DNA from: an uncultured delta proteobacterium
GTDB taxonomy: Bacteria > Desulfobacterota > BSN033 > UBA1163
Reading direction: 5' to 3'
Length of the DNA: 64,000 nucleotides
NCBI GenBank assembly: GCA_963731045.1
Contig: CAVSVC010000022.1
Coordinates: 2,113-66,112, forward strand
Shown: positions 1-64,000 of the stretch, piece by piece
How the letters are laid out: each line of letters begins with the position of its first letter
How positions within the stretch are numbered: position 1 is the first letter of the stretch
Notes under the pieces: generated by a model
Told to the model about the DNA's origin: nothing
Databases searched by the model: none
Seen by the model: the letters and a program-made list of their open reading frames with translations, nothing else
Translations under genes and position numbers: made by a program

Positions 1-7
1 CGATTGA

Positions 8-810
8 AAGCACGAAAGCCAATCTTTCACTCTTACTGGACAAGCCGGCCGGTTCTCCGAAGTCGAGGCCATCGCAGGCAGAATCCAGATCACCACGGAC
101 CTGAAGAAGGCGATCGAGAACGCCCCGATGATCATCGAATCGGTGGCCGAGGATCTGAAGATCAAGCAGGACCTTTTCAAAGAGCTGGACCAGATCTGTC
201 CCCTCGATACGGTTCTGGCAACCAATACGTCCGTCATCAGCATCACGGACATTGCGGCCAAATCGAAGAATAAGGGCAGGATCGTCGGAGCCCATTCTCG
301 GTTTCCACCCTTCCTCATCCCCCTTGTGGAAGTGGTCAAAGGAAATGAGACCTCCGATGAGACCATGGAACTGACCTTCCAGTTCATGAAGAAAGCAGGG
401 AAATACCCGATCAAATGCATGAAGGATGTGCCCGGCTTCGTTGCGAACCGCTTGCAGCATGCTCTCTGGCGGGAGGCGATCTCCATCGTGGAAAACGGTA
501 TTGCAGACGCCGCCACCGTGGACGCGGCCATCAAGAACAGTTTCGGCATCCGGCTCGCCGTCCTCGGCCCCATGGAGAACTCCGACATGGCGGGACTCGA
601 TCTGATCCTGGCCATTCACAATACGGTTCTCAAAGATCCTCGAAGCGTCGCCCAATCCCTCTCCCCTGCTGAAAGAAAAGGTGCAGAAGGGTGGATTGGG
701 TTCTCAAAACGGGTAAAGGCTTTTATCCCCAATGGAGCCGGAGGATATGAAGAGGGTCAGGTCGAGACCTCATGAAGTACCTCATCGATTACTCACGGAA
801 AAGATCCTGA
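8..810 (+). pseudogene. 3-hydroxyacyl-CoA (3-hydroxybutyryl-CoA-type) dehydrogenase. The 5' end is outside the window and the frame is broken near the 3' end.
   Basis: Track ORF 128..775 plus in-frame codons from nt 8 read TTDLKKAIENAPMIIESVAEDLKIKQDLFKELD..NTSVISITDIA..LVEVVKG..GFVANRL. The conserved tail pieces (PLLKEKV / LKTGKGFYPQW / EDMKRVRS / LMKYLIDY) lie in three different frames after about nt 660. The stop is taken at 808-810. TGA at 5-7 is in frame, so another shift lies upstream. Confidence 0.75.
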
Positions 811-857
811 TGGATCTTTGAACGTCAATCATGACGTCAGAAAGGAGAGAAAGAGAA

Positions 858-1801
858 ATGGAAAAATTGATTATCAGTGCAGCAATCACCGGTAATATCA
901 CGCTGCCGGTGCAGACGCCTTATCTGCCTCTGACACCTCAGCAGATCATCGACGACGCGGTCCGCGCCGCCAACGCAGGCGCTGCCTCGGTTCACATCCA
1001 CGGCCGCGACCCAAAGACCGCCAAGCCCACGACCGACCCCGCCGTCTACAAGGAGATCGCCAGCGGCATCAAGGCCCGGAGCAACGTGATCGTTTGTGTG
1101 ACCACCGGCGGGCACGGCGGATATGACACCCGCTCAGCAGAGCCCAGGTTGTTCCGGCCCTGAAACCGGAACTGGCGACGTTCAACATGGGGTCTATCAA
1201 CTTCTCGATTCACCCCATCGTGGACCGTTACAAGGACGAGGATTACAAGTATCCCTGGGAGAAAGATTTCGCCGCAGCCACGAAGGACTTCATCTTCCGG
1301 AACACCTTCGGCGACATCGAGAAGCTGGTTCAGATTATGACGGAGAACAACACCAAGTCGGAGTTCGAGGTCTATGATGTGGGCCACCTTTACAACATCA
1401 ACTTCCTCATCCGAAAGAAGGTGATCGAAGCCCGCCGATCTGGCTGCAAGTTCGTCACCGGGATCCTGGGCGGCATCGGGGCCAACGTAGGACAGAAGTG
1501 GTGCACCTCAAGCAAACTGCTGACAGGCGTTCTTCGGAACGGAGAATTATGTCTGGTCCGTCATCGGGCCGGATACCCGGGCGGAGTTCAATCTTGGAAC
1601 CCTCGCCACGATCATGGGGGGAATGCCCGGGTCGGTATGGAAGACAATATCTTCGTCGAAAAGGGCGTGCTCTGCAAGAGCAACGGCGAACTGGTTGAGA
1701 AGATGGTTCGGATTGCCAAGGAGCTTGGCCGCGAAGTGGCGACCCCCGACGAAGCCAGAAAGATCCTCGGCCTCAAAGGTAAAGAGAACGTCAATTACTG
1801 A
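858..1801 (+). pseudogene. BKACE / DUF849 family beta-keto acid cleavage enzyme (3-keto-5-aminohexanoate cleavage enzyme family), frame interrupted
   Basis: Track ORFs 831..1163 and 1187..1801 are the two halves of one protein. They read MEKLIISAAITGN..LTPQQIIDDAVRAANAGAASVHIHGRDP..VTTGG, then ALKPELATFNMGSINF..EFEVYDVGHLYN..GILGGIGA..RVGMEDNIFV. There are at least two frame changes (about 1120-1185 and about 1440-1610). Confidence 0.8.
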
Positions 1802-1921
1802 TAGGCTGCGGAGGACTCGTGTTCCTCTTCGGCAAAGCCTTGAATGATTCTGATCGCCCCCATCTCCTTCCCCGACGGGAAAGGGATGGGGGTTTTGCTT
1901 TCGAAAGGAGGATGGGAGAGA

Positions 1922-2942
1922 ATGAAAGCGATGGTCTTGAGGGAGTATCAGAAGCCGATGAAACTGGAGGAGGTGGAAACCCCTTCCATCGGTGAGGAGG
2001 ACATCCTCCTCCGCGTGAAGGCCTGCGGCATCTGTTACACGGATCTGAAGATCTACAGGGGAGAGATTCCTCCCCCCATCGTCAACCTTCCCCACATCCC
2101 GGGTCACGAAGTCGCCGGAGAGGTGGTTGCCACCGGCAGAAACGTCTCAGGCATCAAGACGGGAGACAGGGGGCTGATCTACATCTACGTTGCCTGTCAC
2201 CGGTGTGAGTGGTGTCTGCGGGGACAGGAGAATATCTGCCAGGACCTCAAGCGGGTCGGCTTTGAACTCCCCGGTGGATACGCCGAGTATGTGCGGGTTC
2301 CCGCTTACGCCTTCTGTCCCTTTCCTCCGAACGTTTCTCCGGAAGAGATGGCGATCCTGACCGATGCCGTCGGCACCTCCTACAGGGCGGTCAAGGTGCT
2401 TGCAGGGATTCGGGTCGGCCAGGATGTGCTGATCGTCGGCGCCGGAGGACTTGGCATTCACGGTGTCCAGTTCGCAAAACTCTGCGGAGCAAACGTCATT
2501 GTGGCTGACCGGAAGAAGAAGGCTCTGGACCTTGCCCGGGCTTTTGGAGCCGACCATGTGATCGATCCCAGCGACCAGCCTCTGGAACAGATCCGGGAGC
2601 TGACACATGGAAAAGGCGTGGATGCTGTGGTTGAATTCGTCGGGTCGAAGGAAACCCTGAGCTGGTCCCTTCCCGGTTTGAAGAAGGGAGGAACACTCGT
2701 CATTGTGGGCTATGTTCCGGGACACCCCTTCCCTCTCGACACGATGGCCATGCACTACAACGAATGGATCATCAAGGGGGCGCGCCTGTGCACAAAAGGG
2801 GAACTGCTCGAAGTCATCCGGCTCGTCGAGGACGGGAAGCTGAAACCCGTCATATCTGAAACATTCCCCTTCAAAAAGCCAACGAGGCCTGGAAGCACTC
2901 CAGAAGCCGGACACGATCGGCCGGCTGGTTCTGACCTTTTAG
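1922..2942 (+). pseudogene. Zn-dependent alcohol dehydrogenase (MDR family); frame slips in the last ~20 codons
   Basis: GGAGG precedes ATG 1922. Motifs seen: CGICYTDLK, GHEVAGEV, structural-Zn motif CHRCEWCLRGQENIC, and GAGGLG NAD fold. The conserved end ANEAWK / LQKPDTIGRLVLTF* is reached only after two small frame changes around 2880-2905. Confidence 0.85.
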
Positions 2943-2961
2943 CCCGCAACGACAGAAGGCC

Positions 2962-4024
2962 TCATGCCCCCAAGATTGGCCGTGCTTTCGCGGGGCTGCT
3001 CGAAAGCAGTTTGAAGAGCTTCTCCGCATTCCCATGATAGAACTTCTCCCGGTCCTCGTCGCAGACCGGGAGGATGCCGAGGGCATCCAGGGACTCCTTG
3101 CTGCTCTCGAAGGGATGATCGGCTCCGAAGGCGATCCGATCTCCACCCAGGGCCAAATAGGCGCACATGAAGGCAGGCAGGTAATGCATGCCGCTGGAGG
3201 TGAGGAGGAAGTTGTCTCGAACGTAATCGCTCGGCCTTCTCTTGATCTTCGGCGTAAGTTCGGGATCGACCCACGGCTTCAACCAGTAGAAGTCAATTCG
3301 ATAGAGCCAGAAGGGCAGCCCTTCTCCCATGTGGCCGATGACGATCTTCAGTTTTGGGAACCTGTCGAAGAGGCCGCTGTAGATTAAACGCATACAGTGC
3401 AGCGACGTGTCCGCCCCGAACCCGAAGGGAGGACCGGCGAGGGGAAACCCATAGTCGGCATAGGGCTTCAGGATCTGAGGCGACGGGAGTGTGGGATGGA
3501 GGTAGATGGGAACGTCCAGGCTTTCTGCGGCTTCGAAAAGGTCCCAGTACTTCCTGTCGTCAAGATACTCCCCCCGCGTGTGGGAGTTCAGCTTGGCGCC
3601 CTTCATGTTGAGCTTCTTGACCGAGCGCTCCAGTTCCTTTGCCGCTTCTGCGGGTTCCTGCGGGAGCAAGGGCCGCAAGCCCGACGTACCGCTCAGGGTA
3701 TCTTTTGACGATTTCACTCAGTTCATCGTTGGTGTGACGCGCCATGGCCGTCCCATCGGCCGCATCGAATTGTTCCACCCCGGGAACGGTCAGGCTCAGG
3801 ACCTGAATGTCCACCCCTGCGGCATCCATCTCTTCGATCCGCCTCGGCCCTACATCGACGAGCTTCTCCTCGAGCGGGAAACTGCGGGGGACCCGCAAAT
3901 TCGGACCCATCCAGAGCCAGATGTTCTTCTCGCGGACCTCTTCTCTCGGGAAATCCTTCCTTGACCGGAGATATTTGAGATAGTCGTCCGTGTAAAAATG
4001 TGCTTCGAGATCGATCACGCGCAT
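2962..4024 (-). pseudogene. Amidohydrolase-2 (ACMSD / non-oxidative decarboxylase-hydratase) family protein, one frameshift
   Basis: Track ORFs 3560..4066 (MRVIDLEAHFYTDDYLKYL..VDIQVLS) and 2962..3717 (KGAKLNSH..PIYLHP..VIGHMGEGLPFW..FGADHPFE) join at about 3660-3700. GGAGG precedes ATG 4024. Confidence 0.85.
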
Positions 4025-4295
4025 AGAATCCTCCAATAGGGATAATGTTCTTGACCACGGCTTCACATATCTGCCATGGTGCTCCGGGGTTTGTCAAGCA
4101 TGGGCTTTCCTTTTGTCCTATGGACGTCAAAAGTACACACTCCCATTTGAAGCTTTCGCTCTATTTTTGCGTCTGGGAGGCTTTACTTTTCCCCAATACC
4201 CAATATAATTCGCGGGAGAGAAGCGGGTCTCGGTGAATTCGCTCTTTGAAAAGTCTATAGTCGGTGAAAAGAAATTATCTTCAGGAGGTTACGTT

Positions 4296-5280
4296 ATGAA
4301 GAAGTGTTTTCGGTTTCTCTTCGGGACTGCTTTGGTTCTGTCGTTTGTGCTGTGGCACCTGCCCTCACGCGACTCAAACCTTTCCAACCCAGCCCATCCA
4401 GATGGTCATTCCCATGGCTCCCGGAGATACGGTGGACATCGCAGGCAGAGCCATCGCTGCGGAGATGAGCAAACTCCTGAAGACACCGGTCGTTGCAGTC
4501 AATAAGGTCGGCGGAGGTTCGGGACGATCGGGGCCGATTTCGTCGTCCGCAGCAAGAAAGATGGCTACACGATCCTGTTTGCCAATTCCAACATCTACTA
4601 TGCCCATGCCATCAGCCCGGACACGGTTCCCTATCACCCATTGAACGATCTCGATACCCTTTGCTTCGCTGTTTCCGTTCCCCTGACCATACCGGTCCTG
4701 GCGGACGCTCCATGGAAGACCTTTCAGGAATTGATGACCTACATGAAACAGAACCCCGGAAAGGTCCGGGGCAGTTCCAGCGGCGTCGGATCGGTGGGAC
4801 ACTTCAATTTTGAGGTGATCCGGATTGAAACGGGAAATGCCATCACCATGATTCCCTTCAAGGGAGCCTCACCTGCCATGACCGCTCTCCTCGGCGGTCA
4901 TGTGGAAACCTCCACCCTGTCGCTCAGTCTGATTGCCCCGAATGTCCAGGCGGGAAAGTTGCGGATTCTCTTGATGTCACAGAAGGTCTCCGGAATATCC
5001 AAATGTTCCCACCCTCAAACAGCTGGGGTTCAAGCAGGACATCATGCCTGTCCGGTTTGCGTTCTACACACCGACCGGCCTTCCCGAATAGGTGAAGAAG
5101 GTTCTCGTTCCGGCCATCGAAAAGGCCATCCAGGCGCCTGAGGTGGTGAGCGCAATCAAGAACATGGGAGCCATCGGAGACTTCGTCCCGGGCGATCAGT
5201 TCAAGAAGATGCTCGCCGAAGAATACACGCTGGCCCGGCAGCTTCTCAAGTCGGCAGCGCCGGTGGCCGCACCGAAGTGA
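4296..5280 (+). pseudogene. tctC: Tripartite tricarboxylate transporter substrate-binding protein (TctC/Bug family), multiple frameshifts plus an in-frame TAG
   Basis: Signal-like MKKCFRFLFGTALVLSF follows an AGGAGG. Bug-family blocks are spread over frames: PIQMVIPMAPGDTVDIAGR, KDGYTILFANSN, GSSSGVGSVGHFNFE, IPFKGASPAMTALLGGHVE, KVLVPAIEKAI. TAG at 5089-5091 is in frame between ..FYTPTGLPE and VKKVLVP. Confidence 0.8.
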
Positions 5281-5400
5281 TATCGTGTTTTGTCGTCTAC
5301 ACTGGGTAACGAACGGGCCGACACAGGCTGTCGCGAGTTGAAAAAAGTGTCGTGGTAGACAGGGTTGTAATCATCCTGAATCCGTCCCCTGCATTTTATC

Positions 5401-6015
5401 ATGTTACGCAAGCGAGAAAAGATGAACCGGCCGTTCTATCTTGATGTCATCGATGCCTTAAACAAAGCTGGCGTACGATATTCGATTGTGGGAGGGGTAG
5501 CGGCCATTTTGCACGGAGCCCCAAGGATGACAGGGGACCTGGATTTGGCTGTTGTACTGGAGGCAAAGAATCTGCTGAGCCTTGTTGATGCAATGACCGG
5601 ACTGGGATATAAGCCGAGGGTGCCGGTAGATCCCAACGATTTGGCCAAGTCAAGGGAGAGAGAACTCTGGCAGAGAGACAAAGGAATGAAGGTTTTCACT
5701 TTCGTTCATCCGGACAAACCCTTTGCAGACGTCGATATTCTCGTAGAAGAGCAAGTGGACTTCCAGATAATATGGGAGCACCAGGTAAAATACCAGGCAG
5801 GCGAGACTGTCCTTCCGACAGCCTCGATTGATGATCTGATTGCAATGAAGCGCTTATCCGCGAGGGATAAAGACCTTTCAGACATCGCTGCTCTGGAACA
5901 GGATCAAAATGCTAAGAGAAAAGGAGAAGGAATAAGTTGGTCGAGCGTATTTTTGCACCCCCAGAAGATGATGACATCCGGCGGTTCATGTTGCTTTCCA
6001 TCGAAGACCGATTGA
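5401..6015 (+). CDS. Nucleotidyltransferase-fold protein (DUF6036 / AbiEii-like small NTase), function unknown
   Basis: Track ORF with the pattern VRYSIVGGVAAILHGAPRMTGDLDLAV...DVDIL...ASIDDLIAMKRLSARDKDLSDIAALE, typical of minimal NTase-fold proteins. The C-terminal ~30 aa look like run-on sequence. Confidence 0.5.
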   Translation: MLRKREKMNRPFYLDVIDALNKAGVRYSIVGGVAAILHGAPRMTGDLDLAVVLEAKNLLSLVDAMTGLGYKPRVPVDPNDLAKSRERELWQRDKGMKVFTFVHPDKPFADVDILVEEQVDFQIIWEHQVKYQAGETVLPTASIDDLIAMKRLSARDKDLSDIAALEQDQNAKRKGEGISWSSVFLHPQKMMTSGGSCCFPSKTD

Positions 6016-6110
6016 AATGGCTTGAAGAAGCGAAGGAGTTTGTTTTTACTGCGATGTCCCCCGAGAACAGGAAGATCTGGGAGGTTCTTCAAAAGTTCAA
6101 GTCGGAGTGA
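5937..6110 (+). CDS. Small hypothetical ORF (57 aa) overlapping the 3' end of the NTase gene in another frame. It may be a partner protein or the frameshifted true C-terminus of the NTase.
   Basis: TTG 5937 lies after AAGGAG. It reads LVERIFAPPEDDDIRRFMLLSIEDRLKWLEEAKEFVFTAMSPENRKIWEVLQKFKSE*. This frame opens just after a TAA at about 5911. It is not in the track because it lacks an ATG start. Confidence 0.25.
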   Translation: MVERIFAPPEDDDIRRFMLLSIEDRLKWLEEAKEFVFTAMSPENRKIWEVLQKFKSE

Positions 6111-6359
6111 CGAAAGACTGAACAAGGTCTAGCCAAACAAGCAGATTGCAACATTGCAAGCCCCACAATTTTCCCCTTACCCGATTAACCCTCCTTCGAC
6201 TCCTCGGTCAGGTGTTTCTTATAGCCTTTCCCAATGAAACCCAATCATCGATTTTCCCCCTCCTGAGCTTGTCAAGCCAAAAATGTCATTTGGAATGCAA
6301 TCGTGCGGACCGGGATATCCGGAGAACCAAAAAGTATGAAGACACGGCAAAGAAAAAGC

Positions 6360-6391
6360 TTGACATCGGAAATGTCTTAAGGTAAGACATT
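6360..6391 (+). promoter_or_regulatory. Sigma70-like promoter overlapped by a perfect palindrome (candidate GntR autoregulatory operator)
   Basis: TTGACA (6360-6365), a 17-nt spacer, then TAAGAC (6383-6388). AATGTCTTA-agg-TAAGACATT (6371-6391) is a perfect inverted repeat, about 30 nt upstream of the GntR start at 6419. Confidence 0.35.
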
Positions 6392-6418
6392 TATAACCTC
6401 CACCATTTTGGTGACGTC

Positions 6419-7147
6419 ATGGCCGGGCAAACCTCTCTTTCGCAGAACCGTTTTGTTCCGATCAAGAACAGGCGCCTCTTTGAGGTTGTCGCCGGGCACC
6501 TCAAGGACGCCATCTTCACAGGCCAATACAAATCCGGGGATCGTCTCCCCTCCGAGAAGGTACTCTGTGAATCCTTCCGGGTCGGCCGTCCGGTCATCCG
6601 GGAAGCGTTGCGGCTCCTTGAAAATTCCGGCATCGTCTCGATTCGGCCCGGAGCCGGGGGCGGAAGTTTTGTCAAAAAAGTTGATTCCGATCATCTCCTC
6701 AGTTCATTTGAAACGATCATCAGTCTCGATAAACTCACCCTTCATCAAATCACCGAAGCGCGGCTCGTCTTCGAGAGGGCGATCCTGCCCCTGGTGCTCG
6801 AACGGATCAAACCGGCAGATCTTCAGCGACTCGAAGAGAGCGTCAATCTCGCCCGGGAGGGCCTGACCCGGAAGATCCCGGATCCCAAGAATATCGAGTT
6901 TCACATCCTCTTAGCCGAAATCAGCCGCAACCCGCTGCTCATCAATATCACCCGGGCCCTCTTCGAGATCGTGCGAAAGTATCTCGGCCGCGTCGATCTC
7001 GATTTCGAGCGAAAGAAGCATGTTCTGAAAGACCATGAACTGATCCTGAAACTGATCAAGGAGCGAAACGACACGAAGCTTTACCGGTTTATGGAGAAGC
7101 ACATCAGGGAACTCAATACCCTCATCCCCAAAGAAATCGTTTTCTGA
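6419..7147 (+). CDS. GntR-family (FadR/FCD subfamily) transcriptional regulator
   Basis: Intact 242-aa ORF. The N-terminal winged HTH reads LPSEKVLCESFRVGRPVIREALRLLENSGIVSIRPGAGGGSFV, followed by a helical FCD-like C-domain. Confidence 0.9.
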   Translation: MAGQTSLSQNRFVPIKNRRLFEVVAGHLKDAIFTGQYKSGDRLPSEKVLCESFRVGRPVIREALRLLENSGIVSIRPGAGGGSFVKKVDSDHLLSSFETIISLDKLTLHQITEARLVFERAILPLVLERIKPADLQRLEESVNLAREGLTRKIPDPKNIEFHILLAEISRNPLLINITRALFEIVRKYLGRVDLDFERKKHVLKDHELILKLIKERNDTKLYRFMEKHIRELNTLIPKEIVF

Positions 7148-7210
7148 GCCTGCTGTCCGATAGCCGTTTCGAGAGACGAAACGATGAAATCAGGAAAGGA
7201 GGTCGTGAAT

Positions 7211-8228
7211 ATGAAAGGGGTTTCGTGGCTGTTCCTGGTCGGTTTGGGGTTTTTTTTGTTCTTTTCCGGCTCGCTCTGAACTCGCTGCCCAGCCTGTTGA
7301 CATCAAGATCACGACGGTTCAGCTCCGGCATCAGCAGATGGGAGTGGGGATCGATCGTTTTGCCAAGTATGCCCATGAAATACTGAAAGACAAAGTTCGG
7401 GTGAGGACCTATCCTGCGGCGCAGTTGTATACCGGCCAGGAGGAGACTCAGGCCGTGATGAAGGGAGAGATTCAGATGGCCTACGTCATCGCCTCCTCCA
7501 TGGATCTTCTTCACCCGAGCATGGAGTTGTGGAAGCTGCCCTATCTCTTTCCCGATATTGAAACGAGCTACAAGATCATGGACGGGCCTGTAGGAAAGAA
7601 GTCCTTCGCGAACGTGGAGGCCAAGGGGACCAAGATCGTGGGTTCCGTTTCTTCCGGAACAGCTCATTGTCTCCAACAGCAAGCGTCCCATTCGCAATGT
7701 GGAGGATTTCAAAGGATTGAAGATGCGCTCATTCGGTCCAATGGGAGCGACGACCTTGAGGGCCCTGGGGGCCATGGCCGTGGTGACGGCTTCGGAAGAA
7801 ACGTACACGGCCCTTCAGACGGGCGTGATCGACGGAGCAACGACTCCTGCCGGCGTCTTTTTTGCGCGCAAGTACTATGATGTGCAGAAGTTCGCCACGA
7901 ATCCCGGATTGATGAATGCCACTTTCGGCTTCCTCATTGCCAATACGGCCTGGTGGAACGGTCTTCCCCCGGATATCCGGAACGGGTTGTCCGAAGCGAT
8001 CCAGCGACTCATCAAGGAGCAGAGGGCAGAGATTATGGAGGACGACAAGAAGGTTTTCGGCCAGATTGCGGCCAAGGGGGTCCAGGTGATCACGCTGACG
8101 CCGGCAGGAGGAGGTGAGCTGGAAGAAGGCCCTGCAGTCGGTCTACCAGGAATTCTGCTCCGAAGATCGGCGCGGACCTGGTGAAAGGGGCTCAACTGGA
8201 GGCCGAAATGCTGAGCAAGACCAAATGA
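7211..8228 (+). pseudogene. dctP: TRAP transporter substrate-binding protein DctP family, several frameshifts
   Basis: AAAGGAGG precedes ATG 7211, followed by a signal-like MKGVSWLFLVGLGFF. DctP blocks appear in successive frames: IKITTVQLRHQQMGVGIDRFAKY..RTYPAAQLY, VEDFKGLKMRSFGP..ALQTGVIDGATTP, and SWKKALQSVYQEF / GADLVKGAQLEAEMLSKTK*. Confidence 0.85.
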
Positions 8229-8272
8229 GCAATGACACAAAAAAGGCAAGAAAGAGGATGAGGTGAAAACAT

Positions 8273-9528
8273 ATGGCTTACACAGCAGTCGAAAAAGTCT
8301 TTATGAACCATTCCGTCACCCCGCTAAACAGATTGCCCCGGGGGATATCGTGACCGCCCACATTGACTATGCCGGGATGCACGAAGGGTTTGACGCAAAA
8401 AAATACGAGCAGTTCAAACCCCTCGGAGAGATGATCGGTGTCTTCGACCCCAAGAAGGTGGGCATGTACCTGGGCCACCACTTCTGCACGGGACACAGTG
8501 ACGAACTGGCAGAGGATCAGAAGAAGACGAGGGAGTGGGCCGAAAAGCTCGGGATCCGGGTCTTCAACTTCGGTTCCGGGATCGCCCATATCCTCATCAT
8601 GGAGGAAGGACTGGCCTTTCCGGGCGCACTCTGCGTCTTCGGAGATTCCCACACTCCGGCCTACGGTGCGGTCGGAGCGATATCCGCCCAGTGCGGAATC
8701 GAGATGGCGCAGGTCTTCCTGACGGGCACGCTCTGGTTCAAGGTTCCCGCCACTCACAAGTATCATATCGAAGGAAGAACCTCCAAAGGCGTATACCCCC
8801 GTGATGTCATCCAGCATATCGTGGGAAAAGTGGGCATGGATGCCTCCGTTTACAAATGCATCGAATGGGATGGTCCGTACATTCATTCCCTGCCCGTGCC
8901 GGACCGGTTCCCTTTCACCCTGATGTCCACCGAACTCGGCGCAAAGTGCAGCTTTGTGGAGCCGGATGCGCTGACCGTCGAGTATCTCAAAGACAGGGTC
9001 AAGCACCCCTACGAGATCGTCAAGAGCGACAGGGATGCGACGTTTGAGAAGACCTACACCTTCGATGTCTCCAACCTGGAGCCCCTCGTCTGCGCCCCCT
9101 CTTCCCCCGAGAACACGAAGCCCATTTCAGAGACCCTTGGCGCCCGAATCGATCAGGTCTGCATCGGCACATGCACCGGGGGAAGCATCTACGACTTTCG
9201 CGAGGCGGCCAAAATCCTTAAAGGGAGGAAGGTCAAAGCACGAACCCTGATCATTCCTGCCACCCACGAAGTGCTCCAGGAGTGCGCTCACGAGGGTCTC
9301 CTTCAAATCTTCGTCGATGCCGGATGCGATCTCTTTCCGCCTTATTGCGGCACCTGCCAGACACTCAGCATCGGCCATCTCGCCCCGGGCGAGGTGCAGA
9401 TGCATCCCGGTCCCAGGAATTGGCCCGGCCGGACCGCAGAGGGCTCGCTCACTTACCTGGGATCTCCTGCCACCTGTGCTGCAACAGCAGTCGAGGGTAA
9501 AATCGCAGACCCTCGGAATTATCTGTAG
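8273..9528 (+). pseudogene. Aconitase-family dehydratase large subunit (LeuC / homoaconitase-like), N-terminal frameshift
   Basis: ATG 8273 gives MAYTAVEKVFMNHS. The frame then changes at about 8320 into track ORF 8263..9528, which carries GDSHTPAYGA, CIGTCTGG and YCGTCQ (Fe-S ligand regions) and ends GSPATCAATAVEGKIADPR. Confidence 0.85.
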
Positions 9529-9540
9529 GAGGAATGGATC

Positions 9541-10072
9541 GTGAAGATAACCAAGACAAATGACGAATGGACAGTGGAAGGAACGGCCTGGCGTGTCGGC
9601 AACAATGTCAACACCGAAAGCATCACTCCAAGCAGGTGGCTCCATGAAGGAGAGGCACCTATGCTGGAGCATATCGGCGAGATCCTCATACCGGAGTTTC
9701 CAAAGAAGATGAACAAGGGTGATTTCTGGGTGGGAGGATCGAATCTCGGCTGCTCCTCGTCGAGAAATGCGCCCCTCTTTCTCAAAAAAAAGGGGATCGG
9801 AGTCGTCCTTTGCCACAGCGCCTCGCGCATCTTCTACCGGAACGCCCTCAATTCGGGTCTGCCCATCTTCGAGATCGGGGACGAGGTGGCAAAGATACGC
9901 ATGGGCGACCGTCTTAAAGGTGAACGTCACGACCGGACGCATCGAAAACCTGACCACCGGTCAAACGATCCAGGCAAAGCCCCTGCCCGACTTCATCATG
10001 CAAATCCTGAATGCGGGCGGAATTACCGGCTACATCCTAAGCAGGAAGAGCGAGTACCGGTTACTCCGGTAG
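9541..10072 (+). pseudogene. Aconitase-family dehydratase small subunit (LeuD-like), one frameshift
   Basis: Track ORFs 9541..10116 (WRVGNNVNTESI..GSNLGCSSSRNAP) and 9719..10072 (VNVTTGRIENLTTGQTIQAKPLPDFIMQILNAGGI) join at about 9915. Confidence 0.8.
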
Positions 10073-10150
10073 ACCTTACATTCGGCAGACCCGTCGGAAA
10101 GACGAGCAGCTTGTAAGATTCCCAACCCTGGAAAAGCATCGGAGGGATGG

Positions 10151-12049
10151 ATGAACCGGGAAGAGACGCTGGAGTCTCAGGCAGGCAGCGGCAACCTGAT
10201 CAAACGCTGGGATTCTCTGGAGAAATGGGTCGCTGCCCTGATCATGTGCTTTGCACTGATCCTTTCGTTCTACAGCATCGTCGCCCGTTACGTGTTTCAC
10301 TGGTCCCTCGACTGGTCCGATGAGATCGCCGTCTACGCAATCATCTGGTCCGTCTTCTTCGGGATCAGTTCATTGATCAAGGCGGACGGCCATGTGCGGG
10401 TCGATATCCTCGTTACCCGGTTCTCACCCAGACGCCAGAGGATTCTCGACTTTTATCATACCCTTCTCGGTCTGGTTTTTGTGGCCGTCGTCGCCTGGGG
10501 AGGCTATCTCCTCGTCCAGAAGGCCTATGCCTCAGGCATCACCTCGGAAAGCCATCTGAAATTCAAGATGTATCTCCCGTTTCTCGTCATGCCCATCGGA
10601 GGGTTGCTGCTCGTATTCCGCATGGGGGAACGACTCCTGACCCTTGCCGGAATCCTGAAGGGGCAGAAGGTGTGGAGGGATCCGGCCGTCTACGGCCTCA
10701 TTGCACTCTCACTGGTCCTTGCGTTCATGCTCACGACCAGGATCGATATCACGGTGGCGCTCCTGGTGATGCTGGTCGTGATGCTCTTTCTCGGGATGCC
10801 CATCGCCTTCGGCATGGGGATTGCCTCCCTCGCCTGCCTCCTCTTCTTCAACCAGATCAAGATGGACGGCATTGCGCCCAAGATGTTCTGGAGCATCAAC
10901 AAGTTCGTTCTGATCGCAATCCCCTATTTTATTGTCGGCGGTAACCTGATGATGAAAGGGGGGCTTGCCCGCCCCCTGCTGGAACTCGGGTATGCCATCC
11001 TGAAGCGCATCGACGGCGGCCTGGCCATCGCCGTCATGTTCGCGGCAGTGGTCTTCTCGGCCATCTCAGGCGTGAGCGCCGCCCTGGCCGCGACGCTCGG
11101 GCTCATCGCCATTCCCTGGATGATGGAGAAGGGATATCCAAAGCGGTTCTGTATGGGACTCATCGGCGCAGGAGGCACGCTCGATATCCTGATTCCACCC
11201 TCATCGATTCTGATCCTCTACGGTGCTGTTTCCGGCGAATCGATCTCCGATCTCTACATTGCAGGTTTTTTCCCGGGATTTCTCCTGGGGGCGGCCATCT
11301 CCATCCAGGTGTGGCTGATCTGCAAACGCAAGAAGTACGGCCGGGCGGGCGGGGACGACCGCTTCTCCTGGAACGAGGTGGCGCAGAAGACAAAGGACTC
11401 TTTCTGGGCTCTTCTCATGCCCTTCATCGTCATGGGCGGAATCTACAGCGGGATCTTCACTGTGACCGAAGCCTCGGTCATCTCCGTTTTTTACGCCGCA
11501 ATCATCTGCTTCGCCGTCTACCGAAACATCAGCTTCAAAGGACTCGTCTCCATTCTGAACGACTCGGTCGTGCTGACGTCCATGATCTATTTCATCATCA
11601 TGACGGCAACGCTCTTCGGATTTCTCGTCACCATGGAACAACTCGCGGATCGCCTTTTGGCCCTCATGGCCGCCGTGGACATGAAGCCGTGGATGTTCCT
11701 GGCCATTATCAATCTCTCTGTTTTTGTCATGGGGATGTTCCTGACCCCGGGGTCCATCATCCTGATCGTGCTCCCCATTGTCTACCCGATCCTGGAGAAA
11801 CTGGGAATCAGCGGAATCCATTTCGGCATTCTCATGACCATCAACATGGAACTGGCCTTTCTCACGCCGCCGGTTGGAATGCACCTCTTTGTCATGAGTG
11901 CAGTCTGTAAGGAACCGGTGACGGAGGTCGTTAAGGGCGTTTTGCCTTTTCTCATCCTGCTTTTAATCGGACTCTTTGTGATCACCTACATTCCCGTGGG
12001 TCAGCTTGGTCTTCCTGGCACCGGGGAAGTAGCGGACCAGCGTCAGTGA
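10151..12049 (+). CDS. dctQM: TRAP transporter fused small+large permease (DctQ-DctM fusion)
   Basis: Intact 632-aa polytopic ORF. The N-terminal ~175 aa are DctQ-like (4 TM; WSDEIAVY..ADGHVRVDIL) and the remainder is DctM-like (12 TM). Confidence 0.9.
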   Translation: MNREETLESQAGSGNLIKRWDSLEKWVAALIMCFALILSFYSIVARYVFHWSLDWSDEIAVYAIIWSVFFGISSLIKADGHVRVDILVTRFSPRRQRILDFYHTLLGLVFVAVVAWGGYLLVQKAYASGITSESHLKFKMYLPFLVMPIGGLLLVFRMGERLLTLAGILKGQKVWRDPAVYGLIALSLVLAFMLTTRIDITVALLVMLVVMLFLGMPIAFGMGIASLACLLFFNQIKMDGIAPKMFWSINKFVLIAIPYFIVGGNLMMKGGLARPLLELGYAILKRIDGGLAIAVMFAAVVFSAISGVSAALAATLGLIAIPWMMEKGYPKRFCMGLIGAGGTLDILIPPSSILILYGAVSGESISDLYIAGFFPGFLLGAAISIQVWLICKRKKYGRAGGDDRFSWNEVAQKTKDSFWALLMPFIVMGGIYSGIFTVTEASVISVFYAAIICFAVYRNISFKGLVSILNDSVVLTSMIYFIIMTATLFGFLVTMEQLADRLLALMAAVDMKPWMFLAIINLSVFVMGMFLTPGSIILIVLPIVYPILEKLGISGIHFGILMTINMELAFLTPPVGMHLFVMSAVCKEPVTEVVKGVLPFLILLLIGLFVITYIPVGQLGLPGTGEVADQRQ

Positions 12050-12082
12050 CGATTGGCAACTCCTTCACTGACCGAGGTACCT

Positions 12083-13204
12083 ATGAAAAATGACTCTGTG
12101 AAAGTGGCCAAAGCGATAGACCTGTTGAAACGAAGAAGACTTGAACGGGCTCATCATCTTTTCAGACGGGCTGTCAAGCCTCCTGCGGCCCGCCTACCTC
12201 CATTACTTCTCGGAATTCAAACCTCTCGGTTCGAGAAATGCGGTCATCCTTGCCCGGTCAGGCAAGGTCGCCCTCGTCCTGGAGCCGGCCTGGGATGCTC
12301 CCGGGCTTCTCAAAAGACCTGGATTCACGATGTGCGGGGAAGCTCTCATTTCGTCAAGGACCTGGTCAAAATCATCGAGGAGTTCCATCTCAAAGGACCG
12401 GTCGGGGTGGCCGGACTCCAGGAGATGAAGGAGGACGTTTATCTTGCGTCTAAAGAGAAGAGTCGAGATTGACGCCGGCCGATGAGATCATCGAGGAGAT
12501 GGTCAGAGAAAAGGGCGAGAAGGAACTGGCCGCTGTCAGAAAGGCCTCCCGCATCGCGGATATCGGGGCAAAGGCGTTCCTCGATTATGCGCGGGTCGGG
12601 GTCCGTGAGTATGAGCTCGTGGCCGAAATGGAGTACGCCATGCGCTCCGCAGGGGCGGACGACATCTTTCTCCTCCTGAGTTCCGGCAAGCATAATCGGG
12701 AGATGCATGAGCCGACGGATCGGAGGCTCGAAAGAGGAGATATCGTCATCGGGGAGATCACCCCCGGCTGCGACGGTCAGTTCATTCAACTCTGCAGGAC
12801 GGTCGTGATCGGAAAGCCAAACGCTGTTCTCGTCGAAAAATACGACATGCTGATTCGCGCCCTGAACGCGTCTCTCAGGAGAGATCAGGTCCGGTGCTCC
12901 GGCCTCCATCCTTGACGATCGCCATGAATCGGGTGATCAGCGACGCAGGTTATGCCCAGTACTGTGCGGCCACCGTACATGCGTTCCAGGGGGCATGGCT
13001 TTGCAGTTGGCTCGATTGCCCCGGGAGGAGAGATCGATGACAAGATGAAGGTCAATCTGGAGAAGTACCAGGTGATCGCCGTCCATCCTAACCAGTATAT
13101 CCCGGAAACAGGGTACCTGGCCTGCGGGGAGACCGATTCTCGTGACGGATACAGGCGCCGAGCGGCTGAGCGAGACGGAGACAAAACTCTACGAATCGGT
13201 GTAG
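12083..13204 (+). pseudogene. M24-family peptidase / creatinase-prolidase-like hydrolase (copy 1), multiple frameshifts
   Basis: Pieces in three frames. Creatinase-N-like: LLKRRRLNGLIIFSDG..AVILARSGKVALV. M24 core: EKELAAVRKASRIADIGAKAF..VREYELVAEMEYAMRSAGADD..GDIVIGEITPGCDGQF, GHGFAVGSIAPGGE, and TDTGAERLSE..LYESV*. Confidence 0.75.
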
Positions 13205-13223
13205 CCTTCGGACGATCCGGATG

Positions 13224-13265
13224 TGTTTCGAGCTTCGAAATTCGAATTTCGGATTTCAGAATTTG
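13224..13265. repeat. Heptamer-periodic degenerate tandem repeat (tttcgag cttcgaa attcgaa tttcgga tttcaga atttgtg)
   Basis: Read directly from the sequence. It sits in the spacer between the two M24 genes. A related ttcgaatttcgaaat occurs at 25124-25140. Confidence 0.55.
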
Positions 13266-13277
13266 TGAGGGGTGACC

Positions 13278-14443
13278 ATGGAAACAATGCAACCTGATTT
13301 GAAGAATGGCCGGAATACGTGGGACAGGATCAATATGCCGGAGGCGGAATTCCAGGACCGCGTCAATAAGAATTCGAAAAGAGATGAAGAGAGAGACGGC
13401 TGGATCTTCTCCTCCTCTATGGAAACGGATATGATGATTACGGGAATTATTCCTATGTCTGAGTAATTACGTTATTCGCTTGGCCCGCGGGGCGCTCCTC
13501 GTTCTGCTGCCCGTCAAGGGAGAACCTGCGCTGATCTTTGAAGGGGCCTCACGAGGGGAATCCCGTCGGTCAGGAAGATCGACCTGGATCCAGGAGATCA
13601 GAGCGGGCGCAGACGCCTCAAAGGAATGTGTGAAGTATCTCGATGAGAAGAAACTGGCGCGGTCGACCGTCGGGCTCATTGGGGTCAAGATCTATGATGC
13701 CACACGATCAACTCCAGTTTCTCCGTGATTCGCTGAAAGGATCGAAACTCCTCGATGTGGACCCCTTCTGGAAGGAGACTGCGGATGGTGAAATCCTCAA
13801 CGTGAGATCGACCAGGTCCGACGGGCAGCCCGAATTCTTTCCCGGGCCTTGACGGTGCTCTCCGAAACGTCTTTTTCGGAGGTCAACGAAAAGACCCTTG
13901 AAGGGCACTCTCTACCGGGAGGCCCGTATCGAGGGTGCCGAGGACTTCCGCGTGATGATCTCGAGACCGAAGAAGGACCAGGGCGATCTTCGACCCCCTG
14001 AGGAGGGGTCAAATCTCCTCTCCGGAGAAACGGTCGCCCTCTTTCTTGCGGTGGAATTTGAACGCTACTGGGCCGAAGCGATTCGAACTTTCGTCGTGAA
14101 GGACAGTGCTCTCGTGCCAGTCGAGCGGAGGATTTCAACACCCGTTACGCGAAGATGATCGGAGCTTCTGAGGTCCGGAAAGAAGCGCCTCTCAATTCTA
14201 CAGGGAGGCCCGTGCCCAAATCCGGAAGGAGAAGCTCGAAATCCTGTCTGACTATGGATTGGGACAGGGGATCGGTTTGAGCCCCCGGGAGTCCCCTTCC
14301 CTCTGCCAAAGACGATCAGACCCCTCTAAGGGAAGGGATGTGCCTGACCGTTCGTCTGCTACGAAGGATGAAGGCCCTGGGAGCGAGGATGACTGGAAAT
14401 ACCCTGCTTCTGACGAAGAACGGGCCCGGAGGTGTTGATTTGA
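13278..14443 (+). pseudogene. M24-family peptidase / creatinase-prolidase-like hydrolase (copy 2), multiple frameshifts
   Basis: Starts METMQPDL..EFQDRVNKIRKEM. Further pieces: LDLLLLYGNGYDDYGNYSYVSNY, REIDQVRRAARI, ARIEGAEDFRVMIS, YWAEAIRTFVV, LGQGIGLSPRESP, and a tail ..TLLLTKNGPEVLI* ending at 14443. At least six frame changes. Confidence 0.7.
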
Positions 14444-14457
14444 AGAAGGAGCCGTCA

Positions 14458-16095
14458 ATGAAGACGATCCATCCTCGGACCAAGAAGTGCGACGTTCTGG
14501 TCATCGGAGGGGGAGGCGCCGGTGCCCTTGCCGCCCTCGAGGCCATCGAGAGACGAGAAGCTTCATGTCCTCCTTCTGAGCAAGGGCCCGATCGGGAAGA
14601 GTGGACTGACACCGACCGCCAATGGCGGGACGGCCGGGGCCGGGTCCGAGGAAGATCTCTTCAGGCTCATGATCACCACCGGGCGTTTCCTGAACGACCA
14701 GGATGTTGCCTGGTTTATGGTCAACGAGATCAAGAATGCTCTGCAGAGGCTGAAAGAGATGGATATCCCGGTGGTGCCGCTCCGCGCCAGGTCGGTTTGC
14801 GTCCAGAGCACGGAGACACTGCAGAAACTCCGGTCCCATATCGTCAGCAAATCGAACATCGAACTGAGAGAAGAGGTCCTTGTGACCCGCCTTTTCACCT
14901 CCAAGGGTTCTCGTTTCGGGGCAGCGGCCCTCGATCTTGTCACTGGAGAACTCTTGGCCGTGGAGGCCAGGGCGGTCGTTCTGGCCACGGGAGGGAGCAC
15001 AGGGGAACTCTATCCTCACACGAGCAACAATCCCTTCGGCGTGTCGACCGATGCCACGGGAACCGGCCATGTGATGGCCTATCGGGCCGGGGCGGACTTG
15101 ATTGATATGGAGATGATCCAGTTCGTTCCTCTCCCGGCCATACCCAGGGGCCTTTATATCCGGTACTTCCCCGAATTCTGGGCAGGCCCCTATCGGAACC
15201 GCTCAGGCGAGATCGTTGAGGACGACATTTCCCGGTATCCGGCTGCCTCCTATTCCGCAGAACTCGTTCAGAAGCTCTTTCTTCGAAATCGAGAAGGGGA
15301 ATGGCCCCATCTTCGTCGACCAGCGGTCGAGTGCGGCAATCGACGCGAAACTCCTGATCAAAGCCTGGGAGCAGAGACGGCAGCTTATCAAATCGCTCGG
15401 GCATCGACCCCCGGGAGAACAGGATTGAAATTGTCCTCGGCTCCCATTTCAGCATGGGAGGAGTGAGAGTGAATGCAAGAACGGAGACAACCGTTCCCGG
15501 GCTTTTTGCGTCCGGCGAAATGATGGGTGCGGTTCACGGTGCCTGCAGGCTCTCGGGCTACAGCTTTTCGCAGATGATTGTCTTCGGTTTCGAGGCAGGA
15601 AAATGGGCGGCCGACCTATGCGCGGAGGCGGGCAAAGAGGGTCTGATTCCCAAGGACGAGAGTTGAAGACGAGGAGAAGCAGTCTCCGGCACGGTTTATG
15701 GAGCCGAAAGAGGAGCCTCTCTCCGTGAAACCCTTAAGGACCGTCTGAAGCAGGTGATGGAGCGCCATGTCTTCGTGGTCCGCAACAGAGAAGGTCTCAA
15801 CCAGGGCAGTCCGTGAAATTGACGCCATCGAAGGAGACATCGCACGCATCCAGGTGCCTCCTTTCCTGAGGTTCAACCTGGAATGGAAGAGGGCCATCGA
15901 ATTCCCATTGATGGTCGAGGCCGCACGGATCGCCGCCTCTGTCGGCCCTGGAACGGGAGGAAAGCCGCGGCAGCCATTATCGATCCGATTTCCCCTCTGA
16001 GAACAATGCGACGATGGCTTCGACACACCCGTGCCCGGCGTGATTCAGGGATATGCTGACGATCGGGTCGTTTCCGGTGGAACTGCCTCACCTGA
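14458..16095 (+). pseudogene. FAD-dependent oxidoreductase of the succinate dehydrogenase / fumarate reductase / aspartate oxidase flavoprotein family, several frameshifts; 3' end uncertain
   Basis: GAAGGAG precedes ATG 14458. Motifs seen: [20 protein letters not shown] (GxGxxG), [42 protein letters not shown], and ESRGSHYRSDFP. The tail occupies three frames, with candidate stops between about 16070 and 16110. Confidence 0.75.
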
Positions 16096-16111
16096 AGCCG
16101 GAGGACTGCCG

Positions 16112-16428
16112 ATGGCTGAGGTCGTTACCGCCCTCGTTTTCAGATACGACCCGGACCATGATCGTCAGCCACGGTATCAGGAGTACCGGGTGGACGTTGC
16201 CGAGGAAATGTCCGTCCTGGTTCTCCTGAACAGAATTCAGACTGAGATCGACCCGACCTGAGCTTCAGGAGTTTCTGCTGCGGCCTGCAGATGTGCGGGT
16301 CCTGTCTGGTCAGAATCGATCACAAGAGGAGGTTTGCCTGCCTGACGCTCGTCAAACCCGGGGAGACGGTCACGGTAGAACCACCCACATACCCTGACGG
16401 TCATATCAAGGATCTGGTATCCCAAATG
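16112..16428 (+). pseudogene. Small 2Fe-2S ferredoxin-like subunit (SdhB/FrdB N-terminal domain type), one frameshift; end uncertain
   Basis: GGAGGA precedes ATG 16112. It reads MAEVVTALVFRYDPDHDRQPRYQEYRVDV..LLNRIQTEIDPT, then a 1-nt slip at about 16258, then LSFRSFCCGLQMCGSCLVRIDHKRRFAC. Confidence 0.6.
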
Positions 16429-16446
16429 ACTCTACAAGGAGCAAGA

Positions 16447-17718
16447 ATGAAGATGACGATGGTCGAAAAGATACTGGCGAGGGCTTCCGGACGGGATAAG
16501 GTCTTGCCCGGCAACTATGTCACAGCAAGAATCGATGTGGCCATGATGCCCGAGAATTTTCGAATGCTTCGAGCCATTCTCGAAAGGGGCCGGGATACGC
16601 GAGGAGGATTATCGATTGTGGGATCCCGAGCGAGTGGTGGCTGTGATCGATCACAGGGTTCCCCCGGCGGATCTCACCGCTGCCGAGAGCTCAGAAACTG
16701 AGTCGCGATATTGCTCGAACCTTGCAGCCCAAGTACTTCTATGATGTCTTCTCAGGCATCTGTCATCAGGTGATGGTCGAGAAGGGTCATGCCAGACCCG
16801 GAGAGCTGGTCGTCGGGGCCGACTCCCATACGACCACCTACGGGGCGCTCAACACCGCTTCAACGGGGATCGGAGCATCGGAAATGGCCTACGTCCTCCA
16901 CACCGGGGAACTCTGGTTCAGAGTCCCTGAGACGATTCAGTTCGAGATCAAAGGCAGGTTGCCGGATTATGTCTATTCGAAGGACCTCATTCTCTATATT
17001 GCCGGAAAGTACGGAACGGAGATCGCCCAGTACAAAGCCATCGAGTGGACAGGACCGGTGATCGACGCTATGAGCATCGATGGCAGATTGACCATGGGGA
17101 ACATGTCTGTTGAACTCGGCGCCAAGTTCGGCCTCTTCCGTGCTGACCAGAAAACGATTGACTTTGTGAAGGCCCGGACGGATAAGCCTTTTACACCGGT
17201 GGAAAGCGACCCGGACGCCGTCTATGCTGAAAGCTACGTTATCTCGGGATCTGATATCGAACCCCAGGTCGCCCTCCCCCACAACGTGGGCAACGCGGTC
17301 AAGGCTTCCGAAGTGAAGGACATCAAGATCGATCAGGCGGTGATCGCATCCTGCTGCCATGGACGGAATGGAAGACCTTGAAATTGCCGTCTGCATGCTT
17401 AAAGGGAAGAAAGTCCATCCCGGCGTGAGGCTTTATGTTGCCCCGGCCTCCTGGGAGGTTTACAGAGAGGCCATGCAGAAAGGCCTTCTGAGCGCAACTG
17501 CTCGATGCAGGAGCCATGATCGGCAACCCCACCTGCGGCTTCTGCACGGGCCTCCAGGGAGTCTTGGCCGCCGGGGAGAAATGCATTGCGGCCGCCCCGC
17601 GGAATTTCAAAGGGTAGGATGGGAAGTCCCGATGCCGAGATCTATCTGGCCTCCCCTGCCACGGTGGCAGCTTCCGCGGTCACGGGGAAAGATCGTTGAC
17701 CCGAGAGAGGTGATGTAA
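16447..17718 (+). pseudogene. Aconitase-family dehydratase large subunit (LeuC-like, second copy), several frameshifts
   Basis: AAGGAG precedes ATG 16447. Blocks seen: MKMTMVEKILARASG..ARIDVAMMPENF, GADSHTTTYGALN, IASC.NGRMEDL, and CGFCTG..SPATVAASAVTGKIVDPREVM*. These are spread over track ORFs 16291.., 16722.. and 17359... Confidence 0.8.
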
Positions 17719-18295
17719 ATGGCACAAGATCAAAGGAAGAGTGAGAAAATTCGGCGACAATATCGATACCGATACCATTGCACCGGGTCCAAGTCTGTTG
17801 CTCCCCATGGACGAGATGAAGAAACATGCCTTTTCTCCGGTTATTCCGGATTTTTATAAAACCGTGAGCGAGGGGGATATTCTTGTGGCGGGAAACAATT
17901 TCGGCTGCGGGTCGAGTCGGGAGCAGGCCGCCTCCGTGGTCAAAGCCCTGGGATTCCGATATGTCGTATGCGAATCGATGGCCAAGATCTTTCTCCGGAA
18001 CTGCGTCGGCCTCGGTATCTACCCCATCCTCGCAAAGGGCGCCAGCCAAATCTTCGAGGAAGGCGACGATATCGAGATCGATCTCGATCATGGAGAGGTG
18101 AGGAACGTGCGGAGCGGTGAAAGAGCCTCTTTCGAACCGCTGTCCGGTACGCCCCTGGAAGTTCTGGAGTCGGGTGGTATCCTTCAAGTTCTGAAGAAGA
18201 GAATTGAGCAGGAGAAAGAGTCCTCCGGGAAAGGATCAGTGATCAGTAAGCAGAAGGCAGAAAAGGAAAGACAGTTATCAGTGACAGTCCAGTGA
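17719..18295 (+). pseudogene. Aconitase-family dehydratase small subunit (LeuD-like, second copy), N-terminal frameshift; C-terminal tail runs into a heptamer repeat
   Basis: ATG 17719 sits in a TAAATG junction with the upstream stop. The frame then changes into track ORF 17741..18295, which carries FGDNIDTDTI, GNNFGCGSSREQA and IEIDLDHGEVRNV. Confidence 0.8.
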
Positions 18296-18300
18296 TCAGC
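18234..18300. repeat. Heptamer-periodic degenerate tandem repeat (atcagtg atcagta agcagaa ggcagaa aaggaaa gacagtt atcagtg acagtcc agtgatc)
   Basis: Read directly from the sequence. It covers the last ~20 codons and the stop of the LeuD-like gene. Confidence 0.5.
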
Positions 18301-18375
18301 AACCCCTTGTCTGATTCATGACAGAATGCCGGCGCCTGATTGCGGCACCGCAAAAAACAGATGGAGGAGTCCAGT

Positions 18376-19371
18376 ATGAAAATCGATATCTTCACCCATG
18401 TCCTCTTAGAGAAGTTTAAGGAAGGGTTCTACAGGTATGCCGATCGGTTTCCGACCGAGAAGAGGGTCCAGGAGAAACGCCACGTCCTTACGGACAAAGA
18501 GGCGAGGCTTCAGAAGCTTGAGCCCTACGATGATCTGGCTCCAGGTCCTGTCGACGACCATGCCCCCTCTTGAAGAGGTGATGGGCCCCCAGGAGGCGGC
18601 CGATCTGGCGAAGCTCTGCAACGATGAGATGGCCGAGATGGTGGCGGCCAACCCAAAGAGATATATCGCCGCGATCGCCAACCTGCCGCTCAACAACATG
18701 GATAAGGCCCTTAAGGAAGCGGAACGGGCCATAAAAGAGCTGGGCTTCAAGGGGATCCAGATCTACACGCGCCTCAACGGCAGAGCCCCGAGCACGGACG
18801 AACTGATGCCTCTTATACGAACTGATGGTTGGCTTCGATCTGCCGATCTGGATCCATCCCGATGCGGGGTTCGGAACAGCCTGACTATTCTGCTGAGACC
18901 GTTTCACACCATCAGCTTTTCTCTATTTTTGGGTGGCCCTATGATACGACCGCGGCAATGGTGCATCTCGTCTTCGCCGGGATCTTCGAGAAGTTCCCGA
19001 CCATCAAGTTCATCACTCATCACTGCGGGGGTATGGTCCCCTTCTTTGCCGACAGGCTTGTCGTTCACTACAACAACGGCCTCGAACGTCTCGGCGCCAA
19101 GCATTTTCCCGGCCTCACGAAACACCCGGTGGACTATCTCCGCATGTTCTATGCCGATACCGCGCTCAACGGCAATCCGTCCGCCCTCCGCTGCGGACTT
19201 GAATTCTTCGGAGAGGACCATCTCCTCTTCGGCACGGACCTGCCCTTCGATGTGGAAAACGGGGGCGTTTCGATCAGGGATACGATCAAGGCCATCGACG
19301 CGATGGGGGTAGCGGAATCCGTGAGGAAGAAGATTTACGAAGGGAATGCGCGGAGGCTACTGCATCTATAA
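18376..19371 (+). pseudogene. Amidohydrolase-2 (ACMSD-type) family protein, about two frameshifts
   Basis: GGAGGAG precedes ATG 18376. Blocks seen: MKIDIFTHVL, NLPLNNMDKALKEAERAIKELGFKGIQIY, LPIWIHP, FGWPYDTTAAMVHLVFAGIFEKFP..ITHHCGG, and LLFGTDLPFD. Confidence 0.8.
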
Positions 19372-19508
19372 TGCAGAATAGCCTTGTATTCGTGAGCGTA
19401 CCTCCGCATGTTGGGAATTCCATGGTAGAAACAGATACGGCGGGATACCCACCTCTCGGGGGATCCCCCGCTTTCTGCGATATACGTCAGTCTTGCTAGC
19501 CGTGCCGG

Positions 19509-20336
19509 CTAAGCCTTCCAGATGGCGATGTCGCCTACATTGATGTCTTTCTTCGTCACGTCTACCGGACCGAACTTCTGGGCCAGGTACCCGGGCTTTT
19601 CGATCAACAGCGTGTAGACACCGTCTTTGAGACCCCTCAGCCAGAAGTCGCCGTAGCTGTCGCTTACGGCCTGGAACTTCTGCCCGGTCTCGTTGTTCGT
19701 CGCCGTGATGGTGGCCCCTTCGGCACACTCATCCAACTCCTGATCGAGCAGGGCGCCTGCGATGAACTTCTTGGGCAGGCCGATGTAGTATACCCGCGGC
19801 TTCACGTGAGCCAGCGCCGGTTTCAGGGGCTCCGCCTTGGCGATGAGGTCCTTCAGATCCTCTTCTTCGCCGAAGGTGAAGGCGCCGGTGGGACAGGCAT
19901 CGACGCAGCGGGGTTCTTTCCAGCCCTTATCCAGCAGGTGCGCGCAGAACGTGCACTTCTGGGCGATGTTGAGCGCATCATTGAAGTAGATGATGTTCTC
20001 GTACGGGCAGGCCGCGATGCACATCTTGTTGCCGCGACACTTATCGGGGTCGATGATGACGGCCCCATCGTCCCGCTTGTAGATCGCCTTGACATTGCAC
20101 GCCGGTATACAGGGCGCATCGTCACAGTGCTGGCAGATGCTGTGCTCGTAGGTGACCATGACCTTGGGAACCTGGCCGCGGACGTTATCGTAGACCTTGT
20201 TCCAGAACTGTCCGGTGTCGGGCTGCGGCTTCGCGATAGGCGACCAGTCATTGGCCACATGCTCGTCCTTGCAGGCCACCTGGCAGTTGTAGCAGCCGTT
20301 GCAGATGTCGTAGTTGATGATCAGGACCTTACTCAT
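19509..20336 (-). CDS. Fe-S (three to four [4Fe-4S] motifs) beta subunit of a DMSO-reductase-family molybdoenzyme, with a C-terminal CarboxypepD_reg/Ig-like beta-barrel domain. It resembles the pyrogallol-phloroglucinol transhydroxylase small subunit.
   Basis: Intact 275-aa ORF with CNGCYNCQVAC, CQHCDDAPC, CRGNKMCIAACP and CTFCAH..RCVDACP. The C-terminal ~80 aa read TITATNNETGQKF..DSYGDFWLRGLKDGVYTLLIEKPGY. The start overlaps the alpha stop as TAATG. Confidence 0.9.
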   Translation of the reverse strand: MSKVLIINYDICNGCYNCQVACKDEHVANDWSPIAKPQPDTGQFWNKVYDNVRGQVPKVMVTYEHSICQHCDDAPCIPACNVKAIYKRDDGAVIIDPDKCRGNKMCIAACPYENIIYFNDALNIAQKCTFCAHLLDKGWKEPRCVDACPTGAFTFGEEEDLKDLIAKAEPLKPALAHVKPRVYYIGLPKKFIAGALLDQELDECAEGATITATNNETGQKFQAVSDSYGDFWLRGLKDGVYTLLIEKPGYLAQKFGPVDVTKKDINVGDIAIWKA

Positions 20337-22941
20337 TATTCACCTCCCATAAGGCATGCCTCTAAGCCGGGACCCGCACACGGGTGGAACGGGCGCTCGA
20401 AGGCTTCTGGATATTTGCGTTTGAGTGCTTCCATGTCGGTCTTCTCGATCTCCACCAGGAAGCCGCTGACCGCATGGCCCACTGCGTTCTTCGAGGTGGT
20501 GTTGCGCGGCACGATGGTGTTGATGGCACCGCCGCGATCGATCTCCCCGGGAACGATCGGGTCCCACTTCGCGCCGTGATCGATGTAGACCACGCCGGGC
20601 ATGACGCGCTCGGTAATATACGCGCCGCCCAGCACGGTACCGCGATCGTTGATGATCGAGACGATGTCGCCGTGCTTGATGCCGCGCTTCTCGGCCTCGG
20701 TCGGGTGCAGCCACACCGGGTGGTACTGATAGCCATCGGGACCTTTGATCTTGCAGGTTTCGATCTCGCGCAGCCAGGTGATGTCGTCGTGCTGCGAGTG
20801 CACACCCCAGCGCGGATGGTTGGAGCACACGAGCAGCGGATACTTCTTGGAGCGCTCGGTGCCGATGGTCTCCTCGTGGCTGATGCCTTTCGCGATCCAC
20901 TTGGGCACCGGTGGCCGCTCGAGGTCGTCCGGGAAGTGCTTTGTGAGACCGGTGGCCTCGAACTCGAGCTTGCCGGTCGGTGTCGAGAGCGGGTACTTCT
21001 CCGGGTCCTTGTAGAAGTTGTAGAAGCCGGCGGGAACCTCCTCCCAACCATCGGCCGTGGGCACCACAAAGTAGCCCTTCTCGTTGAGCTCCTCCCAGCT
21101 GATGAGGTCGGCGCACCGGGAGGTCTCCCAGCCGTACTTGATCAGCTCGGGGATGGACTTGCCGCCGGTGTACTTCTTCCAACAATCCCAGGCGCTCGGC
21201 GATCTTGCAGACGATCTCGTAGTCGCTGAACGACTCGCCGAGGGGTTCGATGCACTTGTGCTCCGGGAACAGAAGGTTGTACTGGCCGCTGAAGATGTCG
21301 CCGGCAATGTCGTCCTCTTCGAGCTTGGTGTTGACCGGCAGGATGATATCGGCCAGCAGACAGTCGTTCTCCAGCCATGGATGCTGGGCGAACATGAACT
21401 CGATGTCGGGGTGCCGCATCGCGCGGACGTAGTCGTTGCCCGTGTTCCAGCAGGTGATCCACGACGGAGAGTCCGTCCAGACCATGTGGATCTTGGAGCA
21501 GCCGTCCGCCGGGTACTTGTAGTGCACGAACTGATCTTTGCGATCGGCCGTCTCGGACTCGCAGCCCCACCAGTCGCATTGGCCTTCGAGGATGGCCTTG
21601 GGCACATAGGTCTTGGGGATGAACGACGGGTGGTTTGTCTCATCGGGATGGCCGCCGGTGTAGGCCTTGCGCAGGTAGGGCACGCGCAGCGGCTTGGGCT
21701 GGGCGTACTGGTCCGGCTTGTCGAAGAGACCCCACTCGATCATCTTGGCCTGGTTGACGCCGGGCTTGCCCAGTCCCTGCATGGCCAGGCAGATGCACTG
21801 CAGACGGGCCGGCTCGGTCGCGTAGGGGCCGCGGATGCCGGGGCCGCCGTTGCCGATGACCACGGTGGTGCGCTTGCTCGCCCATTCCTTGGCCAGGGCC
21901 TTGATGGTGCGGGCCGGTACGCCGGTGATCGGCGCAGCCCACTCGGGCGTCTTCGCAACGCCGTCCTCTTTACCCATGACATAGGCCTCGTACTTCTCGA
22001 CGCCGACGGCGTGCGTCTTGAGGTACTCCTTGTCGTAGGTGCCGTTCTTGAACCACTGATAGGTGATGGCCAGGTAGAGAGCCGCGTCGGTGTTGGGCAG
22101 CACCGGGATCCACCGGTCGGCGTGCACCGCGGCGGCGTAGTTGAGATCGGGCGAGACGTAGATCTGCTTGATGCCCAGTTCGGTCCACCAGTAGCTGAGG
22201 CGGCTCGGCAGCTGGCCCTGCCAGCCCCACGGCGTGGTTTCCTGATCGCAGCCCCAGAAAAGGAGCAGCTCGGTGTTCTTGGAGATGTCGTAGAGCAGGT
22301 TGCTTTGCATCCCCTGGCCGACCGGCTCGCAGCCCCAGAAGTGCTTGCTTCCCCACCACCAGCCTTCCCAGCTGTCGGGCTGACGGTTCTGCTGCGTGAA
22401 GCCGCCCCACAGGCGGAGCAGCTTGCGGCCGGCGCCGTGGCAGGCCTGCACGACCTTGTTCTCTCCGTGCTGGTCGCTCTGGTAGAGAACAGCCGTAGGA
22501 CCGTACTTCTTCTTGATGCGGTTCATCTCGCCGACGATGATGTCAAGAGCCTGGTCCCAGGAGATGCGCTTATACTTGCTGACGCCGCGGTTCTGCGGGT
22601 TGCGCTCGCCGTTGGGGTCGAAGTCGACACGCATCATGGGGTAGCGGATACGCGCCGGCGAATAGACGCGCTTCTTGTAGGCGATGGAGTACGGCGGAAT
22701 CAGGGTCTTCATGCTGGGCTCGAAGGTCTTGCCCCGCACTTCCATCTTCCAGGGGTTCATATCCTTCTTGGGATCGTACTTCCAATCGTAGTGCATCGGG
22801 CGGATACGGATGATCTTGCCATCCTTGACGTCCACCATCGAGGCGTTGGAACCGTTCTCAGGGACACCGCAGAAGCTGATATCTCTTATCAGCGTCTTTT
22901 CTTCCCCTTTTCCCTTGGTTTACTTTCTTTTTTTCTGCCAT
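20336..22941 (-). pseudogene. Molybdopterin (bis-MGD) oxidoreductase alpha subunit, pyrogallol-phloroglucinol transhydroxylase-like; two frameshifts as assembled
   Basis: GGGGAGG precedes ATG 22941 (MAEKKKVNQGK..), with a slip at about 22895 in an A/G run. Track ORF 20340..22838 is in frame down to ..CKIAERLGLLE. A slip at about 21180 leads into track ORF 20336..21643 (KYTGGKSIPELIKYGWE...VEIEKTDMEAL). Motifs seen: GERNPQNRG, ISWDQALDIIVGEMNRIKKKYGP, PDSWEGWWWG. There is no N-terminal Cys cluster and no RR (Tat) motif. Confidence 0.85.
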
Positions 22942-23162
22942 TTTTTCCTCCCCTCTCTCTAGATTTCGGGAATGTCACAAACAAACAATGACGCAAAGAC
23001 GTTACATCCCTCCTCCTGAAAAGATTCATCTCCTCTATAGCACATTCATTTCATCTCTTGCAAGCAAAAATAATTCAGGAAAGCATCCCTTCAAAATAAG
23101 CCCGCCCTGTTGGATTCCGTACGAGGACGAACCGAGAATGCAGCAGAGGTTGCGTTCGGAAA

Positions 23163-24161
23163 TCAGGCATCCTTGATCTCTAACGCCTTATGGGAAGCAA
23201 ATACGAACCGGTCCAGGCCGATCCATTTGAAGAACCTCGCAACCGGGCCGATGGTCACCAAGCCTCCCGGGGAGAAGATTCCCACCGCTGCCAGAATAAG
23301 TCCAAGGAACGTAAGGTGCAAGGCTTTCACCCAGACCGGAAGCCACCCTGCCGTCCAGAGAATCTCCTCGATCAGCATCATGAAGATTGCACCCACAATA
23401 GGACCCAGAAAGGTCCCTGTTCCCCCCAGCATGACCATCGTGACTGGAAGCAGCGCCTTGTCCGTGCCAAAAACAACTTCCGGATCGATGAAACCTGCGT
23501 ACCAGGCATAGACACCTCCAAGAAGTGCAGGGAACAGGGAACTGAGCACATATGCGCTCATCTTATATCGGGTGACATGAATCCCAAAAGCAGTTGCCAC
23601 TTCTTCATCTTCCCGGATACTGAAGAGGGCAAGACCGAATTTTGACCTGGGGATCCAATAACACACCAAAACGGTGAGCAGTGCGACAGCAAGGAAGATG
23701 TAGTAGGTTTCAAAAGCGCGGTAGCCGGGTTTCAGGGAAATTCCCTGTGTCCCGCCCGTAAAATCCCTGAGACTCCCCGCCACCAACTCGAATAATTTAA
23801 TCAGTCCAAAATTGGCCAGAGCAAAATAGCCCCCCTTAAGCCGTAGGAAAGGATAGCTAATGAGCGAGGAAAAAATCAACGTAATCAGGATGCCGGCGGC
23901 CATGCAGAAGATGAAAGGAACTCCTCTGCTGTAGAGAATCGAAAACCCATAAGCGCTGATTCCGAAAAAAACATAATGCCCTAAGTTGACGTAGCCGAGA
24001 TAGCCCGCTGTAATGTTGAAGCTCGCACCGATCCCGACATACATAAAGAAAAGGAGAAAGAAGACGACCCAATAGGGATCGATAAACCGGGGCATCACCG
24101 CCAAGAAAACAAGAAAAATGATTAAGATCCCCTCCCAGGGGTTCAGGCGTTTCTTAGACAT
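23163..24161 (-). CDS. livM: Branched-chain-amino-acid-type ABC transporter permease (LivM family)
   Basis: Intact 332-aa polytopic ORF with LivM-type blocks (NITAGYLGYVNLGHYVFFGISAY, LFSIREDEEVA). It overlaps the upstream livH end by 8 nt. Confidence 0.9.
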   Translation of the reverse strand: MSKKRLNPWEGILIIFLVFLAVMPRFIDPYWVVFFLLFFMYVGIGASFNITAGYLGYVNLGHYVFFGISAYGFSILYSRGVPFIFCMAAGILITLIFSSLISYPFLRLKGGYFALANFGLIKLFELVAGSLRDFTGGTQGISLKPGYRAFETYYIFLAVALLTVLVCYWIPRSKFGLALFSIREDEEVATAFGIHVTRYKMSAYVLSSLFPALLGGVYAWYAGFIDPEVVFGTDKALLPVTMVMLGGTGTFLGPIVGAIFMMLIEEILWTAGWLPVWVKALHLTFLGLILAAVGIFSPGGLVTIGPVARFFKWIGLDRFVFASHKALEIKDA

Positions 24162-25029
24162 GCTTAAATAATCCTTGCGGTTTCAGGAGCAGGACCAGCA
24201 CAAGGGTGCAGAAGGCCACGGCGAGGGACCAGTGTGCCCCCAGGAAAAAACCTGCAAATGTTTCTGCGACTCCGAGGATGAGTCCGCCCACAAGGGAACC
24301 GATCAGACTCCCGGACCCTCCGAGCATGACGATAGCGATATAACGGATCGTCAATGGCAGGCCGATGAAAGGGCCGATGGTAAAGAGCAGGACGTAAAAA
24401 AGGCCGGCGGTTCCGGCCAGTCCGATCGCAATCCCAAAAACCAACGTGACAATTCGGGGAACATTAATTCCGACCACCATGGCCCCTTCTCGGTTCTGAA
24501 GAATGGCCCGAATTGCTTTTCCGGCAAAAGATTTCTTCAGGTAGAAATGAAGGAAGATCGTGAGGGCGATGATGAGCACCAGAATGGAGAGTCGAAGGGA
24601 TGACACAACCACACCGCCCACATTGAAGGCAGGCATGGAATAGGAGACTCCTTTCACCGTCGGCCCCCAGATAAAGGACGTCGTATCTTCAATCGCTGTT
24701 GCGATGCCTACGGTGACGACAATCGATGAGAAGAGGAGTTGTCTCGGAGGACGATTGAGGATCGGCTTTATGAAGGCCTTCTGGTAAACCGCCCCGATCA
24801 GGATGAAAAGAGGGATGACCATGATGAGAATCAGGAAGGGGTTCAACCCGGTCACGGCAAAAAGGATATAGGTGACCAGTCCCCCCAGCATGAGAAACTC
24901 CCCGTGCGTAATGTTGAGGACGTCAGCGATACAGAAGATCAGGGAGAGCCCGAAGGCGGCAAGGGCATAGGTGCCGCCTTGGAGCACTCCCGCCAAAACC
25001 AATTGGATAAGAACCGTCGGCGTCAGCAT
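24154..25029 (-). CDS. livH: Branched-chain-amino-acid-type ABC transporter permease (LivH family)
   Basis: Intact 291-aa ORF with LQGGTYALAAFGLSLIF..NITHGEFLMLG and RAILQNREGA. Confidence 0.9.
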   Translation of the reverse strand: MLTPTVLIQLVLAGVLQGGTYALAAFGLSLIFCIADVLNITHGEFLMLGGLVTYILFAVTGLNPFLILIMVIPLFILIGAVYQKAFIKPILNRPPRQLLFSSIVVTVGIATAIEDTTSFIWGPTVKGVSYSMPAFNVGGVVVSSLRLSILVLIIALTIFLHFYLKKSFAGKAIRAILQNREGAMVVGINVPRIVTLVFGIAIGLAGTAGLFYVLLFTIGPFIGLPLTIRYIAIVMLGGSGSLIGSLVGGLILGVAETFAGFFLGAHWSLAVAFCTLVLVLLLKPQGLFKHV

Positions 25030-25182
25030 CCGTATTCCTTGATCCGTGAGAGCGTCAAGCGTAAGGCGCGAGGGGTTTACCCCTTACGCCTCACGACTGA
25101 CGCCTTACGGACGAGGGTTTTGATATTCGAATTTCGAAATGTTCCCAACCTCTAAATCATGTGTCGTGATTTCGACACAGCG

Positions 25183-26376
25183 TTAGGGTTGTGGATTCGG
25201 GTAAACATGCTTATGGCTTGCAAACTTCTTTGGAGAAATCAGGTAATACTTCCCATCAATATACTGCGCTGCAAACTGTTTAAAGGATCCATGCCCCAGG
25301 GTCTGGTCGATAACCATGGGCCCCAGGATCGATTCAAAATTGACCGCCCAGGCTGATTTCAGGAGATCTTCGGGTTTCAAAGAGTCGGCTTTTTCAATCG
25401 CCACCTCTGCAAGTTCCAAGGCCACATAATGGATGCCAACATCCAGGTATTGCTCCGTGTCGATATTGGTCTCCTTCAGGATCTCCTGGAACTTCTTCAG
25501 GTTGCCGTAAGGGAGTCCTGGCAGCCAGTGATGTGCGCCCGTCACGTAATTGGCGTCCTTTCCCAGAGCACTGGAGAAAGAAATGTCGAAATGGGTAAAG
25601 TGCCACTCCCGAGGTTTGAGTCCAAATTCTTTGGCCTGTTTTTTGAAAGTGACGCCAAAGGGAGTGAAGGAAGAGACGTAAATAATATCCGGGTCGGCAG
25701 CCTTCAACTTCAAAAGAATGGAGGTGAAGTCCGTCGTGGCTGCCGGAGCAATCTCTTTAAACGCGGTCTTGTAGCCGCGTTTTTCAGCGTTTGGGATTGC
25801 TCCCTCGTAAACCTCTCGGGTATGCGGGGTATCTTCGGCCACATAGCCGATCGTCTTCACTTGTTTCTCCTCATCGAGAAGATCGAAGTAATTGTCTTCC
25901 CAATGGGTGGAAAGCTGCTGTACCCCGACAAACCACTTAAACCCTCGATTGAAGACCGCCGGCGTATTGGCAGTGGCCAACACCATGGGAACATGATACT
26001 TCTCAGGGACAGAGGTCACCGGAAATGTAATCGGTGTTGACTTGGGACCGATCAGGATGTCGCACTTATCGACCGTCACCAGTCGCTCATAGAACTTCAC
26101 CGCCGTTGCCTGATCGCTCTTGTCGTCATAGACGATGGTTCTAACAGGAAGCTTCTTGTTGTAGGCCTTCACATAAAGCCCGCCTTGCTTCTTGTTCACA
26201 TAATTCTCCCAGGCCTTAATCATACGGTCGAAAGGACCAACATCCGCGGCAAATTTTCCAGTGAGGCAGAGTGTCATTCCGACGACGATCTCTTTTTTCT
26301 CCTGAGCCACTCCAGCCTGAATGGTCCCCAGGAAGACGGCCATGGCCAAAATAGCAACCCATCCGATCCTCTTCAT
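25183..26376 (-). CDS. Liv-type (type I periplasmic binding fold) ABC substrate-binding protein
   Basis: AAAGGAGGAG precedes ATG 26376. The signal is MKRIGWVAILAMAVFLGTIQAGVA. The mature part reads EKKEIVVGMTLCLTGKFA... It is a close paralog of 58597..59784. Confidence 0.9.
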   Translation of the reverse strand: MKRIGWVAILAMAVFLGTIQAGVAQEKKEIVVGMTLCLTGKFAADVGPFDRMIKAWENYVNKKQGGLYVKAYNKKLPVRTIVYDDKSDQATAVKFYERLVTVDKCDILIGPKSTPITFPVTSVPEKYHVPMVLATANTPAVFNRGFKWFVGVQQLSTHWEDNYFDLLDEEKQVKTIGYVAEDTPHTREVYEGAIPNAEKRGYKTAFKEIAPAATTDFTSILLKLKAADPDIIYVSSFTPFGVTFKKQAKEFGLKPREWHFTHFDISFSSALGKDANYVTGAHHWLPGLPYGNLKKFQEILKETNIDTEQYLDVGIHYVALELAEVAIEKADSLKPEDLLKSAWAVNFESILGPMVIDQTLGHGSFKQFAAQYIDGKYYLISPKKFASHKHVYPNPQP

Positions 26377-26401
26377 AGATCTCCTCCTTTTCTGATGTGG
26401 G

Positions 26402-27862
26402 TTAGAGCCCGAGGTAAGCCTTCCGGATGCTCTCATCCTTCAGGAGTTCCGCGCTCTTGCCCTCTCTGACAACCCGGCCATTTTCCAGTACGTAGGTACG
26501 GTCCGAGATCTCCATGGCAAGCCGGGCATTCTGCTCCACCAGGAAGACCGTCACTTCCTGCCGATTGATCTTCTGTATCGTACGGAAGAGTTCCGCCACA
26601 ACAAGGGGTGCGAGCCCCATGGAGGGCTCGTCGATCAGCACGAGTTTCGGAATGGACATCAAGCCCCTTCCCACCGTGACCATCTGTTGTTCTCCGCCGC
26701 TCAGCGTTCCCGCGATCTGCAGTTTTCTTTCTCTAAGCCGGGGAAAAAGCTCGAAAACCCACTCGAGCGTTTCCACAATCTTCTGCCTTGCCCTGGGAGC
26801 ATAGGCCCCGAGTTCCAGGTTCTCAAGAACGGTCATCCCGGGAAAAAGCTTCCTCCCCTCCGGAATGAGGGTGACCCCCTTTTCGATGATCCTGTGTGGC
26901 GGCAGCCGATGAATCTGTTCGTTCAGAAACTGAATGGCGCCCGACGTGGGATGAAGCATTCCGGCGATCGTATTGATCATCGTCGTCTTGCCCGACCCGT
27001 TTGATCCGACCATGGTCACCATCTCTTTCGAAGAGATGGCAAGAGAGGTTTCCCAGAGGACCTGAATATCCCCATAATGGGTTGAAATCTTATCCACCTG
27101 GAGCATCATCTCAAGCGACCTGTTTCCCCCCTGGGCTCCCCCTTCGGCTCCGAGGTATGCCTCAATCACATCCTTGTTCTTGGAAACTTCTTCAGGTTTC
27201 CCCTGGGCAATCAGTTCACCGAAGTTGAGCACCAGGATCCGGTCTGAAAGGCCCATGACCGCTTTCATGATGTGCTCAATCATAAACACGGTGATTCCCC
27301 TCTTCTGAATCCTTCGAACCAGACTCATCATCGCTTCTGTTTCTGTCGGGTTAAGTCCGGATATCGCCTCATCGAGCAGAAGCACTTTGGGGCGGGTCGC
27401 CAATGCCCTGGCGATCTCCAGTTGTTTCCTCCCCACCAGAGTGAGGTTCTTAGCGGGAATATTCGCCTTCGGGGAGAGGCCCGTCAATTCCAGCAGATCA
27501 AGGCCTCTTTTTTCAATTTCACGGGCCGTTTCCGCTTTCGGCTTCCCAAAGTGGAGCCCGACAAGGATATTTTCATAGACGGTGAGACTCGAAAAAGGCC
27601 GGACGAGTTGGTAGGTCCTTGAGATCCCTTTATGGCAGATATCCCGGGCGCCTTGAGATGCAATTTCTTCTCCGTTGAATCGGATAGAACCCGATGAGGG
27701 AGGAAATGTTCCCGCGATAATGTTGAAGAGAGTTGTTTTGCCGGCCCCATTGGGTCCGATGAGGCCGAGGATCTCCCCGGACTCCATGGTGAACGAGATG
27801 TCATAAAGCGCCCTGAGGCCGCCGAAGTATCTCGTAACCCCTGTTACTTCAATAATGCTCAT
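26402..27862 (-). CDS. Fused LivG-LivF ABC ATPase (two nucleotide-binding domains in one 486-aa ORF)
   Basis: Domain 1 has GPNGAGKTT and ..LLLDEAISGL and ends EAYLGAEGGAQGGNRSLEM. Domain 2 starts MLQVDKISTHYG and has GSNGSGKTT, LSGGEQQM and LIDEPS. There is no stop or frame change at the junction (about 27100-27130). Confidence 0.85.
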   Translation of the reverse strand: MSIIEVTGVTRYFGGLRALYDISFTMESGEILGLIGPNGAGKTTLFNIIAGTFPPSSGSIRFNGEEIASQGARDICHKGISRTYQLVRPFSSLTVYENILVGLHFGKPKAETAREIEKRGLDLLELTGLSPKANIPAKNLTLVGRKQLEIARALATRPKVLLLDEAISGLNPTETEAMMSLVRRIQKRGITVFMIEHIMKAVMGLSDRILVLNFGELIAQGKPEEVSKNKDVIEAYLGAEGGAQGGNRSLEMMLQVDKISTHYGDIQVLWETSLAISSKEMVTMVGSNGSGKTTMINTIAGMLHPTSGAIQFLNEQIHRLPPHRIIEKGVTLIPEGRKLFPGMTVLENLELGAYAPRARQKIVETLEWVFELFPRLRERKLQIAGTLSGGEQQMVTVGRGLMSIPKLVLIDEPSMGLAPLVVAELFRTIQKINRQEVTVFLVEQNARLAMEISDRTYVLENGRVVREGKSAELLKDESIRKAYLGL

Positions 27863-27956
27863 TCAACCTTATTCCGAGAAGAAAGATTATCGTGCTCACA
27901 GAGCTCTTTAATAACCGTGAAACTTTTAACAAATGCGAGTGGCAATGTCAAGGAAA

Positions 27957-28919
27957 TCAGCGGGTGACCGAAACCCCCGTCAGGGAACAGTATGTCCGGC
28001 TCCGGCGCAGGACGCCGACGATCCCCTGCGGTGACAGCAGCATGATTCCCACGAGAATGGCGCCCTGGATCAGGAAACTGTAACCGGCGTACTTTGCGAG
28101 CAGGAAATAGAGGACGACGACAACCACCGTTCCAAAGATCGGGCCCTCCTCGGTGCGCGTCCCCCCGATGACGGCGGCCAGAAGCAATGTCATGGTCCAC
28201 GTGACATTGAAGGTGGCCGAAGGTTCGATGTATCCCTGGTAGAGGTAGAAGACCGCCCCTGCCAGTCCTGTAATCACCGCAGAGATGACGAAGGTGTACA
28301 GCTTCAACTTGAAGACGTTGATCCCGCAACCGGCCGCCGCTCTCTCATTGTCTCGGATGGCCGCGAGACCCAGCCCCAGATTCGATCTGAGAACAAAACG
28401 GACCAGGAAGACGGACCCGATACCGACGATCAAGGCAAACCAGTAGATATGGGCCATGGAGACCTCCGCGATCCCCTTGATCATATACCCCGCCCCGCCG
28501 CCGTCCATCTCCCCTCCCACAGGCTTCCAGAGATAGAAGAGGATCCTCAGGGCCTCGGGAACGACGAGCGTTCCGATGGCAAAATAGATCCCGCTGAGTC
28601 TGAACACGGGGAAAGAGATCACGAGAGCAAAGAGACCGGCCACGACCGCCCCCGCAAGAAGTCCGATCCACCAGGGGATTCCAACCCATGTGGTAATCGC
28701 CAGGGTATACCCTGCGAGCCCGAGGAAGGCAGGTTGACAGAGCGAGGTCAGCCCTGAATAGCCTGCGAGCAGGTTCCACATATTTGCCATGGCCAGATAG
28801 ATCGAAAAGAGGAAGACGTAGAGCAACCAGCTGCGCGGAGCCCCGATCAATGGAAACAGGACAAGGGCGATGCCGATCACGATCAAAGGCATGAATTTCG
28901 TCTTGAATCGAAATCTCAT
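27957..28919 (-). CDS. livM: ABC transporter permease (LivM family), second system
   Basis: Intact 320-aa polytopic ORF with NLLAGYSGLTSLCQPAFLGLAGY and LAAIRDNERAA. Confidence 0.9.
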   Translation of the reverse strand: MRFRFKTKFMPLIVIGIALVLFPLIGAPRSWLLYVFLFSIYLAMANMWNLLAGYSGLTSLCQPAFLGLAGYTLAITTWVGIPWWIGLLAGAVVAGLFALVISFPVFRLSGIYFAIGTLVVPEALRILFYLWKPVGGEMDGGGAGYMIKGIAEVSMAHIYWFALIVGIGSVFLVRFVLRSNLGLGLAAIRDNERAAAGCGINVFKLKLYTFVISAVITGLAGAVFYLYQGYIEPSATFNVTWTMTLLLAAVIGGTRTEEGPIFGTVVVVVLYFLLAKYAGYSFLIQGAILVGIMLLSPQGIVGVLRRSRTYCSLTGVSVTR

Positions 28920-28926
28920 TGCTCTC

Positions 28927-29790
28927 CTAACGGCCGAAGAGACCTTGCGGCCTGATCGCCAGTATCACCAGGACGATCATATACACGATCAGCATCTGCG
29001 TGGCCGAACCAAAGAAGTATCCTCCCATGGTTTGAACGACCCCCAGTGTCACCCCGCCGATAAAGGTTCCGAGCATACTGCCCAGACCTCCGATGATCAC
29101 GGTTCCAAAGGCGATCGTGAGCAGAGACGTCCCGGACGTGGGGGTAAAGGGAAACGTCATTCCCAGAAAAACCCCCGCGACGGCAGCGGAAACCATCGCA
29201 ATGGCGAAGGCATAGCCATAGATGCGGTTTGTGTTGATTCCCATCAGAAGGGCGGCCCTCCGGTCCTGAGAGGCAGCCATGATGGCTTTTCCAAGATAGG
29301 TCCGGCTGAGAAACTCGCGGAGAAGGATCATGACGACGATGCCGGCAATGAAGTCCAGCAGATAAGAGATCGGAAACTGAAGGCTTCCCAGGCTGAAACT
29401 GGTCAGGGAATAGGATGTGTTTAAACCTCTCGACAGCGGGGTCCACAGGATCTGGTTGGTGTTCTGAATGATCAGGGAAATGCCGAAGGCGATGATCAGC
29501 GGCGCCTCTGCGGAAATGGCAAAGGCACGGCCCATCAGGTACTTCTGGATGATAAACCCCAGGGCAAACATTCCGGGGATGCAGATGACCAGACTGACGA
29601 TGGGATCGAGCCCCGGGTAGGACATCAGGCCGAACGCGGCGTAACTCCCCAGGATCACCAGGTCGCCGTGGGCAAGATTGATCAATCTCATGACCCCGAA
29701 AACAAGGGAGAGACCCATGGCAATGAGCGCGTACAGGCCGCCCAGAAGAATCCCCATGATCAATGGAGTGAGGATGTCGCCTGAACCCAT
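28927..29790 (-). CDS. livH: ABC transporter permease (LivH family), second system
   Basis: Intact 287-aa ORF with LLGGLYALIAMGLSLVFGVMRLINLAHGD and MAASQDRRAA. Confidence 0.9.
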   Translation of the reverse strand: MGSGDILTPLIMGILLGGLYALIAMGLSLVFGVMRLINLAHGDLVILGSYAAFGLMSYPGLDPIVSLVICIPGMFALGFIIQKYLMGRAFAISAEAPLIIAFGISLIIQNTNQILWTPLSRGLNTSYSLTSFSLGSLQFPISYLLDFIAGIVVMILLREFLSRTYLGKAIMAASQDRRAALLMGINTNRIYGYAFAIAMVSAAVAGVFLGMTFPFTPTSGTSLLTIAFGTVIIGGLGSMLGTFIGGVTLGVVQTMGGYFFGSATQMLIVYMIVLVILAIRPQGLFGR

Positions 29791-29842
29791 TTACGCCTTT
29801 CCAGGATGACGGATTAGCATTTTGTTAATTTAATGATTGTTT

Positions 29843-29990
29843 GCAGGCTGCTCAAAAATGCCCAGATGCAAGGCGCCCGAAATCCTGAGGAGTGAGACAC
29901 CTTAAGGTACCTCACGGTACGGTACCTTAAGGTACCGCAGCGACGAAGGATGAGGGCAACGATGCAGATGGACGTTTTTCAGCAGCCTGC
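29843..29990 (+). repeat. About 148-bp nested-palindromic intergenic repeat, copy A (MITE/REP-like)
   Basis: Imperfect terminal inverted repeats: gcaggctgctcaaaaatgcccagatgca ... tgcagatggacgtttttcagcagcctgc. The GGTACCTTAAGGTACC core is itself a palindrome. Copies B (53510-53656, inverted) and C (58062-58209) are near-identical. This copy abuts the livF stop codon. Confidence 0.85.
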
Positions 29991-30709
29991 TACACGCCGA
30001 AGTAGGCCTTTCTCACCTGATCTTCCTCCCGGAGGTCCGAGGAGACGCCGCTCAGAACAACACGCCCGGTTTCAAGGATGTAGGCCCTATCGGCCTCCTG
30101 AAGGGTTCTCCGAACGTTCTGCTCTACAAAGAGGATCGTAATCCCTCTCTCCCGGATTTCCTTCAGCGCCCGAAACAGCTCGTTAATCACGATCGGAGCC
30201 AGGCCGAGAGACATCTCGTCAATGAGCATCATCTTCGGATCGGCCATCAGTCCTCTGCCGATCACGAGCATCTGCTGTTCTCCTCCGCTGAGCGTCTTTG
30301 CGGTCTGTTTCCGCCTCTCTTTCAGGAGCGGGAAGTGTTCGTAGACCTTCTCCAGGTTCTCTTCCTTCTTGCTTCGTGCCTTCCGGTTGTAGGACCCGAT
30401 GATGAGATTGTCCAAAACCGTTACATCCGGGAAGATCCGCCTTCCCTCCGGAATCTGCGTGATCCCGTTTTCCACAATCTCGTAGGGGTCCATCCGGGTA
30501 ATCTCCCGCCCGTCGAATTCAATGGTTCCTTTAGCAGGGTGGAGTAACCCCGAGATCGTATCGAGAAGGGTTGATTTTCCTGAGGTGTTGGCCCCGATCA
30601 GTGCCAGCATCTCCCCTTCCATTACTCGGAGCGATACATCCCAGAGTGCCTGAAAGGTGCCGTGGAAGACATCGATGTGATTCACAAGGAGAATGGGTTG
30701 CTGCGACAT
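29990..30709 (-). CDS. livF: ABC transporter ATPase (LivF family)
   Basis: Intact 239-aa ORF with GANTSGKST, LSGGEQQML and MLIDEMS. Confidence 0.9.
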   Translation of the reverse strand: MSQQPILLVNHIDVFHGTFQALWDVSLRVMEGEMLALIGANTSGKSTLLDTISGLLHPAKGTIEFDGREITRMDPYEIVENGITQIPEGRRIFPDVTVLDNLIIGSYNRKARSKKEENLEKVYEHFPLLKERRKQTAKTLSGGEQQMLVIGRGLMADPKMMLIDEMSLGLAPIVINELFRALKEIRERGITILFVEQNVRRTLQEADRAYILETGRVVLSGVSSDLREEDQVRKAYFGV

Positions 30710-30722
30710 TTTTCCCTATCAC

Positions 30723-31469
30723 TCAGGCCCCGAAGTAGGCATCGATCACCCTGCTGTCATTCATGATGGCCGTCGGCTCGCCTTCGGCGATCTTCATCCC
30801 TTTGTCGATGACGACGATCCGATCGACGGCGTTGACCATCACTTTCATGACGTGTTCGACAAGGATCATGGTGATCCCCATCTTTCTAATCTCTTTGATC
30901 GTCGCAAGGATTCTGGGGATCTCGATCTCAGTAGACCCTGCCGCCACTTCGTCGAGCAGCAGCAACTCGGGTTTTCGTGCAAGGGCTCTTGCGAGTTCGA
31001 GTTTCTTCAGGGATAAGATCGGAAGATTCCCGGCAAGGGTATCCTTCTTCTCGGAGAGATTGACCAGGTCAAAGATCTTTTCGTCTTCCAGGTCAGCCGC
31101 AGTCCTCCTCAATTGTCTCCCGAATACTGCGGAAACCAGCAGATTCTCGCGTACGGAGAGCGTCACAAAGGGCTGCGGGATCTGATAGGTCCTGGCAATG
31201 CCGAGATGGCAGACTTCGTGGACTGCACAGCGTGTGATATTACGTCCTTGAAACGTAACGGTCCCGTTGTCCGGAGTGTACTCACCGGCGATAATGTTGA
31301 GCAGAGTCGTCTTCCCCGCGCCGTTGGGTCCCATCAACCCGATGACTTCGCCGGGATAAACATCAAAACCGACGTTTTTCAACGCCACCAGGCCCCCGAA
31401 GCGTTTCGTAATACCCTTCACGCTCAGAATCGGCTCGCCCATCTTCTCCTTTGAACGTTCAGCACTCAT
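30723..31469 (-). CDS. livG: ABC transporter ATPase (LivG family)
   Basis: Intact 248-aa ORF with GPNGAGKTT, LKKLELARALA and LLLDEVAAG. An alternative start is Met10 at 31442. Confidence 0.9.
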   Translation of the reverse strand: MSAERSKEKMGEPILSVKGITKRFGGLVALKNVGFDVYPGEVIGLMGPNGAGKTTLLNIIAGEYTPDNGTVTFQGRNITRCAVHEVCHLGIARTYQIPQPFVTLSVRENLLVSAVFGRQLRRTAADLEDEKIFDLVNLSEKKDTLAGNLPILSLKKLELARALARKPELLLLDEVAAGSTEIEIPRILATIKEIRKMGITMILVEHVMKVMVNAVDRIVVIDKGMKIAEGEPTAIMNDSRVIDAYFGA

Positions 31470-31513
31470 GAAGTTATGAAGTTGGGAGTTGGAGTTAGGA
31501 GGTTAGGAAGTTA
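31470..31513. repeat. Heptamer-periodic degenerate tandem repeat (gaagtta tgaagtt gggagtt ggagtta ggaggtta ggaagtta)
   Basis: Read directly from the sequence. It fills the grdA-livG spacer. Purine-rich 7-periodicity continues to about 31600 across the grdA 3' end. Confidence 0.55.
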
Positions 31514-31584
31514 AGCTTCAATAAGTTCGAATGCATCTCATCTCTCATCCTCTGAGCCTTCATCTTCTAAGCTTCTCATCTTCG

Positions 31585-32073
31585 TTATCTTCTTTTCCTT
31601 GAGCCTTCAGCCTTCGCTTTCCTTGCCCGCACCCTGGTAAGCGTCTCAGAGATCTTATCCACATCCAGGGCGATCTCCATAAGCTTCAGATGCTCCTCAT
31701 AGCATGCAGGGTCGATCTGGGCCTTCATCTCAGGCTCGATGATGTGATATACCGGGAGCCCCAGTGCGACTCCGGCCAGCGGTCCTGCCCAGGTCGGGTC
31801 TCCATTCGTTACCGTCTCAGCATAGAGCTCGGCGCTATCGGCATCCGGAGCCCCGAGGACAACGATGAGATCTTCCTTGCCGTACTGCTCTGCGACCTTC
31901 TTGATGCTTTCCTGACCTTCCAGGTCAAGGGCGCCTGCCGCAGTTCAGACAAAACACTGTGTCTGTACCAGCAGAGGCTCGGCTCCCGCACTCTGAACAC
32001 AGGCCGCGATCGCCGGTCCCTGAATCCCATCCCGTTCCCCCAGGATGATCACTTTCTTCCCTTTCAGTTTCAT
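31585..32073 (-). CDS. grdA: Glycine/sarcosine/betaine reductase complex selenoprotein A (GrdA), with in-frame UGA = Sec43
   Basis: Absent from the ORF track because it is split by TGA at 31945-31947. GGGAGG precedes ATG 32073. My translation is [101 protein letters not shown].., 162 codons ending at TAA 31585-31587. CFVUTAAGA is the GrdA active-site signature. Confidence 0.85.
31911..31929 (-). promoter_or_regulatory. Candidate SECIS hairpin for grdA
   Basis: The mRNA reads C-U-UGACCU-GGA-AGGUCA-G-G, an 8-bp stem including one G.U pair, starting 15 nt 3' of the UGA. Confidence 0.35.
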
Positions 32074-32181
32074 TGCCCATCCTCCCGTCTCAGACCCATT
32101 CCAACGTCCAGTTCCCGGGGACTTAAACGGATTCGATTTCCCTTTAGGTCGTGGGAGCTACTCTGGAATTTGGTGCTTTTC

Positions 32182-32511
32182 TTATTGCCCAACAATTTCT
32201 TTGATCGCTTCTTCAATATCCTTCTTGGTAAGCTGTTCGCCGGACAGACGCTTGACCTCAACCCCATTTCTGTAGAAGAGAAAGGAAGGGAGACCCAGGA
32301 CCCGCAGCTTTGCACAGAGCATGCGGTTCCCCGCAGCGGCATTCAGCTTTGTGACCTTGATTTTACCGGAGTACTCCTGCTCAAGGTGCTCAATGCTCGG
32401 CATCAGGGCCAGGCATGGAGCGCACTGGGGGCCCCAGAAATCTACAAGAACAGGCAGTTCCGATTGGAGAACTTCCGTTTCATAGTTGTCTTTATGAACG
32501 TCCACAGCCAT
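32182..32511 (-). CDS. trx: Thioredoxin with a CAPC redox motif
   Basis: Intact 109-aa ORF with VLVDFWGPQCAPCLALMP...LGLPSFLFYRNG. The ATG overlaps the grdC stop as TAATG. Confidence 0.9.
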   Translation of the reverse strand: MAVDVHKDNYETEVLQSELPVLVDFWGPQCAPCLALMPSIEHLEQEYSGKIKVTKLNAAAGNRMLCAKLRVLGLPSFLFYRNGVEVKRLSGEQLTKKDIEEAIKEIVGQ

Positions 32512-33992
32512 TATTCGTTACCCCCCTCGTTCTTTTCGAGCAAGATCGATATTCCGTCGGAAAGCTGCGTCAACCGTCCGAGAAAGAGGCTCCCCTTGGC
32601 CAGAAGCATCGTATTTCTCAGCTTTCCCGACTTGATATTCCGGATGGCATGACCGAGATACGGTATGGCCGAAGCAATATGCCCCTGGGTTGGAGAAAAA
32701 CCGGGCATCCCGTGGGTCTTCACAAACTGGTCCAGCTCGCTCTTCTGAATCTCATTTCGCAGGACGGCAAAGCTGCCGATCGTCCGGTAATTCGTGCGGG
32801 GAACATTTCCACTCCCCTGCGGCTCCGTCACTTCCGGATTGTGCATCTCTGTCGCATATTTATCGATCTGGGTCAGCTTAAGTCCAAGCCGGTCGAGGGG
32901 CTCGACGACCAGCTTCTCGAGGATCGCCTGCTGAGCGGAGCCTGAGCTGATTTCATGTTTTCCAATAGAATCCAGACGGATGACCGGGCTTCTTCCGTCA
33001 TCCTGAGTCACCCAGACAGCGATTCCCGCCAGAAGATCCTCCAGGACCGGCATATCATGCCGAACGTGCCCCTGGAATTTCATCCCCAACTTCGCCAGGG
33101 ATCCCCCCGCCACCATCACCACGTTGCTGAAAACGCCGGAGGAGACCAATCCCGCCGCCATCATCAGGGCGTGAACAGGCGCGCAGCAGAAGGCCTTGAC
33201 GTCGGAACCCGTCGCCCGGGTGCAACCGCACAGCTGCCCGATTGCCTTGGCCAGGTTTCCTCCTCCGCGGTTATAACGGTCTCCGATGGCTTCCTCTCCA
33301 TACCCGATGAGATAATCGATATCTTTTGCCGAACCGGTCTTTGAAATGAGGTTTCGCAATGCCATCACCCCGGAGGCTCTTGAGGATAGATTTTCGAGCA
33401 TGATGGAGGGAATAAGGTTTTCATCCTCCTCGGCGCCATCCCCCTGCGGTCTCTTCACGCATCCTACGAGGCGGTTCCCCTGGACATAGAGGGGCAGGAC
33501 ATCTCCTTGCTCCAGCTTCTTTTCCAGCCCCTCTTTGGAAACGCCTTTGCCGAGTTTCTGAATATCCTCCTCCACAAAAAGCGGGTGAACCCTGAGCATG
33601 GCCACCACACCGTCCAGAAAACTCTCCTCGAGTGTGATCAGGCCGAACTCATCACAGAGCTTCAACACCCCGTAGAACTCCTCCTCCGGCATGATCTCCC
33701 CGAACTCGCCCCACCGCGAAGCATTCGGAACAGGATTCCGATACCACGGAGAAGGCGTGTTCCACAATTCGTCGGGATCAAGATTTCCAATGAAAACCTG
33801 ATTCGGCGGATAAGGAACGGCCTGCTCGAAAGGTCTTAAATGGTTGAGGATCGGCTGCAGTTGTGATGGATCATGTCTGATCTCCCGAGAGGGCTTTGAC
33901 CCGTACCGGATCAGGCTCGGCACGTGGGCAAGAAAATAAGAAACCCCTGTAATGACCGGGAGCATCCGTTTATCCGACGAACGATGGGACAT
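32511..33992 (-). CDS. grdC: Glycine/sarcosine/betaine reductase component C beta subunit (GrdC)
   Basis: Intact 493-aa ORF with blocks I recognise from clostridial GrdC: VPYPPNQVFIGNL.PDEL, RLVGCVKR, NRGGGNLAKAIG, ATGSDVKAFCCAPVHAL, EMHNPEVTEPQGSGNVPRTNY, AKGSLFLGRLTQLSDGISI. Confidence 0.85.
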   Translation of the reverse strand: MSHRSSDKRMLPVITGVSYFLAHVPSLIRYGSKPSREIRHDPSQLQPILNHLRPFEQAVPYPPNQVFIGNLDPDELWNTPSPWYRNPVPNASRWGEFGEIMPEEEFYGVLKLCDEFGLITLEESFLDGVVAMLRVHPLFVEEDIQKLGKGVSKEGLEKKLEQGDVLPLYVQGNRLVGCVKRPQGDGAEEDENLIPSIMLENLSSRASGVMALRNLISKTGSAKDIDYLIGYGEEAIGDRYNRGGGNLAKAIGQLCGCTRATGSDVKAFCCAPVHALMMAAGLVSSGVFSNVVMVAGGSLAKLGMKFQGHVRHDMPVLEDLLAGIAVWVTQDDGRSPVIRLDSIGKHEISSGSAQQAILEKLVVEPLDRLGLKLTQIDKYATEMHNPEVTEPQGSGNVPRTNYRTIGSFAVLRNEIQKSELDQFVKTHGMPGFSPTQGHIASAIPYLGHAIRNIKSGKLRNTMLLAKGSLFLGRLTQLSDGISILLEKNEGGNE

Positions 33993-34010
33993 AAGACGGC
34001 AATTCCTTTC

Positions 34011-34166
34011 TTCAACGATTATTGAGTCAATGAGTTATTGAGTGATATTAAGTGAATGAAAACCCTTATTGACTCTCATTAACTCGATATGGGAATTCAA
34101 TTACCTCATTAACTCTATTCATCTAGTTCATGGATGTCCTTCTTCTGATCACTGATCACTGGTTAC
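34011..34166. repeat. Intergenic block of heptamer-periodic repeats with dyad symmetry (attgagt caatgag ttattga.. / ..ctcattaactc.. / tctgatc actgatc actggtt actgatc)
   Basis: Read directly from the sequence. It fills most of the 193-bp spacer between the grdB-like gene and grdC. Confidence 0.55.
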
Positions 34167-34185
34167 TGATCACTCGTTTTTGCCT

Positions 34186-35487
34186 TTAGCACAGGATCCT
34201 CTGTTCCTCGATCTCGGTCTGCAGGGCTTTCAACGCCTTTTCAACAATCGAACGGCGCAGCTTCTTCTCTTCCGGTCCGGGAAGATCTGCATTGCCCAGC
34301 GGATTGACGATCTTCTGGCCGGGAAGAATCCTCATGGAACCCACCATCTGGGCAACGGGGGTGATCGCACAGAGGTGAACGGTGGGAATCCCGACCCTCT
34401 CTATCTCCTTTGTGAGCGTTGCACCGCAACGCGTGCTCGTCCCTCAGGTGGAGGTCAGGATCACCCCGGAAACTCCATCCGCCTTCAACTCCCCGGCAAT
34501 CCGTTCTCCCAGTTTTCTCATGACCTCTACGATATTCGCAACACCTGTTGTGCTGTAAAACCTGTCATGGAGCTTCCCGATCAGCCCTTCCCGTTCGAGA
34601 TCCCTGAGAACGTCCACAGGGACCAACCGGTTCGGGTCCTGCCTCACGAAGATCGAGTCATAGCCTTCATGACTGACTTCATAATCTTCGGGATGGAGTC
34701 TTTCGACATCCTTAATATCATATCTCCCAAAACGCGTTGCCGTCCGGATCTCAATCCTGTCCGGATTCCCTTTCGGAACCAGCCCGCCATCCGTCACCAG
34801 CGCAATCTTCGCCTTCCCGATCTCTTTGATGGCCGGGGCCGGCTTCACCCGGTCGTACGTGGGCCGAGGGACTTCGGATTCATACGGCTCTCCCCGCAGT
34901 TTGCACAGCAGCAGGTCCAGAACGCGTTCCGCCCCTGTTCTGTCTGAGATTTCATTCACCAGCAACCCACGGGGGAAGTATCCCTCTTCAGAAGGTTTTC
35001 CTATCCTCTCTTTGGCCACAAGCTTCCGGACAAGGGCCACGATCTTGCCGACAGCCTCAGCCATTCCCCTCGCGGAGTCCACGGTTTGAATAATATAGAC
35101 CTCGTTCCGGTACATGTCGACGCTGGGGTTTTCCTGATACATTCCGGTGACGGCCGGGATTCCCAGTTGCTCCTGGACGATCTTGCAAACGGCGCCGCAG
35201 GCGATGCCGTATCGTCCCGCGTTAAAGGCCGGTCCCGCAATGACGACGTCGGGCCCATAGGAATCAATCATGCTTCTTACTTCCGCCGAGGCCCCTTCAA
35301 TATTTTCCGCAAAATAGTTGTCGCCGCAGATCACGGTAGCCACCACCTGTCCTTCTTTTCCCAAGGCGGCCTGGATAGCTCTGCCCGGCCCCACGGCTCC
35401 TTCGGTCACCCGGGGAGGCAGGTGCGCCTTATCTTCTCCGCCAATCCCGCCGAAAAACTGATTGACATAATGGACCACTCTGATCAT
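34186..35487 (-). CDS. Selenoprotein B family reductase subunit (GrdB/GrdF/GrdH-like), with in-frame UGA = Sec348
   Basis: Track ORF 34444..35487 (MIRVVHYVNQFFGGIGGEDKA...GVILTST) stops at TGA. The same frame continues GTSTRCGATLTKEIERVGIPTVHLC...QRILC to TAA 34186-34188, giving 433 codons. Confidence 0.85.
34416..34432 (-). promoter_or_regulatory. SECIS-like stem-loop for the grdB-like gene
   Basis: The mRNA reads GCGUUGC-GGU-GCAACGC, a perfect 7-bp stem with a GGU loop (17 nt). It begins exactly 11 nt after the UGA at 34446-34444. Confidence 0.55.
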
Positions 35488-35611
35488 TTAAACTCTCCTG
35501 ATCTCCACCCCCATCCCGACTGAGGGCACTAAGCGATGCGTTGCCGATTCACTTCCGATTTTGTTCTAACGCTATGCCCTATGCCCATGTTGCGCTATGC
35601 GGGTTTTCCCA

Positions 35612-36914
35612 TCAATACCGGACTGCCTTCAGTTTTGAACTCCCGAGCTGGCACTGTGAACCCTTAATCCAGCGGATGGACCTCATCATCTCGCCGTCAA
35701 CCGGCGCCCCCTCCTGCGACGGATCGGGTCTTCCGATGATCCTGTCCACAGCAGGCAGCAGCACATCCATGAAAGGGACCCCCATGCTCACGATGGCATC
35801 CACTTCCGGCATGCTGAAGATCGTGGTGGCCCCGAATTTCGCATCGCTGATATCCGCCCCCATGTGGAGCATGGCAATGGCCGTTTTGATCCCGAGCTGT
35901 TCACAACGCTGGGCAGTCCTTGCCATGGTCAGTTCAGGGGCGCCCCCTCCCGTCTTCGTCAGGACCGCACCCTCTGCGCCGACAACGTATCCGGCCAGAT
36001 TTGCCGAGATGTTCGAAACCCGCTCAATGTCCGCCACATTGTTCGGTGCAAGGGTAATGATCACCCCCGCAAAACGAAAGTTCTCTTCCATGTCTTCTGT
36101 AGAGTTCTCTGATGATCGGGTGATTCTGGATCTGATAGGTTTGCACGTTCAACGCCGGCAGGGCGGATGTGATTGCCCCATCCAATACCTCGTTGGGATG
36201 AACCAGGGTGGGAACCATATCCGGGACATTCCTACCGTACAGCACAGGCTCTCCCGGGATGGGTTCGAATTGCAGGGTCTGAATCTGAAAGATGTAGACG
36301 ATCCGGGGAAGCTTTCCGGAAACCTCCACACTCGCCGTCAGCGGAAGAAGCTCAAACACCTCGGTCTCATCAGGCGTAACGCCCTTCCCCGCCTTTGCAA
36401 GATAGGCGGATGCCTTCAGTCCGGCGACCTTCATCGCAGCCATGTATTCCTGCGTGGTCACACCCTGTGAAGGAGTTCCCAGCAGAACAATATTCCGGGT
36501 CTTTCCAAAGGTGCTCACCTCCGCGCCCGGACCGGACATATCGATGATCTCCCCGTTAGGGTATGAACTCGTGCTGCCTTCACGCCTCTCCCGGTAGTCG
36601 CTCAAGACGACGGCAGTTCCCTTTAAGACACACGTGCTTCCTGTGCCCGCGGCTGCCTGCCCTCCTACGGCCCCGGGAAAATCCTGATCTCCGTTGCTTG
36701 TTTTTGCTCTTGGTTCGATCACATCCAGCACCTTCAGGATGCGACATTTCTCCCCGGGCTGAGCCAGATCAATCTCAATGGATTGAAGCCTCTGATCCTC
36801 CAGCAGGAGGTTCTGAAGCTCACTGCGGTTGATAGATAAGACCCCGTCGCTAACGGCAGTTCTGTCTCCGAATCGAATCCCTCGAATCTTCAGAATATTC
36901 AGTTCAAGTCTCAT
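35612..36914 (-). pseudogene. GrdE/GrdG/GrdI-like substrate-binding proprotein of reductase component B, one frameshift
   Basis: Track ORF 36024..36977 (from Met22: MRLELNILKIRGIRFGDRT..IDLAQPGEKCRILKVLDVIEPRAK..HPNEVLDGAITS..HPIIRELYRRHG) joins ORF 35612..36091 (NFRFAGVIITLAPNNVADIERVSN..GAEGAVLTKTGGGAPE..) at about 36080. Confidence 0.8.
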
Positions 36915-37092
36915 CCAATGATGCCTTTCGAAGAGAAGGTTTCGTCCAACGGCCATGGGACGACACCCGTCACTCATTCGGTTAGGTCTTTCGGTTCCAA
37001 AAGCTCACGTTGCCGTTTCCGCCAAACGAAACGGGCTCCGTAGCCATAGCCCTAACCGCCCCCTGGGGGCCGGCGCCCCCGGGGGAGAAGTC

Positions 37093-38436
37093 TCATTCAT
37101 ACGGAATGGGAAAGATGAACTGGGCTTCCGGCTTGACGAAGCTGTGCTTGGAGCTGACGATTCTCAATTCCCACTTGTGCGGTTTGTCCACCTTTCGCCA
37201 CTGACCGAAGCTCAGCGGGATGAGGTTGAACTGGTTCGAGTCAAATTTCACCCGCGCGTTGATCGTCATGAGGTCCGTGCTTTCCAGGGCTTTGTTCACC
37301 CCGTCGGTGCTGAGTGTCCCTGCCCTCTCAATCGCATCCGCCAGCACCTGGATCACATAATACCCCAGACCGATATTGTCGTTCAAGGTCTGGCCGGTAT
37401 CCTTGGTCCACTTCTCCGCCAGGGATTGAGCCGTCGTGCTCCCGACGCCCTTCGTCACAAAAGACGGGTTCCACTTGATCTCCAGACCGATGCCCAGCGG
37501 GAGGTCCCCTCCCCAGGACGCGACATCGATGTAATTTGCAGGGGCTTTCCCGCAGAAGACGGCCTTGGGTTTGAAGCCGAGTGAGCGGGCCTGTTTCCAG
37601 AGGGCCCCGAACTGCGGGGCAGCACAGTTCCCCCAGAGCACCTCCACCCCGTCCGCCTTCCACTTCGAAATGATGGAGGAGAAGTCCGTCGTCTCTCCCG
37701 GGAAGAGGCCCAGTTTCTGTTCGATACCGGAAACAAAGTAGCCTTTCTCTTTCAGGGCCGTCGGGAAGAGCGAATACCAGGCCACACCATCCGGATCATT
37801 CGAAGAAAAGACGCCCACTTTCTTGTTGGTCTTATCGGCGATCTGGTCCAGGGTGGGCAGCCAGGTGTCCAGGATCGTAAACCCCGGCTGTTTATACCGG
37901 AAATCCCCGGGTTGTGCGCCGGCGGCAATCGAAAAACCGAAAGCCCAGGTGTTCTTCCAACCCGGCGATGCATTCTTCCGCATGGCCAGCCAGGGTTCCA
38001 GAACCGCGGCGTGGGCAAGGTGAACCACGTTGTATCTCTGGGCCATGGTGGCTGCCAGGCTGTGCATCGGGGGAGGTTCATTTCCGGTAACCAGGAAATT
38101 GACCTTCTGCCCCACGATCATCTGTTCAGCAAGGGCCCCGGCCTTCTGGGGGTTGCTCTCCGTATTCGCGAAGGTGATCTCGAGGGGGATCTTTCTACCG
38201 AACTCCTTGACCATCACTCCGCCCTGTTTGTTGATATCTTCCACCGCTGTTTTCGCACCCCACGATTGCCCCTGGCCAAACCCTGCAAACATCCCGGTCA
38301 GGGATGCGGGCGAACCGATCAGGATCTTGTCAGGCCCCTTTCCGGTTGACTGCGCCGACACCTGTCCTCCGAGCATCAATCCCAACATGAGGACGACCGA
38401 TAGAAGAACGACCCTTCTTTTCTCCATCTTTTTCAT
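37093..38436 (-). CDS. Liv-type ABC substrate-binding protein (orphan, next to the Grd genes)
   Basis: Intact 447-aa ORF. The signal is MKKMEKRRVVLLSVVLMLGLMLGGQVSA. A type I PBP-like body follows (ILIGSPASLTGMFAGFGQG..AVEDINKQGG). Confidence 0.85.
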   Translation of the reverse strand: MKKMEKRRVVLLSVVLMLGLMLGGQVSAQSTGKGPDKILIGSPASLTGMFAGFGQGQSWGAKTAVEDINKQGGVMVKEFGRKIPLEITFANTESNPQKAGALAEQMIVGQKVNFLVTGNEPPPMHSLAATMAQRYNVVHLAHAAVLEPWLAMRKNASPGWKNTWAFGFSIAAGAQPGDFRYKQPGFTILDTWLPTLDQIADKTNKKVGVFSSNDPDGVAWYSLFPTALKEKGYFVSGIEQKLGLFPGETTDFSSIISKWKADGVEVLWGNCAAPQFGALWKQARSLGFKPKAVFCGKAPANYIDVASWGGDLPLGIGLEIKWNPSFVTKGVGSTTAQSLAEKWTKDTGQTLNDNIGLGYYVIQVLADAIERAGTLSTDGVNKALESTDLMTINARVKFDSNQFNLIPLSFGQWRKVDKPHKWELRIVSSKHSFVKPEAQFIFPIPYE

Positions 38437-38619
38437 ACCTCCTTTTGTAGAATCATCGGGATTGCATTCGTTAGGATCTCACAAGTTATATGGCACCGAT
38501 CGTATCCTCTACTCGTTCGAAAAAGGAAGTTCGTCTACCGTCAGGGTTAAGAGCTTCTGGCTCTACCTCGGGCAGGTGCATCGGCACGTTGTACCCTTCG
38601 GCAGGGGCACCTCTTTCTT

Positions 38620-40450
38620 CTACGGGATTTCGCCTTTATCCGCCTTGTCGGCCTTCAGTTTCTTTCGTAAGGCCGTCGTCGCCTTAGGATCCACTTCAGA
38701 TCCGTTCCCTTCTTGAACACAACACCATATGCCTTGTTCGCCTTTTCAGGGGAGATATACCGATTGAGGACATCCCACCGGACCTTCTGGACATCCCGCT
38801 GCAGGGGATCTCCGACACCGCCGCCTCCGCCCGATTTGCTCCAGAGGATATCGCCGGGTTGAACGTACTGAACGTCATTGCAGCGCAGCTTTTCTTTCTT
38901 TCCTTTCCGGATGATGCCCAGCTGGTGTTTCTTTCCTTCGGTCCCTCCCAGCAATCCCAGGCGCCGAACTTCTCTCCGTCGGAATTGCCCGTCATCACGA
39001 CACAATCATGGGCCTGCCAGACCTTGCGATCGTAGGTATTCAGGATCTCCCAGTGGACACCCGTTGCCGCCCCGCCATTTCCCGTCACCTGCTGAGTCCG
39101 TGATGAACTCGTGACGCAACCATCGATACGGAGTCTCCCATTCCTCCGGTTCTATCGGCGCCCTCAGAGACCCGCCCGCTCCGAGAACCCAGCAGAGTCC
39201 ATCCCAGCCGTCGTAGCCATAGATGGCCCCCATCGAACCATCCCCGTGAAAGGGGGCCGTCCAGTAAAGCTGGGGGGATTTGGTTCGCGGGATCAACGAG
39301 GTCCCGACGCCTCCCGGTGATAATGGGATTCAGGTGCCGCGCCCAGAGGGCGGAAGTATCCTTCGGAACCACCTGGCCCAGGGCCACCTGGACACATTCC
39401 GTAACATGCGTCCCCAGCGTGGGGGCCTGGGCCCCGCTGGTTGCCGGATAAATCGGGTCGAGGACCGATCCCTCCTTGGTTAGAATCGTGAGGCAATTCA
39501 TCAACCCCTGGTTCCGCGGGGTTTGCGGAGGAAGGGACCATGCCACTGCAGTCACGATGGCTGCCCGGGTCTGGCCCTGTGGGCAATTGATAAAATCAAC
39601 CTGGGCGTCGCTCTCCCTAAAGTCCAAGATCAGTTGCCCCTCCTCGGGCTTGACGGTCATGGTCAAGCCTCACCCAGACCGGCTTATCCACGGTTCCGTC
39701 CCAGTCCGCAGCCCGTTCGGCCCGGTAGGTACCCGCCCGCCACGTCGAAATGACCTTCCTCACCGATTCCTCCGTCCGGCTTGACGATCTCGTTGCAGGC
39801 CTCCAGCACCGTCTCCTTTCCGTAACTCTTCACCAGCTCGAGCAACCTCTTCTCGGCCATCTTCATGGAGGCATAGGTCAGCAGGCAGTCGGCACGGACC
39901 ATGGTGGATCCCCTCGAACGTTGCGCAGGATGACTGACAGGACCTTTTCATCAATCTTCCCCCGCTCGATCAGCTTCACGGGCGGAATCATGATCCCCTC
40001 CCCATGGCAGTCATAGGTCCGGGGATAATAGCAGCCCTGGTACGAGCCGCCCGCATCGTACTGATGGGTTCTCATGAAATGATAGAACACCAGTTCCCCT
40101 TCAAAGAAGATGGGCCGAATGAAGGAGAAATCCGGGGCATGGCCGAACTTCACGATAAAGGGGTCGTTGGCCACGATGAAGTCATCCTCGTGGATATTCT
40201 CCCGGCCGATATAATCCAGCATCCCCTTCAGACAGACATCCGACCCGGCGGTGTGGACGGGCATCCAGTTGCCGATGGTAATGGTCCGCTCATTCCGGTC
40301 AAACAGGGCCGTGCCAATGTCCCGGATATGGGCCGTTGCAAAGGAGAAGCACTGACGGAATAGCCTGAACCCGAGTTCCTGATTCTGGGAATTCAAGCGG
40401 CCTTCGATGATCGATAGCGTCAAGGGATCAATGGGTTTGCTCGTGCTCAT
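38620..40450 (-). pseudogene. hyuB: Hydantoinase B / oxoprolinase family subunit (HyuB), at least five frameshifts
   Basis: Starts MSTSKPIDPLTLSIIEGRLNS..RDIGTALFD. Later blocks fall in shifting frames: MVRADCLLTYASMKMAEKRLLEL, TVKPEEGQLILDFRESDAQV, CPQGQTRAAIV, YGYDGWDG, DSAGDGKWRGG.G, SGGGGGVGDPLQRD, ending ..KADKGEIP* at 38620. Confidence 0.8.
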
Positions 40451-42527
40451 GATGACCTCCTTATGCTCATGATATAGTTATGATAGGCATCGACCGTCAG
40501 TTCGGTTCCCTTCGGTACGACGATGGTCGTCGTCGGATCCTCCACGATCGCCGGCCCATCGATCACGTTCCCATGCTTCAGCCGATTCGCATCGTAACAG
40601 GGTGTTTCGGCGAATCCCCCAAGTTCTTTAAAGTAGACCTGCCTCTTCCTTTTGAAAGCCCCTGAGGCATCTCTTCCCATGTCCGGCTGTTTGATCAGCT
40701 CAACCGGACGCCTCACGCCGATCGCCCTGACCTTCAGCGTCGAGATGGCCACCGCCATGGCCGGGTCGGACCACCCGTAGATCGCCTGGTGTCTTGCGTG
40801 GAATTCCGCTGATCAAATCCTTCAGGGTCTGATCCGTAAAGGGTTCTCCTCTCCGGTTTTCCGGCAGGAAGATGACGATATCACGAAGTTGTCCGAGGTA
40901 TCGCATCTCAGCGCCCCGCACCAGTTTCATATCTCTCTCCGGGGAGGCCCTGTTTCGCCAGGGTATCGACCCCTTCGCTTTCCAGCGAGTCATACCAGCC
41001 CTTCATATCCTCTACACGAAGTTGATCTTCGCCCCGGTAGATACAGAGGTTCAGAATATATTCGTAGTTGGCCAGCGCCGCTCCAAGGGCGCAGAAGGCC
41101 GCAGCCTGTCTCGGAATGTAGATCTGCGAGATCCCCAGGCGGGATGCGATCGCAGCGGCATGGACCGGACCGGCCCCTCCGCCGGCAATCAGGGTAAAGT
41201 CCCGCGGATCGAGCCCCCTTTCCACCGCACTGAGAAAGATCCCCTGAGCCATGTTGTCCTCAACGAGAGCGGCAACGGCATGGGCAGCGGAAACCACATC
41301 CAGATTCAATGGCTTTGCAACCTTCTTCTCCATCGCATCCTTGGCCAACCCGGCATCCAGTGTGATGGTCCCACCGAGGAAAAAGTCAGCGGGAATGTAT
41401 CCCAGAATCACATCCGCATCCGTGACCGTCGGATCCTGGCCGCCCTTCCGGTAGCACGCCGGTCCGGGATCGGCCCCGGCGCTCGACGGACCCACCTGAA
41501 GGATGTTTCGAGCGTCGATTCTGGCAATGCTTCCCCCACCCGCCCCGATGCTGCTCACGTCCACGGACTCCAGGGCGTTGATGAAATCGCCTACCCTCAT
41601 TTCCGGGGTGACATGGATGGTGGCCCCCGGAAGCATACTCATATCAAAGGTGGTTCCCCCCATGTCGGCGACGATCACATTCTTAAACCCGCACAGCGTT
41701 GCCAGGAACCGTCCGAGCAAGGGCCCGGCAGCAGGACCCGAGCCAATGAGGAGAGCGGGGTTGTCCAGGCACAACTCCGGAGAGGCTACCCCGCCGATAC
41801 ACGTCGTAAACAGGTAGGTCCCTGCGAACTGACCGCACTTCAGCTCTTCACTCAGACTCTCGATGAAACGGGCCACCACGGGTTTCACGGATCCCGCAAT
41901 CATGGCGGTGCTCAGGCGGTCCCACTCCATCCAGCGCCGCAGGATATGGGATGAGAGCACTACATTCGGGTACTCTTTCTTTATGATCTCCCCTGCCTTT
42001 TCCTCATGCGCCGGGTTGATGTAGGAGTGAAGAAAGCAGACGACAGGCACCTCGACGCCCTGCTGTTTGGCTTTCTTGACCGCGTCGCGCACATCCTTTT
42101 CGTTGAGCGGGGTCACAATCTCTCCGTTGAACTGGATCCGTTCCTCGACTCCGAAACGCAGATAGCGCGGAATAAAACTCTCCGGTGCGGGTAGTTTGAG
42201 ATTGTAGATTTCATCCTTGGGAATCCGCCGGCCCAATTCCGGGATATCCCTGAAACCCTTGGTGTAGATCAGGCAGCACTTTGCCCCTTTCTTCTCCACC
42301 ACCGTGTTTGTCGGAAACGTCGTGCCGATCACGATGGTCGTCGTATCTTTCAGCAGGTCCTGCGTCGTACACGCGCGCTGCTCGGCAAACCGTTCAATGC
42401 AGCCCATGATGCCGAGGGACGGATTGGCGTGGTCCGTAGGGACTTTCGCCATGAAAATTCGCCGATCGTCGTCTATCAGTATTGCATCCGTAAACGTTCC
42501 ACCGGTGTCCACAACGATTTCGTACAT
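40447..42527 (-). pseudogene. hyuA: Hydantoinase A / oxoprolinase family subunit (HyuA), two frameshifts near the 3' end
   Basis: Track ORF 40908..42527 (MYEIVVDTGGTFTDAIL..ADMGGTTFD..GAGGGSIA) is followed by 40700..40993 and 40447..40758 (..VEDPTTTIVVPKGTELTVD). The stop overlaps the hyuB ATG as ATGA. Confidence 0.85.
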
Positions 42528-42638
42528 ACGCCCTCCTTCCGAAGATCTTTGATTTTATGAAAGAAGCAAGCTCGAATGGCACGAATAATCGCTAAAGAGC
42601 CGAGCTTATTAAAGGTATCGGCGCTCTGAAGTTTAGAA

Positions 42639-42667
42639 AAATTAGCACGTCAAAAAATGGAAGTCAA
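42639..42667 (-). promoter_or_regulatory. Candidate sigma70 promoter heading the ~23-kb minus-strand array
   Basis: On the minus strand: TTGACT (42667-42662), a 17-nt spacer, then TAATTT (42644-42639). It lies about 110 nt upstream of the hyuA ATG in an AT-rich divergent region. Confidence 0.3.
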
Positions 42668-42820
42668 GAGAAAAGTGATAAATAGACAAGAATTTGCCAA
42701 ATAAAGACTTTTCTTGACTTTATTCAGCATTCGTGTCATTTTTCTCTCTAAACGGGCGGAAAGAGAAAGGATCTCAGTGTCTCATCCTGGCTAACCTGGA
42801 ATTCTTTAACGAGGTCTTTC

Positions 42821-43423
42821 ATGAAGACTTTGAATGTGCAATCAAGAGAGAAAATTCGGTATCTTCGCAAGAAACTGGGAATGACGCTGAAGGACCTGGC
42901 GGAGAACATCCAATGCTCGGCAGGCTACCTCAGCCGTATCGAAACCGGTGTCGTGAACCCCTCACTGGCGACGTTGATGAATATTGCCGACGCCCTGGGG
43001 GTCACCGTCGAGGAGCTCTTTCACCATCAAGAACCTGAAAGAAGATTTCTCCCTGCCGTCATGCATTCCCAAGAGAGAAAGACCCTCTACCTCAAGGGAG
43101 GGATCCAGATCCAGCTCCTGACACGGGGTGTCAATTCGCCTTTTGAGTTTCTCATGCTCAGGTTTCCACCGGGCGCAACGGACGGAATCGGCGTGACCGC
43201 AAATCATGAAGAGACCGACCTGCACACCCATGAGGGGAATGAATGCGGGCTGGTGATTCAAGGCAATCTGGATGTGCATGTCGACGATAAGGTCTATCGC
43301 CTGAAAACGGGCGATACCATCACCTTCTATTCCGACTCCCCCCACAAGTTATCCAACAGTGGAGACGAGGAGGCCGCAGCAGTCTGGGTGGATTCGAAAC
43401 CGTTCATCTTTTCCATGATTTGA
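42821..43423 (+). CDS. XRE-family HTH regulator with a C-terminal cupin sensor domain
   Basis: Intact 200-aa ORF. The HTH reads IRYLRKKLGMTLKDLAENIQCSAGYLSRIETG and the cupin reads HTHEGNECGLVIQGNLDVHVD..GDTITFYSDSPHKL. It is divergent from hyuA. Confidence 0.85.
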   Translation: MKTLNVQSREKIRYLRKKLGMTLKDLAENIQCSAGYLSRIETGVVNPSLATLMNIADALGVTVEELFHHQEPERRFLPAVMHSQERKTLYLKGGIQIQLLTRGVNSPFEFLMLRFPPGATDGIGVTANHEETDLHTHEGNECGLVIQGNLDVHVDDKVYRLKTGDTITFYSDSPHKLSNSGDEEAAAVWVDSKPFIFSMI

Positions 43424-43505
43424 GGGGATGAAGCATTTTCGGCACTCGCCATCCAATGCCCAGCCCCCTCTCAATCCGACCTCTTCCACAATCTCCTTGC
43501 AGCCG

Positions 43506-44522
43506 TTAAAGCGGCAGTTCCTTGCTGATGGCTGCCACCTTCGCTCTGTCAATCACGCTCAGGCCGGCCTTCGAAAGAAGCTCATACAGCTTCTCGACTT
43601 CTTCCTTTCTCGGCTTGGGCATGGGAGGCCGCATGAAGGGATTCGAGATAAAACCCCTGAGCCAGGCACCCACTTTGTATCGAATATGTAAACGCGAAAA
43701 TTCGGAGTAAATATATTCGTGAAGCTCCGCCTGTCCGGCGTTCCAGAGCCGCCGGGCCTCATCAATGTCCTTTCTGCGCCACGCAAGAATAAGGTCGATC
43801 ATCCCTTCGAGCCCGTAGTTGAAAGATCCGGTCACCGTCCCGTCAAACATCTCAGCGGCAAGATTCTCATGGAAATAGATCGACGAAGCGGCGAGGACAG
43901 CCACACGGCGATCCATCTTCCTGAGGGCCCGCGAGACGATCCGGTAGCCCGTATAATTGTAGGTCATCTTCCAGCCGATGATGTTCTTAACCTCGCTGCA
44001 CATCTTCAGCACAACCTCCACGGGCAGTCCCTGGCCGTAGGCAATGCTGTCGGTGCATGTGGGGTGAACGATCATGGGCATCTCCCCCACCGCCTTCACG
44101 ACCTCCTTTGCCAGGTCAACCATGACTTCAGGGTATTTGGCCGCATTCCACGTCGTCGTCACATCCCCGGCACCGATGGGCGGGATCAGGAACACCCCGT
44201 CTACGCCTGCTTTCTTGGCGTCCAGTGCCACCTGCACCGTCCCTGCGGTCGTCACATCACTGACGCCGGCAAAGACCGGAACTCTTCCCTTCACTTCTTC
44301 GAGGGTGATTTCAACATTTCTTCTCTTCTCTTCCCGGGTAAGATAGAAAATCTCGCCGGCTTCCGGGTTGATGATGATTCCCATCCCTGCCTCAACGTAC
44401 TTCGGCTGAAGGAAAAGCCGTATCAGATTTCTCAGCTGGGTCTCATCAATGTCAAACGAATTGTCCTTATAAGGGGTTAACAATGCCACATACAGTCTTT
44501 CATACTTCTTTCCGTCTATCAT
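43506..44522 (-). CDS. DapA/NanA-like class I (Schiff-base) aldolase family protein
   Basis: Intact 338-aa ORF with LYVALLTPY, GIIINPEAGEIFYLTREEKR, VFAGVS and GVDGVFLIPP. A Lys lies in the expected strand (IIGWKMTY). Confidence 0.75.
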   Translation of the reverse strand: MIDGKKYERLYVALLTPYKDNSFDIDETQLRNLIRLFLQPKYVEAGMGIIINPEAGEIFYLTREEKRRNVEITLEEVKGRVPVFAGVSDVTTAGTVQVALDAKKAGVDGVFLIPPIGAGDVTTTWNAAKYPEVMVDLAKEVVKAVGEMPMIVHPTCTDSIAYGQGLPVEVVLKMCSEVKNIIGWKMTYNYTGYRIVSRALRKMDRRVAVLAASSIYFHENLAAEMFDGTVTGSFNYGLEGMIDLILAWRRKDIDEARRLWNAGQAELHEYIYSEFSRLHIRYKVGAWLRGFISNPFMRPPMPKPRKEEVEKLYELLSKAGLSVIDRAKVAAISKELPL

Positions 44523-44552
44523 CTTCCTCTCCTTTCTATCGAAGGTATTCTC

Positions 44553-45486
44553 TCAGGAAACCTTCATCGTCCCGACGAGATCGGTGATCCTCTCAATCCG
44601 GTTCTTGATCAGATAGCCCTTGATCCCTTCCAGGATCTTGACCATGCATTGTCGGATCGACGAAGTTGGCGATGCCCACCTGGACGGCCGATGCCCCCGC
44701 GATAAAGTACTCGATTGCATCCTCCGCAGAGGTGACGCCTCCTCCGCCGATGATCGGGATCTTCACCGCCTGCGCAGCCTGCCAGGCCAGTTTCAGTGTG
44801 ATAGGCTTCATCCATGGCCCGCCCACGGAGGCCAGCAGGTTCCTGCCGAGTTTGGACCTGCGCGTATGAATGTCGATCGTCATACCCATGACCGCATAGA
44901 TCGGACAGATGGCATCCGCGCCGGCCTCTTCGCATACCTTGGCCAGCAGGGTCACATCGGTGATCGTGGGGGACAGTTTCGCAATGACCGGAAGCCTGGT
45001 CGTTTCCCGGACCGCCTTGACCACCTGAAACGTAGCGTCCCGGTCCGCACTGAACTGGAGCCCTCCCCCTTTCACATTGGGACAGGCCAGATTGACTTCG
45101 ATTCCGCCAATCCCATCTGCCTGGTTCAGCACTTCCGTAATCCTGACAAATTCTTCGGCCGTCTCGCCGGCGATATTCACGATCACCGGTGATTTGAATT
45201 TCCGGAGTAGCGGGAGTTTGTCCCTGACGAAAAGTTCCACGCCCACGTTCTGGAGGCCGATCGTGCTGATCTCCGCACATCCGGCAATCTCCGTAAACCG
45301 ATGGGGAAAATTGCCCAGCCTCGGATGGAGCGTGGTCCCCTTGACCACGATCGCCCCCAGATCATCGAGGTTCAGAAAATCGCTGAATTCAACGCCGTAT
45401 CCGAACGTTCCGGAAGAAGGCATCACCGGGTTCTTCAACTTCAATTTTCCAAGATTGACTGACAGATCCACCATTCTCTCACTCAT
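44553..45486 (-). pseudogene. Class 1B dihydroorotate dehydrogenase-like catalytic subunit (PyrD-B family), C-terminal frameshift
   Basis: Track ORF 44593..45486 carries LKNPVMPSSGTFGYG, IGLQN.G, NLACPN and IIGGGGVTSAEDA. The tail ..MVKILEGIKGYLIKNRIERITDLVGTMKVS* is reached after a slip at about 44650. Confidence 0.85.
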
Positions 45487-46340
45487 CGAATTTCACCTCG
45501 TTGATATCAAAGACAGGCCCGTCCTTACAGACCAGGGCATATCCGAAGTCCTTTTCGGAAACGAACTGAAAGTGCGATGACGCCATGTCCCGGTTCTTTG
45601 AGACGTGATCCGGATCCACCTTACAGATGCAGCCAAGGCAGGCTCCGATGCCGCACAGCATGTGCCTTTCCATCGAGATCTGGGCGGGAATCTCGTGTTT
45701 CCGGCAGATCGGCGCCAGCGCCTTGAGCATGGGTTCCGGGCCCGTGGCGTAAACCGCACAATCCGTCGAGATTCTACCTTTTTCAAGGGCCTCTGCAAGC
45801 ATTTGAGTCACAAAACCATGATAACCATGACGTCCCATCGTCGGTCGAGACCATCACTTCCCCCTGGAGCGATGCATACTCCTTCTTCATCAGGAGCGAC
45901 GTCTTTGTATCGGCCCCCAGCAGAATCTTCAAGGGAAGCCCGGCCTTCGATATTTCTTCGGCAAGCAGAAAGAGGCACGCAACCCCTGTCCCCCCTGCCA
46001 CGATCACCTGGTCCGTCTTCTCCCGGTTCAATTCGAACCCATGTCCCAAAGGTCCGATGATGTCCATCGTATCGCCCCGCTTCAACCCCGTCATCACCCG
46101 GGTCCCGGTACCGATCACTTTGTAAACGATCTCGATCCCGAGACGGCCATCTTTCAGAGCCACCCGTCTGAAGACACTGAAGGGACGCCTGAACAGCGGA
46201 CCGGCTTCTCCTCCGATCTGCACGTGAATAAACTGTCCGGGTTTCACCTCCGAGGCGATTTGAGGCGAATCCAGTACCACCCGCCAGCAGTTTTCCGTCA
46301 CCCGTTTGTTCGAGACGATCCTGGAGATCACCTGGATCAT
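45479..46340 (-). pseudogene. PyrK-like FAD / 2Fe-2S electron-transfer subunit, one frameshift
   Basis: Track ORFs 45783..46340 (RRPFSV..GTGTRVM..VIVAGGTGVA) and 45479..45838 (CGIGACLGCICKV..LVCKDGPVF) join at about 45830. It overlaps the pyrD-like start by 8 nt. Confidence 0.8.
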
Positions 46341-46397
46341 TCACATTCCCCTTTCCATCATTCTGATTGACATCGGCAGTTTACAGACAGACTCGAA

Positions 46398-47902
46398 TTA
46401 GTCTTCCGTGATGACTTTCTTTCGCCTCTTCTGGAGTGCCGGGATCGCGGCGGAGACGACCATAAAGAGGGCAACCAGCAACGCCGCAGCAGAGATCGGA
46501 CGACTTGCAAAGACCTTCATGCTTCCACCTGACATGATCAACGCCTGACGCAGATTCTTCTCCAGCAGAGGGCCCAGCACAAAAGCCATCACCAACGGGG
46601 CCGGTTCGTAGCCCAATTTCTGCACAAGATAACCCAACGCTCCAAAAATCACCATCACGTAAACGTCAAAAACATTGGCACCGGCGCAATAGACCCCGAT
46701 AAGGCAAAAAAGCAGGACTAAAGGGAACAAGGGTCTTATACGGAATCTTCAATATCTTTACCCACATTCCGATCAACGGGAGGTTCAAGGCTAACAGCAT
46801 CGCATTACCGATGTACATACTTGCAACGGTTCCCCAAAATATCTCCGGATGTTCAGTGAAGAGCAGGGGCCCCGGCTGGATGCCATGAAGCATCAATGCC
46901 CCGAGGAGGAGTGCAATAATGACGTTTGGCGGAATACCCAGAGAAAAAAGCGGAATGAAGGCTCCGCTTGAAGCCGCATTGTTGGCCGACTCCGGGCCTG
47001 CGACCCCTTCGATGGCTCCTTTGCCGAATTGTTCAGGGTGTCTCGAAAGCTTCTTCTCCATTGCATACGAGGCAAACGTGGCCAGGATGGTCCCCCCGCC
47101 TGGAAGAATTCCAAGGAAGAACCCGATGAGCGTCCCTCTGCAGATCGGAAAGGCAGACCTTCGCCAGTCCTCTTTGGTGGGGAGTAAACCTTGTGTCTTG
47201 ACCTGAGCAACCGTCCTTGCCGCCACTTTTTCCAGATTGAGAAGGATATCCGAAACCCCGTAAAGGCCCATGACCATAGGGATGAGGCCGACACCGTCGA
47301 GCAATCCATTGAATCCGAACGTGAAGCGGGGCTTTCCTGTTACAATATCCTGCCCTATCAGGCTCAACAGCAACCCAACCCCGGTCATTGCCAATCCTCG
47401 CAGGATGGATCCCTGAGTCAGATAGATCAGAATAGTCATCCCGAGGCACATCAGAGAGAAGTATTCTGTCGGCCCGAATTTCACTGCGATCTCCGCCAGA
47501 GGATTACAGATCAACATCAACCCGACCAACCCAAGGGTCCCTGAGATGAAAGACCCAAATGCCGAAATGCCCAGGGCCGGGCCCGCTCTCCCCTGCAGGG
47601 CCATCTGGTGCCCATCAATACAGGTGACCACCGAGGCAGGTTCGCCGGGAATGTTGACAAGAATCGATGTCGTAGACCCGCCATACATCGCCCCATAGAA
47701 GATTCCTGCCAGCATGATGATGGCGCCGACCGGCGAAATACCATAGGTGACCGGGAGGAGCAATGCCATGGCGCCGGGGGGGCCGATTCCCGGAAGTACA
47801 CCGATCAGAGTTCCGATAAAGACCCCGATGAAACAGAGCAACAAGATTCAGCGGTTGAAGGGCAACACTGAATCCGTAAAAGAGATGGTGAAGGACGTCC
47901 AT
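46398..47902 (-). pseudogene. tctA: Tripartite tricarboxylate transporter large permease TctA, two frameshifts
   Basis: Three pieces: MDVLHHLFYGFSVALQPLNL (47902..), LLCFIGVFIGTLIGVLPGIGP...(46666..47844), and LVLLFCLIGVYCAGANVFDV...(46398..46730). Confidence 0.85.
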
Positions 47903-47908
47903 CAGGTT

Positions 47909-48349
47909 TTACCACCAGGGGAAAATGCCATGAGGCAGCTGTGAGCGAAGCCAGCCCTCGAACACCACGTAAGTGATGCCCGTCGCCGCAAGGGAGGCTA
48001 AAGCACTGAACAATAAGCGGCGCTTTCCTCTATCGTAAAACAGATAGAAGAGCGCCCACATTACCAGAAATGTCGTTATATTGTAGCCCAGGTTTTCGAG
48101 AAACACGCCATACCCGAGAAGAACCGCCACCGTGAAAAGAATCAGGAAGACGGGGGCGCCCCGGAATGCATGAGAAGGAACATGGCCGCCCACACGGGAG
48201 ACCTTGGAGAAGGTTTTCGAAAGGACCATGACCAATCCAAGCGCAAGAAGGAACAACCCCACGATGAAAGCGATGAAACCGGATCCGGGTTCTTGAAACG
48301 ATCCCAACCCGACCCTCCAGCTCAGGATGCAGACGATGACACTCCCCAA
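47909..48349 (-). CDS. tctB: Tripartite tricarboxylate transporter small permease TctB
   Basis: Intact 146-aa, 4-TM ORF located between tctC and tctA. Confidence 0.7.
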   Translation of the reverse strand: MGSVIVCILSWRVGLGSFQEPGSGFIAFIVGLFLLALGLVMVLSKTFSKVSRVGGHVPSHAFRGAPVFLILFTVAVLLGYGVFLENLGYNITTFLVMWALFYLFYDRGKRRLLFSALASLAATGITYVVFEGWLRSQLPHGIFPWW

Positions 48350-48664
48350 GCCAGAAAAACCCTTCTGTCTTCCTGGGCGCGCTCGCAGCCATGGCCTTCT
48401 GTATGTTTACCGGCACGTGCCCCGTAAGCCCCGGTCTTCAGGCCGGGTGAAGGGGCACAATATAAATGAAAGTACCTTACCGGGAAGTCCTTCAAAACAA
48501 TCAGGACCGTCGAACGGCCCCGCCCTTTAAAGGCTGTGTCGCAAGTCCGTTCATGGTTCGACAAGCTTACCACGAATGGAGATGGGCACGTTAAAATTCA
48601 ACTCCTTCGCCGTTCGTCGAAGGACGGACGGCGAATTATGACACAGCCTCTAGGGCGGAGAGCT

Positions 48665-49654
48665 TCACTTTACGAGTCCCTCTTCCTTGAAAAAGGTGAA
48701 CACTTCATCCTTGACCTGAAGATTCGCTCTTTCGATTGTGGCTGCGTCTTGAAAAACGATTGGAACGCCGAGACCGAACACTTTGTTCTTGTATTCCGGC
48801 TGATCAACGATCTTTCGAGTCGCTTCGCTGATCGTCCTGGCCACCTCGTCAGGCAATCCCTTGGGTGCATAGACCGCTTGGGGGTCGGGGGAAGGCGAGT
48901 TGTAACCAAGTTCATTGACCGTAGGGATATCAGGAGCAAATTCGATTCTTTTTTTCGATGCAATCGCAAGGAGCTTGATCTTCTTGCCGTCCGCAAGTGA
49001 TTTTATCGACGCATAGATGGGAGCCGCGAACTGGATATGGTCGCCGAGGAGCGACAGAACTACCTCAGAGTCGCCTTGAAACGGGACATAGACAAGCCCC
49101 AGCTTCTCCTGTTTGTCCAGCATTGCCGCCAGCCTGAAAGGAGGCGTATTCTTGCCGTTGTGTCCAAATTTTGCGCCGGGGTTCTTCTTCGCGAACTCAA
49201 TGACTTCTTTTAAACTGTTCCAGGGTGCTCCCGCTTTGACTGCCACCGCTGTCAGCGCTGCAGTAACCGTACAGACCGGTTTGAAGTCTTTGCTTGAGTA
49301 TGGGGCTTCCATGAAATAGGTGAATACCTCAGGATGGGCCGTATGAAAAGGAAGGTATCCGAACGTATATCCATCCGGTTTTGCAAGAACCACAAAGTTG
49401 CCACCCACTGTGCTGGCCCCCCCTGCCCTGTTGGCCACGACCACAGGCTGCTTCAGGATCTTCTCGAGGGCTTCAGCATAAACACGGGCGGCTAAGTCCG
49501 TGCTTCCGCCGGGCGGATACGGAACGACCAATGTGATGGGACGGTTCGGATAGTCAGCGGCATTCGCTCTGACACCTCCAAAAAAGATCCCGACGCAAAC
49601 CATCAGGATGAAACTGCATGCTGCCGCACCCATTCTCCATTCTTTCGTCTTCAT
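48665..49654 (-). CDS. tctC: Tripartite tricarboxylate transporter substrate-binding protein TctC (Bug family), intact
   Basis: 329-aa ORF with a signal peptide. Motifs seen: YPNRPITLVVPYPPGGSTDLAAR, KPDGYTFGY, VPFQGDSEVV and GKKIKLLAIAS. Confidence 0.9.
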   Translation of the reverse strand: MKTKEWRMGAAACSFILMVCVGIFFGGVRANAADYPNRPITLVVPYPPGGSTDLAARVYAEALEKILKQPVVVANRAGGASTVGGNFVVLAKPDGYTFGYLPFHTAHPEVFTYFMEAPYSSKDFKPVCTVTAALTAVAVKAGAPWNSLKEVIEFAKKNPGAKFGHNGKNTPPFRLAAMLDKQEKLGLVYVPFQGDSEVVLSLLGDHIQFAAPIYASIKSLADGKKIKLLAIASKKRIEFAPDIPTVNELGYNSPSPDPQAVYAPKGLPDEVARTISEATRKIVDQPEYKNKVFGLGVPIVFQDAATIERANLQVKDEVFTFFKEEGLVK

Positions 49655-49791
49655 CTTCTCGCCCTCCTTTTTCTATGAATGGTTCGCGCAGGATATTTGC
49701 GCCCTTAGCAGAGATCAACGGTCGTCGGGCAGGAACCCGAAAACAAGGTAGATTCGTGTTTATATTGTTGCCGGTCGAATTTCTCCGTCCT

Positions 49792-49820
49792 GTCTTAACA
49801 AAAACCGAAAACCTTGTCAA
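49792..49820 (-). promoter_or_regulatory. Candidate promoter of the tctCBA/pyrKD-like/dapA-like operon
   Basis: The minus strand reads TTGACAAGGTTTTCGGTTTTTGTTAAGAC (TTGACA, 17 nt, TAAGAC). The spacer is nearly identical to the promoter at 55876-55904. Confidence 0.35.
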
Positions 49821-49851
49821 CAAAGAACACATTTCAAAAGTTACATTTCGC

Positions 49852-49881
49852 TTGACATAGGGAAGAGTTCCAGTGTAAAGA
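49852..49881 (+). promoter_or_regulatory. Candidate divergent promoter for the amidohydrolase / lyase operon
   Basis: TTGACA (49852-49857), an 18-nt spacer, then TAAAGA (49876-49881). Confidence 0.3.
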
Positions 49882-49953
49882 TAATGCGAAATAAGAGAGG
49901 CTTACGCCTTGTATTTACAGGCTAAAGATTATTCGCTTAAGGAGGGAAGCAGC

Positions 49954-51333
49954 ATGAACCAGGTAGACCTACTCATAAAGAACGGCAAAGTCTATACAGA
50001 GGGGGGATTTCAGGATCTGGACGTCGCGGCCATCGGTGAAAAGATCGCTTTCTTGGCCAAACCCGGAAGTATCCCGGACGGGAAGAAGACCATCGACGCG
50101 AAGGGAAAGTACGTCCTTCCCGGAATCATTGACTGGCATACCCATCTGAGAGAGCCCGGTTTCACGCACAAAGAGGATTTTGAAACAGGGACGCGGGCCG
50201 CCGCCGCCGGCGGAGTCACGATGGTCTTTCCCCAGCCCAACACGAACCCGGTTCCGAATACCGTGGAAAACTATCGAATGCAGGTGGAACTGGGAAAGAA
50301 GAAGTGTCTTGTCGATTTTCATCCGATCGCAAGCCCCCTGGGTTTCAAGGACGGATGGGTTTCCAAACTGGCCGATGAGGGAGTGGCCTGGTTTAAGATC
50401 TTTCAGAAGGTCGCCCACTATCCCTATTCCACACCTGCCGCCACAGTGAATACGGCCGAAATCTACGGGGCTTTCAAGGCAATCGCCGATGCCGGGAAGT
50501 ATTGCTCGGTTCATCCCTTCGATCACTTTTTCTTTGAGGAGGCGGCAAACATTGTCAAGGCAAAAGGGTTGCCCATGAACCTCAAGAACTGGCGCCACCT
50601 CGTCTATACGGACGAGGAGATGAGCGGAGCCTCCTATCAACTCTATTATCTTGCGAAAAAAGCGAAGATGAACTGGTATGCCATGCACGCCTGGCAGCCC
50701 GGCTATATTGACCTGGTCAGATGGGCAAAGAAAGAGGGAGAGATCAAGGTCGTTTCGAGCATCGAACTGATGCCCAGTCTTGATCCCGGAGAAACGCTGT
50801 ATGACCCCGAAGTCAAGGCCTGGACACTCGAAGTGGGACGGGACGCCCCGCCGGTCGTGGAGAAGATGTGGGAAGGCGTCATGGACGGAACGATCGACTT
50901 TCTCGGCAGCGACCATGCCCCCCATGCAAAAGAAGAGTATCACCCGGACGATCCCCTTCACACCCCGGCAGGCTTCGGGATGATCGAGTGGTACGGCCAT
51001 ATCCTGCTGAATGAAGTCAACAAAGGAAGTTTGACCCTGCAAAAACTGGTCGAGGTCACTTCGGTGAACGCAGCCAAGATTTTCGGCTTCTATCCCCGAA
51101 AAGGTTCAAATATTCCGGGGACGGATGCCGATTTCAGCATCTGCGATATGGACAGAGAGTGGACGATCAACTCCGACCGGATCTACATGATGACCAAGTT
51201 AAACGCCTACCACGGCCGGAAACTCAAGGGAAAAGTCACCCATACCATCGTCAGAGGCAAGGTGATCATGGAGGAAGGTGAAGTAATCGGGCAGCCCGGG
51301 TTTGGCAAATTCATTGTGCCCGATAGAGGGTAA
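49954..51333 (+). CDS. Cyclic amidohydrolase superfamily enzyme (dihydroorotase / hydantoinase / allantoinase-like)
   Basis: AAGGAGGG precedes ATG 49954. The intact ORF carries PGIIDWHTHLREPG (HxH), FKIF, SVHP and GSDHAPH. Confidence 0.85.
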   Translation: MNQVDLLIKNGKVYTEGGFQDLDVAAIGEKIAFLAKPGSIPDGKKTIDAKGKYVLPGIIDWHTHLREPGFTHKEDFETGTRAAAAGGVTMVFPQPNTNPVPNTVENYRMQVELGKKKCLVDFHPIASPLGFKDGWVSKLADEGVAWFKIFQKVAHYPYSTPAATVNTAEIYGAFKAIADAGKYCSVHPFDHFFFEEAANIVKAKGLPMNLKNWRHLVYTDEEMSGASYQLYYLAKKAKMNWYAMHAWQPGYIDLVRWAKKEGEIKVVSSIELMPSLDPGETLYDPEVKAWTLEVGRDAPPVVEKMWEGVMDGTIDFLGSDHAPHAKEEYHPDDPLHTPAGFGMIEWYGHILLNEVNKGSLTLQKLVEVTSVNAAKIFGFYPRKGSNIPGTDADFSICDMDREWTINSDRIYMMTKLNAYHGRKLKGKVTHTIVRGKVIMEEGEVIGQPGFGKFIVPDRG

Positions 51334-51335
51334 CG

Positions 51336-51384
51336 GAATAAGGTTGAGGTTAAGGCAGTTAAGGTCGAAGAAAAGGTTAAGGGT
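51336..51384. repeat. Heptamer-periodic degenerate tandem repeat (aataagg ttgaggt taaggca gttaagg tcgaaga aaaggtt aagggtg)
   Basis: Read directly from the sequence, in the spacer between the amidohydrolase and lyase genes. A related ggttaag/ggttgag array lies at 52766-52800. Confidence 0.55.
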
Positions 51385-51425
51385 GCCGTGTTTTCTGCCC
51401 AGGGTATTTTCCGTGGAGGTGCGAG

Positions 51426-52760
51426 ATGATGAACAACACGCCGGCTGAAAGCATGAAGCAGATCTTTTCTGAAAAGGCGCGGTTCCAGCGCTGGCTGGAC
51501 GTGGAAGCCAGCCTGGCCAGGGCCCAGGCCTCTCTGGGAATCATTCCCAAAGAAGCAGCCGAGGCCATCAGCCGCAAGGCGGATGTGGAGCTTCTCGATC
51601 TGAAGAAATACAAGGAAATGTACCAGCTGACCGCTCACCCCATGGTGGCCATGCTGCGCCTCTTTACACCCATCGTCGAAGGAGCATTCGGTCAGTACAT
51701 CCATCTGGGGGCTACCACTCAGGACATCATGGACACGAGCACAATGCTCGCCCTGAAGCAGGCCCATCATGTCATCTATGACAGTCTACGGCGGATCGAA
51801 CTTGATCTTCTCACCATGGCAGAGCGGCATGCGGACACCCTCATGGCAGGAAGAACCCACTCCGTTCAGGCACTCCCCATTACCTTCGGCTACAAGGTGG
51901 CTGTATGGGCCCGGGAAATCCGGAGGAATATCCAGCGCCTCAGGGAATGCGGCAAGAGGCTCTTTGTCGCCCAGTTTTCCGGCGCCGTAGGCACCATGGC
52001 CGCTTTTGGAGGAAAAGGCCCCGAAATCTTAGCACTGGTATCGCAGGACCTTGGGTTGGGTGTCCCGGATATCTGCTGGCATGCCTCACGGGACCGGCTG
52101 GCTGAATTTGCCAATCTCCTCGCTCTCACAGGCGCTGCGCTGGGCCGCATCGGTCAGGAGGTCTACCTTCTCATGGCCACGGAGGTGGCCGAGGTCTGTG
52201 AACCCTGGCAGAAAGGTCTTGTCGGGTCCTCCACCATGCCCCACAAAATCAATCCGCAGATATCCCAGCAGATGATCTCCCTGGCCCGGAAACTTCGTTA
52301 CAATGCGTCCTTCCTGACGGAGGTCATGGTCGTAGACCATGAGCGCAACCTCGAGCATTTTATCGGCGAAATGGACACATTGGATGAATCCTGTTGCATG
52401 ATGGGTGACCTCCTTGCCTACGGCGAAGAGATGGCAAAGGACATGACGGTTTATCCTCGGCGGATGCTCACGAACCTGGGAATTTTGAAGGGATTGATGC
52501 TTTCCGAGTCAGTGATGATCGAATTGGGGAAGAAGATCGGAAAGCAGACAGCCCATGAGGTGATCTACGAAAATGCCACGAAGGCGATCAGAGAAGAACT
52601 CGACTTTAAGCAGGTGCTTTTGTCGGACCCAAGGGTCAGCCAGCATCTCACAGGAGAGGATATCGACCGCTTGCTCAACCCTGCAGCATACATCGGATTG
52701 GCCCCTCGGATCACCAGAGACGCGGTATCGCTGAGTCAAAAGGAAAGAGAACAGGACTGA
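51426..52760 (+). CDS. Fumarate-lyase superfamily enzyme (adenylosuccinate lyase / 3-carboxy-cis,cis-muconate cycloisomerase-like)
   Basis: Intact 444-aa ORF with LGATTQDIMDT, the signature GSSTMPHKINP, and an ADSL C-terminal-like end. Confidence 0.85.
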   Translation: MMNNTPAESMKQIFSEKARFQRWLDVEASLARAQASLGIIPKEAAEAISRKADVELLDLKKYKEMYQLTAHPMVAMLRLFTPIVEGAFGQYIHLGATTQDIMDTSTMLALKQAHHVIYDSLRRIELDLLTMAERHADTLMAGRTHSVQALPITFGYKVAVWAREIRRNIQRLRECGKRLFVAQFSGAVGTMAAFGGKGPEILALVSQDLGLGVPDICWHASRDRLAEFANLLALTGAALGRIGQEVYLLMATEVAEVCEPWQKGLVGSSTMPHKINPQISQQMISLARKLRYNASFLTEVMVVDHERNLEHFIGEMDTLDESCCMMGDLLAYGEEMAKDMTVYPRRMLTNLGILKGLMLSESVMIELGKKIGKQTAHEVIYENATKAIREELDFKQVLLSDPRVSQHLTGEDIDRLLNPAAYIGLAPRITRDAVSLSQKEREQD

Positions 52761-52765
52761 GAACC

Positions 52766-53509
52766 ATGGTTAAGGTTGAGGTTGAGGTGAAGGATCGAAG
52801 CCAGGCAAAAACGACAAAAGGATTACTCACGATCTGGACGGACGTCGATCCCGCTTACCACACTGAATTTCAGAAGTGGCATACCTGCGAGCACGTACTG
52901 GAACGGGTCGGTATTCCGGGCTTTTCCGTCGGCCGCCGTTACCGTGGAGTCGGTGACGCTCCCGATTTCCTGATGTGTTACGAAACAGAGGATCCCGGCG
53001 TTCTGTCGAGCGAGTCTTATCTTCAAGCCGTGAATCACCCCAGTCCCTGGACCCGGCAGATCATGAGCCATTCAAGCCATATCGTGCGGGCGATCTACGG
53101 TCTGGTTGCTTCTCACGGAGAAGGGCCGCCGATCGAGGCCCCGTACCTCCTTCTTTCAAAGTTCAATATCGAATCCGGGTTTGAAAGAGAAGTCCTTCAC
53201 TGGTACAAGGAAGAGCACCTTCCGGCGCTGAGCCGCATTCCCGGTTTGTACCGGGGCAGGTTGTATCGTGTCGATGAAGAGGTGTCTCATATCAAGACAG
53301 AGGAGCGAAAGATCCATGGCGGAGGTCCTGGCCGTCAGGAGTTCCTGGCGCTCTTCGAAACGGCATCATTGGATATTCCGGATCACAAAGCCTGGCAGGA
53401 ACTGCACGGAGGTCGAGAGAACTGCGAGAGACTGCGCGGAAAAATGAGCGACTTCCTTCTTCAATCCTACTGGCTTGACTTTGTACTCTACGCCCCTGGA
53501 AGGTACTAA
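52766..53509 (+). CDS. Hypothetical protein made of two tandem ~120-aa units (possibly a dimeric alpha/beta-barrel, EthD/DUF4286-like fold)
   Basis: Intact 247-aa ORF. Unit 1 reads TIWTDVDPAYHTEFQKWHTCEHVLERVGIPGFSVGRRY. Unit 2 reads FEREVLHWYKEEHLPALSRIPGLYRGRLY. The first ~10 codons (MVKVEVEVKD) lie in a heptamer repeat, so the start is uncertain (GTG 52787 is an alternative). Confidence 0.4.
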   Translation: MVKVEVEVKDRSQAKTTKGLLTIWTDVDPAYHTEFQKWHTCEHVLERVGIPGFSVGRRYRGVGDAPDFLMCYETEDPGVLSSESYLQAVNHPSPWTRQIMSHSSHIVRAIYGLVASHGEGPPIEAPYLLLSKFNIESGFEREVLHWYKEEHLPALSRIPGLYRGRLYRVDEEVSHIKTEERKIHGGGPGRQEFLALFETASLDIPDHKAWQELHGGRENCERLRGKMSDFLLQSYWLDFVLYAPGRY

Positions 53510-53656
53510 CAGGCTGCTGAAAAACGCCCATCTGCGGCGTTGCCCTCACCCTTCGTCGTTGCGGCACCTTAAGGTAACACAGGGTACGGTACCTTAAGGT
53601 ACCTCACTTCTCAGGATTTCGGGCGCCTTGCATCTGGGCATTTTTGAGCAGCCTGC
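53510..53656 (-). repeat. About 148-bp nested-palindromic intergenic repeat, copy B (inverted relative to A and C)
   Basis: It reads caggctgctgaaaaacgcccatctgcggcgttgccc...ggtaccttaaggtacc...gggcatttttgagcagcctgc. It starts 1 nt after the stop at 53507-53509. Confidence 0.85.
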
Positions 53657-53745
53657 AAGAAATGACTTCTTCAGCAAACTGATAAGAGGTTTCTGACCCT
53701 CGCTGAGGGAATGATGGACCGCCGGTACTGCCGGAGGTCCATCCC

Positions 53746-54762
53746 CTACACAATGCCGAATTGTCGTGCATTGAGATGATAGATCTTCTCTTTTTCCGCC
53801 TGGGTGATCGGCAGCCCTTCAACGAATCGAATGCATTCATCCGAATCTTCGTAAGGATAATCCGTGGCAAGAAGGATTCTGTCCATCCCTACGGCCTCGC
53901 ACGTGCATTGAAAGGCCCCCTTGAAGTAGTTTCCACTCGTGGTGACGTACATGTTTTCTTTCAGGTAATTGCTGGGTCTCTTGGCGAGATGGGGCCGTGT
54001 GGAAGGGTCGATCCAGGGTCTCTCATAAGCGAAATCGATCCGCTTGATTAAGAACGGCAACCCTTCCCCCAGATGACCGAGGACCACCTTGAGACCGGGG
54101 TACTTGTCAAAGGCACCGCTGTAAACAAGGCGCATCATGACCATGGCGGTTTCGACTCCGAATCCGAAACCAGGTCCTCCAAGGGCGTACCCGTAGGCAT
54201 TCAATTCGCGGATGGCTGGAACCGTGGGGTGAAGATAGATGAAGGCATTCAGCTTTTCGGCTCTCTCCAGGATCGGCCAGTATCTCTTCTCATCGAGGTA
54301 GCTGTCCCCGTAGTTGGAATTCGTCTTCCAACCTTTGAATCCAAAATCCTTTACCGTTCTCTCAAGTTCGTCTGCGGCGGCCATAGGGTCCTTCGGCGCC
54401 AGCGTTGCCAGCCCGATGAAGCGGTCCGGATGTCTCGCGATCGCCTTCGACAGAAGCGTATTCGTGGACTTTGCAAGGGCCGATCCGAGAGCCGGCTCCA
54501 GGCGCTCCACCCCTGGGGTCCCCATGGACAGGCATTGCATATCGATTCCCGCGGCATCCATGTTCTTCAAGCGGATTTCTTCCAGATCGAGAAGTTTATT
54601 GAGAAGACGTTCCGCCATCGGCTCTCCCGTGTCAGCGGTATACCACAGCCGGAGGTTTTTGGTTCCCGGGTCGTGTTCGTATCGCGGATAGCTCTTAATC
54701 CCGAACAGCGCGTCAATAAGCTCCTGGGTATTGAAATGGGCCTCGAGATCGATTCGTTTCAT
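53746..54762 (-). CDS. Amidohydrolase-2 (ACMSD-type) family protein, intact
   Basis: AAGGAG precedes ATG 54762. Motifs seen: MKRIDLEAHFNTQE, GIDMQCLS, FIYLHP, VLGHLGEGLPF and LATDYPYED. Confidence 0.85.
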   Translation of the reverse strand: MKRIDLEAHFNTQELIDALFGIKSYPRYEHDPGTKNLRLWYTADTGEPMAERLLNKLLDLEEIRLKNMDAAGIDMQCLSMGTPGVERLEPALGSALAKSTNTLLSKAIARHPDRFIGLATLAPKDPMAAADELERTVKDFGFKGWKTNSNYGDSYLDEKRYWPILERAEKLNAFIYLHPTVPAIRELNAYGYALGGPGFGFGVETAMVMMRLVYSGAFDKYPGLKVVLGHLGEGLPFLIKRIDFAYERPWIDPSTRPHLAKRPSNYLKENMYVTTSGNYFKGAFQCTCEAVGMDRILLATDYPYEDSDECIRFVEGLPITQAEKEKIYHLNARQFGIV

Positions 54763-54811
54763 CTTCGCCACTCTCCTTTTCACCGTACTCTTTCCGGACG
54801 GGACCTTTCTC

Positions 54812-55768
54812 TCAGCCTATCTTCAGAAGTCTTTTTGCATTTCCTCCGAGGATCTTCTCTTTCTCCTCGTCGGGGATACTCATCGCCTTAACGCCCGCCA
54901 GGTTCGACCGGATGAAGTCTTCTCCCGCTTCGGCCCCAAAGGGATAGTCGGATCCGTACATCATCCGGGTCCCCCCGAAAAAGGCATAACCGCACCCATA
55001 GGACCCCAGGGTGCCGTCTGTTGCCGTATCGGCATAGAGGTTCCCCCAGTACTGGGAGATATGCTTCGGGAGCTTATCTTTCAAGAGCCCATTGAAGTTC
55101 TGCTCGATCCGGCGCGCAAAAAAAGGAATCATGGCTCCAAGATGGTGCATGACCACTTTCAGGGTCGGAAAACGATCGAGCACCCCGCCGAAAATGAGCC
55201 TCCATACGGCCTGGGTTGAATCGAAAGGCCACCCGAAGACGTGCATCATCCTCCACCCTTTGTCCATGTCCACCAGGGGATAAGCGTCCCAGTGGGTTGG
55301 GTGCAGCAATACGGGCAGGTCATGCTTCACCAGCTTCTCGAAAAGCGGATAATAATCGGGAGAATCGAGCCCTTTTCCGTTCTGGTTCGTGGAGATGGTG
55401 ATCCCCCGGCAATCCAGCTCATTTATGCACCGGTCGAATTCCTTCATGGCCCCTTTCACGTCCAGGAGTGAGAGGATGCCGATATTGACGAACTTCTTCG
55501 GGTACGCCTTGCACAGGGCGTAATTGTCGTCATTGGACTGTCTGCAGATTTCGGCTGCATCAACAGGCCCGAAGCCAAGGAGAACCGGGGTGGTCTGGGT
55601 GAGGGCCTGGATATCCACGCCGTACTTCTCCATCAGTCCCAGCCGGACTTCAAGATCCGCGTTCTGCGGAGGAAAAGGAAACTGCTTTCCCTGGCCGTAA
55701 TACTCCAGTTTCCCAAGGAACGCCCCTACTCTTCTCGAAATGTGGTGACAGTAGATGTCGATAATCAT
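54812..55768 (-). CDS. Amidohydrolase-2 (ACMSD-type) family protein, intact
   Basis: 318-aa ORF with MIIDIYCHHI, GVDIQALT, PVLLHP, VMHHLGAMIPF and MYGSDYPFG. Confidence 0.85.
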   Translation of the reverse strand: MIIDIYCHHISRRVGAFLGKLEYYGQGKQFPFPPQNADLEVRLGLMEKYGVDIQALTQTTPVLLGFGPVDAAEICRQSNDDNYALCKAYPKKFVNIGILSLLDVKGAMKEFDRCINELDCRGITISTNQNGKGLDSPDYYPLFEKLVKHDLPVLLHPTHWDAYPLVDMDKGWRMMHVFGWPFDSTQAVWRLIFGGVLDRFPTLKVVMHHLGAMIPFFARRIEQNFNGLLKDKLPKHISQYWGNLYADTATDGTLGSYGCGYAFFGGTRMMYGSDYPFGAEAGEDFIRSNLAGVKAMSIPDEEKEKILGGNAKRLLKIG

Positions 55769-55875
55769 CGTCTCCTCCTCTTTCCCCTGCCCGGTCGGAT
55801 TTCCCTCCAGCCTGCTTCGGACGGAGCCGGAAACCTTCCCTGAGTAGATTTAAATGTGATTAAGATTAACTGAAA

Positions 55876-55904
55876 TCTTTAACAAATACCAAAAATCTTG
55901 TCAA
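55876..55904 (-). promoter_or_regulatory. Candidate promoter of the two-amidohydrolase operon
   Basis: The minus strand reads TTGACAAGATTTTTGGTATTTGTTAAAGA (TTGACA, 17 nt, TAAAGA). Confidence 0.35.
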
Positions 55905-56028
55905 GAAAAAAGAGGCCTTCACTGCAATCCCTCCGTTATTAGAAACCTATCAGCTATCCCGCTACGAGGCTTCCACGACGGCCCGATGGACCCGAGTGTT
56001 TCAAGGCCATGCCAAGGGCATGACATCG

Positions 56029-56057
56029 TTGACAAACTTGTTCCGTTCCCGTAGTAT
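56029..56057 (+). promoter_or_regulatory. Candidate promoter of the AOR gene
   Basis: TTGACA (56029-56034), a 17-nt spacer, then TAGTAT (56052-56057). A small palindrome CATGCC-aag-GGCATG lies just upstream (56008-56022). Confidence 0.4.
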
Positions 56058-56148
56058 TACATAGGCAGAAGAGACAACAAATGGGGGTGAATCCTCAATC
56101 ATCATCAACACGAGGCACCAAATAGCCAGGAAATGAAAGGAGCCAGAG

Positions 56149-58032
56149 ATGGAAAGCTATGCCGGGGGTTATACTGGGAGGATGCTCCGCATCAATCTGA
56201 CGGATAAAACCACACGCGAAGAAAAACTGCCGACGGAAATGGCGAAGGACTATATCGGAGGAGCGGGTTTTGGAATCAAGCTTCTTTACGATGAAGTGAA
56301 GGCGGGAACGGACCCTTTGAGCCCGGAGAATAAGCTTATTTTCGCTCCGGGTCCTTTCACGGGAACGACCGTTCCGTGTGCCAGCCGGATTTCCGTGACA
56401 GCCAAGTCTCCTCTAAGCAATACCGTGGGCATGTGCCTGTCAGGAGGACATTTTCCCGCCGAATTCAAACATGCAGGCTACGATGTCCTGATCATTGAAG
56501 GCAAGTCTGAAAAACCAACCTACCTCTGGATCAAAGACGGTCAGGTCCGGTTTCGGGATGCCGACAAGATCTGGGGCACCCAGACCTCTGATTGTCAGCA
56601 GATCATCAAGGACGACCTGAAGGACCAGAACACAAGAATTGCGTGTATCGGGCCTGCCGGCGAAAACCTGAGCAGAATCGCATGCATCATCAACGAACGA
56701 AGGGCCGCGGGCCGCAAGGGCCTCGGGGCTGTCATGGGTTCAAAGAACCTCAAGGCCATCGCAGTGAGAGGAAGCGGGTCGATCGGAATCGCCTCCCAGG
56801 ATAAATTCAAGATTGCCAGAAGTCAGATGCTGAAGGCAATGAAAGACAGCCCAGTCCTCTATTCCGAATTTGCCAAGGTGGGCACACCGTCCAATGTGGA
56901 CAACACCTGTGCCCTGGGCATCTTTCCCGCGAAGAACTGGACAGCCACGGGAAAGTTCCTGCCTGTGGATCAAATCGGAGTGGAGCCCCTCGAAAGCCGC
57001 CGGATCGGAAGGGAGTTCTGTTATGAATGCCCGGTCGGCTGCAGCCAGATGAGAGTGGCTAAAACCGAACCTTATGCGGGGATTCTGGCTGAAGGACCGG
57101 AATTTGAGACGCTCTACTCCCTGGGCGGCGAAACCGGCGTGGACAACTTGGACAGCATCATTGCCGCCGACCGTCTGTGCGACGAACTGGGGCTGGACAC
57201 CATCTCTGCGGGTGTGACGGTTGGTTTTGCCATGGAGTTGTTTGAGAAAGGGATCCTTACCCTGAAGGATACGGGAGGTCTGGATCTCCACTTCGGGAAT
57301 CATGAGGCAATGAACACATTGATCAGACTCATCGCCTTTCGGCAAGGCATTGGTGAGATCATGTCCGATGGGGTGAAGATGGCAGCCTCACGAATCGGTA
57401 AAGGGACGGACAGATATGCCATGCACATCAAAGGTCTTGAACTTCCCGGCTACGATGTGCGCGGGGCAAAGGGGCATGGACTGGCCTATGCGACCTCGTT
57501 TACAGGGGCGGACCATAACCGGGGCTATGCCTTCCAGGAGATTTTTGGGGTCCCTGTCCCTTATGCGGTGGACCGGCTGAGCATCGAGGGAAAAGGAAAA
57601 CTCACAAAATGGAACCAGGATATCCGGGCAGCCACCTGCGACTGCCCGACCATGTGCGTCTTTCTTCTCGATACGTCCATGGCCTCTACGGCCACCGAGA
57701 ATACGGCAGCCTTGATGGAAGCTGTTACGGGGCTCAATTTTACGCCTGATGACGTTGCCCGCGTCGGCGAGCGGTTGAGCAATCTTGCCAGGGCCTTCAA
57801 CGTTCGTGAAGGTTTCACCAGGTCCGACGACACGTTCCCCGAGAGGCTCATGACCGAACCTCTGGAAAGCGGTGCGTCAAAAGGCCAGATCATCACCAGA
57901 GAAGACCTCAAAACGATGCTCGATGAGTATTACACGGTCAGAGGCTGGGACCTAAAAACGGGAACACCGACCCGCAACAAACTCGTTGAACTGAATCTCG
58001 GGTATGTGGCGGATCAATTAGGTGTAAAGTAA
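56149..58032 (+). CDS. aor: Aldehyde:ferredoxin oxidoreductase (tungsten/molybdopterin AOR family)
   Basis: AAAGGAG precedes ATG 56149. The intact 627-aa ORF carries YTGRMLRINLTD, IGGAGFGIKLLYDEV, FAPGPFTG and ERRAAGRKGLGAVMGSKNLKAIAVRG. A Cys-containing 4Fe-4S region reads EFCYECPVGC. Confidence 0.92.
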   Translation: MESYAGGYTGRMLRINLTDKTTREEKLPTEMAKDYIGGAGFGIKLLYDEVKAGTDPLSPENKLIFAPGPFTGTTVPCASRISVTAKSPLSNTVGMCLSGGHFPAEFKHAGYDVLIIEGKSEKPTYLWIKDGQVRFRDADKIWGTQTSDCQQIIKDDLKDQNTRIACIGPAGENLSRIACIINERRAAGRKGLGAVMGSKNLKAIAVRGSGSIGIASQDKFKIARSQMLKAMKDSPVLYSEFAKVGTPSNVDNTCALGIFPAKNWTATGKFLPVDQIGVEPLESRRIGREFCYECPVGCSQMRVAKTEPYAGILAEGPEFETLYSLGGETGVDNLDSIIAADRLCDELGLDTISAGVTVGFAMELFEKGILTLKDTGGLDLHFGNHEAMNTLIRLIAFRQGIGEIMSDGVKMAASRIGKGTDRYAMHIKGLELPGYDVRGAKGHGLAYATSFTGADHNRGYAFQEIFGVPVPYAVDRLSIEGKGKLTKWNQDIRAATCDCPTMCVFLLDTSMASTATENTAALMEAVTGLNFTPDDVARVGERLSNLARAFNVREGFTRSDDTFPERLMTEPLESGASKGQIITREDLKTMLDEYYTVRGWDLKTGTPTRNKLVELNLGYVADQLGVK

Positions 58033-58061
58033 CCACCAGTTTACTGAAAAAGTCTTTTTCC

Positions 58062-58209
58062 GCAGGCTGCTCAAAAATGCCCAAATGCAAGGCGCCCGAG
58101 ATTCTGAGGAGTGAGGTACCATAAGGTACCGTACCGTGTGGTACCTTATGGTGGCGCAACGACGAAGGATGAGGGCAACGCCGCAGATGGGCGTTTTTCA
58201 GCAGCCTGC
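58062..58209 (+). repeat. About 148-bp nested-palindromic intergenic repeat, copy C
   Basis: It reads gcaggctgctcaaaaatgcccaaatgcaaggcgccc...ggtacc...ggtacc...gcagatgggcgtttttcagcagcctgc. It lies between aor and the moaD-like gene. Confidence 0.85.
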
Positions 58210-58219
58210 GAGGTTTCAA

Positions 58220-58510
58220 GTGATCCAGGTCAGGGTTTACACGATCTTAGCGCTCAAGAAGATTCTCGGTCAGAGAGAATTTGTCGTTTCCCTTCCGCCC
58301 GGAAGTACGGTCAAAGACCTACTTGCATCCTTGATTGACAGGTGGGGAGAGGAGCTCTCTTCCCACCTGTTTTCTCCCGGTAGCGACTCCCCTCTTCCGC
58401 ATATCCGGCTCATGATAAACGGCCGGTCCATCGAATTCCTTAAAGGCATCGATACGGTCCTTCACGAGGGAGACGAGTTCTTAATGCTCCCCCTCGTTTC
58501 CGGAGGATAG
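58220..58510 (+). CDS. MoaD/ThiS-family ubiquitin-like sulfur-carrier protein (C-terminal GG)
   Basis: GTG 58220 follows GAGG. It reads VIQVRVYTILALKKILGQREFVVSLPPGSTVKDLL...GDEFLMLPLVSGG*. The track ORF 58136.. starts artificially inside repeat C. Confidence 0.7.
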   Translation: MIQVRVYTILALKKILGQREFVVSLPPGSTVKDLLASLIDRWGEELSSHLFSPGSDSPLPHIRLMINGRSIEFLKGIDTVLHEGDEFLMLPLVSGG

Positions 58511-58532
58511 CGCCGAAAAGCGCTTCGGCGTT
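58509..58532. terminator. Hairpin between convergent genes (candidate bidirectional terminator)
   Basis: CGCCGAA-aagcgc-TTCGGCG, a perfect 7-bp stem (58511-58530). No strong T tract follows. Confidence 0.35.
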
Positions 58533-58596
58533 CAGACACGAACCATCAAACATTCCCTTGGTTGTGGTTGCGCTATGCGCCTTTCTAATTCAGTCT

Positions 58597-59784
58597 TCAG
58601 GGCGTTGGATAGATATGCTTATGGGTCGCAAATTTCTTAGGCGAAATGATATACAGTTTCCCATTGACGTATTGAACTGCACTCTGCTGATAGAAGGAGT
58701 TCCCCTTCGTCTGGTCATATGAAATCGGCCCCAGGATGGAATCGAACTTGCTCGCCCAGAGCGATTTCATGAGGTCATCCGGTTTGAGAGATTCCGCCCT
58801 CTCGATTCCAACCTCTCCCGCTTCGAGCGCAGCATAGTGAAGTCCCAGGTCATTGTACTCCTCAGGGTCGATCTTGGCCTCCTTGACGATGTCCAGAAAC
58901 TTCTTGATATTCCCAAAGGGCATCCCCGGAAGCCAGTTGTATTCACCCGTGGCACCATCCGTGTCTTTTCCCAGAGCATCATAAAAGGCCTTGGCGATAT
59001 GGATGAAGTGCCACTCTCTCGGCTTCAGTCCGAACTCCTTGGCCTGCTTCCGAAAGCTCACCCCCATGGGGACGAACGTGGACAGATAGAGAATATCGGG
59101 GTTGAGCGCCTTCAACTTTAAAAGGATGGGCGTAAAATCCGTTGCGCCCGCCGGGGCAACCTCCTGAAAAGCGGTTTTCAAGCCCCGCTTCTCTGCGCCT
59201 GGAATGGCACCTTCAAAAACCTCCCGGGTATGAGGCGTATCTTCCGCCACAAAGCCGATGGTTTTCGCTTTCTTCCCATCCTCAAGGATATCGAAGTAAT
59301 GGTCCGACCAGCCCGGGGAAAGACCATTCACACAGACAAACCATTTGAAACCCCGGTTGAAGATCGCTGGGGTGTTGGCCGTTGTCAGCACCATGGGCAC
59401 ATGATACTTCTCCGCGACGGACGTGACGGGAAACGTAATCGGGCTGGACTTGGGGCCCATCAGAATATCACACTTGTCGAGTGTCACCAGGCGTTCGTAG
59501 AATTTGACCGCCGTTGCTTGATCGCTCTTGTCGTCGTAGAGGATCGTCCTTACGGGAAGCTTCTTGTCGTAAGCCTTAACGTAAAGCCCTCCCTGCTTGG
59601 TGTTCACATAGTTTTCCCAGGCCTTGATCATGCGGTCGAAGACACCGACTTCGACGGCGAATCTCCCGGTCAGACAAAGCGTCATCCCTACCACAATCTC
59701 CTTCTTCTCCTGGGCGATGGAATCGCTCATGCCCCCGAGAAGGATGGCCAGAACTAGTACGAATACTCCCCCTGACTTCCTCAT
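58597..59784 (-). CDS. Liv-type ABC substrate-binding protein, paralog of 25183..26376
   Basis: AAGGAGG precedes ATG 59784. The signal is MRKSGGVFVLVLAILLGG. The mature part reads EKKEIVVGMTLCLTGRFA.. and is collinear with the other SBP over its full length. Confidence 0.9.
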   Translation of the reverse strand: MRKSGGVFVLVLAILLGGMSDSIAQEKKEIVVGMTLCLTGRFAVEVGVFDRMIKAWENYVNTKQGGLYVKAYDKKLPVRTILYDDKSDQATAVKFYERLVTLDKCDILMGPKSSPITFPVTSVAEKYHVPMVLTTANTPAIFNRGFKWFVCVNGLSPGWSDHYFDILEDGKKAKTIGFVAEDTPHTREVFEGAIPGAEKRGLKTAFQEVAPAGATDFTPILLKLKALNPDILYLSTFVPMGVSFRKQAKEFGLKPREWHFIHIAKAFYDALGKDTDGATGEYNWLPGMPFGNIKKFLDIVKEAKIDPEEYNDLGLHYAALEAGEVGIERAESLKPDDLMKSLWASKFDSILGPISYDQTKGNSFYQQSAVQYVNGKLYIISPKKFATHKHIYPTP

Positions 59785-59813
59785 GGCTTCCTCCTTAGAT
59801 CGTATTTGGATCT

Positions 59814-61499
59814 TCATGCCGGAATAACCGGCAGGACCAAATGAGACGGATGATCCTTATCGTGATAAATCGTGTCCTTCCCCACTTTGATTCCGTAGTG
59901 ATGGCCTCCGAAATCGAATGCGGGAGAATCCCCGTTTGATAGATCAAGACGGATGCGATGTCCCTTTTTAAAAAGATTGGCGGTAGGCCAAACCTCAATC
60001 TCATAGGGATAAACCTTCCCGGGTTCAATTGGCGTTGGATGCTTGTGAGTATAATACGGCTGACCGGGTTTTGACCGCGCAGGGTCCTTCTCTCGATGGG
60101 AGGCCTTCAACCAGCCCCGGGTCAGGATTTTGGCCTTCGCCGGGACACCGCTGGCCTGCCGCGCATCGGCCTCCTGGTCGACGAGCCTCACATAAATATC
60201 GGCATCCTTTTCCGTCGATGATGCGTAGACGACAAGACTGATCGGACCGGTCACCTCCAGATCCTCCTGCAGCGGTTCCGAACAGAATGTGAGAATCCTG
60301 ACAGCCGGATCGGGAAGGCCGTTCACAAATTTGGCCGTTCCGATCCCTGACCAGCCGCTCCATTCCGGATCGGGATACCCGAACTCAAACGAACTGGCCT
60401 CGGCCAGGGGAGCGGTCTCCGAAAGCCCCCCATCGTTGAGAGACTTGATGGCTCCGGCTGGACCGGGCTGCAGGTAAAACCGTGTATAACGGGTTCTTTT
60501 GAGAGGCCATTCCTTCTCGCGACGGTACCCGAAATCGCTTCCCCTGACGAAAAGCTTGACCGGCTCTTCCTTCATGATCCCGGTATCGTTATCTTTCAGC
60601 CAGTGATCATACCACCGAAGCAGTTCCAGCCTCATTTCGAGAGAGTTGAAGATGGCCATCTCATCGCCGACATATTCGCCGTAGCACACCAGGAGTTTCT
60701 TCGGTACCTTCAACTCTTCAAAGCCTCTGAGATTTCCACGGAGGTGCAAACCGATTTTATGCCACATCCCGATGCTGTAAACGGGGACCTTGATTCTACC
60801 AAAATCCGCCGAACGTTCTTCCCAGAACCGGTCATAGGTCGGATGCTGGAGCGACTCCTTCACCATGTCCCACTCCATGAGATCCGGCGCATGAGGGCCC
60901 GGAAGGTCCAGGATATGATTGGCCCTCAGATTAAAATGCCACCACGTTAAGAACCCCATGCCCACGAGACCGCCATGGTACACAACGTCCCGGTACATAT
61001 CTGCACCGGCATCAAAGGGAACGATCGTTGCAAGATGGGGAGGTTGCTTTGCCGCGGCGAACCACTGGGTCCATCCAAAATAGGACTCACCGATCATGCC
61101 TACCCGGCCCGAACACCAGGGTTGTTCAGCCATCCACTCCACCAGGTCATAATGGTCATTCTGTTCCGCATCACTGTGGAATTTCCAGATCCCCTCCGAT
61201 TTTCCCGTTCCTCGGACATCGGCGTTGACGTAAACATAGCCCCGCTGGACAAACCAATCGATATCATTGGTCTCACGACAGTGATAGGTGGTCACCGCAG
61301 GAAGGTAGACGAGGTCCTTCTGATAGCATGATGAGGCATAGAGAACCGGAAACTTCCCCGGAGCGTTCGGACGGTAGATATCGATGGCCACGCGAACGCC
61401 GTCACGCATCCTTACATAAACATCTTTCTCCAACTTCATGTCATACTTCGGTTGACTCAGCTGATCTTTTGGGAAATCCTCCGACAACATCGACACCAT
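59814..61499 (-). CDS. CocE/NonD family alpha/beta hydrolase (S15, X-Pro dipeptidyl-peptidase-like)
   Basis: Intact 561-aa ORF with VRMRDGVRVAIDIYRP, VNADVRGTGKSEG and the nucleophile elbow GESYFG. A C-terminal beta-sandwich domain is present. Confidence 0.88.
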   Translation of the reverse strand: MVSMLSEDFPKDQLSQPKYDMKLEKDVYVRMRDGVRVAIDIYRPNAPGKFPVLYASSCYQKDLVYLPAVTTYHCRETNDIDWFVQRGYVYVNADVRGTGKSEGIWKFHSDAEQNDHYDLVEWMAEQPWCSGRVGMIGESYFGWTQWFAAAKQPPHLATIVPFDAGADMYRDVVYHGGLVGMGFLTWWHFNLRANHILDLPGPHAPDLMEWDMVKESLQHPTYDRFWEERSADFGRIKVPVYSIGMWHKIGLHLRGNLRGFEELKVPKKLLVCYGEYVGDEMAIFNSLEMRLELLRWYDHWLKDNDTGIMKEEPVKLFVRGSDFGYRREKEWPLKRTRYTRFYLQPGPAGAIKSLNDGGLSETAPLAEASSFEFGYPDPEWSGWSGIGTAKFVNGLPDPAVRILTFCSEPLQEDLEVTGPISLVVYASSTEKDADIYVRLVDQEADARQASGVPAKAKILTRGWLKASHREKDPARSKPGQPYYTHKHPTPIEPGKVYPYEIEVWPTANLFKKGHRIRLDLSNGDSPAFDFGGHHYGIKVGKDTIYHDKDHPSHLVLPVIPA

Positions 61500-61572
61500 G
61501 GCACCCCCCTCTTGATTGTTCCGGTTCGAATCGTTTCATGACAGGCTGTCGCAATACCCATCGAACGCGCCC

Positions 61573-61600
61573 ATTCTAACAGTTCCGAGAATCCTGTCAA
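61573..61600 (-). promoter_or_regulatory. Candidate promoter of the CocE/SBP operon
   Basis: The minus strand reads TTGACA (61600-61595), a 16-nt spacer, then TAGAAT (61578-61573). Confidence 0.35.
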
Positions 61601-61648
61601 GAAAAAAGAATCCCCCTGTAGTGATTTTTGCCTGTCACCCTGAGAATA

Positions 61649-61677
61649 TTGACAATGTCAGTCCATAGGATTATTAT
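61649..61677 (+). promoter_or_regulatory. Candidate promoter of the isochorismatase-family gene
   Basis: TTGACA (61649-61654), a 17-nt spacer, then TATTAT (61672-61677), about 55 nt upstream of ATG 61731. Confidence 0.45.
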
Positions 61678-61730
61678 GCGTATCGCGGCTTTGAGACAAG
61701 ACAGAACCCATTTTCTGAAAGGACAATCCC

Positions 61731-62390
61731 ATGGCACAATTGATCGCAGAACCGGAACCCATAGAAGTGGAATTGGCAAGATCCGCCGTCATCGTCGTCG
61801 ACATGCAGAATGCTTTCGTCAACAAGGGAGGCATGTTTGAGTCACGCGGATTCGATGTCGTTTCACTCCGGAAGATCGTTGACCCGATCAAAACGATCTG
61901 CGGAAGAGCGCGGCAGAGGAATATTAGGGTACTCTACATTGCCCACGTGCTTTCGCCTGACCTGCGCGAAGTGGGGCCGGAGGCCTCCTTCTGGTATAAG
62001 AGCGTGAAGCTTTACCGTGAGAATCCGTCCTGGAAGGAAAAATTCATCATTCGCGGTACCTGGGGGGCTGAGATCATCGATGCTCTAAAACCCGAACCGG
62101 CAGATTTCCTGGTGGAAAAGCCCCGGTTCAGTGCATTCTTTGGAACCAATCTTGATACGGTCCTGAGAAACTATAATCTGAAATACCTCTTCTTCACAGG
62201 GTGTGCTACGAACATCTGCGTCGAGGCCTCCATACGGGATGCAGCAAACCTGAACTACTTCCCCGTCTTGATTTCGGACGCCACCGCCAACAACGGTCCG
62301 AGCTTCATGCAGGACGCGACCATTCACAATGTCAAGTTGGCCATGGGTTGGGTGAGCACGACCAAAGACCTTCTGAACCTGTTGAGGTAG
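61731..62390 (+). CDS. Isochorismatase-family cysteine hydrolase (amidase type, e.g. N-carbamoylsarcosine amidase / RutB / nicotinamidase-like)
   Basis: Intact 219-aa ORF with SAVIVVDMQNAFV, KPRFSAFFGTNL and LFFTGCATNICVEASIRDA (catalytic Cys context). Confidence 0.88.
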   Translation: MAQLIAEPEPIEVELARSAVIVVDMQNAFVNKGGMFESRGFDVVSLRKIVDPIKTICGRARQRNIRVLYIAHVLSPDLREVGPEASFWYKSVKLYRENPSWKEKFIIRGTWGAEIIDALKPEPADFLVEKPRFSAFFGTNLDTVLRNYNLKYLFFTGCATNICVEASIRDAANLNYFPVLISDATANNGPSFMQDATIHNVKLAMGWVSTTKDLLNLLR

Positions 62391-62481
62391 TCGCACCTCC
62401 TCGTGTTCGTTATTGACACAAAGAAGAGTGTATGTTATTCAACGAATATAGGTCATTCCCTTTAAAAAGGTGTTCCGGGAC

Positions 62482-62508
62482 AGGGGGAAAAAGAAATCCC
62501 CCTTTTTT
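62482..62508 (+). terminator. Rho-independent terminator downstream of the isochorismatase-family gene
   Basis: A-GGGGG-A aaaagaaa T-CCCCC-T followed by a T6 run (62503-62508). Confidence 0.55.
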
Positions 62509-62681
62509 GTCCACGAACCATGAGTTAGTTTCTTCCGCATTACCAAGCAAATAAAAAAAACGAGATTCACAGGGTACGGAACTGCTTAAGCGGACAGGTT
62601 TACCCTTATCTGCCCAGAGGGCAAATTTGCGATGAGGACGCCTCTACTCAAACCGAATCATTACCGAAAGGAGAAAAGGAG

Positions 62682-63674
62682 ATGAAAGGAAAGAGAAAGC
62701 GATTTTTGCTGTCGGCGCTTCTGTTGAGCCTCTCATTGATGGTTGTCACGCTGGGATTAGGAGCCGGAAAGCCTATGTTCCTCGGGTTTGCAGGGGGACC
62801 TTCTACAGGTGTTTACGGCAAGGCTGCCGCGGCCATTTCGATTATCCTCAAGGAGAAGTCCGGCGGGAATATCTCTCCTACGTCCCAGGCCACTTCGGGA
62901 GGGGGAGAGAATGTAACGCTAGTCAGTACTGCCAAAGCGGACATGGGAATTGCCGCGGCTGCAGACCTGCATGAAGCCTTTTACGGAGAGGGTTTGTGGA
63001 AGGGAAAGCAGACGGCCAACTTCCGCATTGTCGGAAACGCTCTGGACGCCGTCGTCAACTTTGTCGTCCTGGAGAAATCCGGAATCAGGACGCTGAAGGA
63101 TCTCAATGGCAAGAAAGTGTCTCTGGGAAGTCCCGGTTCCGCCTCCGCCGGTTTTGCGGAACGATTTCTAACAGAGCTCGGTCTCAAGGTCCAGAAACAG
63201 TTTCTGGCGGGCGGAGAGGCCGCGACAGCCCTGAAAGACGGGCAGCTCGACGCCTATTGCTGGGCCCCCAGTATGCCGGCTCCGGACGTGGTCGATTTGA
63301 CCTCCACGACAAACATTCGCCTGCTCGATGTCGGTCCTCTCGCGAAAGAAATCGGTTTTTTCAACAAATACAAATTCTACGGACCCTTTACAATTCCCAA
63401 GGGGACCTACAAAGGGGTGGACTCCGATGTCCCCAGTGTCGTCACCGGCACTTTCTGGATCGTCAACAAAGACCTACCCGAGGACCTCGTCTATCAGATG
63501 ACCAAGCTCGCCTATACCAATACCGAGGCACTGCGAAAATCCTTTGGACCGCTCAAGGGCATGCAGGTCAATGAGGCCGCAATCAGCGGCATCGATGTTC
63601 CGCTCCATTCCGGGGCTGAAAAATTCTGGAAAGAGGCCGGCGTGAAGGTCCCCGAAGCGCTTCGGGCGAAATAG
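62682..63674 (+). CDS. TAXI-family TRAP transporter solute receptor
   Basis: AAGGAG precedes ATG 62682. The signal is MKGKRKRFLLSALLLSLSLMVV. Motifs seen: GGPSTGVYGKAAAAIS, SQATSGGGENV and LDAYCWAPSMPAP. Confidence 0.88.
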   Translation: MKGKRKRFLLSALLLSLSLMVVTLGLGAGKPMFLGFAGGPSTGVYGKAAAAISIILKEKSGGNISPTSQATSGGGENVTLVSTAKADMGIAAAADLHEAFYGEGLWKGKQTANFRIVGNALDAVVNFVVLEKSGIRTLKDLNGKKVSLGSPGSASAGFAERFLTELGLKVQKQFLAGGEAATALKDGQLDAYCWAPSMPAPDVVDLTSTTNIRLLDVGPLAKEIGFFNKYKFYGPFTIPKGTYKGVDSDVPSVVTGTFWIVNKDLPEDLVYQMTKLAYTNTEALRKSFGPLKGMQVNEAAISGIDVPLHSGAEKFWKEAGVKVPEALRAK

Positions 63675-63685
63675 GCCGAGGGAAA

Positions 63686-63725
63686 GAAAACTCCCTGTTT
63701 TCCTCAGCCGAAACAGGGAGTTTTC
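63686..63725 (+). terminator. Rho-independent-type terminator or attenuator hairpin after the TAXI receptor gene
   Basis: GAAAACTCCCTGTTT-tcctcagccg-AAACAGGGAGTTTTC, a perfect 15-bp stem. The 3' arm ends in TTTTCTT. Confidence 0.6.
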
Positions 63726-63802
63726 TTAAAACAAGAGGCCCTCCTCACGGGGGAAGATTTTAAACAAACGAACCGAATCAAGCGAGGGGATCGGCAAGGC
63801 CT

Positions 63803-64000
63803 ATGAAATTCCTGAGAAGTCTCGGCCAATGGGTACTGGCAAACTTGATTCTGACCCAGAGAAGACAGCTCAAAGGATGGCAACGGAACACGGCCCAAAT
63901 CCTCGGCGGGATGATGGCCCTATTCTATTTCTACACCATCTCCTTCGGCGTATTCAGCACGGAAAGTCACCGCGGGGTCTTCCTGGGTGTCACCCTGATG
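63803..64000 (+). CDS. TRAP transporter fused 4TM/12TM permease (TAXI-associated), N-terminal fragment running off the window
   Basis: ATG 63803 opens a frame that stays open to nt 64000: MKFLRSLGQWVLANLILTQRRQLKGWQRNTAQILGGMMALFYFYTISFGVFSTESHRGVFLGVTLM. This is a typical N-terminus for these permeases, and its position after a TAXI receptor fits. Confidence 0.6.
   Translation, partial: MKFLRSLGQWVLANLILTQRRQLKGWQRNTAQILGGMMALFYFYTISFGVFSTESHRGVFLGVTLM

Follow-up and report, generated by a model that had tools for sequence, protein, structure and literature searches.

A conserved hyuAB–grd gene cluster in an uncultured delta proteobacterium places a predicted ATP-dependent ring-opening enzyme beside an atypical Grd-type reductase

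Among the closest described systems, Tissierella creatinophila degrades creatinine via creatine and sarcosine (PMC5364220), and in Clostridium sp. FS41 the anaerobic N-methylhydantoin amidohydrolase works without ATP (PMC4417704). The initial annotation of the DNA analysed here, which credited T. creatinophila with an amidohydrolase of the HyuA/HyuB family, departs from both points. FarE and GrdI, two alpha-type subunits of Grd-type enzymes, are described as lacking both processing cysteines (PMC10838667), a property shared with the GrdE-like protein below (GrdE*). A literature search found no paper describing a combined hyuAB–grd cluster, in agreement with the initial annotation. The cluster described here lies in a stretch of 64,000 nucleotides from an uncultured delta proteobacterium (the window), and related loci are designated by L numbers.

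Gene content of the array

Based on the ORF list and Pfam, every supported gene from 42527 to 19509 lies on the minus strand, as first reported, and long plus-strand ORFs inside the array (21084-22991, 31690-32652, 35541-36470 and 40872-41954) gave zero Pfam matches. The Pfam assignments also agree with the original family calls for HyuA/HyuB, GRDB, Gly_reductase, GrdC, thioredoxin and GRDA, as well as for a pair of Liv-type ABC systems and a Mo enzyme of the bis-MGD kind that has an Fe-S subunit. The core order is hyuAB, a Liv-type binding protein, grdE*/grdB*(Sec), grdC, trx, grdA(Sec) and an ABC importer.

42821..43423, plus: divergent XRE-HTH and cupin regulator of PuuR-like architecture (Pfam HTH_3, Cupin_2)
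42528..42820, no strand: AT-rich regulator/hyuA intergenic region with ribosome-binding site (GGAAGGAGGG; sequence read; aligns with L001)
42667-42639, minus: weak sigma-70-like match in this spacer (TTGACT-17-TAATTT), not reported by the scan
40447..42527, minus: hyuA, predicted ATP-binding alpha subunit of a HyuAB-type ATP-dependent lactamase/hydantoinase (Pfam, orthologues)
38620..40450, minus: hyuB, predicted metal-dependent hydrolytic beta subunit, ATGA overlap with hyuA (Pfam Hydantoinase_B fragments in three frames)
37093..38436, minus: SBP1, Liv-type binding protein (Peripla_BP_6) with signal peptide, between hyuB and grdE* (Pfam)
35612..36914, minus: grdE*, protein-B alpha-type subunit, Gly_reductase family (Pfam PF09338 split over two frames)
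34186..35487, minus: grdB*, selenoprotein-B-type subunit, 433 aa (read-through translation; Pfam GRDB 1e-148)
34406..34443, minus: SECIS-like hairpin directly 3' of the grdB* UGA (Rfam SECIS_4, 27.9 bits, E = 0.009)
32511..33992, minus: grdC, protein C beta subunit (NCBIfam reduct_C_beta 647 bits, cut-off 450)
32182..32511, minus: thioredoxin, active site CAPC, TAATG overlap with grdC (Pfam Thioredoxin)
31585..32073, minus: grdA, selenoprotein A (read-through translation; Pfam GRDA 1e-65)
27957..31469, minus: ABC importer 1, comprising LivG-like 31469-30723, LivF-like 30709-29990, LivH-like 29790-28927 and LivM-like 28919-27957 (Pfam ABC_tran / BCA_ABC_TP_C, BPD_transp_2)
23163..27862, minus: ABC importer 2, comprising a fused double ATPase 27862-26402, SBP2 26376-25183 and permeases 25029-24154 and 24161-23163 (Pfam)
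19509..22941, minus: predicted AthL/BthL-like (pyrogallol-transhydroxylase-type) cytoplasmic Mo enzyme, Mo-alpha 22941-20336 with two frameshifts (about 22920 and 21176) and Mo-beta 20336-19509 (Pfam, PDB)
19439..19453, minus: weak terminator-like hairpin just past the Mo-beta stop (consensus scan)

The junction motifs read as initially given, with ATGA at hyuA/hyuB and TAATG at both grdC/trx and Mo-alpha/beta. The spacers, all described as short, are so in part; nine gaps measure ~95-220 bp (183, 178, 124, ~193, 108, 115, 199, 153 and 221). The divergent XRE-cupin regulator is present at the head of the array (NCBIfam PuuR, 55 bits, below cut-off), and orthologues with 89% identity (L001-3) and 71% identity (L005) stand in the same divergent arrangement with hyuA. 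The promoter-like element proposed beside it is also present, with 8 of 12 matches and below the scan threshold; the promoter scan overall returned 5 sites against 6.3 expected, which is not above chance. Two of the three Liv-type binding proteins attributed to the array lie within it, and the third lies outside, at 58597-59817. SBP1 occupies the same position in L001-4, homologues with 51-55% identity adjoin grdE* in L087 and L004, and the LivG/LivF genes come after grdA in L001-3 also.

The HyuA domains Hydant_A_N, Hydantoinase_A and Hydant_A_C are spread across three frames, with two +1 insertions near 40936 and 40809 relative to intact orthologues of 689-692 aa. Seven indels occur in hyuB (about 39913, 39779, 39663, 39292, 39065, 38960 and 38700), the L001 orthologue of which is intact (610 aa). 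The ATP motifs DTGGTFTD, DMGGT and GADPGP are found in HyuA, and equivalents of all four metal ligands of CapB (D41, H99, D102 and H124; PMC8453981) are conserved in HyuB. The top PDB matches of the two subunits are N-methylhydantoinase and caprolactamase, and 5-oxoprolinase is among the nearest relatives of HyuA. The best NCBIfam models are CapA (538 bits, HyuA) and CapB (244 bits, HyuB), against 326 and 91 (ApcD) for acetophenone carboxylase; both subunits miss the CapA/CapB equivalog cut-off of 1000 bits each. The carboxylase gamma subunit is absent. By sequence, HyuAB groups with lactamases and hydantoinases and not with the acetone or acetophenone carboxylases, the placement that would have counted against the initial interpretation.

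In the reductase, GrdE* (a single +1 insertion near 36075; L001 orthologue intact, 433 aa) has, when aligned, neither Cys242, which forms the pyruvoyl group, nor its partner cysteine, and reads DGAITSALPALNVQTY at the site of the canonical DGAILSGNC(242)VSACDKNPTY. Its NCBIfam scores are 264 bits for GrdG (cut-off 780) and 207 for FarE (cut-off 675). The selenocysteine codon of grdB*, TGA 34444-34446, lies in the motif TSTUGTSTRCG (UxxSxxC), and the SECIS_4 match falls under the gathering score yet is positioned exactly as expected. GrdB* passes the subfamily model TIGR01918 alone, reaching 580 bits for GrdF (cut-off 800) and its lowest score, 468, for GrdH (cut-off 775). The published GrdB (glycine) and GrdF (sarcosine) motifs (PMC9751293) both fail in GrdB*, and positive controls pass. 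GrdC passes its equivalog cut-off and is 45% identical to GrdC of A. noterae, the thioredoxin is 40% identical to the Grd-linked TrxA of that organism, and the grdA selenocysteine codon, TGA 31945-31947, lies in a CFVU motif. GrdD, TrxB and GrdX are absent from the locus, and more than 80 related loci also lack them within 10 kb; for GrdD and TrxB this is a locus-level absence, and either could sit elsewhere in the genome. GrdE*/GrdB* is presumably a Grd-type but atypical, pyruvoyl-independent reductase, to which another carbonyl cofactor may apply.

Linkage of hyuAB and grd in other genomes

The gene-neighbourhood survey proposed in the initial annotation covered the HyuA relatives of at least ~70% identity with examinable surroundings (L001-3, L004, L005/L012, L009, the Chloroflexia locus L028, and L095). 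Since all six adjoin grdE*/grdB*, the suspected linkage is conserved. The six arrangements have hyuAB directly upstream of grdE*/grdB* and differ in their other genes; the orientation is the same in five and divergent in L028, and a binding-protein gene lies between the two pairs in L001-4 and the window. The identity, across phyla, of the L028 proteins to their L001 orthologues (HyuA 80%, GrdC 77%, GrdA 80%) fits transfer of hyuAB–grd as one module. GrdE* proteins at 65-76% identity are found both with and without hyuAB. Of about 10 GTDB representative loci in which GrdE* reaches at least 58% identity and the upstream flank is usable, only 2 have hyuAB, and HyuAB is thus an accessory rather than a defining partner; conversely, L006 has a 65%-identical HyuAB without any grd genes. 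The hyuAB-less GrdE* loci lie beside mutually orthologous TRAP systems in L007, L016 and L092 (58-69% identity), a Tct system in L013, and Liv-ABC with a RutB-like amidase in L087, and these organisms appear to import an open-chain substrate directly via TRAP, Tct or Liv. Other flanking enzymes differ as well (the RutB-like amidase in L087; a GMC oxidoreductase in L091 and probably L010; an SDR in L004, L005 and L028), and the neighbouring genes converge on no single substrate. In L095, a TRAP transporter precedes hyuA in place of the Liv-type binding protein. TRAP implies a carboxylate, which is a poor fit to a neutral ring substrate unless this transporter serves the neighbouring DHDPS/PyrD genes. 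The pairing of the two enzymes in a cluster that uncultivated sediment bacteria have in common suggests an undescribed fermentation of a cyclic nitrogen compound.

Candidate pathway and alternative readings

The core of the array (about 42.5 to 28 kb) is given an even chance of being a catabolic, electron-accepting module of feeder enzyme and reductase, and the coupled junctions at hyuA/hyuB and grdC/trx are consistent with such a module. The chances are equally balanced that HyuAB ring-opens a cyclic amide or ureide brought in by the importer, giving X-CH2-COO- for reductive cleavage by the pyruvoyl-independent Grd-type reductase. An alternative raised at the outset, a HyuAB-family lactamase feeding the reductase, comes close to this reading. 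We infer the reaction order and the substrate identity as follows. A small glycine-derived cyclic amide, ureide or amidine, with hydantoin / N-methylhydantoin or creatinine / glycocyamidine types as candidates, would be taken up by the Liv-type ABC importer, whose binding-protein gene lies between hyuB and grdE*. HyuAB would phosphorylate the lactim form with ATP and hydrolyse the ring to open-chain X-CH2-COO-. The selenocysteine of GrdE*/GrdB* would attack the alpha-carbon and expel X, skipping the pyruvoyl Schiff-base step of glycine and sarcosine, as proposed for GrdHI and FarEB. The carboxymethyl group would then pass to selenoprotein A and on to GrdC as an acetyl thioester, with electrons supplied via the co-encoded thioredoxin. 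In the absence of a neighbouring GrdD gene, the final step (to acetyl phosphate, acetyl-CoA or acetate) would be done differently or would use GrdD from elsewhere.

A feeder module presupposes that the two enzymes share a pathway. They could instead be co-located but functionally independent, perhaps with a common regulator: HyuAB would be an ordinary 5-oxoprolinase/lactamase salvaging 5-oxoproline in an amino-acid/peptide catabolism island, and the Grd-type enzyme a variant glycine- or betaine-type electron sink. The abundance of peptide and amino-acid functions in the window (an S15 X-Pro dipeptidyl peptidase, two M24 prolidase-like genes and several Liv-type importers), the proximity of HyuA to 5-oxoprolinase, the absence of hyuAB from most GrdE* clade members, and, as a hint of a betaine-like substrate, the GMC (choline-dehydrogenase-like) oxidoreductase after grdB* in L091 all point this way. 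Independence is nevertheless unlikely given the adjacency in 6/6 examined HyuA subclade members, the shared orientation in 5/6 arrangements, the intervening binding-protein gene in L001-4 and the window, and the joint movement of the pair into Chloroflexia (L028); moreover, the betaine model gives GrdB* its lowest score, and GrdB* does not match the glycine motif. Quite improbable is a sarcosine route, in which creatinine is deaminated to N-methylhydantoin, HyuAB yields N-carbamoylsarcosine, an isochorismatase-fold amidase releases sarcosine, and a genuine sarcosine reductase forms acetyl phosphate and methylamine. In its favour, the best sub-threshold NCBIfam models are those for sarcosine (GrdF and GrdG), N-methylhydantoinase is among the nearest solved relatives of both HyuA and HyuB, and an isochorismatase-fold ureido-amidase directly follows grdA in L087, with a 45%-identical homologue at 61731-62390 in the window and an AOR there that is 82.5% identical to that of L087. 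Two of the four creatinine-route families initially listed for the window, however, do not stand. The gene at 61731-62390, called N-carbamoylsarcosine amidase, is RutB-like (1e-47 for RutB against 3.5e-11, with the RutB cut-off also missed) and lies 19 kb from the cluster; the creatinase call at 12083-14443, 23 kb away, resolves into two tandem frameshifted M24 genes nearest Xaa-Pro dipeptidases. Furthermore, GrdE* lacks the two pyruvoyl-generating cysteines, both present in the sarcosine subunit GrdG of P. acidaminophilum, GrdB* fails the published GrdF motif and cut-off, neither a creatinine deaminase nor a creatininase was identified, and the anaerobic N-methylhydantoin amidohydrolase that has been characterised works independently of ATP (PMC4417704). 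The proposed sequence of creatinine, N-methylhydantoin, N-carbamoylsarcosine and sarcosine is not supported by these proteins.

Two further readings concern the integrity and extent of the array. The 12 indels fall in four genes (hyuA 2, hyuB 7, grdE-like 1, Mo-alpha 2), all intact in close relatives. The low frame-corrected dN/dS of 0.03-0.12 (hyuB 0.030, hyuA 0.050) indicates that they are probably assembly errors rather than decay, and hyuB, once its frame is corrected, shares 93% identity with its orthologue and has the lowest dN in the cluster. It is distinctly unlikely that the indels are real and the genes decaying pseudogenes of a pathway non-functional in this organism. The uneven, gene-clustered distribution (seven in 1.8 kb of hyuB), the many unbroken window ORFs of 1.2-1.9 kb, and the truncated 539-aa HyuA of the public record would suit decay, but hyuB shows no non-synonymous excess such as seven neutral indels would be expected to bring, the catalytic motifs are unbroken, and patches of frameshifts also affect the otherwise 97%-conserved Mo-alpha and unrelated genes (two M24, aconitase-like, FAD-protein and pyrK-like). 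Frameshift patches across unrelated genes are typical of unevenly polished long-read assemblies. As for extent, the annotation of a single 23-kb unit including importer 2 and the Mo enzyme, which has strand and loose synteny as its basis, is not supported. One operon and one pathway, with the Mo enzyme acting by hydroxylation or another transformation on the ring substrate or on the leaving group once released, is very improbable. The genes share a strand with no convincing intergenic terminator before 19453-19439, and the Mo-alpha/beta pair recurs (97% and 91% identity) in L093-95, ~7 kb downstream of grdA and in grdA-like orientation, with shared pyrK/pyrD-like and DHDPS genes upstream of hyuA. 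The intervening genes, in contrast, are wholly different: two ABC systems in the window, and in L095 DUF4124, Fer4+AOR, and Fer4 with a further Mo enzyme encoded on the other strand. In addition, the later units begin after gaps of 199 and 221 bp, no counterpart of importer 2 was seen beside grd in other loci, none of the 80 GTDB loci has an AthL-like gene within 10 kb of grdE*, and common descent suffices to explain the synteny, as the lineages sharing it are close relatives. The G+C content of the Mo gene differs (62% vs about 55%), and the 85-97% identity of Mo-alpha homologues (865-878 aa) across several phyla suggests an independently mobile module. Resolving the frames against homologues corrected Mo-alpha from 22838..20340 to 22941..20336. 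Its domains (AhtL-like_1st and Molybdopterin; Fer4_11 and CarboxypepD_reg in beta) and best PDB match (4v4c; alpha 1.6e-109, beta 3e-43) indicate resemblance to pyrogallol transhydroxylase, and its link to the hyu–grd core appears loose.

Comparison with known systems

The Mo enzyme shares with AthL/BthL of Pelobacter acidigallici (PDB 4v4c), by far its best PDB match (1.6e-109), a cytoplasmic alpha subunit of ~870 aa with an AhtL-like first domain and a 275-aa beta subunit that has Fe-S clusters and ends in a carboxypeptidase-regulatory-like domain. The window pair differs in lying downstream of amino-acid-type ABC importers, with phloroglucinol-pathway genes absent. Separately, this enzyme family is unusually conserved across phyla.

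HyuAB has in common with HyuAB of Pseudomonas putida 77, CapAB of P. jessenii and 5-oxoprolinase the two-subunit architecture, the domains Hydant_A_N, Hydantoinase_A, Hydant_A_C and Hydantoinase_B, the ATP motifs and Zn/metal ligands, and the lack of a carboxylase gamma subunit, although it misses every equivalog cut-off. Its genomic partner is a selenoenzyme reductase, whereas these relatives are partnered by an aminotransferase, an N-carbamoylsarcosine amidase or a glutathione-cycle enzyme.

With the glycine, sarcosine and betaine reductases of Peptoclostridium acidaminophilum and Acetoanaerobium sticklandii, the window reductase shares selenoprotein A with CxxU, selenocysteine in the STUG context of the selenoprotein-B-type subunit, a Gly_reductase-family partner, GrdC and a co-encoded thioredoxin. 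By analogy, its mechanism probably involves carboxymethyl-selenoether chemistry. In contrast to the classical enzymes, GrdE* has no Cys242-type processing site, GrdB* carries UxxSxxC in place of UxxCxxC and scores under the cut-offs for GrdB, GrdF and GrdH, the locus is without GrdD, TrxB and GrdX, and the operon incorporates an ATP-dependent lactamase. Its hosts belong to uncultivated Desulfobacterota, Chloroflexota and comparable groups rather than to Clostridia or Synergistota.

Like FarEB (Cloacibacillus porcorum MFA1) and GrdHI, the window enzyme is missing the two processing cysteines from its protein-B alpha-type subunit, GrdI being likened to GrdE* by published description and not by sequence, and a leaving group needing no Schiff-base activation would be expected on the substrate (PMC10838667). 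Sequence similarity is weak (FarE 207 vs 675, GrdH 468 vs 775), one of the two CxxC cysteines is retained in GrdB* and neither in FarB, and a HyuAB partner is described for neither system. Compared with Clostridium sp. FS41, which has a canonical sarcosine-specific protein B and ATP-independent ring opening, the window reductase is not of the sarcosine type and ring opening is predicted to be ATP-dependent (PMC4417704). With this organism and T. creatinophila, the proposed module would share the anaerobic conversion of a five-membered N-heterocycle to a glycine derivative that is passed to a Grd-type reductase.

Organization and reading frames of the array

From the start of hyuA (42527) to the end of Mo-beta (19509), the second subunit of a molybdenum enzyme, all genes supported by the ORF and Pfam searches lie on the minus strand, and the four longest plus-strand ORFs within this region have no Pfam match. 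This agrees with the single-strand array described in the initial annotation. The junctions it quoted are also present (ATGA at hyuA/hyuB, TAATG at grdC/trx and at Mo-alpha/Mo-beta), as is the divergent XRE-cupin regulator at the array head. Here, hyuA and hyuB encode subunits of the ATP-dependent lactamase type, the asterisks in grdE* and grdB* mark atypical reductase genes, and SBP1 and SBP2 are the Liv-type solute-binding proteins inside the array.

Features of the array and its regulator
42821-43423, divergent: XRE-cupin regulator
42527-40447, minus: hyuA
40450-38620, minus: hyuB
38436-37093, minus: SBP1, Liv-type binding protein
36914-35612, minus: grdE*, Gly_reductase family (Pfam)
35487-34186, minus: grdB*, selenoprotein B, selenocysteine TGA at 34444-34446
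33992-32511, minus: grdC
32511-32182, minus: thioredoxin
32073-31585, minus: grdA, selenocysteine TGA at 31945-31947
31469-27957, minus: LivGFHM-type importer
27862-23163, minus: second importer (fused double ATPase, SBP2, two permeases)
22941-19509, minus: two-subunit Mo enzyme

The promoter-like element previously placed at 42667-42639 does have the sequence TTGACT-17-TAATTT (8/12 matches), but it does not reach the threshold of the scan, which over the 30.5-43.6 kb part does not exceed its shuffled expectation. No operon boundaries were obtained from the promoter and terminator scans and, because several intergenic spacers measure 95-220 bp, co-transcription over the full 23 kb is not established. 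At the gathering threshold, an Rfam scan of the whole window returned no riboswitch or leader, and a permissive scan of 30-44 kb returned SECIS_4 as its sole match; these scans thus gave no glycine or guanidine riboswitch as a pointer to the ligand. The ATPase of the second importer (26402-27862) carries two ABC_tran domains in one 486-aa protein; this LivG-LivF fusion could be genuine or, given the indel errors elsewhere, an artefact merging two genes.

In hyuA, hyuB and grdE*, the Pfam domains fall in more than one frame. To place the indels, DNA alignment was used with L001, a closely related locus from another genome (HyuA 92% identical) in which all of the genes are intact (HyuA 692 aa, HyuB 610 aa, GrdE* 433 aa). 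Relative to L001, hyuA has two +1 insertions, hyuB seven indels and grdE* one, so that nine indels interrupt the HyuAB frames of the window copy, with the orthologues intact. Mo-alpha is broken twice: its homologues, which are 865-878 aa long and start with MAEKKK, also align in two further frames. Once the frames are corrected, hyuB shares 93% identity with its orthologue at a dN/dS of 0.030 and has the lowest dN in the cluster; the dN/dS is 0.050 for hyuA and 0.04-0.12 for the other cluster genes. Because seven neutral indels in hyuB should bring a non-synonymous excess and none is seen, the indels in the window copy are most likely assembly errors, and the apparent pseudogenes of this record are probably assembly artefacts.

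Frameshifts are distributed patchily over the window (12050-19400, 45780-45840 and the array genes). Beyond the array they affect two tandem M24 genes, a FAD_binding_2 protein, Fer2_3 and aconitase-family genes, an Amidohydro_2 gene and a pyrK-like gene, and many ORFs of 1.2-1.9 kb are uninterrupted. This pattern looks like a long-read assembly with uneven polishing. Genes are split as well in L030 and L031, related GTDB MAGs whose names have the form 'contig_NNNN'.

The HyuAB proteins and the selenoprotein reductase

HyuA contains Hydant_A_N, Hydantoinase_A and Hydant_A_C domains and HyuB a Hydantoinase_B domain (Pfam). The actin-like ATP motifs of HyuA are present (DTGGTFTD, DMGGT, GADPGP), and HyuB conserves equivalents of the four CapB metal ligands D41, H99, D102 and H124 (PMC8453981). 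Based on sequence, the window HyuAB is assigned to the ATP-dependent lactamase/hydantoinase family, which includes N-methylhydantoinase, 5-oxoprolinase and caprolactamase. An acetone/acetophenone-type carboxylase, prompted by a recurring SDR neighbour, was rejected on similarity scores and missing extra subunits: HyuB scores 244 bits with CapB versus 91 with ApcD, HyuA scores 538 bits with CapA versus 326 with ApcC (NCBIfam), PDB matches reach 1e-106 for N-methylhydantoinase/caprolactamase versus 1e-74 for acetone carboxylase, and no gene for a gamma-like carboxylase subunit is found in the cluster. The scores thus favour the hydrolases over the carboxylase placement that the initial annotation had set against its own proposal.

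GrdA has an in-frame UGA in its CxxU motif (TGA 31945-31947; Pfam GRDA, 1e-65). In grdB*, the in-frame TGA (34444-34446) is followed by an 85-aa continuation (Pfam GRDB, 1e-148; 563 bits with TIGR01918, cut-off 65), and SECIS_4 lies directly after this codon (34406-34443, E = 0.009, below the gathering score). GrdC passes the NCBIfam equivalog NF040746 with 647 bits versus a cut-off of 450. The redox motif of GrdB* reads UGTSTRCG in the window and 41 related loci and UGTSTRSG in 37 further loci, where both cysteines are lost; selenocysteine is present in every GrdB*-type motif found. In contrast, canonical GrdB and GrdF have UGTCTRCG, and GrdB* lacks the UxxCxxC pattern.

For the pyruvoyl processing site, canonical references were taken from annotated records (Acetoanaerobium noterae GrdE, GrdB, GrdC and GrdD; Peptoclostridium acidaminophilum GrdG and GrdF). 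In alignment, canonical GrdE and GrdG share DGAI(L/T)SGNC(242)V(S/A)(A/P)CDK. Against these two references, the window GrdE* and its relatives have DGAITSALPALNVQ at the same site, with SALPALN in the window, and across 16 GrdE* clade members no cysteine is conserved there. Autocatalytic pyruvoyl formation needs both cysteines, and GrdI and FarE are distinguished by lacking them (PMC10838667). Scores for the specific subfamilies all fall short of their NCBIfam cut-offs: GrdB* reaches 551 bits with the GrdB model TIGR01917 (cut-off 602), 580 with GrdF (NF040794, 800) and 468 with GrdH (NF040795, 775), and GrdE* reaches 264 with GrdG (NF040793, 780) and 207 with FarE (675). GrdB* also fails both motifs published by Nobu et al. 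2022 (PMC9751293), one for GrdB and one for GrdF; run as regular expressions, these are passed by the positive controls A. noterae GrdB and P. acidaminophilum GrdF, respectively. By sequence, GrdE* has no PDB relatives.

With A. noterae GrdD as the tblastn query, neither the window nor any of 86 related loci gave a GrdD. No TrxB or GrdX homologue was found in the window, which contains a thioredoxin; both may have genes elsewhere in the genome. GrdD provides the thiol for acetyl phosphate release, so that the final step would either differ here or use a gene elsewhere in the genome. The active site of the Grd-linked thioredoxin (32182-32511) is WGPQCAPC (CAPC), not the usual WCGPC.

Distribution and genomic neighbours

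The GrdE*/GrdB* family occurs in ~100 GTDB species, with 97 matches among species-representative genomes (80 loci kept) and hosts that include Desulfobacterota, Dehalococcoidia/SAR202, Methylomirabilota/Rokubacteria, Tectomicrobia, Entotheonella and Planctomycetota. The hyuAB-grd adjacency noted in the initial annotation is conserved: all six HyuA relatives of ~70% identity or more with readable contigs adjoin grdE*/grdB*. The reductase-side survey found GrdE* of 65-76% identity both with and without hyuAB.

Neighbourhoods of hyuAB and grdE*/grdB* in numbered loci of other genomes (a slash separates gene groups)
L001-3: XRE / hyuAB-SBP-grdE*B*C-trx-grdA-ABC
L004: TAXI-TRAP-hyuAB-SBP-grdE*B*
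L005/L012: XRE / hyuAB-grdE*B*C-trx-grdA-SDR
L009: hyuAB-grdE*B*
L095: TRAP-hyuAB-grdE*B*C-trx-grdA
L028 (Chloroflexia MAG): hyuBA / SDR-grdC-trx-grdA-grdE*B*
L007, L016, L092 (without hyuAB): TRAP transporters, mutually orthologous, 58-69% identity
L013 (without hyuAB): Tct system
L087 (without hyuAB): Liv importer (binding protein 51% identical to SBP1) and RutB-like amidase directly after grdA
L091 (without hyuAB): GMC oxidoreductase

Orthologues in the Chloroflexia MAG are 80% (HyuA), 77% (GrdC) and 80% (GrdA) identical to those of L001, a deltaproteobacterial-type locus. In L006, a 65%-identical HyuAB occurs with a Liv importer and an SDR, without grd genes. Because GrdE* relatives occur with and without hyuAB, HyuAB is best seen as an accessory that feeds a single reductase clade. 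TRAP and Tct systems transport carboxylates, so organisms without hyuAB probably take up the open-chain substrate directly. The conservation of the linkage and the atypical features of the reductase are solid, and a full-text literature search returned no description of a hyuAB-grd locus, of "creatine reductase" genes or of a GrdE*/GrdB* clade.

A distant branch of the same pyruvoyl-less family (L033-L086; 35-45% identity) occurs in Dehalococcoidia/SAR202, Methylomirabilota/Rokubacteria and Entotheonella, lineages rarely considered Stickland fermenters. It has kept selenocysteine, lost both CxxC cysteines (UGTSTRSG) and has no GrdD nearby. Pfam searches of 97 flanking ORFs in the Dehalococcoidia/Rokubacteria branch gave no consistent feeder enzyme; the proteins that often flank it are DsbH-like with a thioredoxin domain (5), CoA-transferases of family III (4) and luciferase-like oxygenases (4). 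In Syntrophaceae and other deltaproteobacterial MAGs, two to three paralogous grdE/grdB pairs are adjacent (L013, 493-12432; L016, 6189-12767). This arrangement implies a single GrdA/GrdC served by several substrate-specific protein B components, which is also the case in P. acidaminophilum and Cloacibacillus.

The Mo enzyme is loosely linked to the hyu-grd core at best. Mo-alpha has an AhtL-like first domain and Mo-beta has Fe-S clusters and a carboxypeptidase-regulatory-like domain (Pfam); the best PDB match is 4v4c (1.6e-109 and 3e-43), and the enzyme is predicted to be of the pyrogallol-transhydroxylase type (AthL/BthL). Homologues that are 85-97% identical at the protein level span several phyla, with labels of Dehalococcoidales, Thermoleophilia, Actinobacteria, Chloroflexota and Aminicenantes, and the G+C content of the Mo block is 62% versus ~55% in the surrounding sequence, which suggests a recently and widely transferred module. 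In L093-95, an orthologous Mo pair lies ~7 kb downstream of grdA, and pyrK/pyrD-like and DHDPS genes upstream of hyuA are also common to these loci; the genes between grdA and the Mo pair are wholly different from those of the window. No AthL-like Mo gene was found within 10 kb of grdE* in 80 GTDB loci.

Candidate substrates and proposed pathway

The creatinine/creatine-to-sarcosine route proposed by the initial annotation drew on four enzyme families in the window, of which the HyuAB and Grd types hold at family level and the other two do not. The gene at 61731-62390, taken for an N-carbamoylsarcosine amidase, matches RutB (8bkd, 1e-47) far better than N-carbamoylsarcosine amidase (1nba, 3.5e-11), and also misses the TIGR03614 RutB cut-off (205 bits versus 378). 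The supposed creatinase consists of two M24 genes in tandem, both of them spread across several frames, and their catalytic fragment matches Xaa-Pro dipeptidases, with no creatinase among its PDB matches at E <= 1e-3. Nor is a genuine sarcosine reductase supported, given the failed GrdF motif, the missed GrdF and GrdG cut-offs and the absent processing cysteines. In Tissierella creatinophila itself, creatinine breakdown proceeds through creatine (PMC5364220), and Clostridium sp. FS41 has an anaerobic N-methylhydantoin amidohydrolase that is ATP-independent (PMC4417704).

A RutB-type ureido-amidase nevertheless recurs with the reductase: it adjoins grdA in L087 and shares its neighbourhood in the window, where the aldehyde:ferredoxin oxidoreductase (AOR) beside it is 82.5% identical to that of L087. 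This recurrence is suggestive, and it keeps N-carbamoyl compounds among the candidates. The window set at 56149-62390 comprises the AOR, a ThiS-like protein, the third Liv-type binding protein, an S15 peptidase and the RutB-like amidase; in L087 (15314-19849) this set lies immediately next to grdA.

Upstream of the array, an island at 43506-55768 encodes a DHDPS-family protein, a pyrK/pyrD-like class 1B dihydroorotate dehydrogenase, a TctCBA transporter, a DHOase/hydantoinase-like amidohydrolase, an ADSL-like lyase, a DUF4286 protein and two Amidohydro_2 proteins, with parts syntenic in L001 and L095. It could serve orotate/N-heterocycle catabolism or simply hold genes of pyr/pur biosynthesis. 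Housekeeping equivalog cut-offs are passed by PyrD and by the ADSL-like protein, so that the PyrD/PyrK-like, DHOase-like and ADSL-like genes may just be biosynthetic. Orotate/pyrimidine catabolism was considered as a theme uniting these genes with the RutB-like and Tct genes and was rejected, as no pyrimidine route to X-CH2-COO- could be constructed.

In the proposed mechanism, an imported glycine-derived ring would be opened by HyuAB to X-CH2-COO-. GrdE*B* would then displace X through selenocysteine attack, without Schiff-base activation, and the carboxymethyl group would pass from GrdA to GrdC, with electrons from thioredoxin. On chemical grounds, an enzyme without a pyruvoyl group may be best suited to a cationic N-amidino leaving group (creatine or guanidinoacetate, from creatinine or glycocyamidine). 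The ureido series (hydantoate or N-carbamoylsarcosine) would be favoured by the RutB-like partner and by the known N-methylhydantoinase activity of the family. The binding proteins gave no hint of the ligand: SBP1 has only distant Leu/Ile/Val-binding relatives, and for the Grd-linked TRAP binding protein no solved structure is close (best 4mnc, 2e-22). We offer only tentatively, and consider rather unlikely, the specific reading that HyuAB and GrdE*B* form a previously unrecognised selenium-dependent pathway. In it, the ATP-costing opening of a five-membered glycine-derived ring (creatinine, glycocyamidine, hydantoin or N-methylhydantoin) would be followed by direct reductive cleavage of the N-amidino- or N-carbamoyl-(methyl)glycine (a 'creatine or hydantoate reductase') with no pyruvoyl cofactor and no GrdD, giving (methyl)guanidine or (methyl)urea and an acetyl unit.

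To our knowledge, the substrates of Grd-type reductases are few: glycine, sarcosine, betaine, D-proline (via the related Prd enzyme) and, recently, fluoroacetate. Each is an energy-conserving electron sink for anaerobes. The clade described here is conserved and widespread, without a pyruvoyl site or a nearby GrdD, and one subclade is joined to an ATP-dependent ring-opening enzyme. If the proposed mechanism is right, soils and sediments probably contain another reducible substrate, the Grd mechanism allows a different arrangement of its last step, and Stickland-like chemistry extends to uncultivated Desulfobacterota and Chloroflexota; a true creatine or hydantoate reductase would be a new substrate class for these enzymes. 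The locus supplies named proteins for ligand and activity screens, namely HyuAB, SBP1, the orthologous TRAP binding proteins and GrdE*B*. With respect to betaine reductase (GrdH/GrdI), GrdB* misses the GrdH cut-off, and GrdE* is predicted to be of the unprocessed type, in line with the published account of GrdI (PMC10838667).

Follow-up and report, generated by a model that had tools for sequence, protein, structure and literature searches.

The minus-strand genes at 20336..22941 (alpha) and 19509..20336 (beta) of the window, by which we mean the whole 64-kb stretch of DNA analysed, encode a cytoplasmic heterodimeric (alpha/beta) molybdoenzyme of the pyrogallol-phloroglucinol transhydroxylase family that, by sequence comparison, is a paralogue distinct from the AthLS orthologues and falls in an orthologous group of its own, which we call clade B. 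At roughly even odds (probability about 0.5), we propose that this separate-group Mo (or W) bis-MGD enzyme would act as a net-redox phenol hydroxylase or dehydroxylase, and that the frame breaks in its alpha gene are most likely assembly errors.

The alpha gene and its frame breaks

As assembled, the alpha gene appears as two minus-strand ORFs that overlap in different frames, one of 832 aa (20340..22838) and one of 435 aa (20336..21643), each protein-like over part of its length and jointly corresponding to one alpha chain. Deletion of two 1-base insertions yields a single ORF of 867 codons, the length that the sequence-only reading had estimated after two indel repairs, and intact relatives (e.g., P0001) are likewise 867 aa long and 97% identical to it. 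The repaired ORF begins with an ATG at 22941, with GGAGG just before it, and its N-terminus, MAEKKKVNKGKGEEKTLIRDISFCGVPENG, carries neither a twin-arginine (RR) motif nor a Cys cluster or CxxC, as the sequence-only reading had noted.

Both breaks were mapped by DNA alignment to three orthologous loci (L001, L003, and L004) at ~93% nucleotide identity. For the first, this alignment and the positions of stop codons in both frames permit the range 22861-22919, with the best placement an extra base in AAACC at 22917..22919, in the variable Lys/Gly-rich N-terminal stretch of alpha; the interval given earlier, 22880-22910, lies inside the permitted range, although it probably just misses the site itself. 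The second break is one extra G at 21180 (TTGTTG[G]AAGAAG), within the earlier interval of 21150-21200, and the base is missing from all three orthologous DNAs. Here the orthologues have TTGTTGAAGGAG/A, giving LLKE, and the repaired window sequence gives LLKK. Programmed frameshifting was ruled out by the absence of the extra bases from these three 93%-identical orthologous DNAs and by the existence of hundreds of intact homologues of 865-874 aa.

A dead gene, with both frameshifts real and the 12-23 kb region decaying, was a worry raised for this locus at the outset, and the two breaks in alpha as well as the neighboring 7 kb (12000-19400), a chain of genes each with several breaks, speak for it. 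However, the alpha breaks are single inserted bases accompanied by no further lesion and no in-frame stop, the beta gene is intact, and breaks also occur elsewhere in the window, in a BKACE gene (858-1801) and an Amidohydro_2 gene (3007-3841). Public long-read assemblies of the alpha family show comparable garbage tails (P0121, P0122, and P0139). Compared with L001, its nearest orthologue, alpha has a dN/dS of 0.056 and substitutions by codon position of 24/8/129, while the window lineage alone shows 7 nonsynonymous vs 31 synonymous changes, far from neutral. Genuine frameshifts are unlikely given these values, and we consider decay of the gene an improbable explanation. Because dN/dS is this low and breaks of this type affect at least eight of the window's genes, the alpha breaks are probably assembly errors, so that the organism probably has a working alpha gene. 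The flanking DNA elsewhere in the window is only 64-79% identical to any locus compared.

Family placement and pocket of the alpha subunit

The best PDB match of alpha is transhydroxylase (4v4c_A, E 2.7e-141), with DMSO reductase at 4e-70. The AhtL-like first domain (PF21423) is recognized at 47 bits, well over its cut-off of 27, and the 97%-identical P0001 has the Pfam domains AhtL-like_1st, Molybdopterin, and Molydop_binding. All three blocks previously attributed to AthL, GERNPQ.RG, ISWD.A.DI..E.NRIK..YGP, and PDSWEGW.WG, are present in alpha and align to the matching blocks of 4v4c chain A. The Mo-ligand Ser, located in PDSWEGW, aligns with AthL Ser175 and DorA Ser147 and shows no variation in alignment A1 (S190). 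An AlphaFold2 model of alpha, built on a 37-sequence alignment, reached a mean pLDDT of 56.5 and a pTM of 0.54, too poor for fold search or pocket mapping.

The pipeline label, ‘trimethylamine-N-oxide reductase (cytochrome c)’, would make the protein an S-/N-oxide reductase of the DorA/TorA/BisC type. The JGI naming agrees with this label, and DMSO, TMAO, and BisC reductases are the next-best matches in the PDB and NCBIfam, but such an identity is highly improbable: the transhydroxylase match is better by about 70 orders of magnitude, every NCBIfam score lies far under its family cut-off (bisC_fam 332 vs 1017 bits; dmsA_ynfE 316 vs 778; torA 264 vs 1465), and DorA/TorA/BisC enzymes are monomeric or periplasmic and lack an AthS-type beta. 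Alpha also lies outside the Psr/Phs and PadB groups, which had been raised as competing placements, and outside the DMSO/TMAO reductases. The names of the alpha cluster members are generic only, and a plasmid tblastn for annotated cultured relatives returned homologues of at most 35% identity.

A phylogeny of the repaired alpha, the first check suggested by the sequence-only reading, was computed from 147 homologues (neighbor joining, distance-based, without bootstrap) and places the window protein in the tight clade B, whose members are 81-97% identical to it, apart from clade A, the true AthL orthologues, which are 59-82% identical to AthL. The AthL sequence used here was rebuilt from a HMMER alignment, with residues 387-441 filled in separately and checked against the 80%-identical P0122; its N-terminal part as a query retrieved only partial or frame-broken relatives at up to 81% identity. 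The clade A alphas are a different paralogue, often encoded in the same locus as clade B, and clade C is a third paralogue found in tandem with AthLS and clade B in several loci. Over the same genome pairs, clade B diverges at about one-third the pace of clade A (dN 0.10-0.13 vs 0.37). What stands of the transhydroxylase-like reading is therefore membership in the cytoplasmic alpha/beta family; orthology to transhydroxylase does not stand, the window alpha being 40% identical to AthL and in a separate clade.

We take His144, Tyr152, Arg153, and Asp174 (AthL numbering) to be residues of the transhydroxylase substrate/co-substrate pocket, and the roles of Tyr404 and Tyr560 are likewise assumed from the 2004 structure paper. 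The comparison of this pocket with that of transhydroxylase, also suggested earlier, gave a divided result: the window alpha keeps the Mo-ligand Ser175, His144, and Asp174, as well as Trp176, but has Ala for Tyr152 and Cys for Arg153 in an ungapped alignment block. Every clade A member has Tyr152 and 23 of the 25 have Arg153, whereas clade B has other residues at both sites throughout, all its members reading H A C/S/D H D S W. The full clade A pattern, H Y R H D S W Y Y, made up of seven securely aligned sites and the Tyr at two further MAFFT columns, is likewise present in 23 of 25, the exceptions (L014_0 and P0281) being the two most divergent members and differing only at positions 153-154. 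At the MAFFT columns of AthL Tyr404 and Tyr560, clade A has Tyr and the window alpha Leu and Gln; the two loops bearing these residues contain indels, differ in length in the window alpha, and have a Tyr nearby (AYTGG, SGQY).

Iron-sulfur sites of the beta subunit

The beta gene is intact, encodes 275 aa, and has a start codon that overlaps the stop codon of alpha (TAATG). Its product combines the Pfam domains Fer4_11 and a C-terminal CarboxypepD_reg (beta-barrel, seven-stranded in this family) and has as its best PDB match the 274-aa chain B of 4v4c, to which it aligns over residues 5-253 or 6-257 (E 3.1e-43), confirming the likeness to three-domain AthS that had been drawn from its length, ferredoxin motifs, and barrel. 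Beta holds 15 of the 16 Cys of a PsrB-type four-cluster ferredoxin, arranged as three full 4-Cys sets, which correspond to the [4Fe-4S] sites of AthS, plus Cys80, Cys100, and Cys106, with Asn103 standing in for the missing sixteenth. Alignment to PsrB puts the three additional Cys at group II and group III positions, and the fourth-site signature joins C-x2-N/H/Q-x2-C-x3-C-P to the final Cys of the second motif. In AthS these positions are occupied by Gly, Ala, and Leu, and the three Cys occur in 30 of 31 clade-B and all six clade-C betas but in none of 13 from clade A. The three-Cys distal site of NarH binds a [3Fe-4S] cluster, and the clade-B beta, to judge from its Cys pattern, probably binds a fourth Fe-S cluster of this kind.

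The NarH and EbdB betas, from type II enzymes of the DMSO-reductase family, share the C-x2-X-x2-C-x3-C-P motif with a non-Cys second position, as well as the last Cys of the preceding motif. Unlike the window beta, they are much larger and have no C-terminal barrel, and unlike the window pair, they work with an Asp-ligated alpha partner that carries FS0 and deliver electrons to a haem b subunit, for which no gene is encoded at the locus. Nor does any obvious electron-partner gene stay beside the clade-B alpha/beta pair from genome to genome.

Like AthL/AthS (PgtL/S) of Pelobacter acidigallici (PDB 4v4c/4v4d/4v4e, EC 1.97.1.2), the window enzyme is a cytoplasmic alpha/beta pair, its alpha without Fe-S domain or Tat signal and with the AhtL-like first domain and PDSWEGW Ser, its beta with a ferredoxin core and a CarboxypepD_reg-type barrel (275 vs 274 aa); clade B is also associated, as AthLS is, with phloroglucinol-pathway genes. 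Unlike AthLS, it has 40% alpha identity, Ala/Cys for Tyr152/Arg153, and three extra beta Cys. A genuine pyrogallol-phloroglucinol transhydroxylase, converting pyrogallol to phloroglucinol in a redox-neutral reaction with 1,2,3,5-tetrahydroxybenzene as co-substrate, would agree with transhydroxylase being the nearest solved structure for both subunits, with the retention of Ser175, His144, and Asp174, with the phloroglucinol-pathway-like genes in the window (98-1801) and beside clade B elsewhere, and with the annotation given to Chloroflexi genes of this type (PMC3971608, PMC4959651). We nevertheless find this identity distinctly improbable for the window enzyme. A closer AthL paralogue, with AthL residues kept at the checked sites, is present in the same clusters, so that the transhydroxylase function would already be covered there, and the low identity to AthL, the replaced Tyr152 and Arg153, the other length of two pocket loops, and a beta fourth-cluster site missing from AthS and all clade-A betas all argue against it.

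Genomic context and proposed function

Two Liv-type ABC importers lie directly upstream of alpha on the same strand, as first read. The adjoining one (23163..27862, minus strand) comprises, by Pfam, a LivM-like gene (23163-24161), a LivH-like gene (24154-25029), a binding protein (25183-26436), and a fused LivG/LivF ATPase (26402-27862), while the second (LivM, LivH, LivF, and LivG; 27957..31469, minus strand) comes without a binding-protein gene. Among the structures in the PDB that match the binding protein are 3sg0, 3tx6, 4jb0, 3ukj, and 3uk0 (E 1e-9 to 4e-12), which we take to be aromatic-acid-binding proteins. Alpha itself apparently has its own promoter-like region, with a leader of ~100 nt. 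An Rfam scan of the whole window (e.g., for a Moco riboswitch in this leader) gave no match, and a promoter/terminator scan of 19200-23300 gave nothing above shuffled expectation.

At the start of the window, on the plus strand, 98..1801 contains a 3-hydroxyacyl-CoA-dehydrogenase-like gene, an HOHD-like homologue cut by the window start, and the frame-broken BKACE gene (858-1801), a TAL-like homologue; both are candidate phloroglucinol-pathway genes, and their homologues flank the clade-B enzyme in other genomes. An Amidohydro_2 gene of the hydroxybenzoate-decarboxylase-type family (54812..55768, minus strand) is 75% identical to a copy in L005 that adjoins alphaB-betaB and whose neighbor cluster also includes copies from L003, L014, and L072. 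The second Amidohydro_2 gene of the window (3007-3841) is frame-broken. Neither an AthL orthologue nor an IclR gene was found in the 64-kb window.

In other genomes, the recurrent gene order is [BKACE cupin SDR 3HCDH cyclase]-alphaA betaA-IclR-alphaB betaB-SBP-LivGFHM, complete in L046, with some members missing in L048, L051, L053, and L070 and with Dehalococcoidia variants in L015-L017; the ABC genes of the window stand upstream of alpha and not downstream as in this cluster. Among the 25 clade-B loci that are 20 kb or longer, a binding protein is found in at least 15, IclR in at least 12, clade A in at least 10, and two or more phloroglucinol-pathway genes in at least 7, all counts being lower bounds. 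The importers singled out by the sequence-only reading are thus part of a wider pattern, a Liv-type binding protein and ABC transporter being conserved neighbors of clade B in many genomes. The identities of the neighboring genes were checked by Pfam and agree with the phloroglucinol pathway of PMC10470551.

In several loci the enzyme stands in tandem with AthLS and clade C, as might be expected of isoenzymes, and this agrees with a redox-neutral transhydroxylase acting on other substrates, either at the hydroxyhydroquinone-to-phloroglucinol step or on a carboxylated phenol (gallate) that is then decarboxylated. In Pelobacter massiliensis, hydroxyhydroquinone is converted to phloroglucinol by sequential hydroxyl transfers. 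A kept transhydroxylase core with a different pocket, the Amidohydro_2 decarboxylase-type genes that lie nearby in L005, L014, and L072 as well as in the window, and binding-protein matches that include entries we take to be hydroxybenzoate-binding are all in its favor, yet we regard it as unlikely. The restored distal Fe-S site co-varies perfectly with clade membership, going with clades B and C and missing from clade A, a pattern difficult to account for unless electrons leave the enzyme, and Arg153, the candidate partner of an anionic group, has been lost, not gained.

In the net-redox reading that we prefer, the clade-B enzyme would bind a phenolic hydroxyl at the metal, like transhydroxylase, but would exchange electrons with an external partner via a complete four-cluster wire and would not shuttle hydroxyls redox-neutrally between two phenols; given such electron exchange, it would be either a net hydroxylase (cf. 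resorcinol hydroxylase) or a reductive dehydroxylase. Its substrate would belong to the imported, plant-derived hydroxylated aromatics, with a product feeding the trihydroxybenzene/phloroglucinol route. Clade B might, as one example, make or consume 1,2,3,5-tetrahydroxybenzene, the co-substrate of transhydroxylase-dependent pathways, for whose origin we know of no explanation; another option would be the addition or removal of a hydroxyl on a polyphenol or phenolic acid brought in from outside. The fourth cluster site alone is no proof of net redox chemistry, since transhydroxylase has three clusters with, to our knowledge, no known role.

Precedents for such chemistry exist. RhLS/RehLS of Aromatoleum anaerobium and DbhLS of Thauera aromatica AR-1 are two-subunit, membrane-associated enzymes of net water-dependent phenol hydroxylation, and DbhLS acts on a phenolic acid, 3,5-dihydroxybenzoate, with decarboxylation following. 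Compared by description, their reaction type is the one proposed for clade B; unlike clade B, their hosts are nitrate-reducing Betaproteobacteria. Net hydroxylases do occur in the transhydroxylase family: both of these enzymes fall in the RhL/PgtL group, a Ser-ligated part of the DMSO-reductase superfamily, RhL being listed with PgtL (PMC10100899), and rehLS is described in PMC10084136. Dadh, Cldh, and Hcdh, the catechol dehydroxylases of gut actinobacteria, also bis-MGD enzymes that change aromatic-ring hydroxylation under anoxia with electrons passing via Fe-S subunits, belong to another clade, nearest acetylene hydratase and away from transhydroxylase (PMC7028382). A literature search for any characterized clade-B member or residue-level description found none.

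Clade B spans Chloroflexota, Actinomycetota, Acidobacteriota, Desulfobacterota, and gut Oscillospiraceae at ~80-97% conservation; relatives of the window alpha form more than 120 distinct 90%-identity clusters at 84% identity or above, with 201 matches in species-representative genomes. In metagenome papers, genes of Dehalococcoidia and other groups have long been listed under ‘pyrogallol hydroxytransferase’ as though they had one function. Our sequence comparison shows at least three paralogous groups under this label, of which the window group is the most conserved. Carbon storage in peat and sediment, the subject of the ‘enzyme latch’ debate, and the metabolism of polyphenols in the gut both depend centrally on the anoxic breakdown of tannin- and flavonoid-derived phenols. 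Should clade B carry out net hydroxylation or dehydroxylation, any pathway reconstruction scoring it as transhydroxylase would be wrong, and a common anaerobic phenol-degradation reaction would still have to be identified. That the whole clade may represent a new catalytic type in the transhydroxylase family, an Fe-S-wired net-redox phenol hydroxylase/dehydroxylase, is a tentative suggestion with the odds leaning against it; were it true, the conservation of clade B across these phyla would make its reaction a major unrecognized step in the anoxic turnover of polyphenols in soils, sediments, and guts.

The alpha and beta genes and their frame breaks

The genes for the catalytic bis-MGD subunit (alpha) and the Fe-S subunit (beta) both lie on the minus strand. 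In the alpha region (22941-20336), an 832-aa ORF (20340..22838) and a 435-aa ORF that overlaps it in another frame (20336..21643) are each protein-like over part of their length only, and a third short frame begins at the alpha start ATG at 22941, which follows a GGAGG at a distance of five bases. Alignment of the alpha DNA with three orthologous loci of ~93% identity (L001, L003 and L004) revealed exactly two length differences within the gene. At 21180, the window carries one additional G (TTGTTG[G]AAGAAG), with TTGTTGAAGGA present in all three relatives, whereas the second break is one additional base in a variable Lys/Gly-rich stretch near the N-terminus, best positioned at 22917-22919 (AAACC) and confined by stop codons to 22861-22919. 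Removal of the two bases yields a single alpha ORF of 867 codons, whose product is 97% identical to intact 867-aa proteins from public metagenomes. The 275-aa beta gene (20336..19509) is intact, its ATG overlapping the alpha stop (TAATG). The sequence-only reading had described sequence blocks of the transhydroxylase large subunit, an alpha subunit devoid of Tat and N-terminal Cys motifs, the domain structure of beta, and two Liv-type ABC systems upstream of alpha, all of which were borne out.

Both lesions in alpha are single inserted bases without an in-frame stop, which favors sequence error over real frame breaks. Alpha substitutions relative to L001 are distributed over codon positions 1, 2 and 3 as 24/8/129, and the dN/dS of the gene is 0.056. 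Polarization with L003 and L004 assigns 7 nonsynonymous and 31 synonymous changes to the window's own branch, similar to the L001 lineage (7 and 65, respectively) and far from neutral. A genuine alpha pseudogene is improbable. Frame breaks also occur elsewhere in the window, and the problem is not specific to this gene. A BKACE gene (858-1801, plus strand) and an Amidohydro_2 gene (3007-3841, minus strand) are frame-broken, so the indels are not confined to 12-23 kb, and similar out-of-frame tails are found in family proteins from public long-read assemblies (P0121, P0122 and P0139). Adjoining alpha/beta, the plus-strand gene chain at 12000-19400 comprises, according to Pfam, an M24 peptidase, a FAD_binding_2 flavoprotein, large and small subunits of the aconitase family and an Amidohydro_2 protein, together with a probable second M24 peptidase recognized from frame translations only. 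Every gene of this chain is split across several frames, with consecutive Pfam profile segments changing frame, pointing to poor local assembly or to decay of the region. Broken genes are far denser there than in the remaining window.

Family placement and paralogous clades

The repaired alpha protein matched the large subunit of pyrogallol hydroxytransferase (4v4c_A) over nearly its full length (E 2.7e-141), the next PDB matches being DMSO and TMAO reductases at ~1e-70, while beta matched 4v4c_B at 3.1e-43, with PsrB second at 3.5e-31. Alpha contains the Pfam domains AhtL-like_1st, Molybdopterin and Molydop_binding, beta contains Fer4_11 and CarboxypepD_reg, and no NCBIfam model was passed by alpha (bisC_fam, 332 bits vs a cut-off of 1017). 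Taken together, these PDB, Pfam and NCBIfam results exclude the Psr/Phs and PadB clades, which the initial proposal had itself named as alternatives, and confirm the enzyme as a member of the transhydroxylase branch. Many more distant members of the family (among P0247-P0281, and also P0162) carry an N-terminal extension of ~100-130 residues before the AhtL-like first domain, which in P0162 has the appearance of a separate domain.

We collected 79 loci from species-representative genomes, together with 146 representatives (P0241-P0386) returned by an exhaustive search of 50%-identity clusters, and constructed a distance tree of 147 full-length sequences, with AthL, the transhydroxylase large subunit of Pelobacter acidigallici, rebuilt from the PDB alignment. 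Among the fetched loci, three groups are apparent, here called clades A, B and C. Identity to AthL is 59-82% in clade A, and His144, Tyr152, Arg153, His154, Asp174, Ser175 and Trp176 (AthL numbering), together with Tyr at the Tyr404/Tyr560 columns, are present in 23 of its 25 members; the most divergent ones, L014_0 and P0281, differ at positions 153-154. Messerschmidt et al. reportedly described the catalytic roles of these AthL residues in 2004. Clades B and C retain His144, His154 and Asp174-Ser175-Trp176, and Tyr152-Arg153 is replaced within an ungapped block by Ala-Cys in B and Gly-Pro in C. In the MAFFT alignment, the Tyr404/Tyr560 columns hold Leu/Gln, with a Tyr close by in each loop, both loops differing in length (about 25 and 9 residues absent and about 12 inserted upstream).

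Clade B, which includes the window at 81-97% identity, is separate from the transhydroxylase orthologues, with clade C being 70-77% identical to the window. With only 40% identity to AthL and Tyr152-Arg153 replaced, the window enzyme is not a transhydroxylase orthologue, and a true pyrogallol-phloroglucinol transhydroxylase activity is quite improbable. The Mo-ligand Ser, for which a check had been proposed, is retained as Ser175 in clade B, whose pocket differs at two securely aligned positions and in two reshaped loops. As many as three or four alpha paralogues of these clades occur in tandem in one locus (L013, L060, L070, L071 and others). Clade-A and clade-C alpha genes are also found in L081 (contig DATJAJ010000068.1, labelled Nitrososphaerales archaeon), which was binned into a thaumarchaeal MAG; either misbinning or gene transfer to Archaea could explain this.

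Constraint on clade B is unusually strong. When the same genome pairs (Dehalococcoidales vs Actinomycetes) are compared, clade-B alphas share 81-85% identity and clade-A alphas 58-59%, with dN of 0.10-0.13 vs 0.37. Between-phylum pairs are at or close to synonymous saturation, and the conservation of clade B is thus attributable to purifying selection rather than recent transfer. At the DNA level, alpha-beta is 93% identical between the window and L001, with flanking regions alignable at 75-79%; the window segment at 19400-23050 is also 93% identical to L003 and L004, and its flanks show 64-73% identity to other fetched loci, L005 among them. Conservation of the enzyme greatly exceeds that of its surroundings. 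Matches span Chloroflexota, Actinomycetota (Thermoleophilia, Gaiellales), Acidobacteriota, Desulfobacterota and gut Oscillospiraceae (Flavonifractor, Ruthenibacterium), under public names that are generic or wrong, such as 'TMAO reductase' or 'selenocysteine-containing dehydrogenase'.

The window beta subunit has 15 of the 16 Cys residues of a PsrB-type four-cluster ferredoxin, lacking only the second Cys of the third motif (C100-R-G-N103-K-M-C106-I-A-A-C110-P). AthS, the transhydroxylase small subunit, lacks C80, C100 and C106, consistent with its three clusters. Across 52 alpha-beta pairs, the presence of C80/C100/C106 tracks the alpha clade (30/31 in clade B, 6/6 in clade C and 0/13 in clade A). 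A distal [3Fe-4S] site of the NarH type has the signature C-x2-X-x2-C-x3-C-P plus the last Cys of the preceding motif. Because this signature is present in their betas, clades B and C are predicted to possess a full wire of four clusters extending to the distal end of beta; in transhydroxylase this wire is truncated.

Genomic neighborhood

ORFs from all loci were clustered and representatives checked with Pfam, revealing a recurrent supercluster in which BKACE, cupin, SDR, 3-hydroxyacyl-CoA dehydrogenase and 'cyclase' genes are followed by alphaA betaA, an IclR regulator, alphaB betaB, a Liv-type binding protein and LivGFHM. The Actinomycetota locus L046 has the complete set, and L048, L051, L053 and L070 lack some members; the Dehalococcoidia loci L015-L017 carry a rearranged form, and in L073 clade C replaces B. 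The four enzyme families of the supercluster coincide exactly with those described for anaerobic phloroglucinol degradation in Clostridium scatologenes, namely phloroglucinol reductase, dihydrophloroglucinol cyclohydrolase, hydroxy-oxo-hexanoate dehydrogenase and triacetate acetoacetate-lyase (PMC10470551). Of the clade-B loci, 25 span at least 20 kb; a binding protein was found in at least 15 of these, IclR in at least 12, clade A in at least 10, and two or more phloroglucinol-pathway genes in at least 7, these counts being lower bounds since the ORF caller misses genes in high-GC loci.

The window holds homologues of 3HCDH and BKACE (98-1801) and an orthologue of the recurrent Amidohydro_2 neighbor (54812-55768); a clade-A gene was not found within its 64 kb, nor IclR next to alpha. 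A promoter-like element on the minus strand (TTGCAA-18-TATAGA, 23034-23063), common to L001 and L003 and not called by the consensus scan, lies ~100 nt upstream of the alpha start and would allow alpha-beta to be transcribed separately with a leader of roughly 100 nt, without any need for co-transcription with the upstream ABC genes. No Rfam family matches this leader. The Liv-type binding proteins show weak PDB matches to aromatic-acid-binding proteins.

Besides, the window contains four Amidohydro_2 paralogues (3007-3841, 18340-19368, 53746-54783 and 54812-55768), members of a family that includes non-oxidative hydroxybenzoate decarboxylases, as well as an aldehyde:ferredoxin oxidoreductase (56149-58032), three Liv-type binding proteins, and TRAP and Tct transporters, and resembles a catabolic island with broad scope for organic and aromatic acids. 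A GrdB-type selenoprotein gene (34189-35487, minus strand) adjoins glycine/sarcosine/betaine reductase component genes (32511-33992 and 36024-36977); its in-frame TGA at 34444-34446 (…VILTST*GTSTRCGA…), followed by ~85 in-frame codons, is the expected selenocysteine codon and not a lesion.

Proposed function and significance

Judged from sequence, clade B has a Ser-ligated bis-MGD site with a His/Asp pair as in transhydroxylase, and its genes are linked to those of a true transhydroxylase, the phloroglucinol pathway, a dedicated regulator and an importer. With a probability of about one half, we propose that it acts as a net hydroxylase or a reductive dehydroxylase on an imported aromatic, whose product would join the trihydroxybenzene/phloroglucinol route. 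A phenolic hydroxyl would bind the metal, as in transhydroxylase, and would be exchanged with water and not with a co-substrate phenol, two electrons being exchanged with an external partner through the four clusters. The hydroxylase option would resemble RhLS and DbhLS, net hydroxylases of the same family. A redox-neutral transhydroxylase acting on other substrates is a tentative and somewhat unlikely alternative to the proposed hydroxylase or dehydroxylase.

Since 2013, 'pyrogallol hydroxytransferase' genes of subsurface Chloroflexi have been taken as evidence for pyrogallol fermentation, with two operons in RBG-2 and RBG-1351 and three copies in DEH-C11, and the passages of these reports examined here do not tell paralogous groups apart (PMC3971608, PMC4959651). 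As our literature search returned no characterization of clade B and no mention of its extra Fe-S site, the window gene is a further member of a large, already-sequenced subfamily lacking a functional assignment. While the family-level finding is unsurprising, the distinction between paralogues alters the reading of widely cited genes and defines a testable target.

Follow-up and report, generated by a model that had tools for sequence, protein, structure and literature searches.

A grdA gene hidden by an in-frame UGA, with a predicted SECIS hairpin, in the genome of an uncultured delta proteobacterium

The minus strand of positions 31585 to 32073 of the window, by which we mean the whole 64-kb stretch of DNA analysed here, most probably carries a genuine grdA gene. 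Its product would be selenoprotein A, a small protein that serves as carrier and redox component in a reductase of the Grd family (glycine/sarcosine/betaine type), with UGA codon 43 read as selenocysteine (Sec) with the help of a SECIS element. We put the probability of this reading, made from sequence comparison, at roughly 95%. The full-length family match, the UGA and hairpin conserved among relatives, and the linked genes are set out below together with the readings that compete with it.

The grdA gene and its cluster

Translation of the minus strand gives an open frame of 162 codons, running from ATG at 32073-32071 to TAA at 31585-31587 and interrupted by one internal TGA, codon 43 (31945-31947, minus strand), which lies inside the redox motif C40-F-V-U43. 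A Shine-Dalgarno-like GGGAGG, read from the sequence at 32081-32086 of the same strand, stands 7 nt 5' of the ATG. An earlier note on this DNA had proposed a 162-codon minus-strand protein starting at ATG 32073, with its UGA as codon 43 at 31945-31947 and a GGGAGG ahead of the start. Re-translation reproduced the protein and its UGA exactly, the GGGAGG is present, and the GrdA active-site signature and conserved C-terminal stretch that were claimed for the protein are both found in the translation.

With U written as C, as the same note had suggested, a search against the GrdA family returns a full-length match far above the cut-offs of both databases used. Pfam PF04723 (GRDA) gives E = 1.3e-65 and 220.1 bits against a cut-off of 22 bits, with residues 3-149 lying on profile positions 1-147 of 147. 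For the NCBIfam equivalog NF040748 (reduct_selen_A; glycine/sarcosine/betaine reductase complex selenoprotein A) the score is 223.9 bits, with the cut-off at 130 bits, and the match spans profile positions 1-149 of 151. Database searching found 1752 homologues, the best of them 85-87% identical. The N-terminus aligns with that of the homologues and is conserved, as are the CFVU motif and the C-terminal half, and past the UGA 119 further codons remain open and conserved. A search of the sequences of solved structures with GrdA reached only E = 0.28 at best and gave no structural homologue.

The gene stands in a cluster on the minus strand, whose members are as follows.

23163..31469, minus strand: Liv-type ABC transporter genes (Pfam and NCBIfam), directly downstream of grdA
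31585..32073, minus strand: grdA coding sequence
32182..32511, minus strand: trxA, a thioredoxin of 109 aa (Pfam Thioredoxin, 1.4e-21; ThioredTrxAClost, 119 bits, under the cut-off of 140), in a position kept in relatives
32511..33992, minus strand: grdC, encoding the beta subunit of protein C (493 aa; matches the whole NCBIfam reduct_C_beta profile at 647.5 bits, cut-off 450)
34186..35487, minus strand: grdB-like selenoprotein B gene, 433 codons, with TGA at 34444-34446 (codon 348)
35612..36977, minus strand: grdE-like proprotein gene (protein B alpha/beta), split into two frames
37093..38436, minus strand: Liv-type solute-binding protein (NCBIfam), directly upstream of the grdE-like gene, with conserved synteny
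38696..42527, minus strand: hydantoinase/caprolactamase-type A and B subunits (NCBIfam CapA/CapB-like, Pfam Hydantoinase_B), fragmented

Read along the minus strand the order is thus hydantoinase-type A/B, binding protein, grdE-like, grdB-like, grdC, trxA, grdA and the Liv-type transporter genes. It is kept in four metagenome contigs at 80-95% protein identity, where grdE and HyuB are intact, and the first transporter genes 3' of grdA follow in the same order in metagenome loci L082, L083 and L102. A scan of 31300-38700 for promoters and terminators gave sites no commoner than in shuffles, and the ends of the transcript are not defined by it.

For comparison we used 80 loci drawn from bacterial genomes, one genome per species, and 23 metagenome loci of up to 95% protein identity, 21 of which cover the UGA. 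Among the 80 genome loci the nearest matches to GrdA come from Dehalococcoidales and Chloroflexota MAGs (83% and 78%, respectively), and two types of cluster separate cleanly. In the Bacillota/Synergistota type, grdC-grdD come after grdA. The second type, to which the window belongs, has the order grdE-grdB-grdC-(trxA)-grdA and occurs in Chloroflexota, Desulfobacterota, Actinomycetota and others. Clusters of this second type have no grdD within 6-10 kb of grdA in any genome or metagenome locus, and tblastn with verified GrdD found none in the 64-kb window, from which trxB is missing as well; across the window, the 80 genome loci and the 23 metagenome loci, grdD was found only in clusters of the Bacillota/Synergistota type. 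A literature search on clusters without grdD returned nothing specific.

Protein B and the broken genes of the window

The grdB-like gene, 2.4 kb upstream of grdA, is a second hidden selenoprotein gene with a UGA and a hairpin of its own. The SECIS-like hairpin, GCGUUGC-GGU-GCAACGC at 34416-34432, begins 11 nt after the UGA and folds with -10.4 kcal/mol (z = -2.5), and U348 stands in a T-S-T-U-G-T context common to the relatives. The protein passes the subfamily model TIGR01918 (glycine/betaine/sarcosine/D-proline selenoprotein B) with 563 bits against 65.45 and falls under the cut-offs of the specific models: 551.1 against 602.2 bits for the GrdB equivalog TIGR01917, 580.1 against 800 for GrdF (NF040794) and 467.9 against 775 for GrdH (NF040795, betaine). 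The grdE-like product, scored through its intact orthologue in L083, reaches 263.8 against 780 for GrdG (NF040793). GrdF and GrdG are the best-scoring specific models for the B subunits of the cluster, both far below cut-off.

The motifs of the grdB-like protein also depart from those used for GrdB and GrdF. Its substrate region reads SHEGYDS, which matches neither AHGGxD[QTAP] of GrdB nor IHGGYDR of GrdF, and its Sec motif is U-G-T-S-T-R-C at the place where canonical enzymes have UxxCxxC. By sequence, the B subunits match none of the characterised models for glycine, sarcosine or betaine, and they do not point to a particular substrate.

The grdE-like gene is broken. Positions 1-275 and 270-388 of Pfam Gly_reductase fall on two separate ORFs, and tblastn together with frame comparison traces the frameshift to one extra G in a G5 run (36064-36068), right after the presumed autocleavage Cys; in L082 and L083 the gene is intact. 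HyuB lies in three pieces in the window and is an intact protein of 610 aa in L083, and many genes across the window are likewise fragmented. These breaks could mean that the reductase system is decaying or already inactive in this genome, with an intact grdA as a leftover. A frameshifted grdE-like gene would, if real, leave the complex without protein B, HyuA and HyuB are fragmented relative to L083, and the window has no grdD. We nevertheless hold such decay to be unlikely. The genes grdA, trxA and grdC, the grdB-like gene, and those for the binding protein and the transporters are open and 80-95% identical to those of relatives with intact grdE and HyuB. The lack of grdD is not specific to this genome, since the gene is missing beside every relative of the same cluster type, and a single extra G in a homopolymer, with broken genes across the whole window, fits an assembly error better than selective decay. 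Judged from this single sequence, the break in the grdE-like gene looks like an assembly error.

The UGA codon and the hairpin that follows it

A genuine grdA whose UGA codes for selenocysteine is the reading to which the alignment of the codon itself points. TGA occupies the aligned Sec codon in 101 of the 101 homologous loci that cover the site (80/80 from genomes and 21/21 from metagenomes), which belong to many phyla. The alignment that had been proposed as a check on the UGA/Cys position thus returned TGA without exception, in agreement with the published view that Cys-containing homologues of GrdA are not known (PMC1794560). In the protein databases the same column looks different: among 27 aligned homologues, all 25 that are full length have W there, and the other two are fragments of 96-97 aa that start after the UGA, one of them named 'betaine reductase' by its source. 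This W reflects gene callers that read TGA by code 4. None of the entries that contain it comes from a contig longer than about 4 kb; on such short contigs a gene caller can choose code 4 by accident.

Within the window, TGA is the terminator of 11 of the 23 other family-supported genes, at the ends of their profiles, and is internal in none of the 23. Only grdA and the grdB-like gene have an internal TGA among the family-supported genes, and both end in TAA. The 64-kb window holds no selA, selB, selD or tRNA-Sec (ARAGORN gave no tRNA, and the scanned ORFs no Sel match), so the Sec-decoding machinery of the organism is assumed rather than seen; the second UGA gene in the cluster would support the trait indirectly.

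Directly after the UGA the RNA can form a hairpin.

31911..31929, minus strand: putative SECIS hairpin with an 8-bp stem, CUUGACCU/AGGUCAGG, and the apical loop GGA, from folding and comparative pairing

The element, CUUGACCU-GGA-AGGUCAGG, starts 15 nt past the UGA and places its loop 23 nt from that codon, and its eight pairs include C-G and U.G. The 22-nt hairpin has a folding energy of -10.0 kcal/mol (z = -3.1; equalled by 1 of 200 shuffles) and its 66-nt context one of -25.5 kcal/mol (z = -2.6). The bacterial SECIS model used for comparison is the bSECISearch model of Zhang and Gladyshev, as quoted in PMC13188914. In that model an upper stem of 4-16 bp carries a loop of 3-9 nt that has a G at its first or second position, usually with G or U next; the loop lies 16-37 nt from the UGA, and the MFE does not exceed -7.5 kcal/mol (PMC13188914). 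In all four respects the hairpin agrees with it (3-nt loop on 8 bp; G-G-A; 23 nt; -10.0 kcal/mol). The stem of 8 bp, the GGA loop, the extension by C-G and U.G pairs and the start 15 nt after the UGA are all as the earlier note had described them, and the SECIS prediction for which it had called gives a hairpin that fits the published bacterial model.

As a property of this one sequence the signal is only modest, because the peptide L-D-L-E-G-Q already favours pairing: 5.5% of synonymous recodings of 60 nt, and 9.2% of those of the 27-nt core, fold equally well or better (p about 0.05-0.09). Since the single-sequence fold barely beats synonymous recodings, the case for a SECIS rests on comparative data. 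Across 44 distinct sequences pairing is found in 96% of cells, against 19-57% with slid partners. At the closing pair U-A, U.G and C-G all occur, and in 6 sequences both of its bases are changed (U-A to C-G, compensatory). Codons within the stem are frozen, as counted in the 27 sequences with Gly at the stem position (the window and 26 genome relatives): CUU serves for Leu in 21/21, GAC for Asp in 27/27 and GGU for Gly in 26/27, though GGU makes up just 14% of the Gly codons of the window. No such constraint is seen at a Gly codon beyond the stem (GGC 10, GGT 9, GGA 8). In the loop, positions 2 and 3 (G, A) are invariant in the 47 relatives aligned, and position 1 is mostly G, with U in seven. 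These comparisons are strong evidence, at the level of sequence, that the hairpin is kept in relatives through the choice of synonymous codons and through one compensatory pair.

In grdA genes of the Bacillota type (motif AMDLENQ) the corresponding site shows another pairing, which is shorter. Rfam, searched over the whole window at gathering thresholds and over the locus at E up to 10, gave chance snoRNA/lncRNA matches only and no model that fits the hairpin. A lower helix in the MFE fold, ACUGCGGC with GUCGCAG, was dropped as its pairing is absent from the predictions in most relatives.

It is most improbable that the TGA is a true stop, brought about by a nonsense mutation, by pseudogene formation or by a sequencing error, and leaving a 42-aa peptide or no product at all. 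Errors or decay do occur in the window, as the grdE-like gene, the three pieces of HyuB and the partial Pfam coverage of several ORFs attest, but the TGA falls exactly on the catalytic Sec column, it does so in all 101 loci from independent assemblies and phyla, and it is followed by 119 open and conserved codons and by the conserved SECIS-type hairpin. Because TGA is kept at every locus that covers the site, a nonsense mutation or sequencing error is excluded at codon 43.

Even less credible is an altered code, in which the organism would read TGA as sense (Trp or Gly, codes 4 or 25) and the residue would not be selenocysteine. The W that database callers put at the Sec column speaks for it; the short contigs behind every such entry, and the identity of position 43 with the known Sec of GrdA, speak against it. 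The continued use of TGA as the stop of 11 out of 23 family-supported genes, none of which contains it internally, argues for recoding of the UGA and not for a changed genetic code.

Recoding also accounts for the absence of grdA from the ORF track. A stop-to-stop list holds only a 42-aa ORF (31945..32073) and a 47-aa ORF (31585..31728) in the true frame, and the gene is invisible there because both pieces fall under the usual length thresholds. The longer ORFs listed at the locus are 31690..32652, which is antisense, and 31809..32030 and 31925..32080, which are out of frame; the earlier observation that only antisense and out-of-frame ORFs (31809..32030, 31690..32652) are reported at this place holds. 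One of them could be the real gene, either the antisense ORF of 320 aa (31690..32652) or one of the out-of-frame ORFs of 73, 51 and 90 aa, with barely any probability: they exceed both grdA fragments in length and hence appear in the list, but the alternative ORFs of both strands have no Pfam match better than E = 0.01 and none at gathering score, and the 320-aa ORF lies antisense to three genes with strong family support, covering grdA and trxA and reaching into the end of grdC. For annotation, grdA and the grdB-like gene need to be called across their UGA codons, or else the cluster seems to be without its central redox carrier.

Proposed chemistry and comparison with known Grd systems

If Sec is inserted in the organism in the way known from bacteria, SelB-GTP-Sec-tRNA(Sec), recruited by the GGA loop of the hairpin, would decode UGA 43. 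The selenolate of U43 would then take the carboxymethyl group from a substrate held on the pyruvoyl-containing protein B, made up of the grdE-like and grdB-like products, and a Se-carboxymethyl selenoether would form on GrdA. Protein C (GrdC, normally with GrdD) would convert the selenoether to an acetyl thioester and this to acetyl phosphate. The thioredoxin encoded immediately upstream, which we infer to be the reductant of oxidised GrdA, would reduce the C40-U43 selenenylsulfide. The carboxymethyl/acetyl phosphate scheme is that of the clostridial enzymes, the Andreesen scheme (summarised in PMC10298544 and PMC13188914), and its activity and substrate in this organism are presumed from family membership, the conserved UGA and hairpin, and the linked genes.

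While grdA itself is standard, the reductase that it serves may be an uncharacterised member of the Grd family. The B subunits are divergent, no grdD lies nearby, and in close relatives the cluster is joined to an ATP-dependent hydantoinase/caprolactamase-type enzyme, a binding protein and a Liv-type ABC transporter. This linkage to lactamase-type and transporter genes tentatively suggests a selenium-dependent route for the import, opening and reductive cleavage of a cyclic amide or an unusual amino acid, with a protein C chemistry perhaps unlike the clostridial one; we think such a role conceivable, and on balance rather doubtful. The presence of grdA would mark this uncultured organism as selenium-dependent and equipped for the thioredoxin-coupled reductive cleavage of glycine-type substrates. 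Any further value may lie in its partners: an unassigned protein B, lactamase-type neighbours and the lack of grdD are possible leads on the substrate range of Grd systems outside the clostridia.

The hairpin resembles the prototype of E. coli fdhF and the bSECIS consensus in being a stem-loop right 3' of the UGA and within the ORF, with a small loop that starts G-G, a spacing of 23 nt and an energy of -10 kcal/mol. It differs from the E. coli SECIS elements in having no sequence similarity to them and in being predicted from sequence.

With the GrdA proteins of Clostridium sticklandii, C. litorale and Peptoclostridium (Eubacterium) acidaminophilum the window protein shares a length of about 155-160 aa and the full-length profile match, as well as a CxxU motif whose Sec codon is an in-frame UGA, followed at once within the coding sequence by a SECIS, a putative one in the window (PMC13188914). 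Genes of the grdB type, which also encode a selenoprotein, and of the grdE, grdC and thioredoxin types are linked to grdA in both; the grdE-like gene of the window is frameshifted, and grdD and trxB, which belong to the expected linkage as well, were not detected in its 64 kb. The window GrdA is 53-59% identical to the Bacillota-type sequences recovered and has a basic C-terminal tail about 10 residues longer than theirs. After the Sec, the Bacillota type reads TAAGAMDLENQ; the window differs here, which goes with its longer, 8-bp hairpin. The gene order differs as well, being grdE-grdB-grdC-trxA-grdA with no nearby grdD in the window and grdA followed by grdC-grdD in the clostridial type.

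Glycine reductase clusters have been reported in uncultured Dehalococcoidia/Chloroflexota (Nobu et al. 2022, PMC9751293), and the nearest genome matches to the GrdA described here come from that same lineage, Dehalococcoidales/Chloroflexota. Nobu et al. used substrate-region motifs for GrdB (AHGGxD...) and GrdF (IHGGYDR) (PMC9751293); the protein B of the window, with SHEGYDS and UGTSTRC, differs from their clusters in carrying neither the GrdB nor the GrdF motif. A sarcosine reductase pathway operates in the N-methylhydantoin/creatinine fermenters Clostridium sp. FS41 and Tissierella creatinophila (PMC4417704, PMC5364220). Like the window cluster, it combines a cyclic-amide hydrolase of the hydantoinase A/B family with a Grd-type reductase whose proteins A and C are substrate-unspecific. 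The window cluster departs from it in its scores for GrdF (580 against 800) and GrdG (264 against 780) and in not matching the GrdF motif. A link between the cluster and the sarcosine/N-methylhydantoin pathway is offered, by analogy, as a hypothesis only.

GrdA was among the first selenoproteins to be described. The gene itself challenges no current knowledge: in-frame UGA codons, SECIS elements and truncated annotations of selenoproteins are well documented, and the grdA of the window adds a further family member from a lineage with known Grd genes.

A second selenoprotein gene and a split grdE-like gene

The ORF list misses a second such selenoprotein gene in the window, grdB-like, which lies next to a grdE-like gene whose reading frame is broken.

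34186-35487, minus strand: grdB-like protein B gene, 433 codons, with selenocysteine at codon 348 (TGA 34444-34446)
34416-34432, minus strand: SECIS-type hairpin of the grdB-like gene, with a GGU loop, starting 11 nt past the UGA
35612-36977, minus strand: grdE-like proprotein gene, in two frames, with one extra G in the G5 run 36064-36068

The selenocysteine motif of the grdB-like protein reads U-G-T-S-T-R-C, in contrast to the canonical UxxCxxC, and SHEGYDS stands where the GrdB/GrdF motifs are expected. Both peculiarities are common to locus L005, a related locus, and the only model that the protein passes is TIGR01918, the broad selenoprotein B subfamily model.

The break in the grdE-like gene falls directly past an F-C-G site, the counterpart in the alignment of the presumed autocleavage Cys. 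In the close metagenome contigs L082 and L083 and in the related locus L003, the orthologue keeps a single frame. Either the assembly is wrong at this point or the gene became a pseudogene very recently. Many other ORFs (128-775, 1187-1801, 7338-7880, 14522-15466, 16722-17381 and 20340-22838) cover their Pfam or NCBIfam profiles only in part, as with 3HCDH (from position 81), BKACE (from 109), DctP (14-120 of 286) and aconitase (101-306 of 463), so that frameshifts or fragmentation run throughout the window, a pattern as expected of an error-prone assembly.

In public databases, genes of close GrdA homologues (database proteins P0001-P0120) have been called in two ways: as a full-length protein that has W at the selenocysteine position, where TGA was read with code 4 on short contigs, or as a fragment of 96-97 aa that starts past the UGA; one such fragment, P0103, carries the source name "betaine reductase". 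Both forms are annotation artefacts of one and the same recoding.

Amide-hydrolysis genes beside the cluster

38696-42527, minus strand: hydantoinase/oxoprolinase/caprolactamase-type A and B subunit genes (HyuA, HyuB), immediately upstream of the grd genes

HyuB is broken into three pieces in this sequence, and HyuA is shorter than it should be. The position of the pair is kept in four metagenome contigs (in L083 at 22-3734), and a HyuA homologue adjoins grdC-trxA-grdA in the Caldilineaceae locus L031. This gene order suggests that opening of a cyclic amide ring may supply the reductase.

Many genes for cyclic-amide and amide hydrolysis are also found further along.

43506-55768 and 61731-62390: a DapA-like lyase; a dihydroorotate/dihydropyrimidine dehydrogenase-like gene; a dihydroorotase/hydantoinase/allantoinase-like gene; an adenylosuccinate-lyase-like gene; two Amidohydro_2 genes; one isochorismatase-family hydrolase

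These genes could possibly act jointly with the grd cluster.

grdD and the two cluster types

grdD, the gene for the protein C alpha subunit, was found neither in the 64-kb window nor, among the 103 related loci examined (L001-L103), within 6-10 kb of grdA wherever the cluster is of the grdE-grdB-grdC-(trxA)-grdA type. This type occurs in Chloroflexota, Desulfobacterota, Actinomycetota and others, and all Bacillota/Synergistota-type loci with enough flank have grdC-grdD. When loci L017-L080 are set against the window, GrdA itself is of two types in both sequence and structure past the selenocysteine codon: the type with ALDLEGQ has a long 8-bp hairpin there, and that with AMDLENQ a different, shorter pairing. 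This division of GrdA tracks that between the grdD-less and the grdD-containing cluster types.
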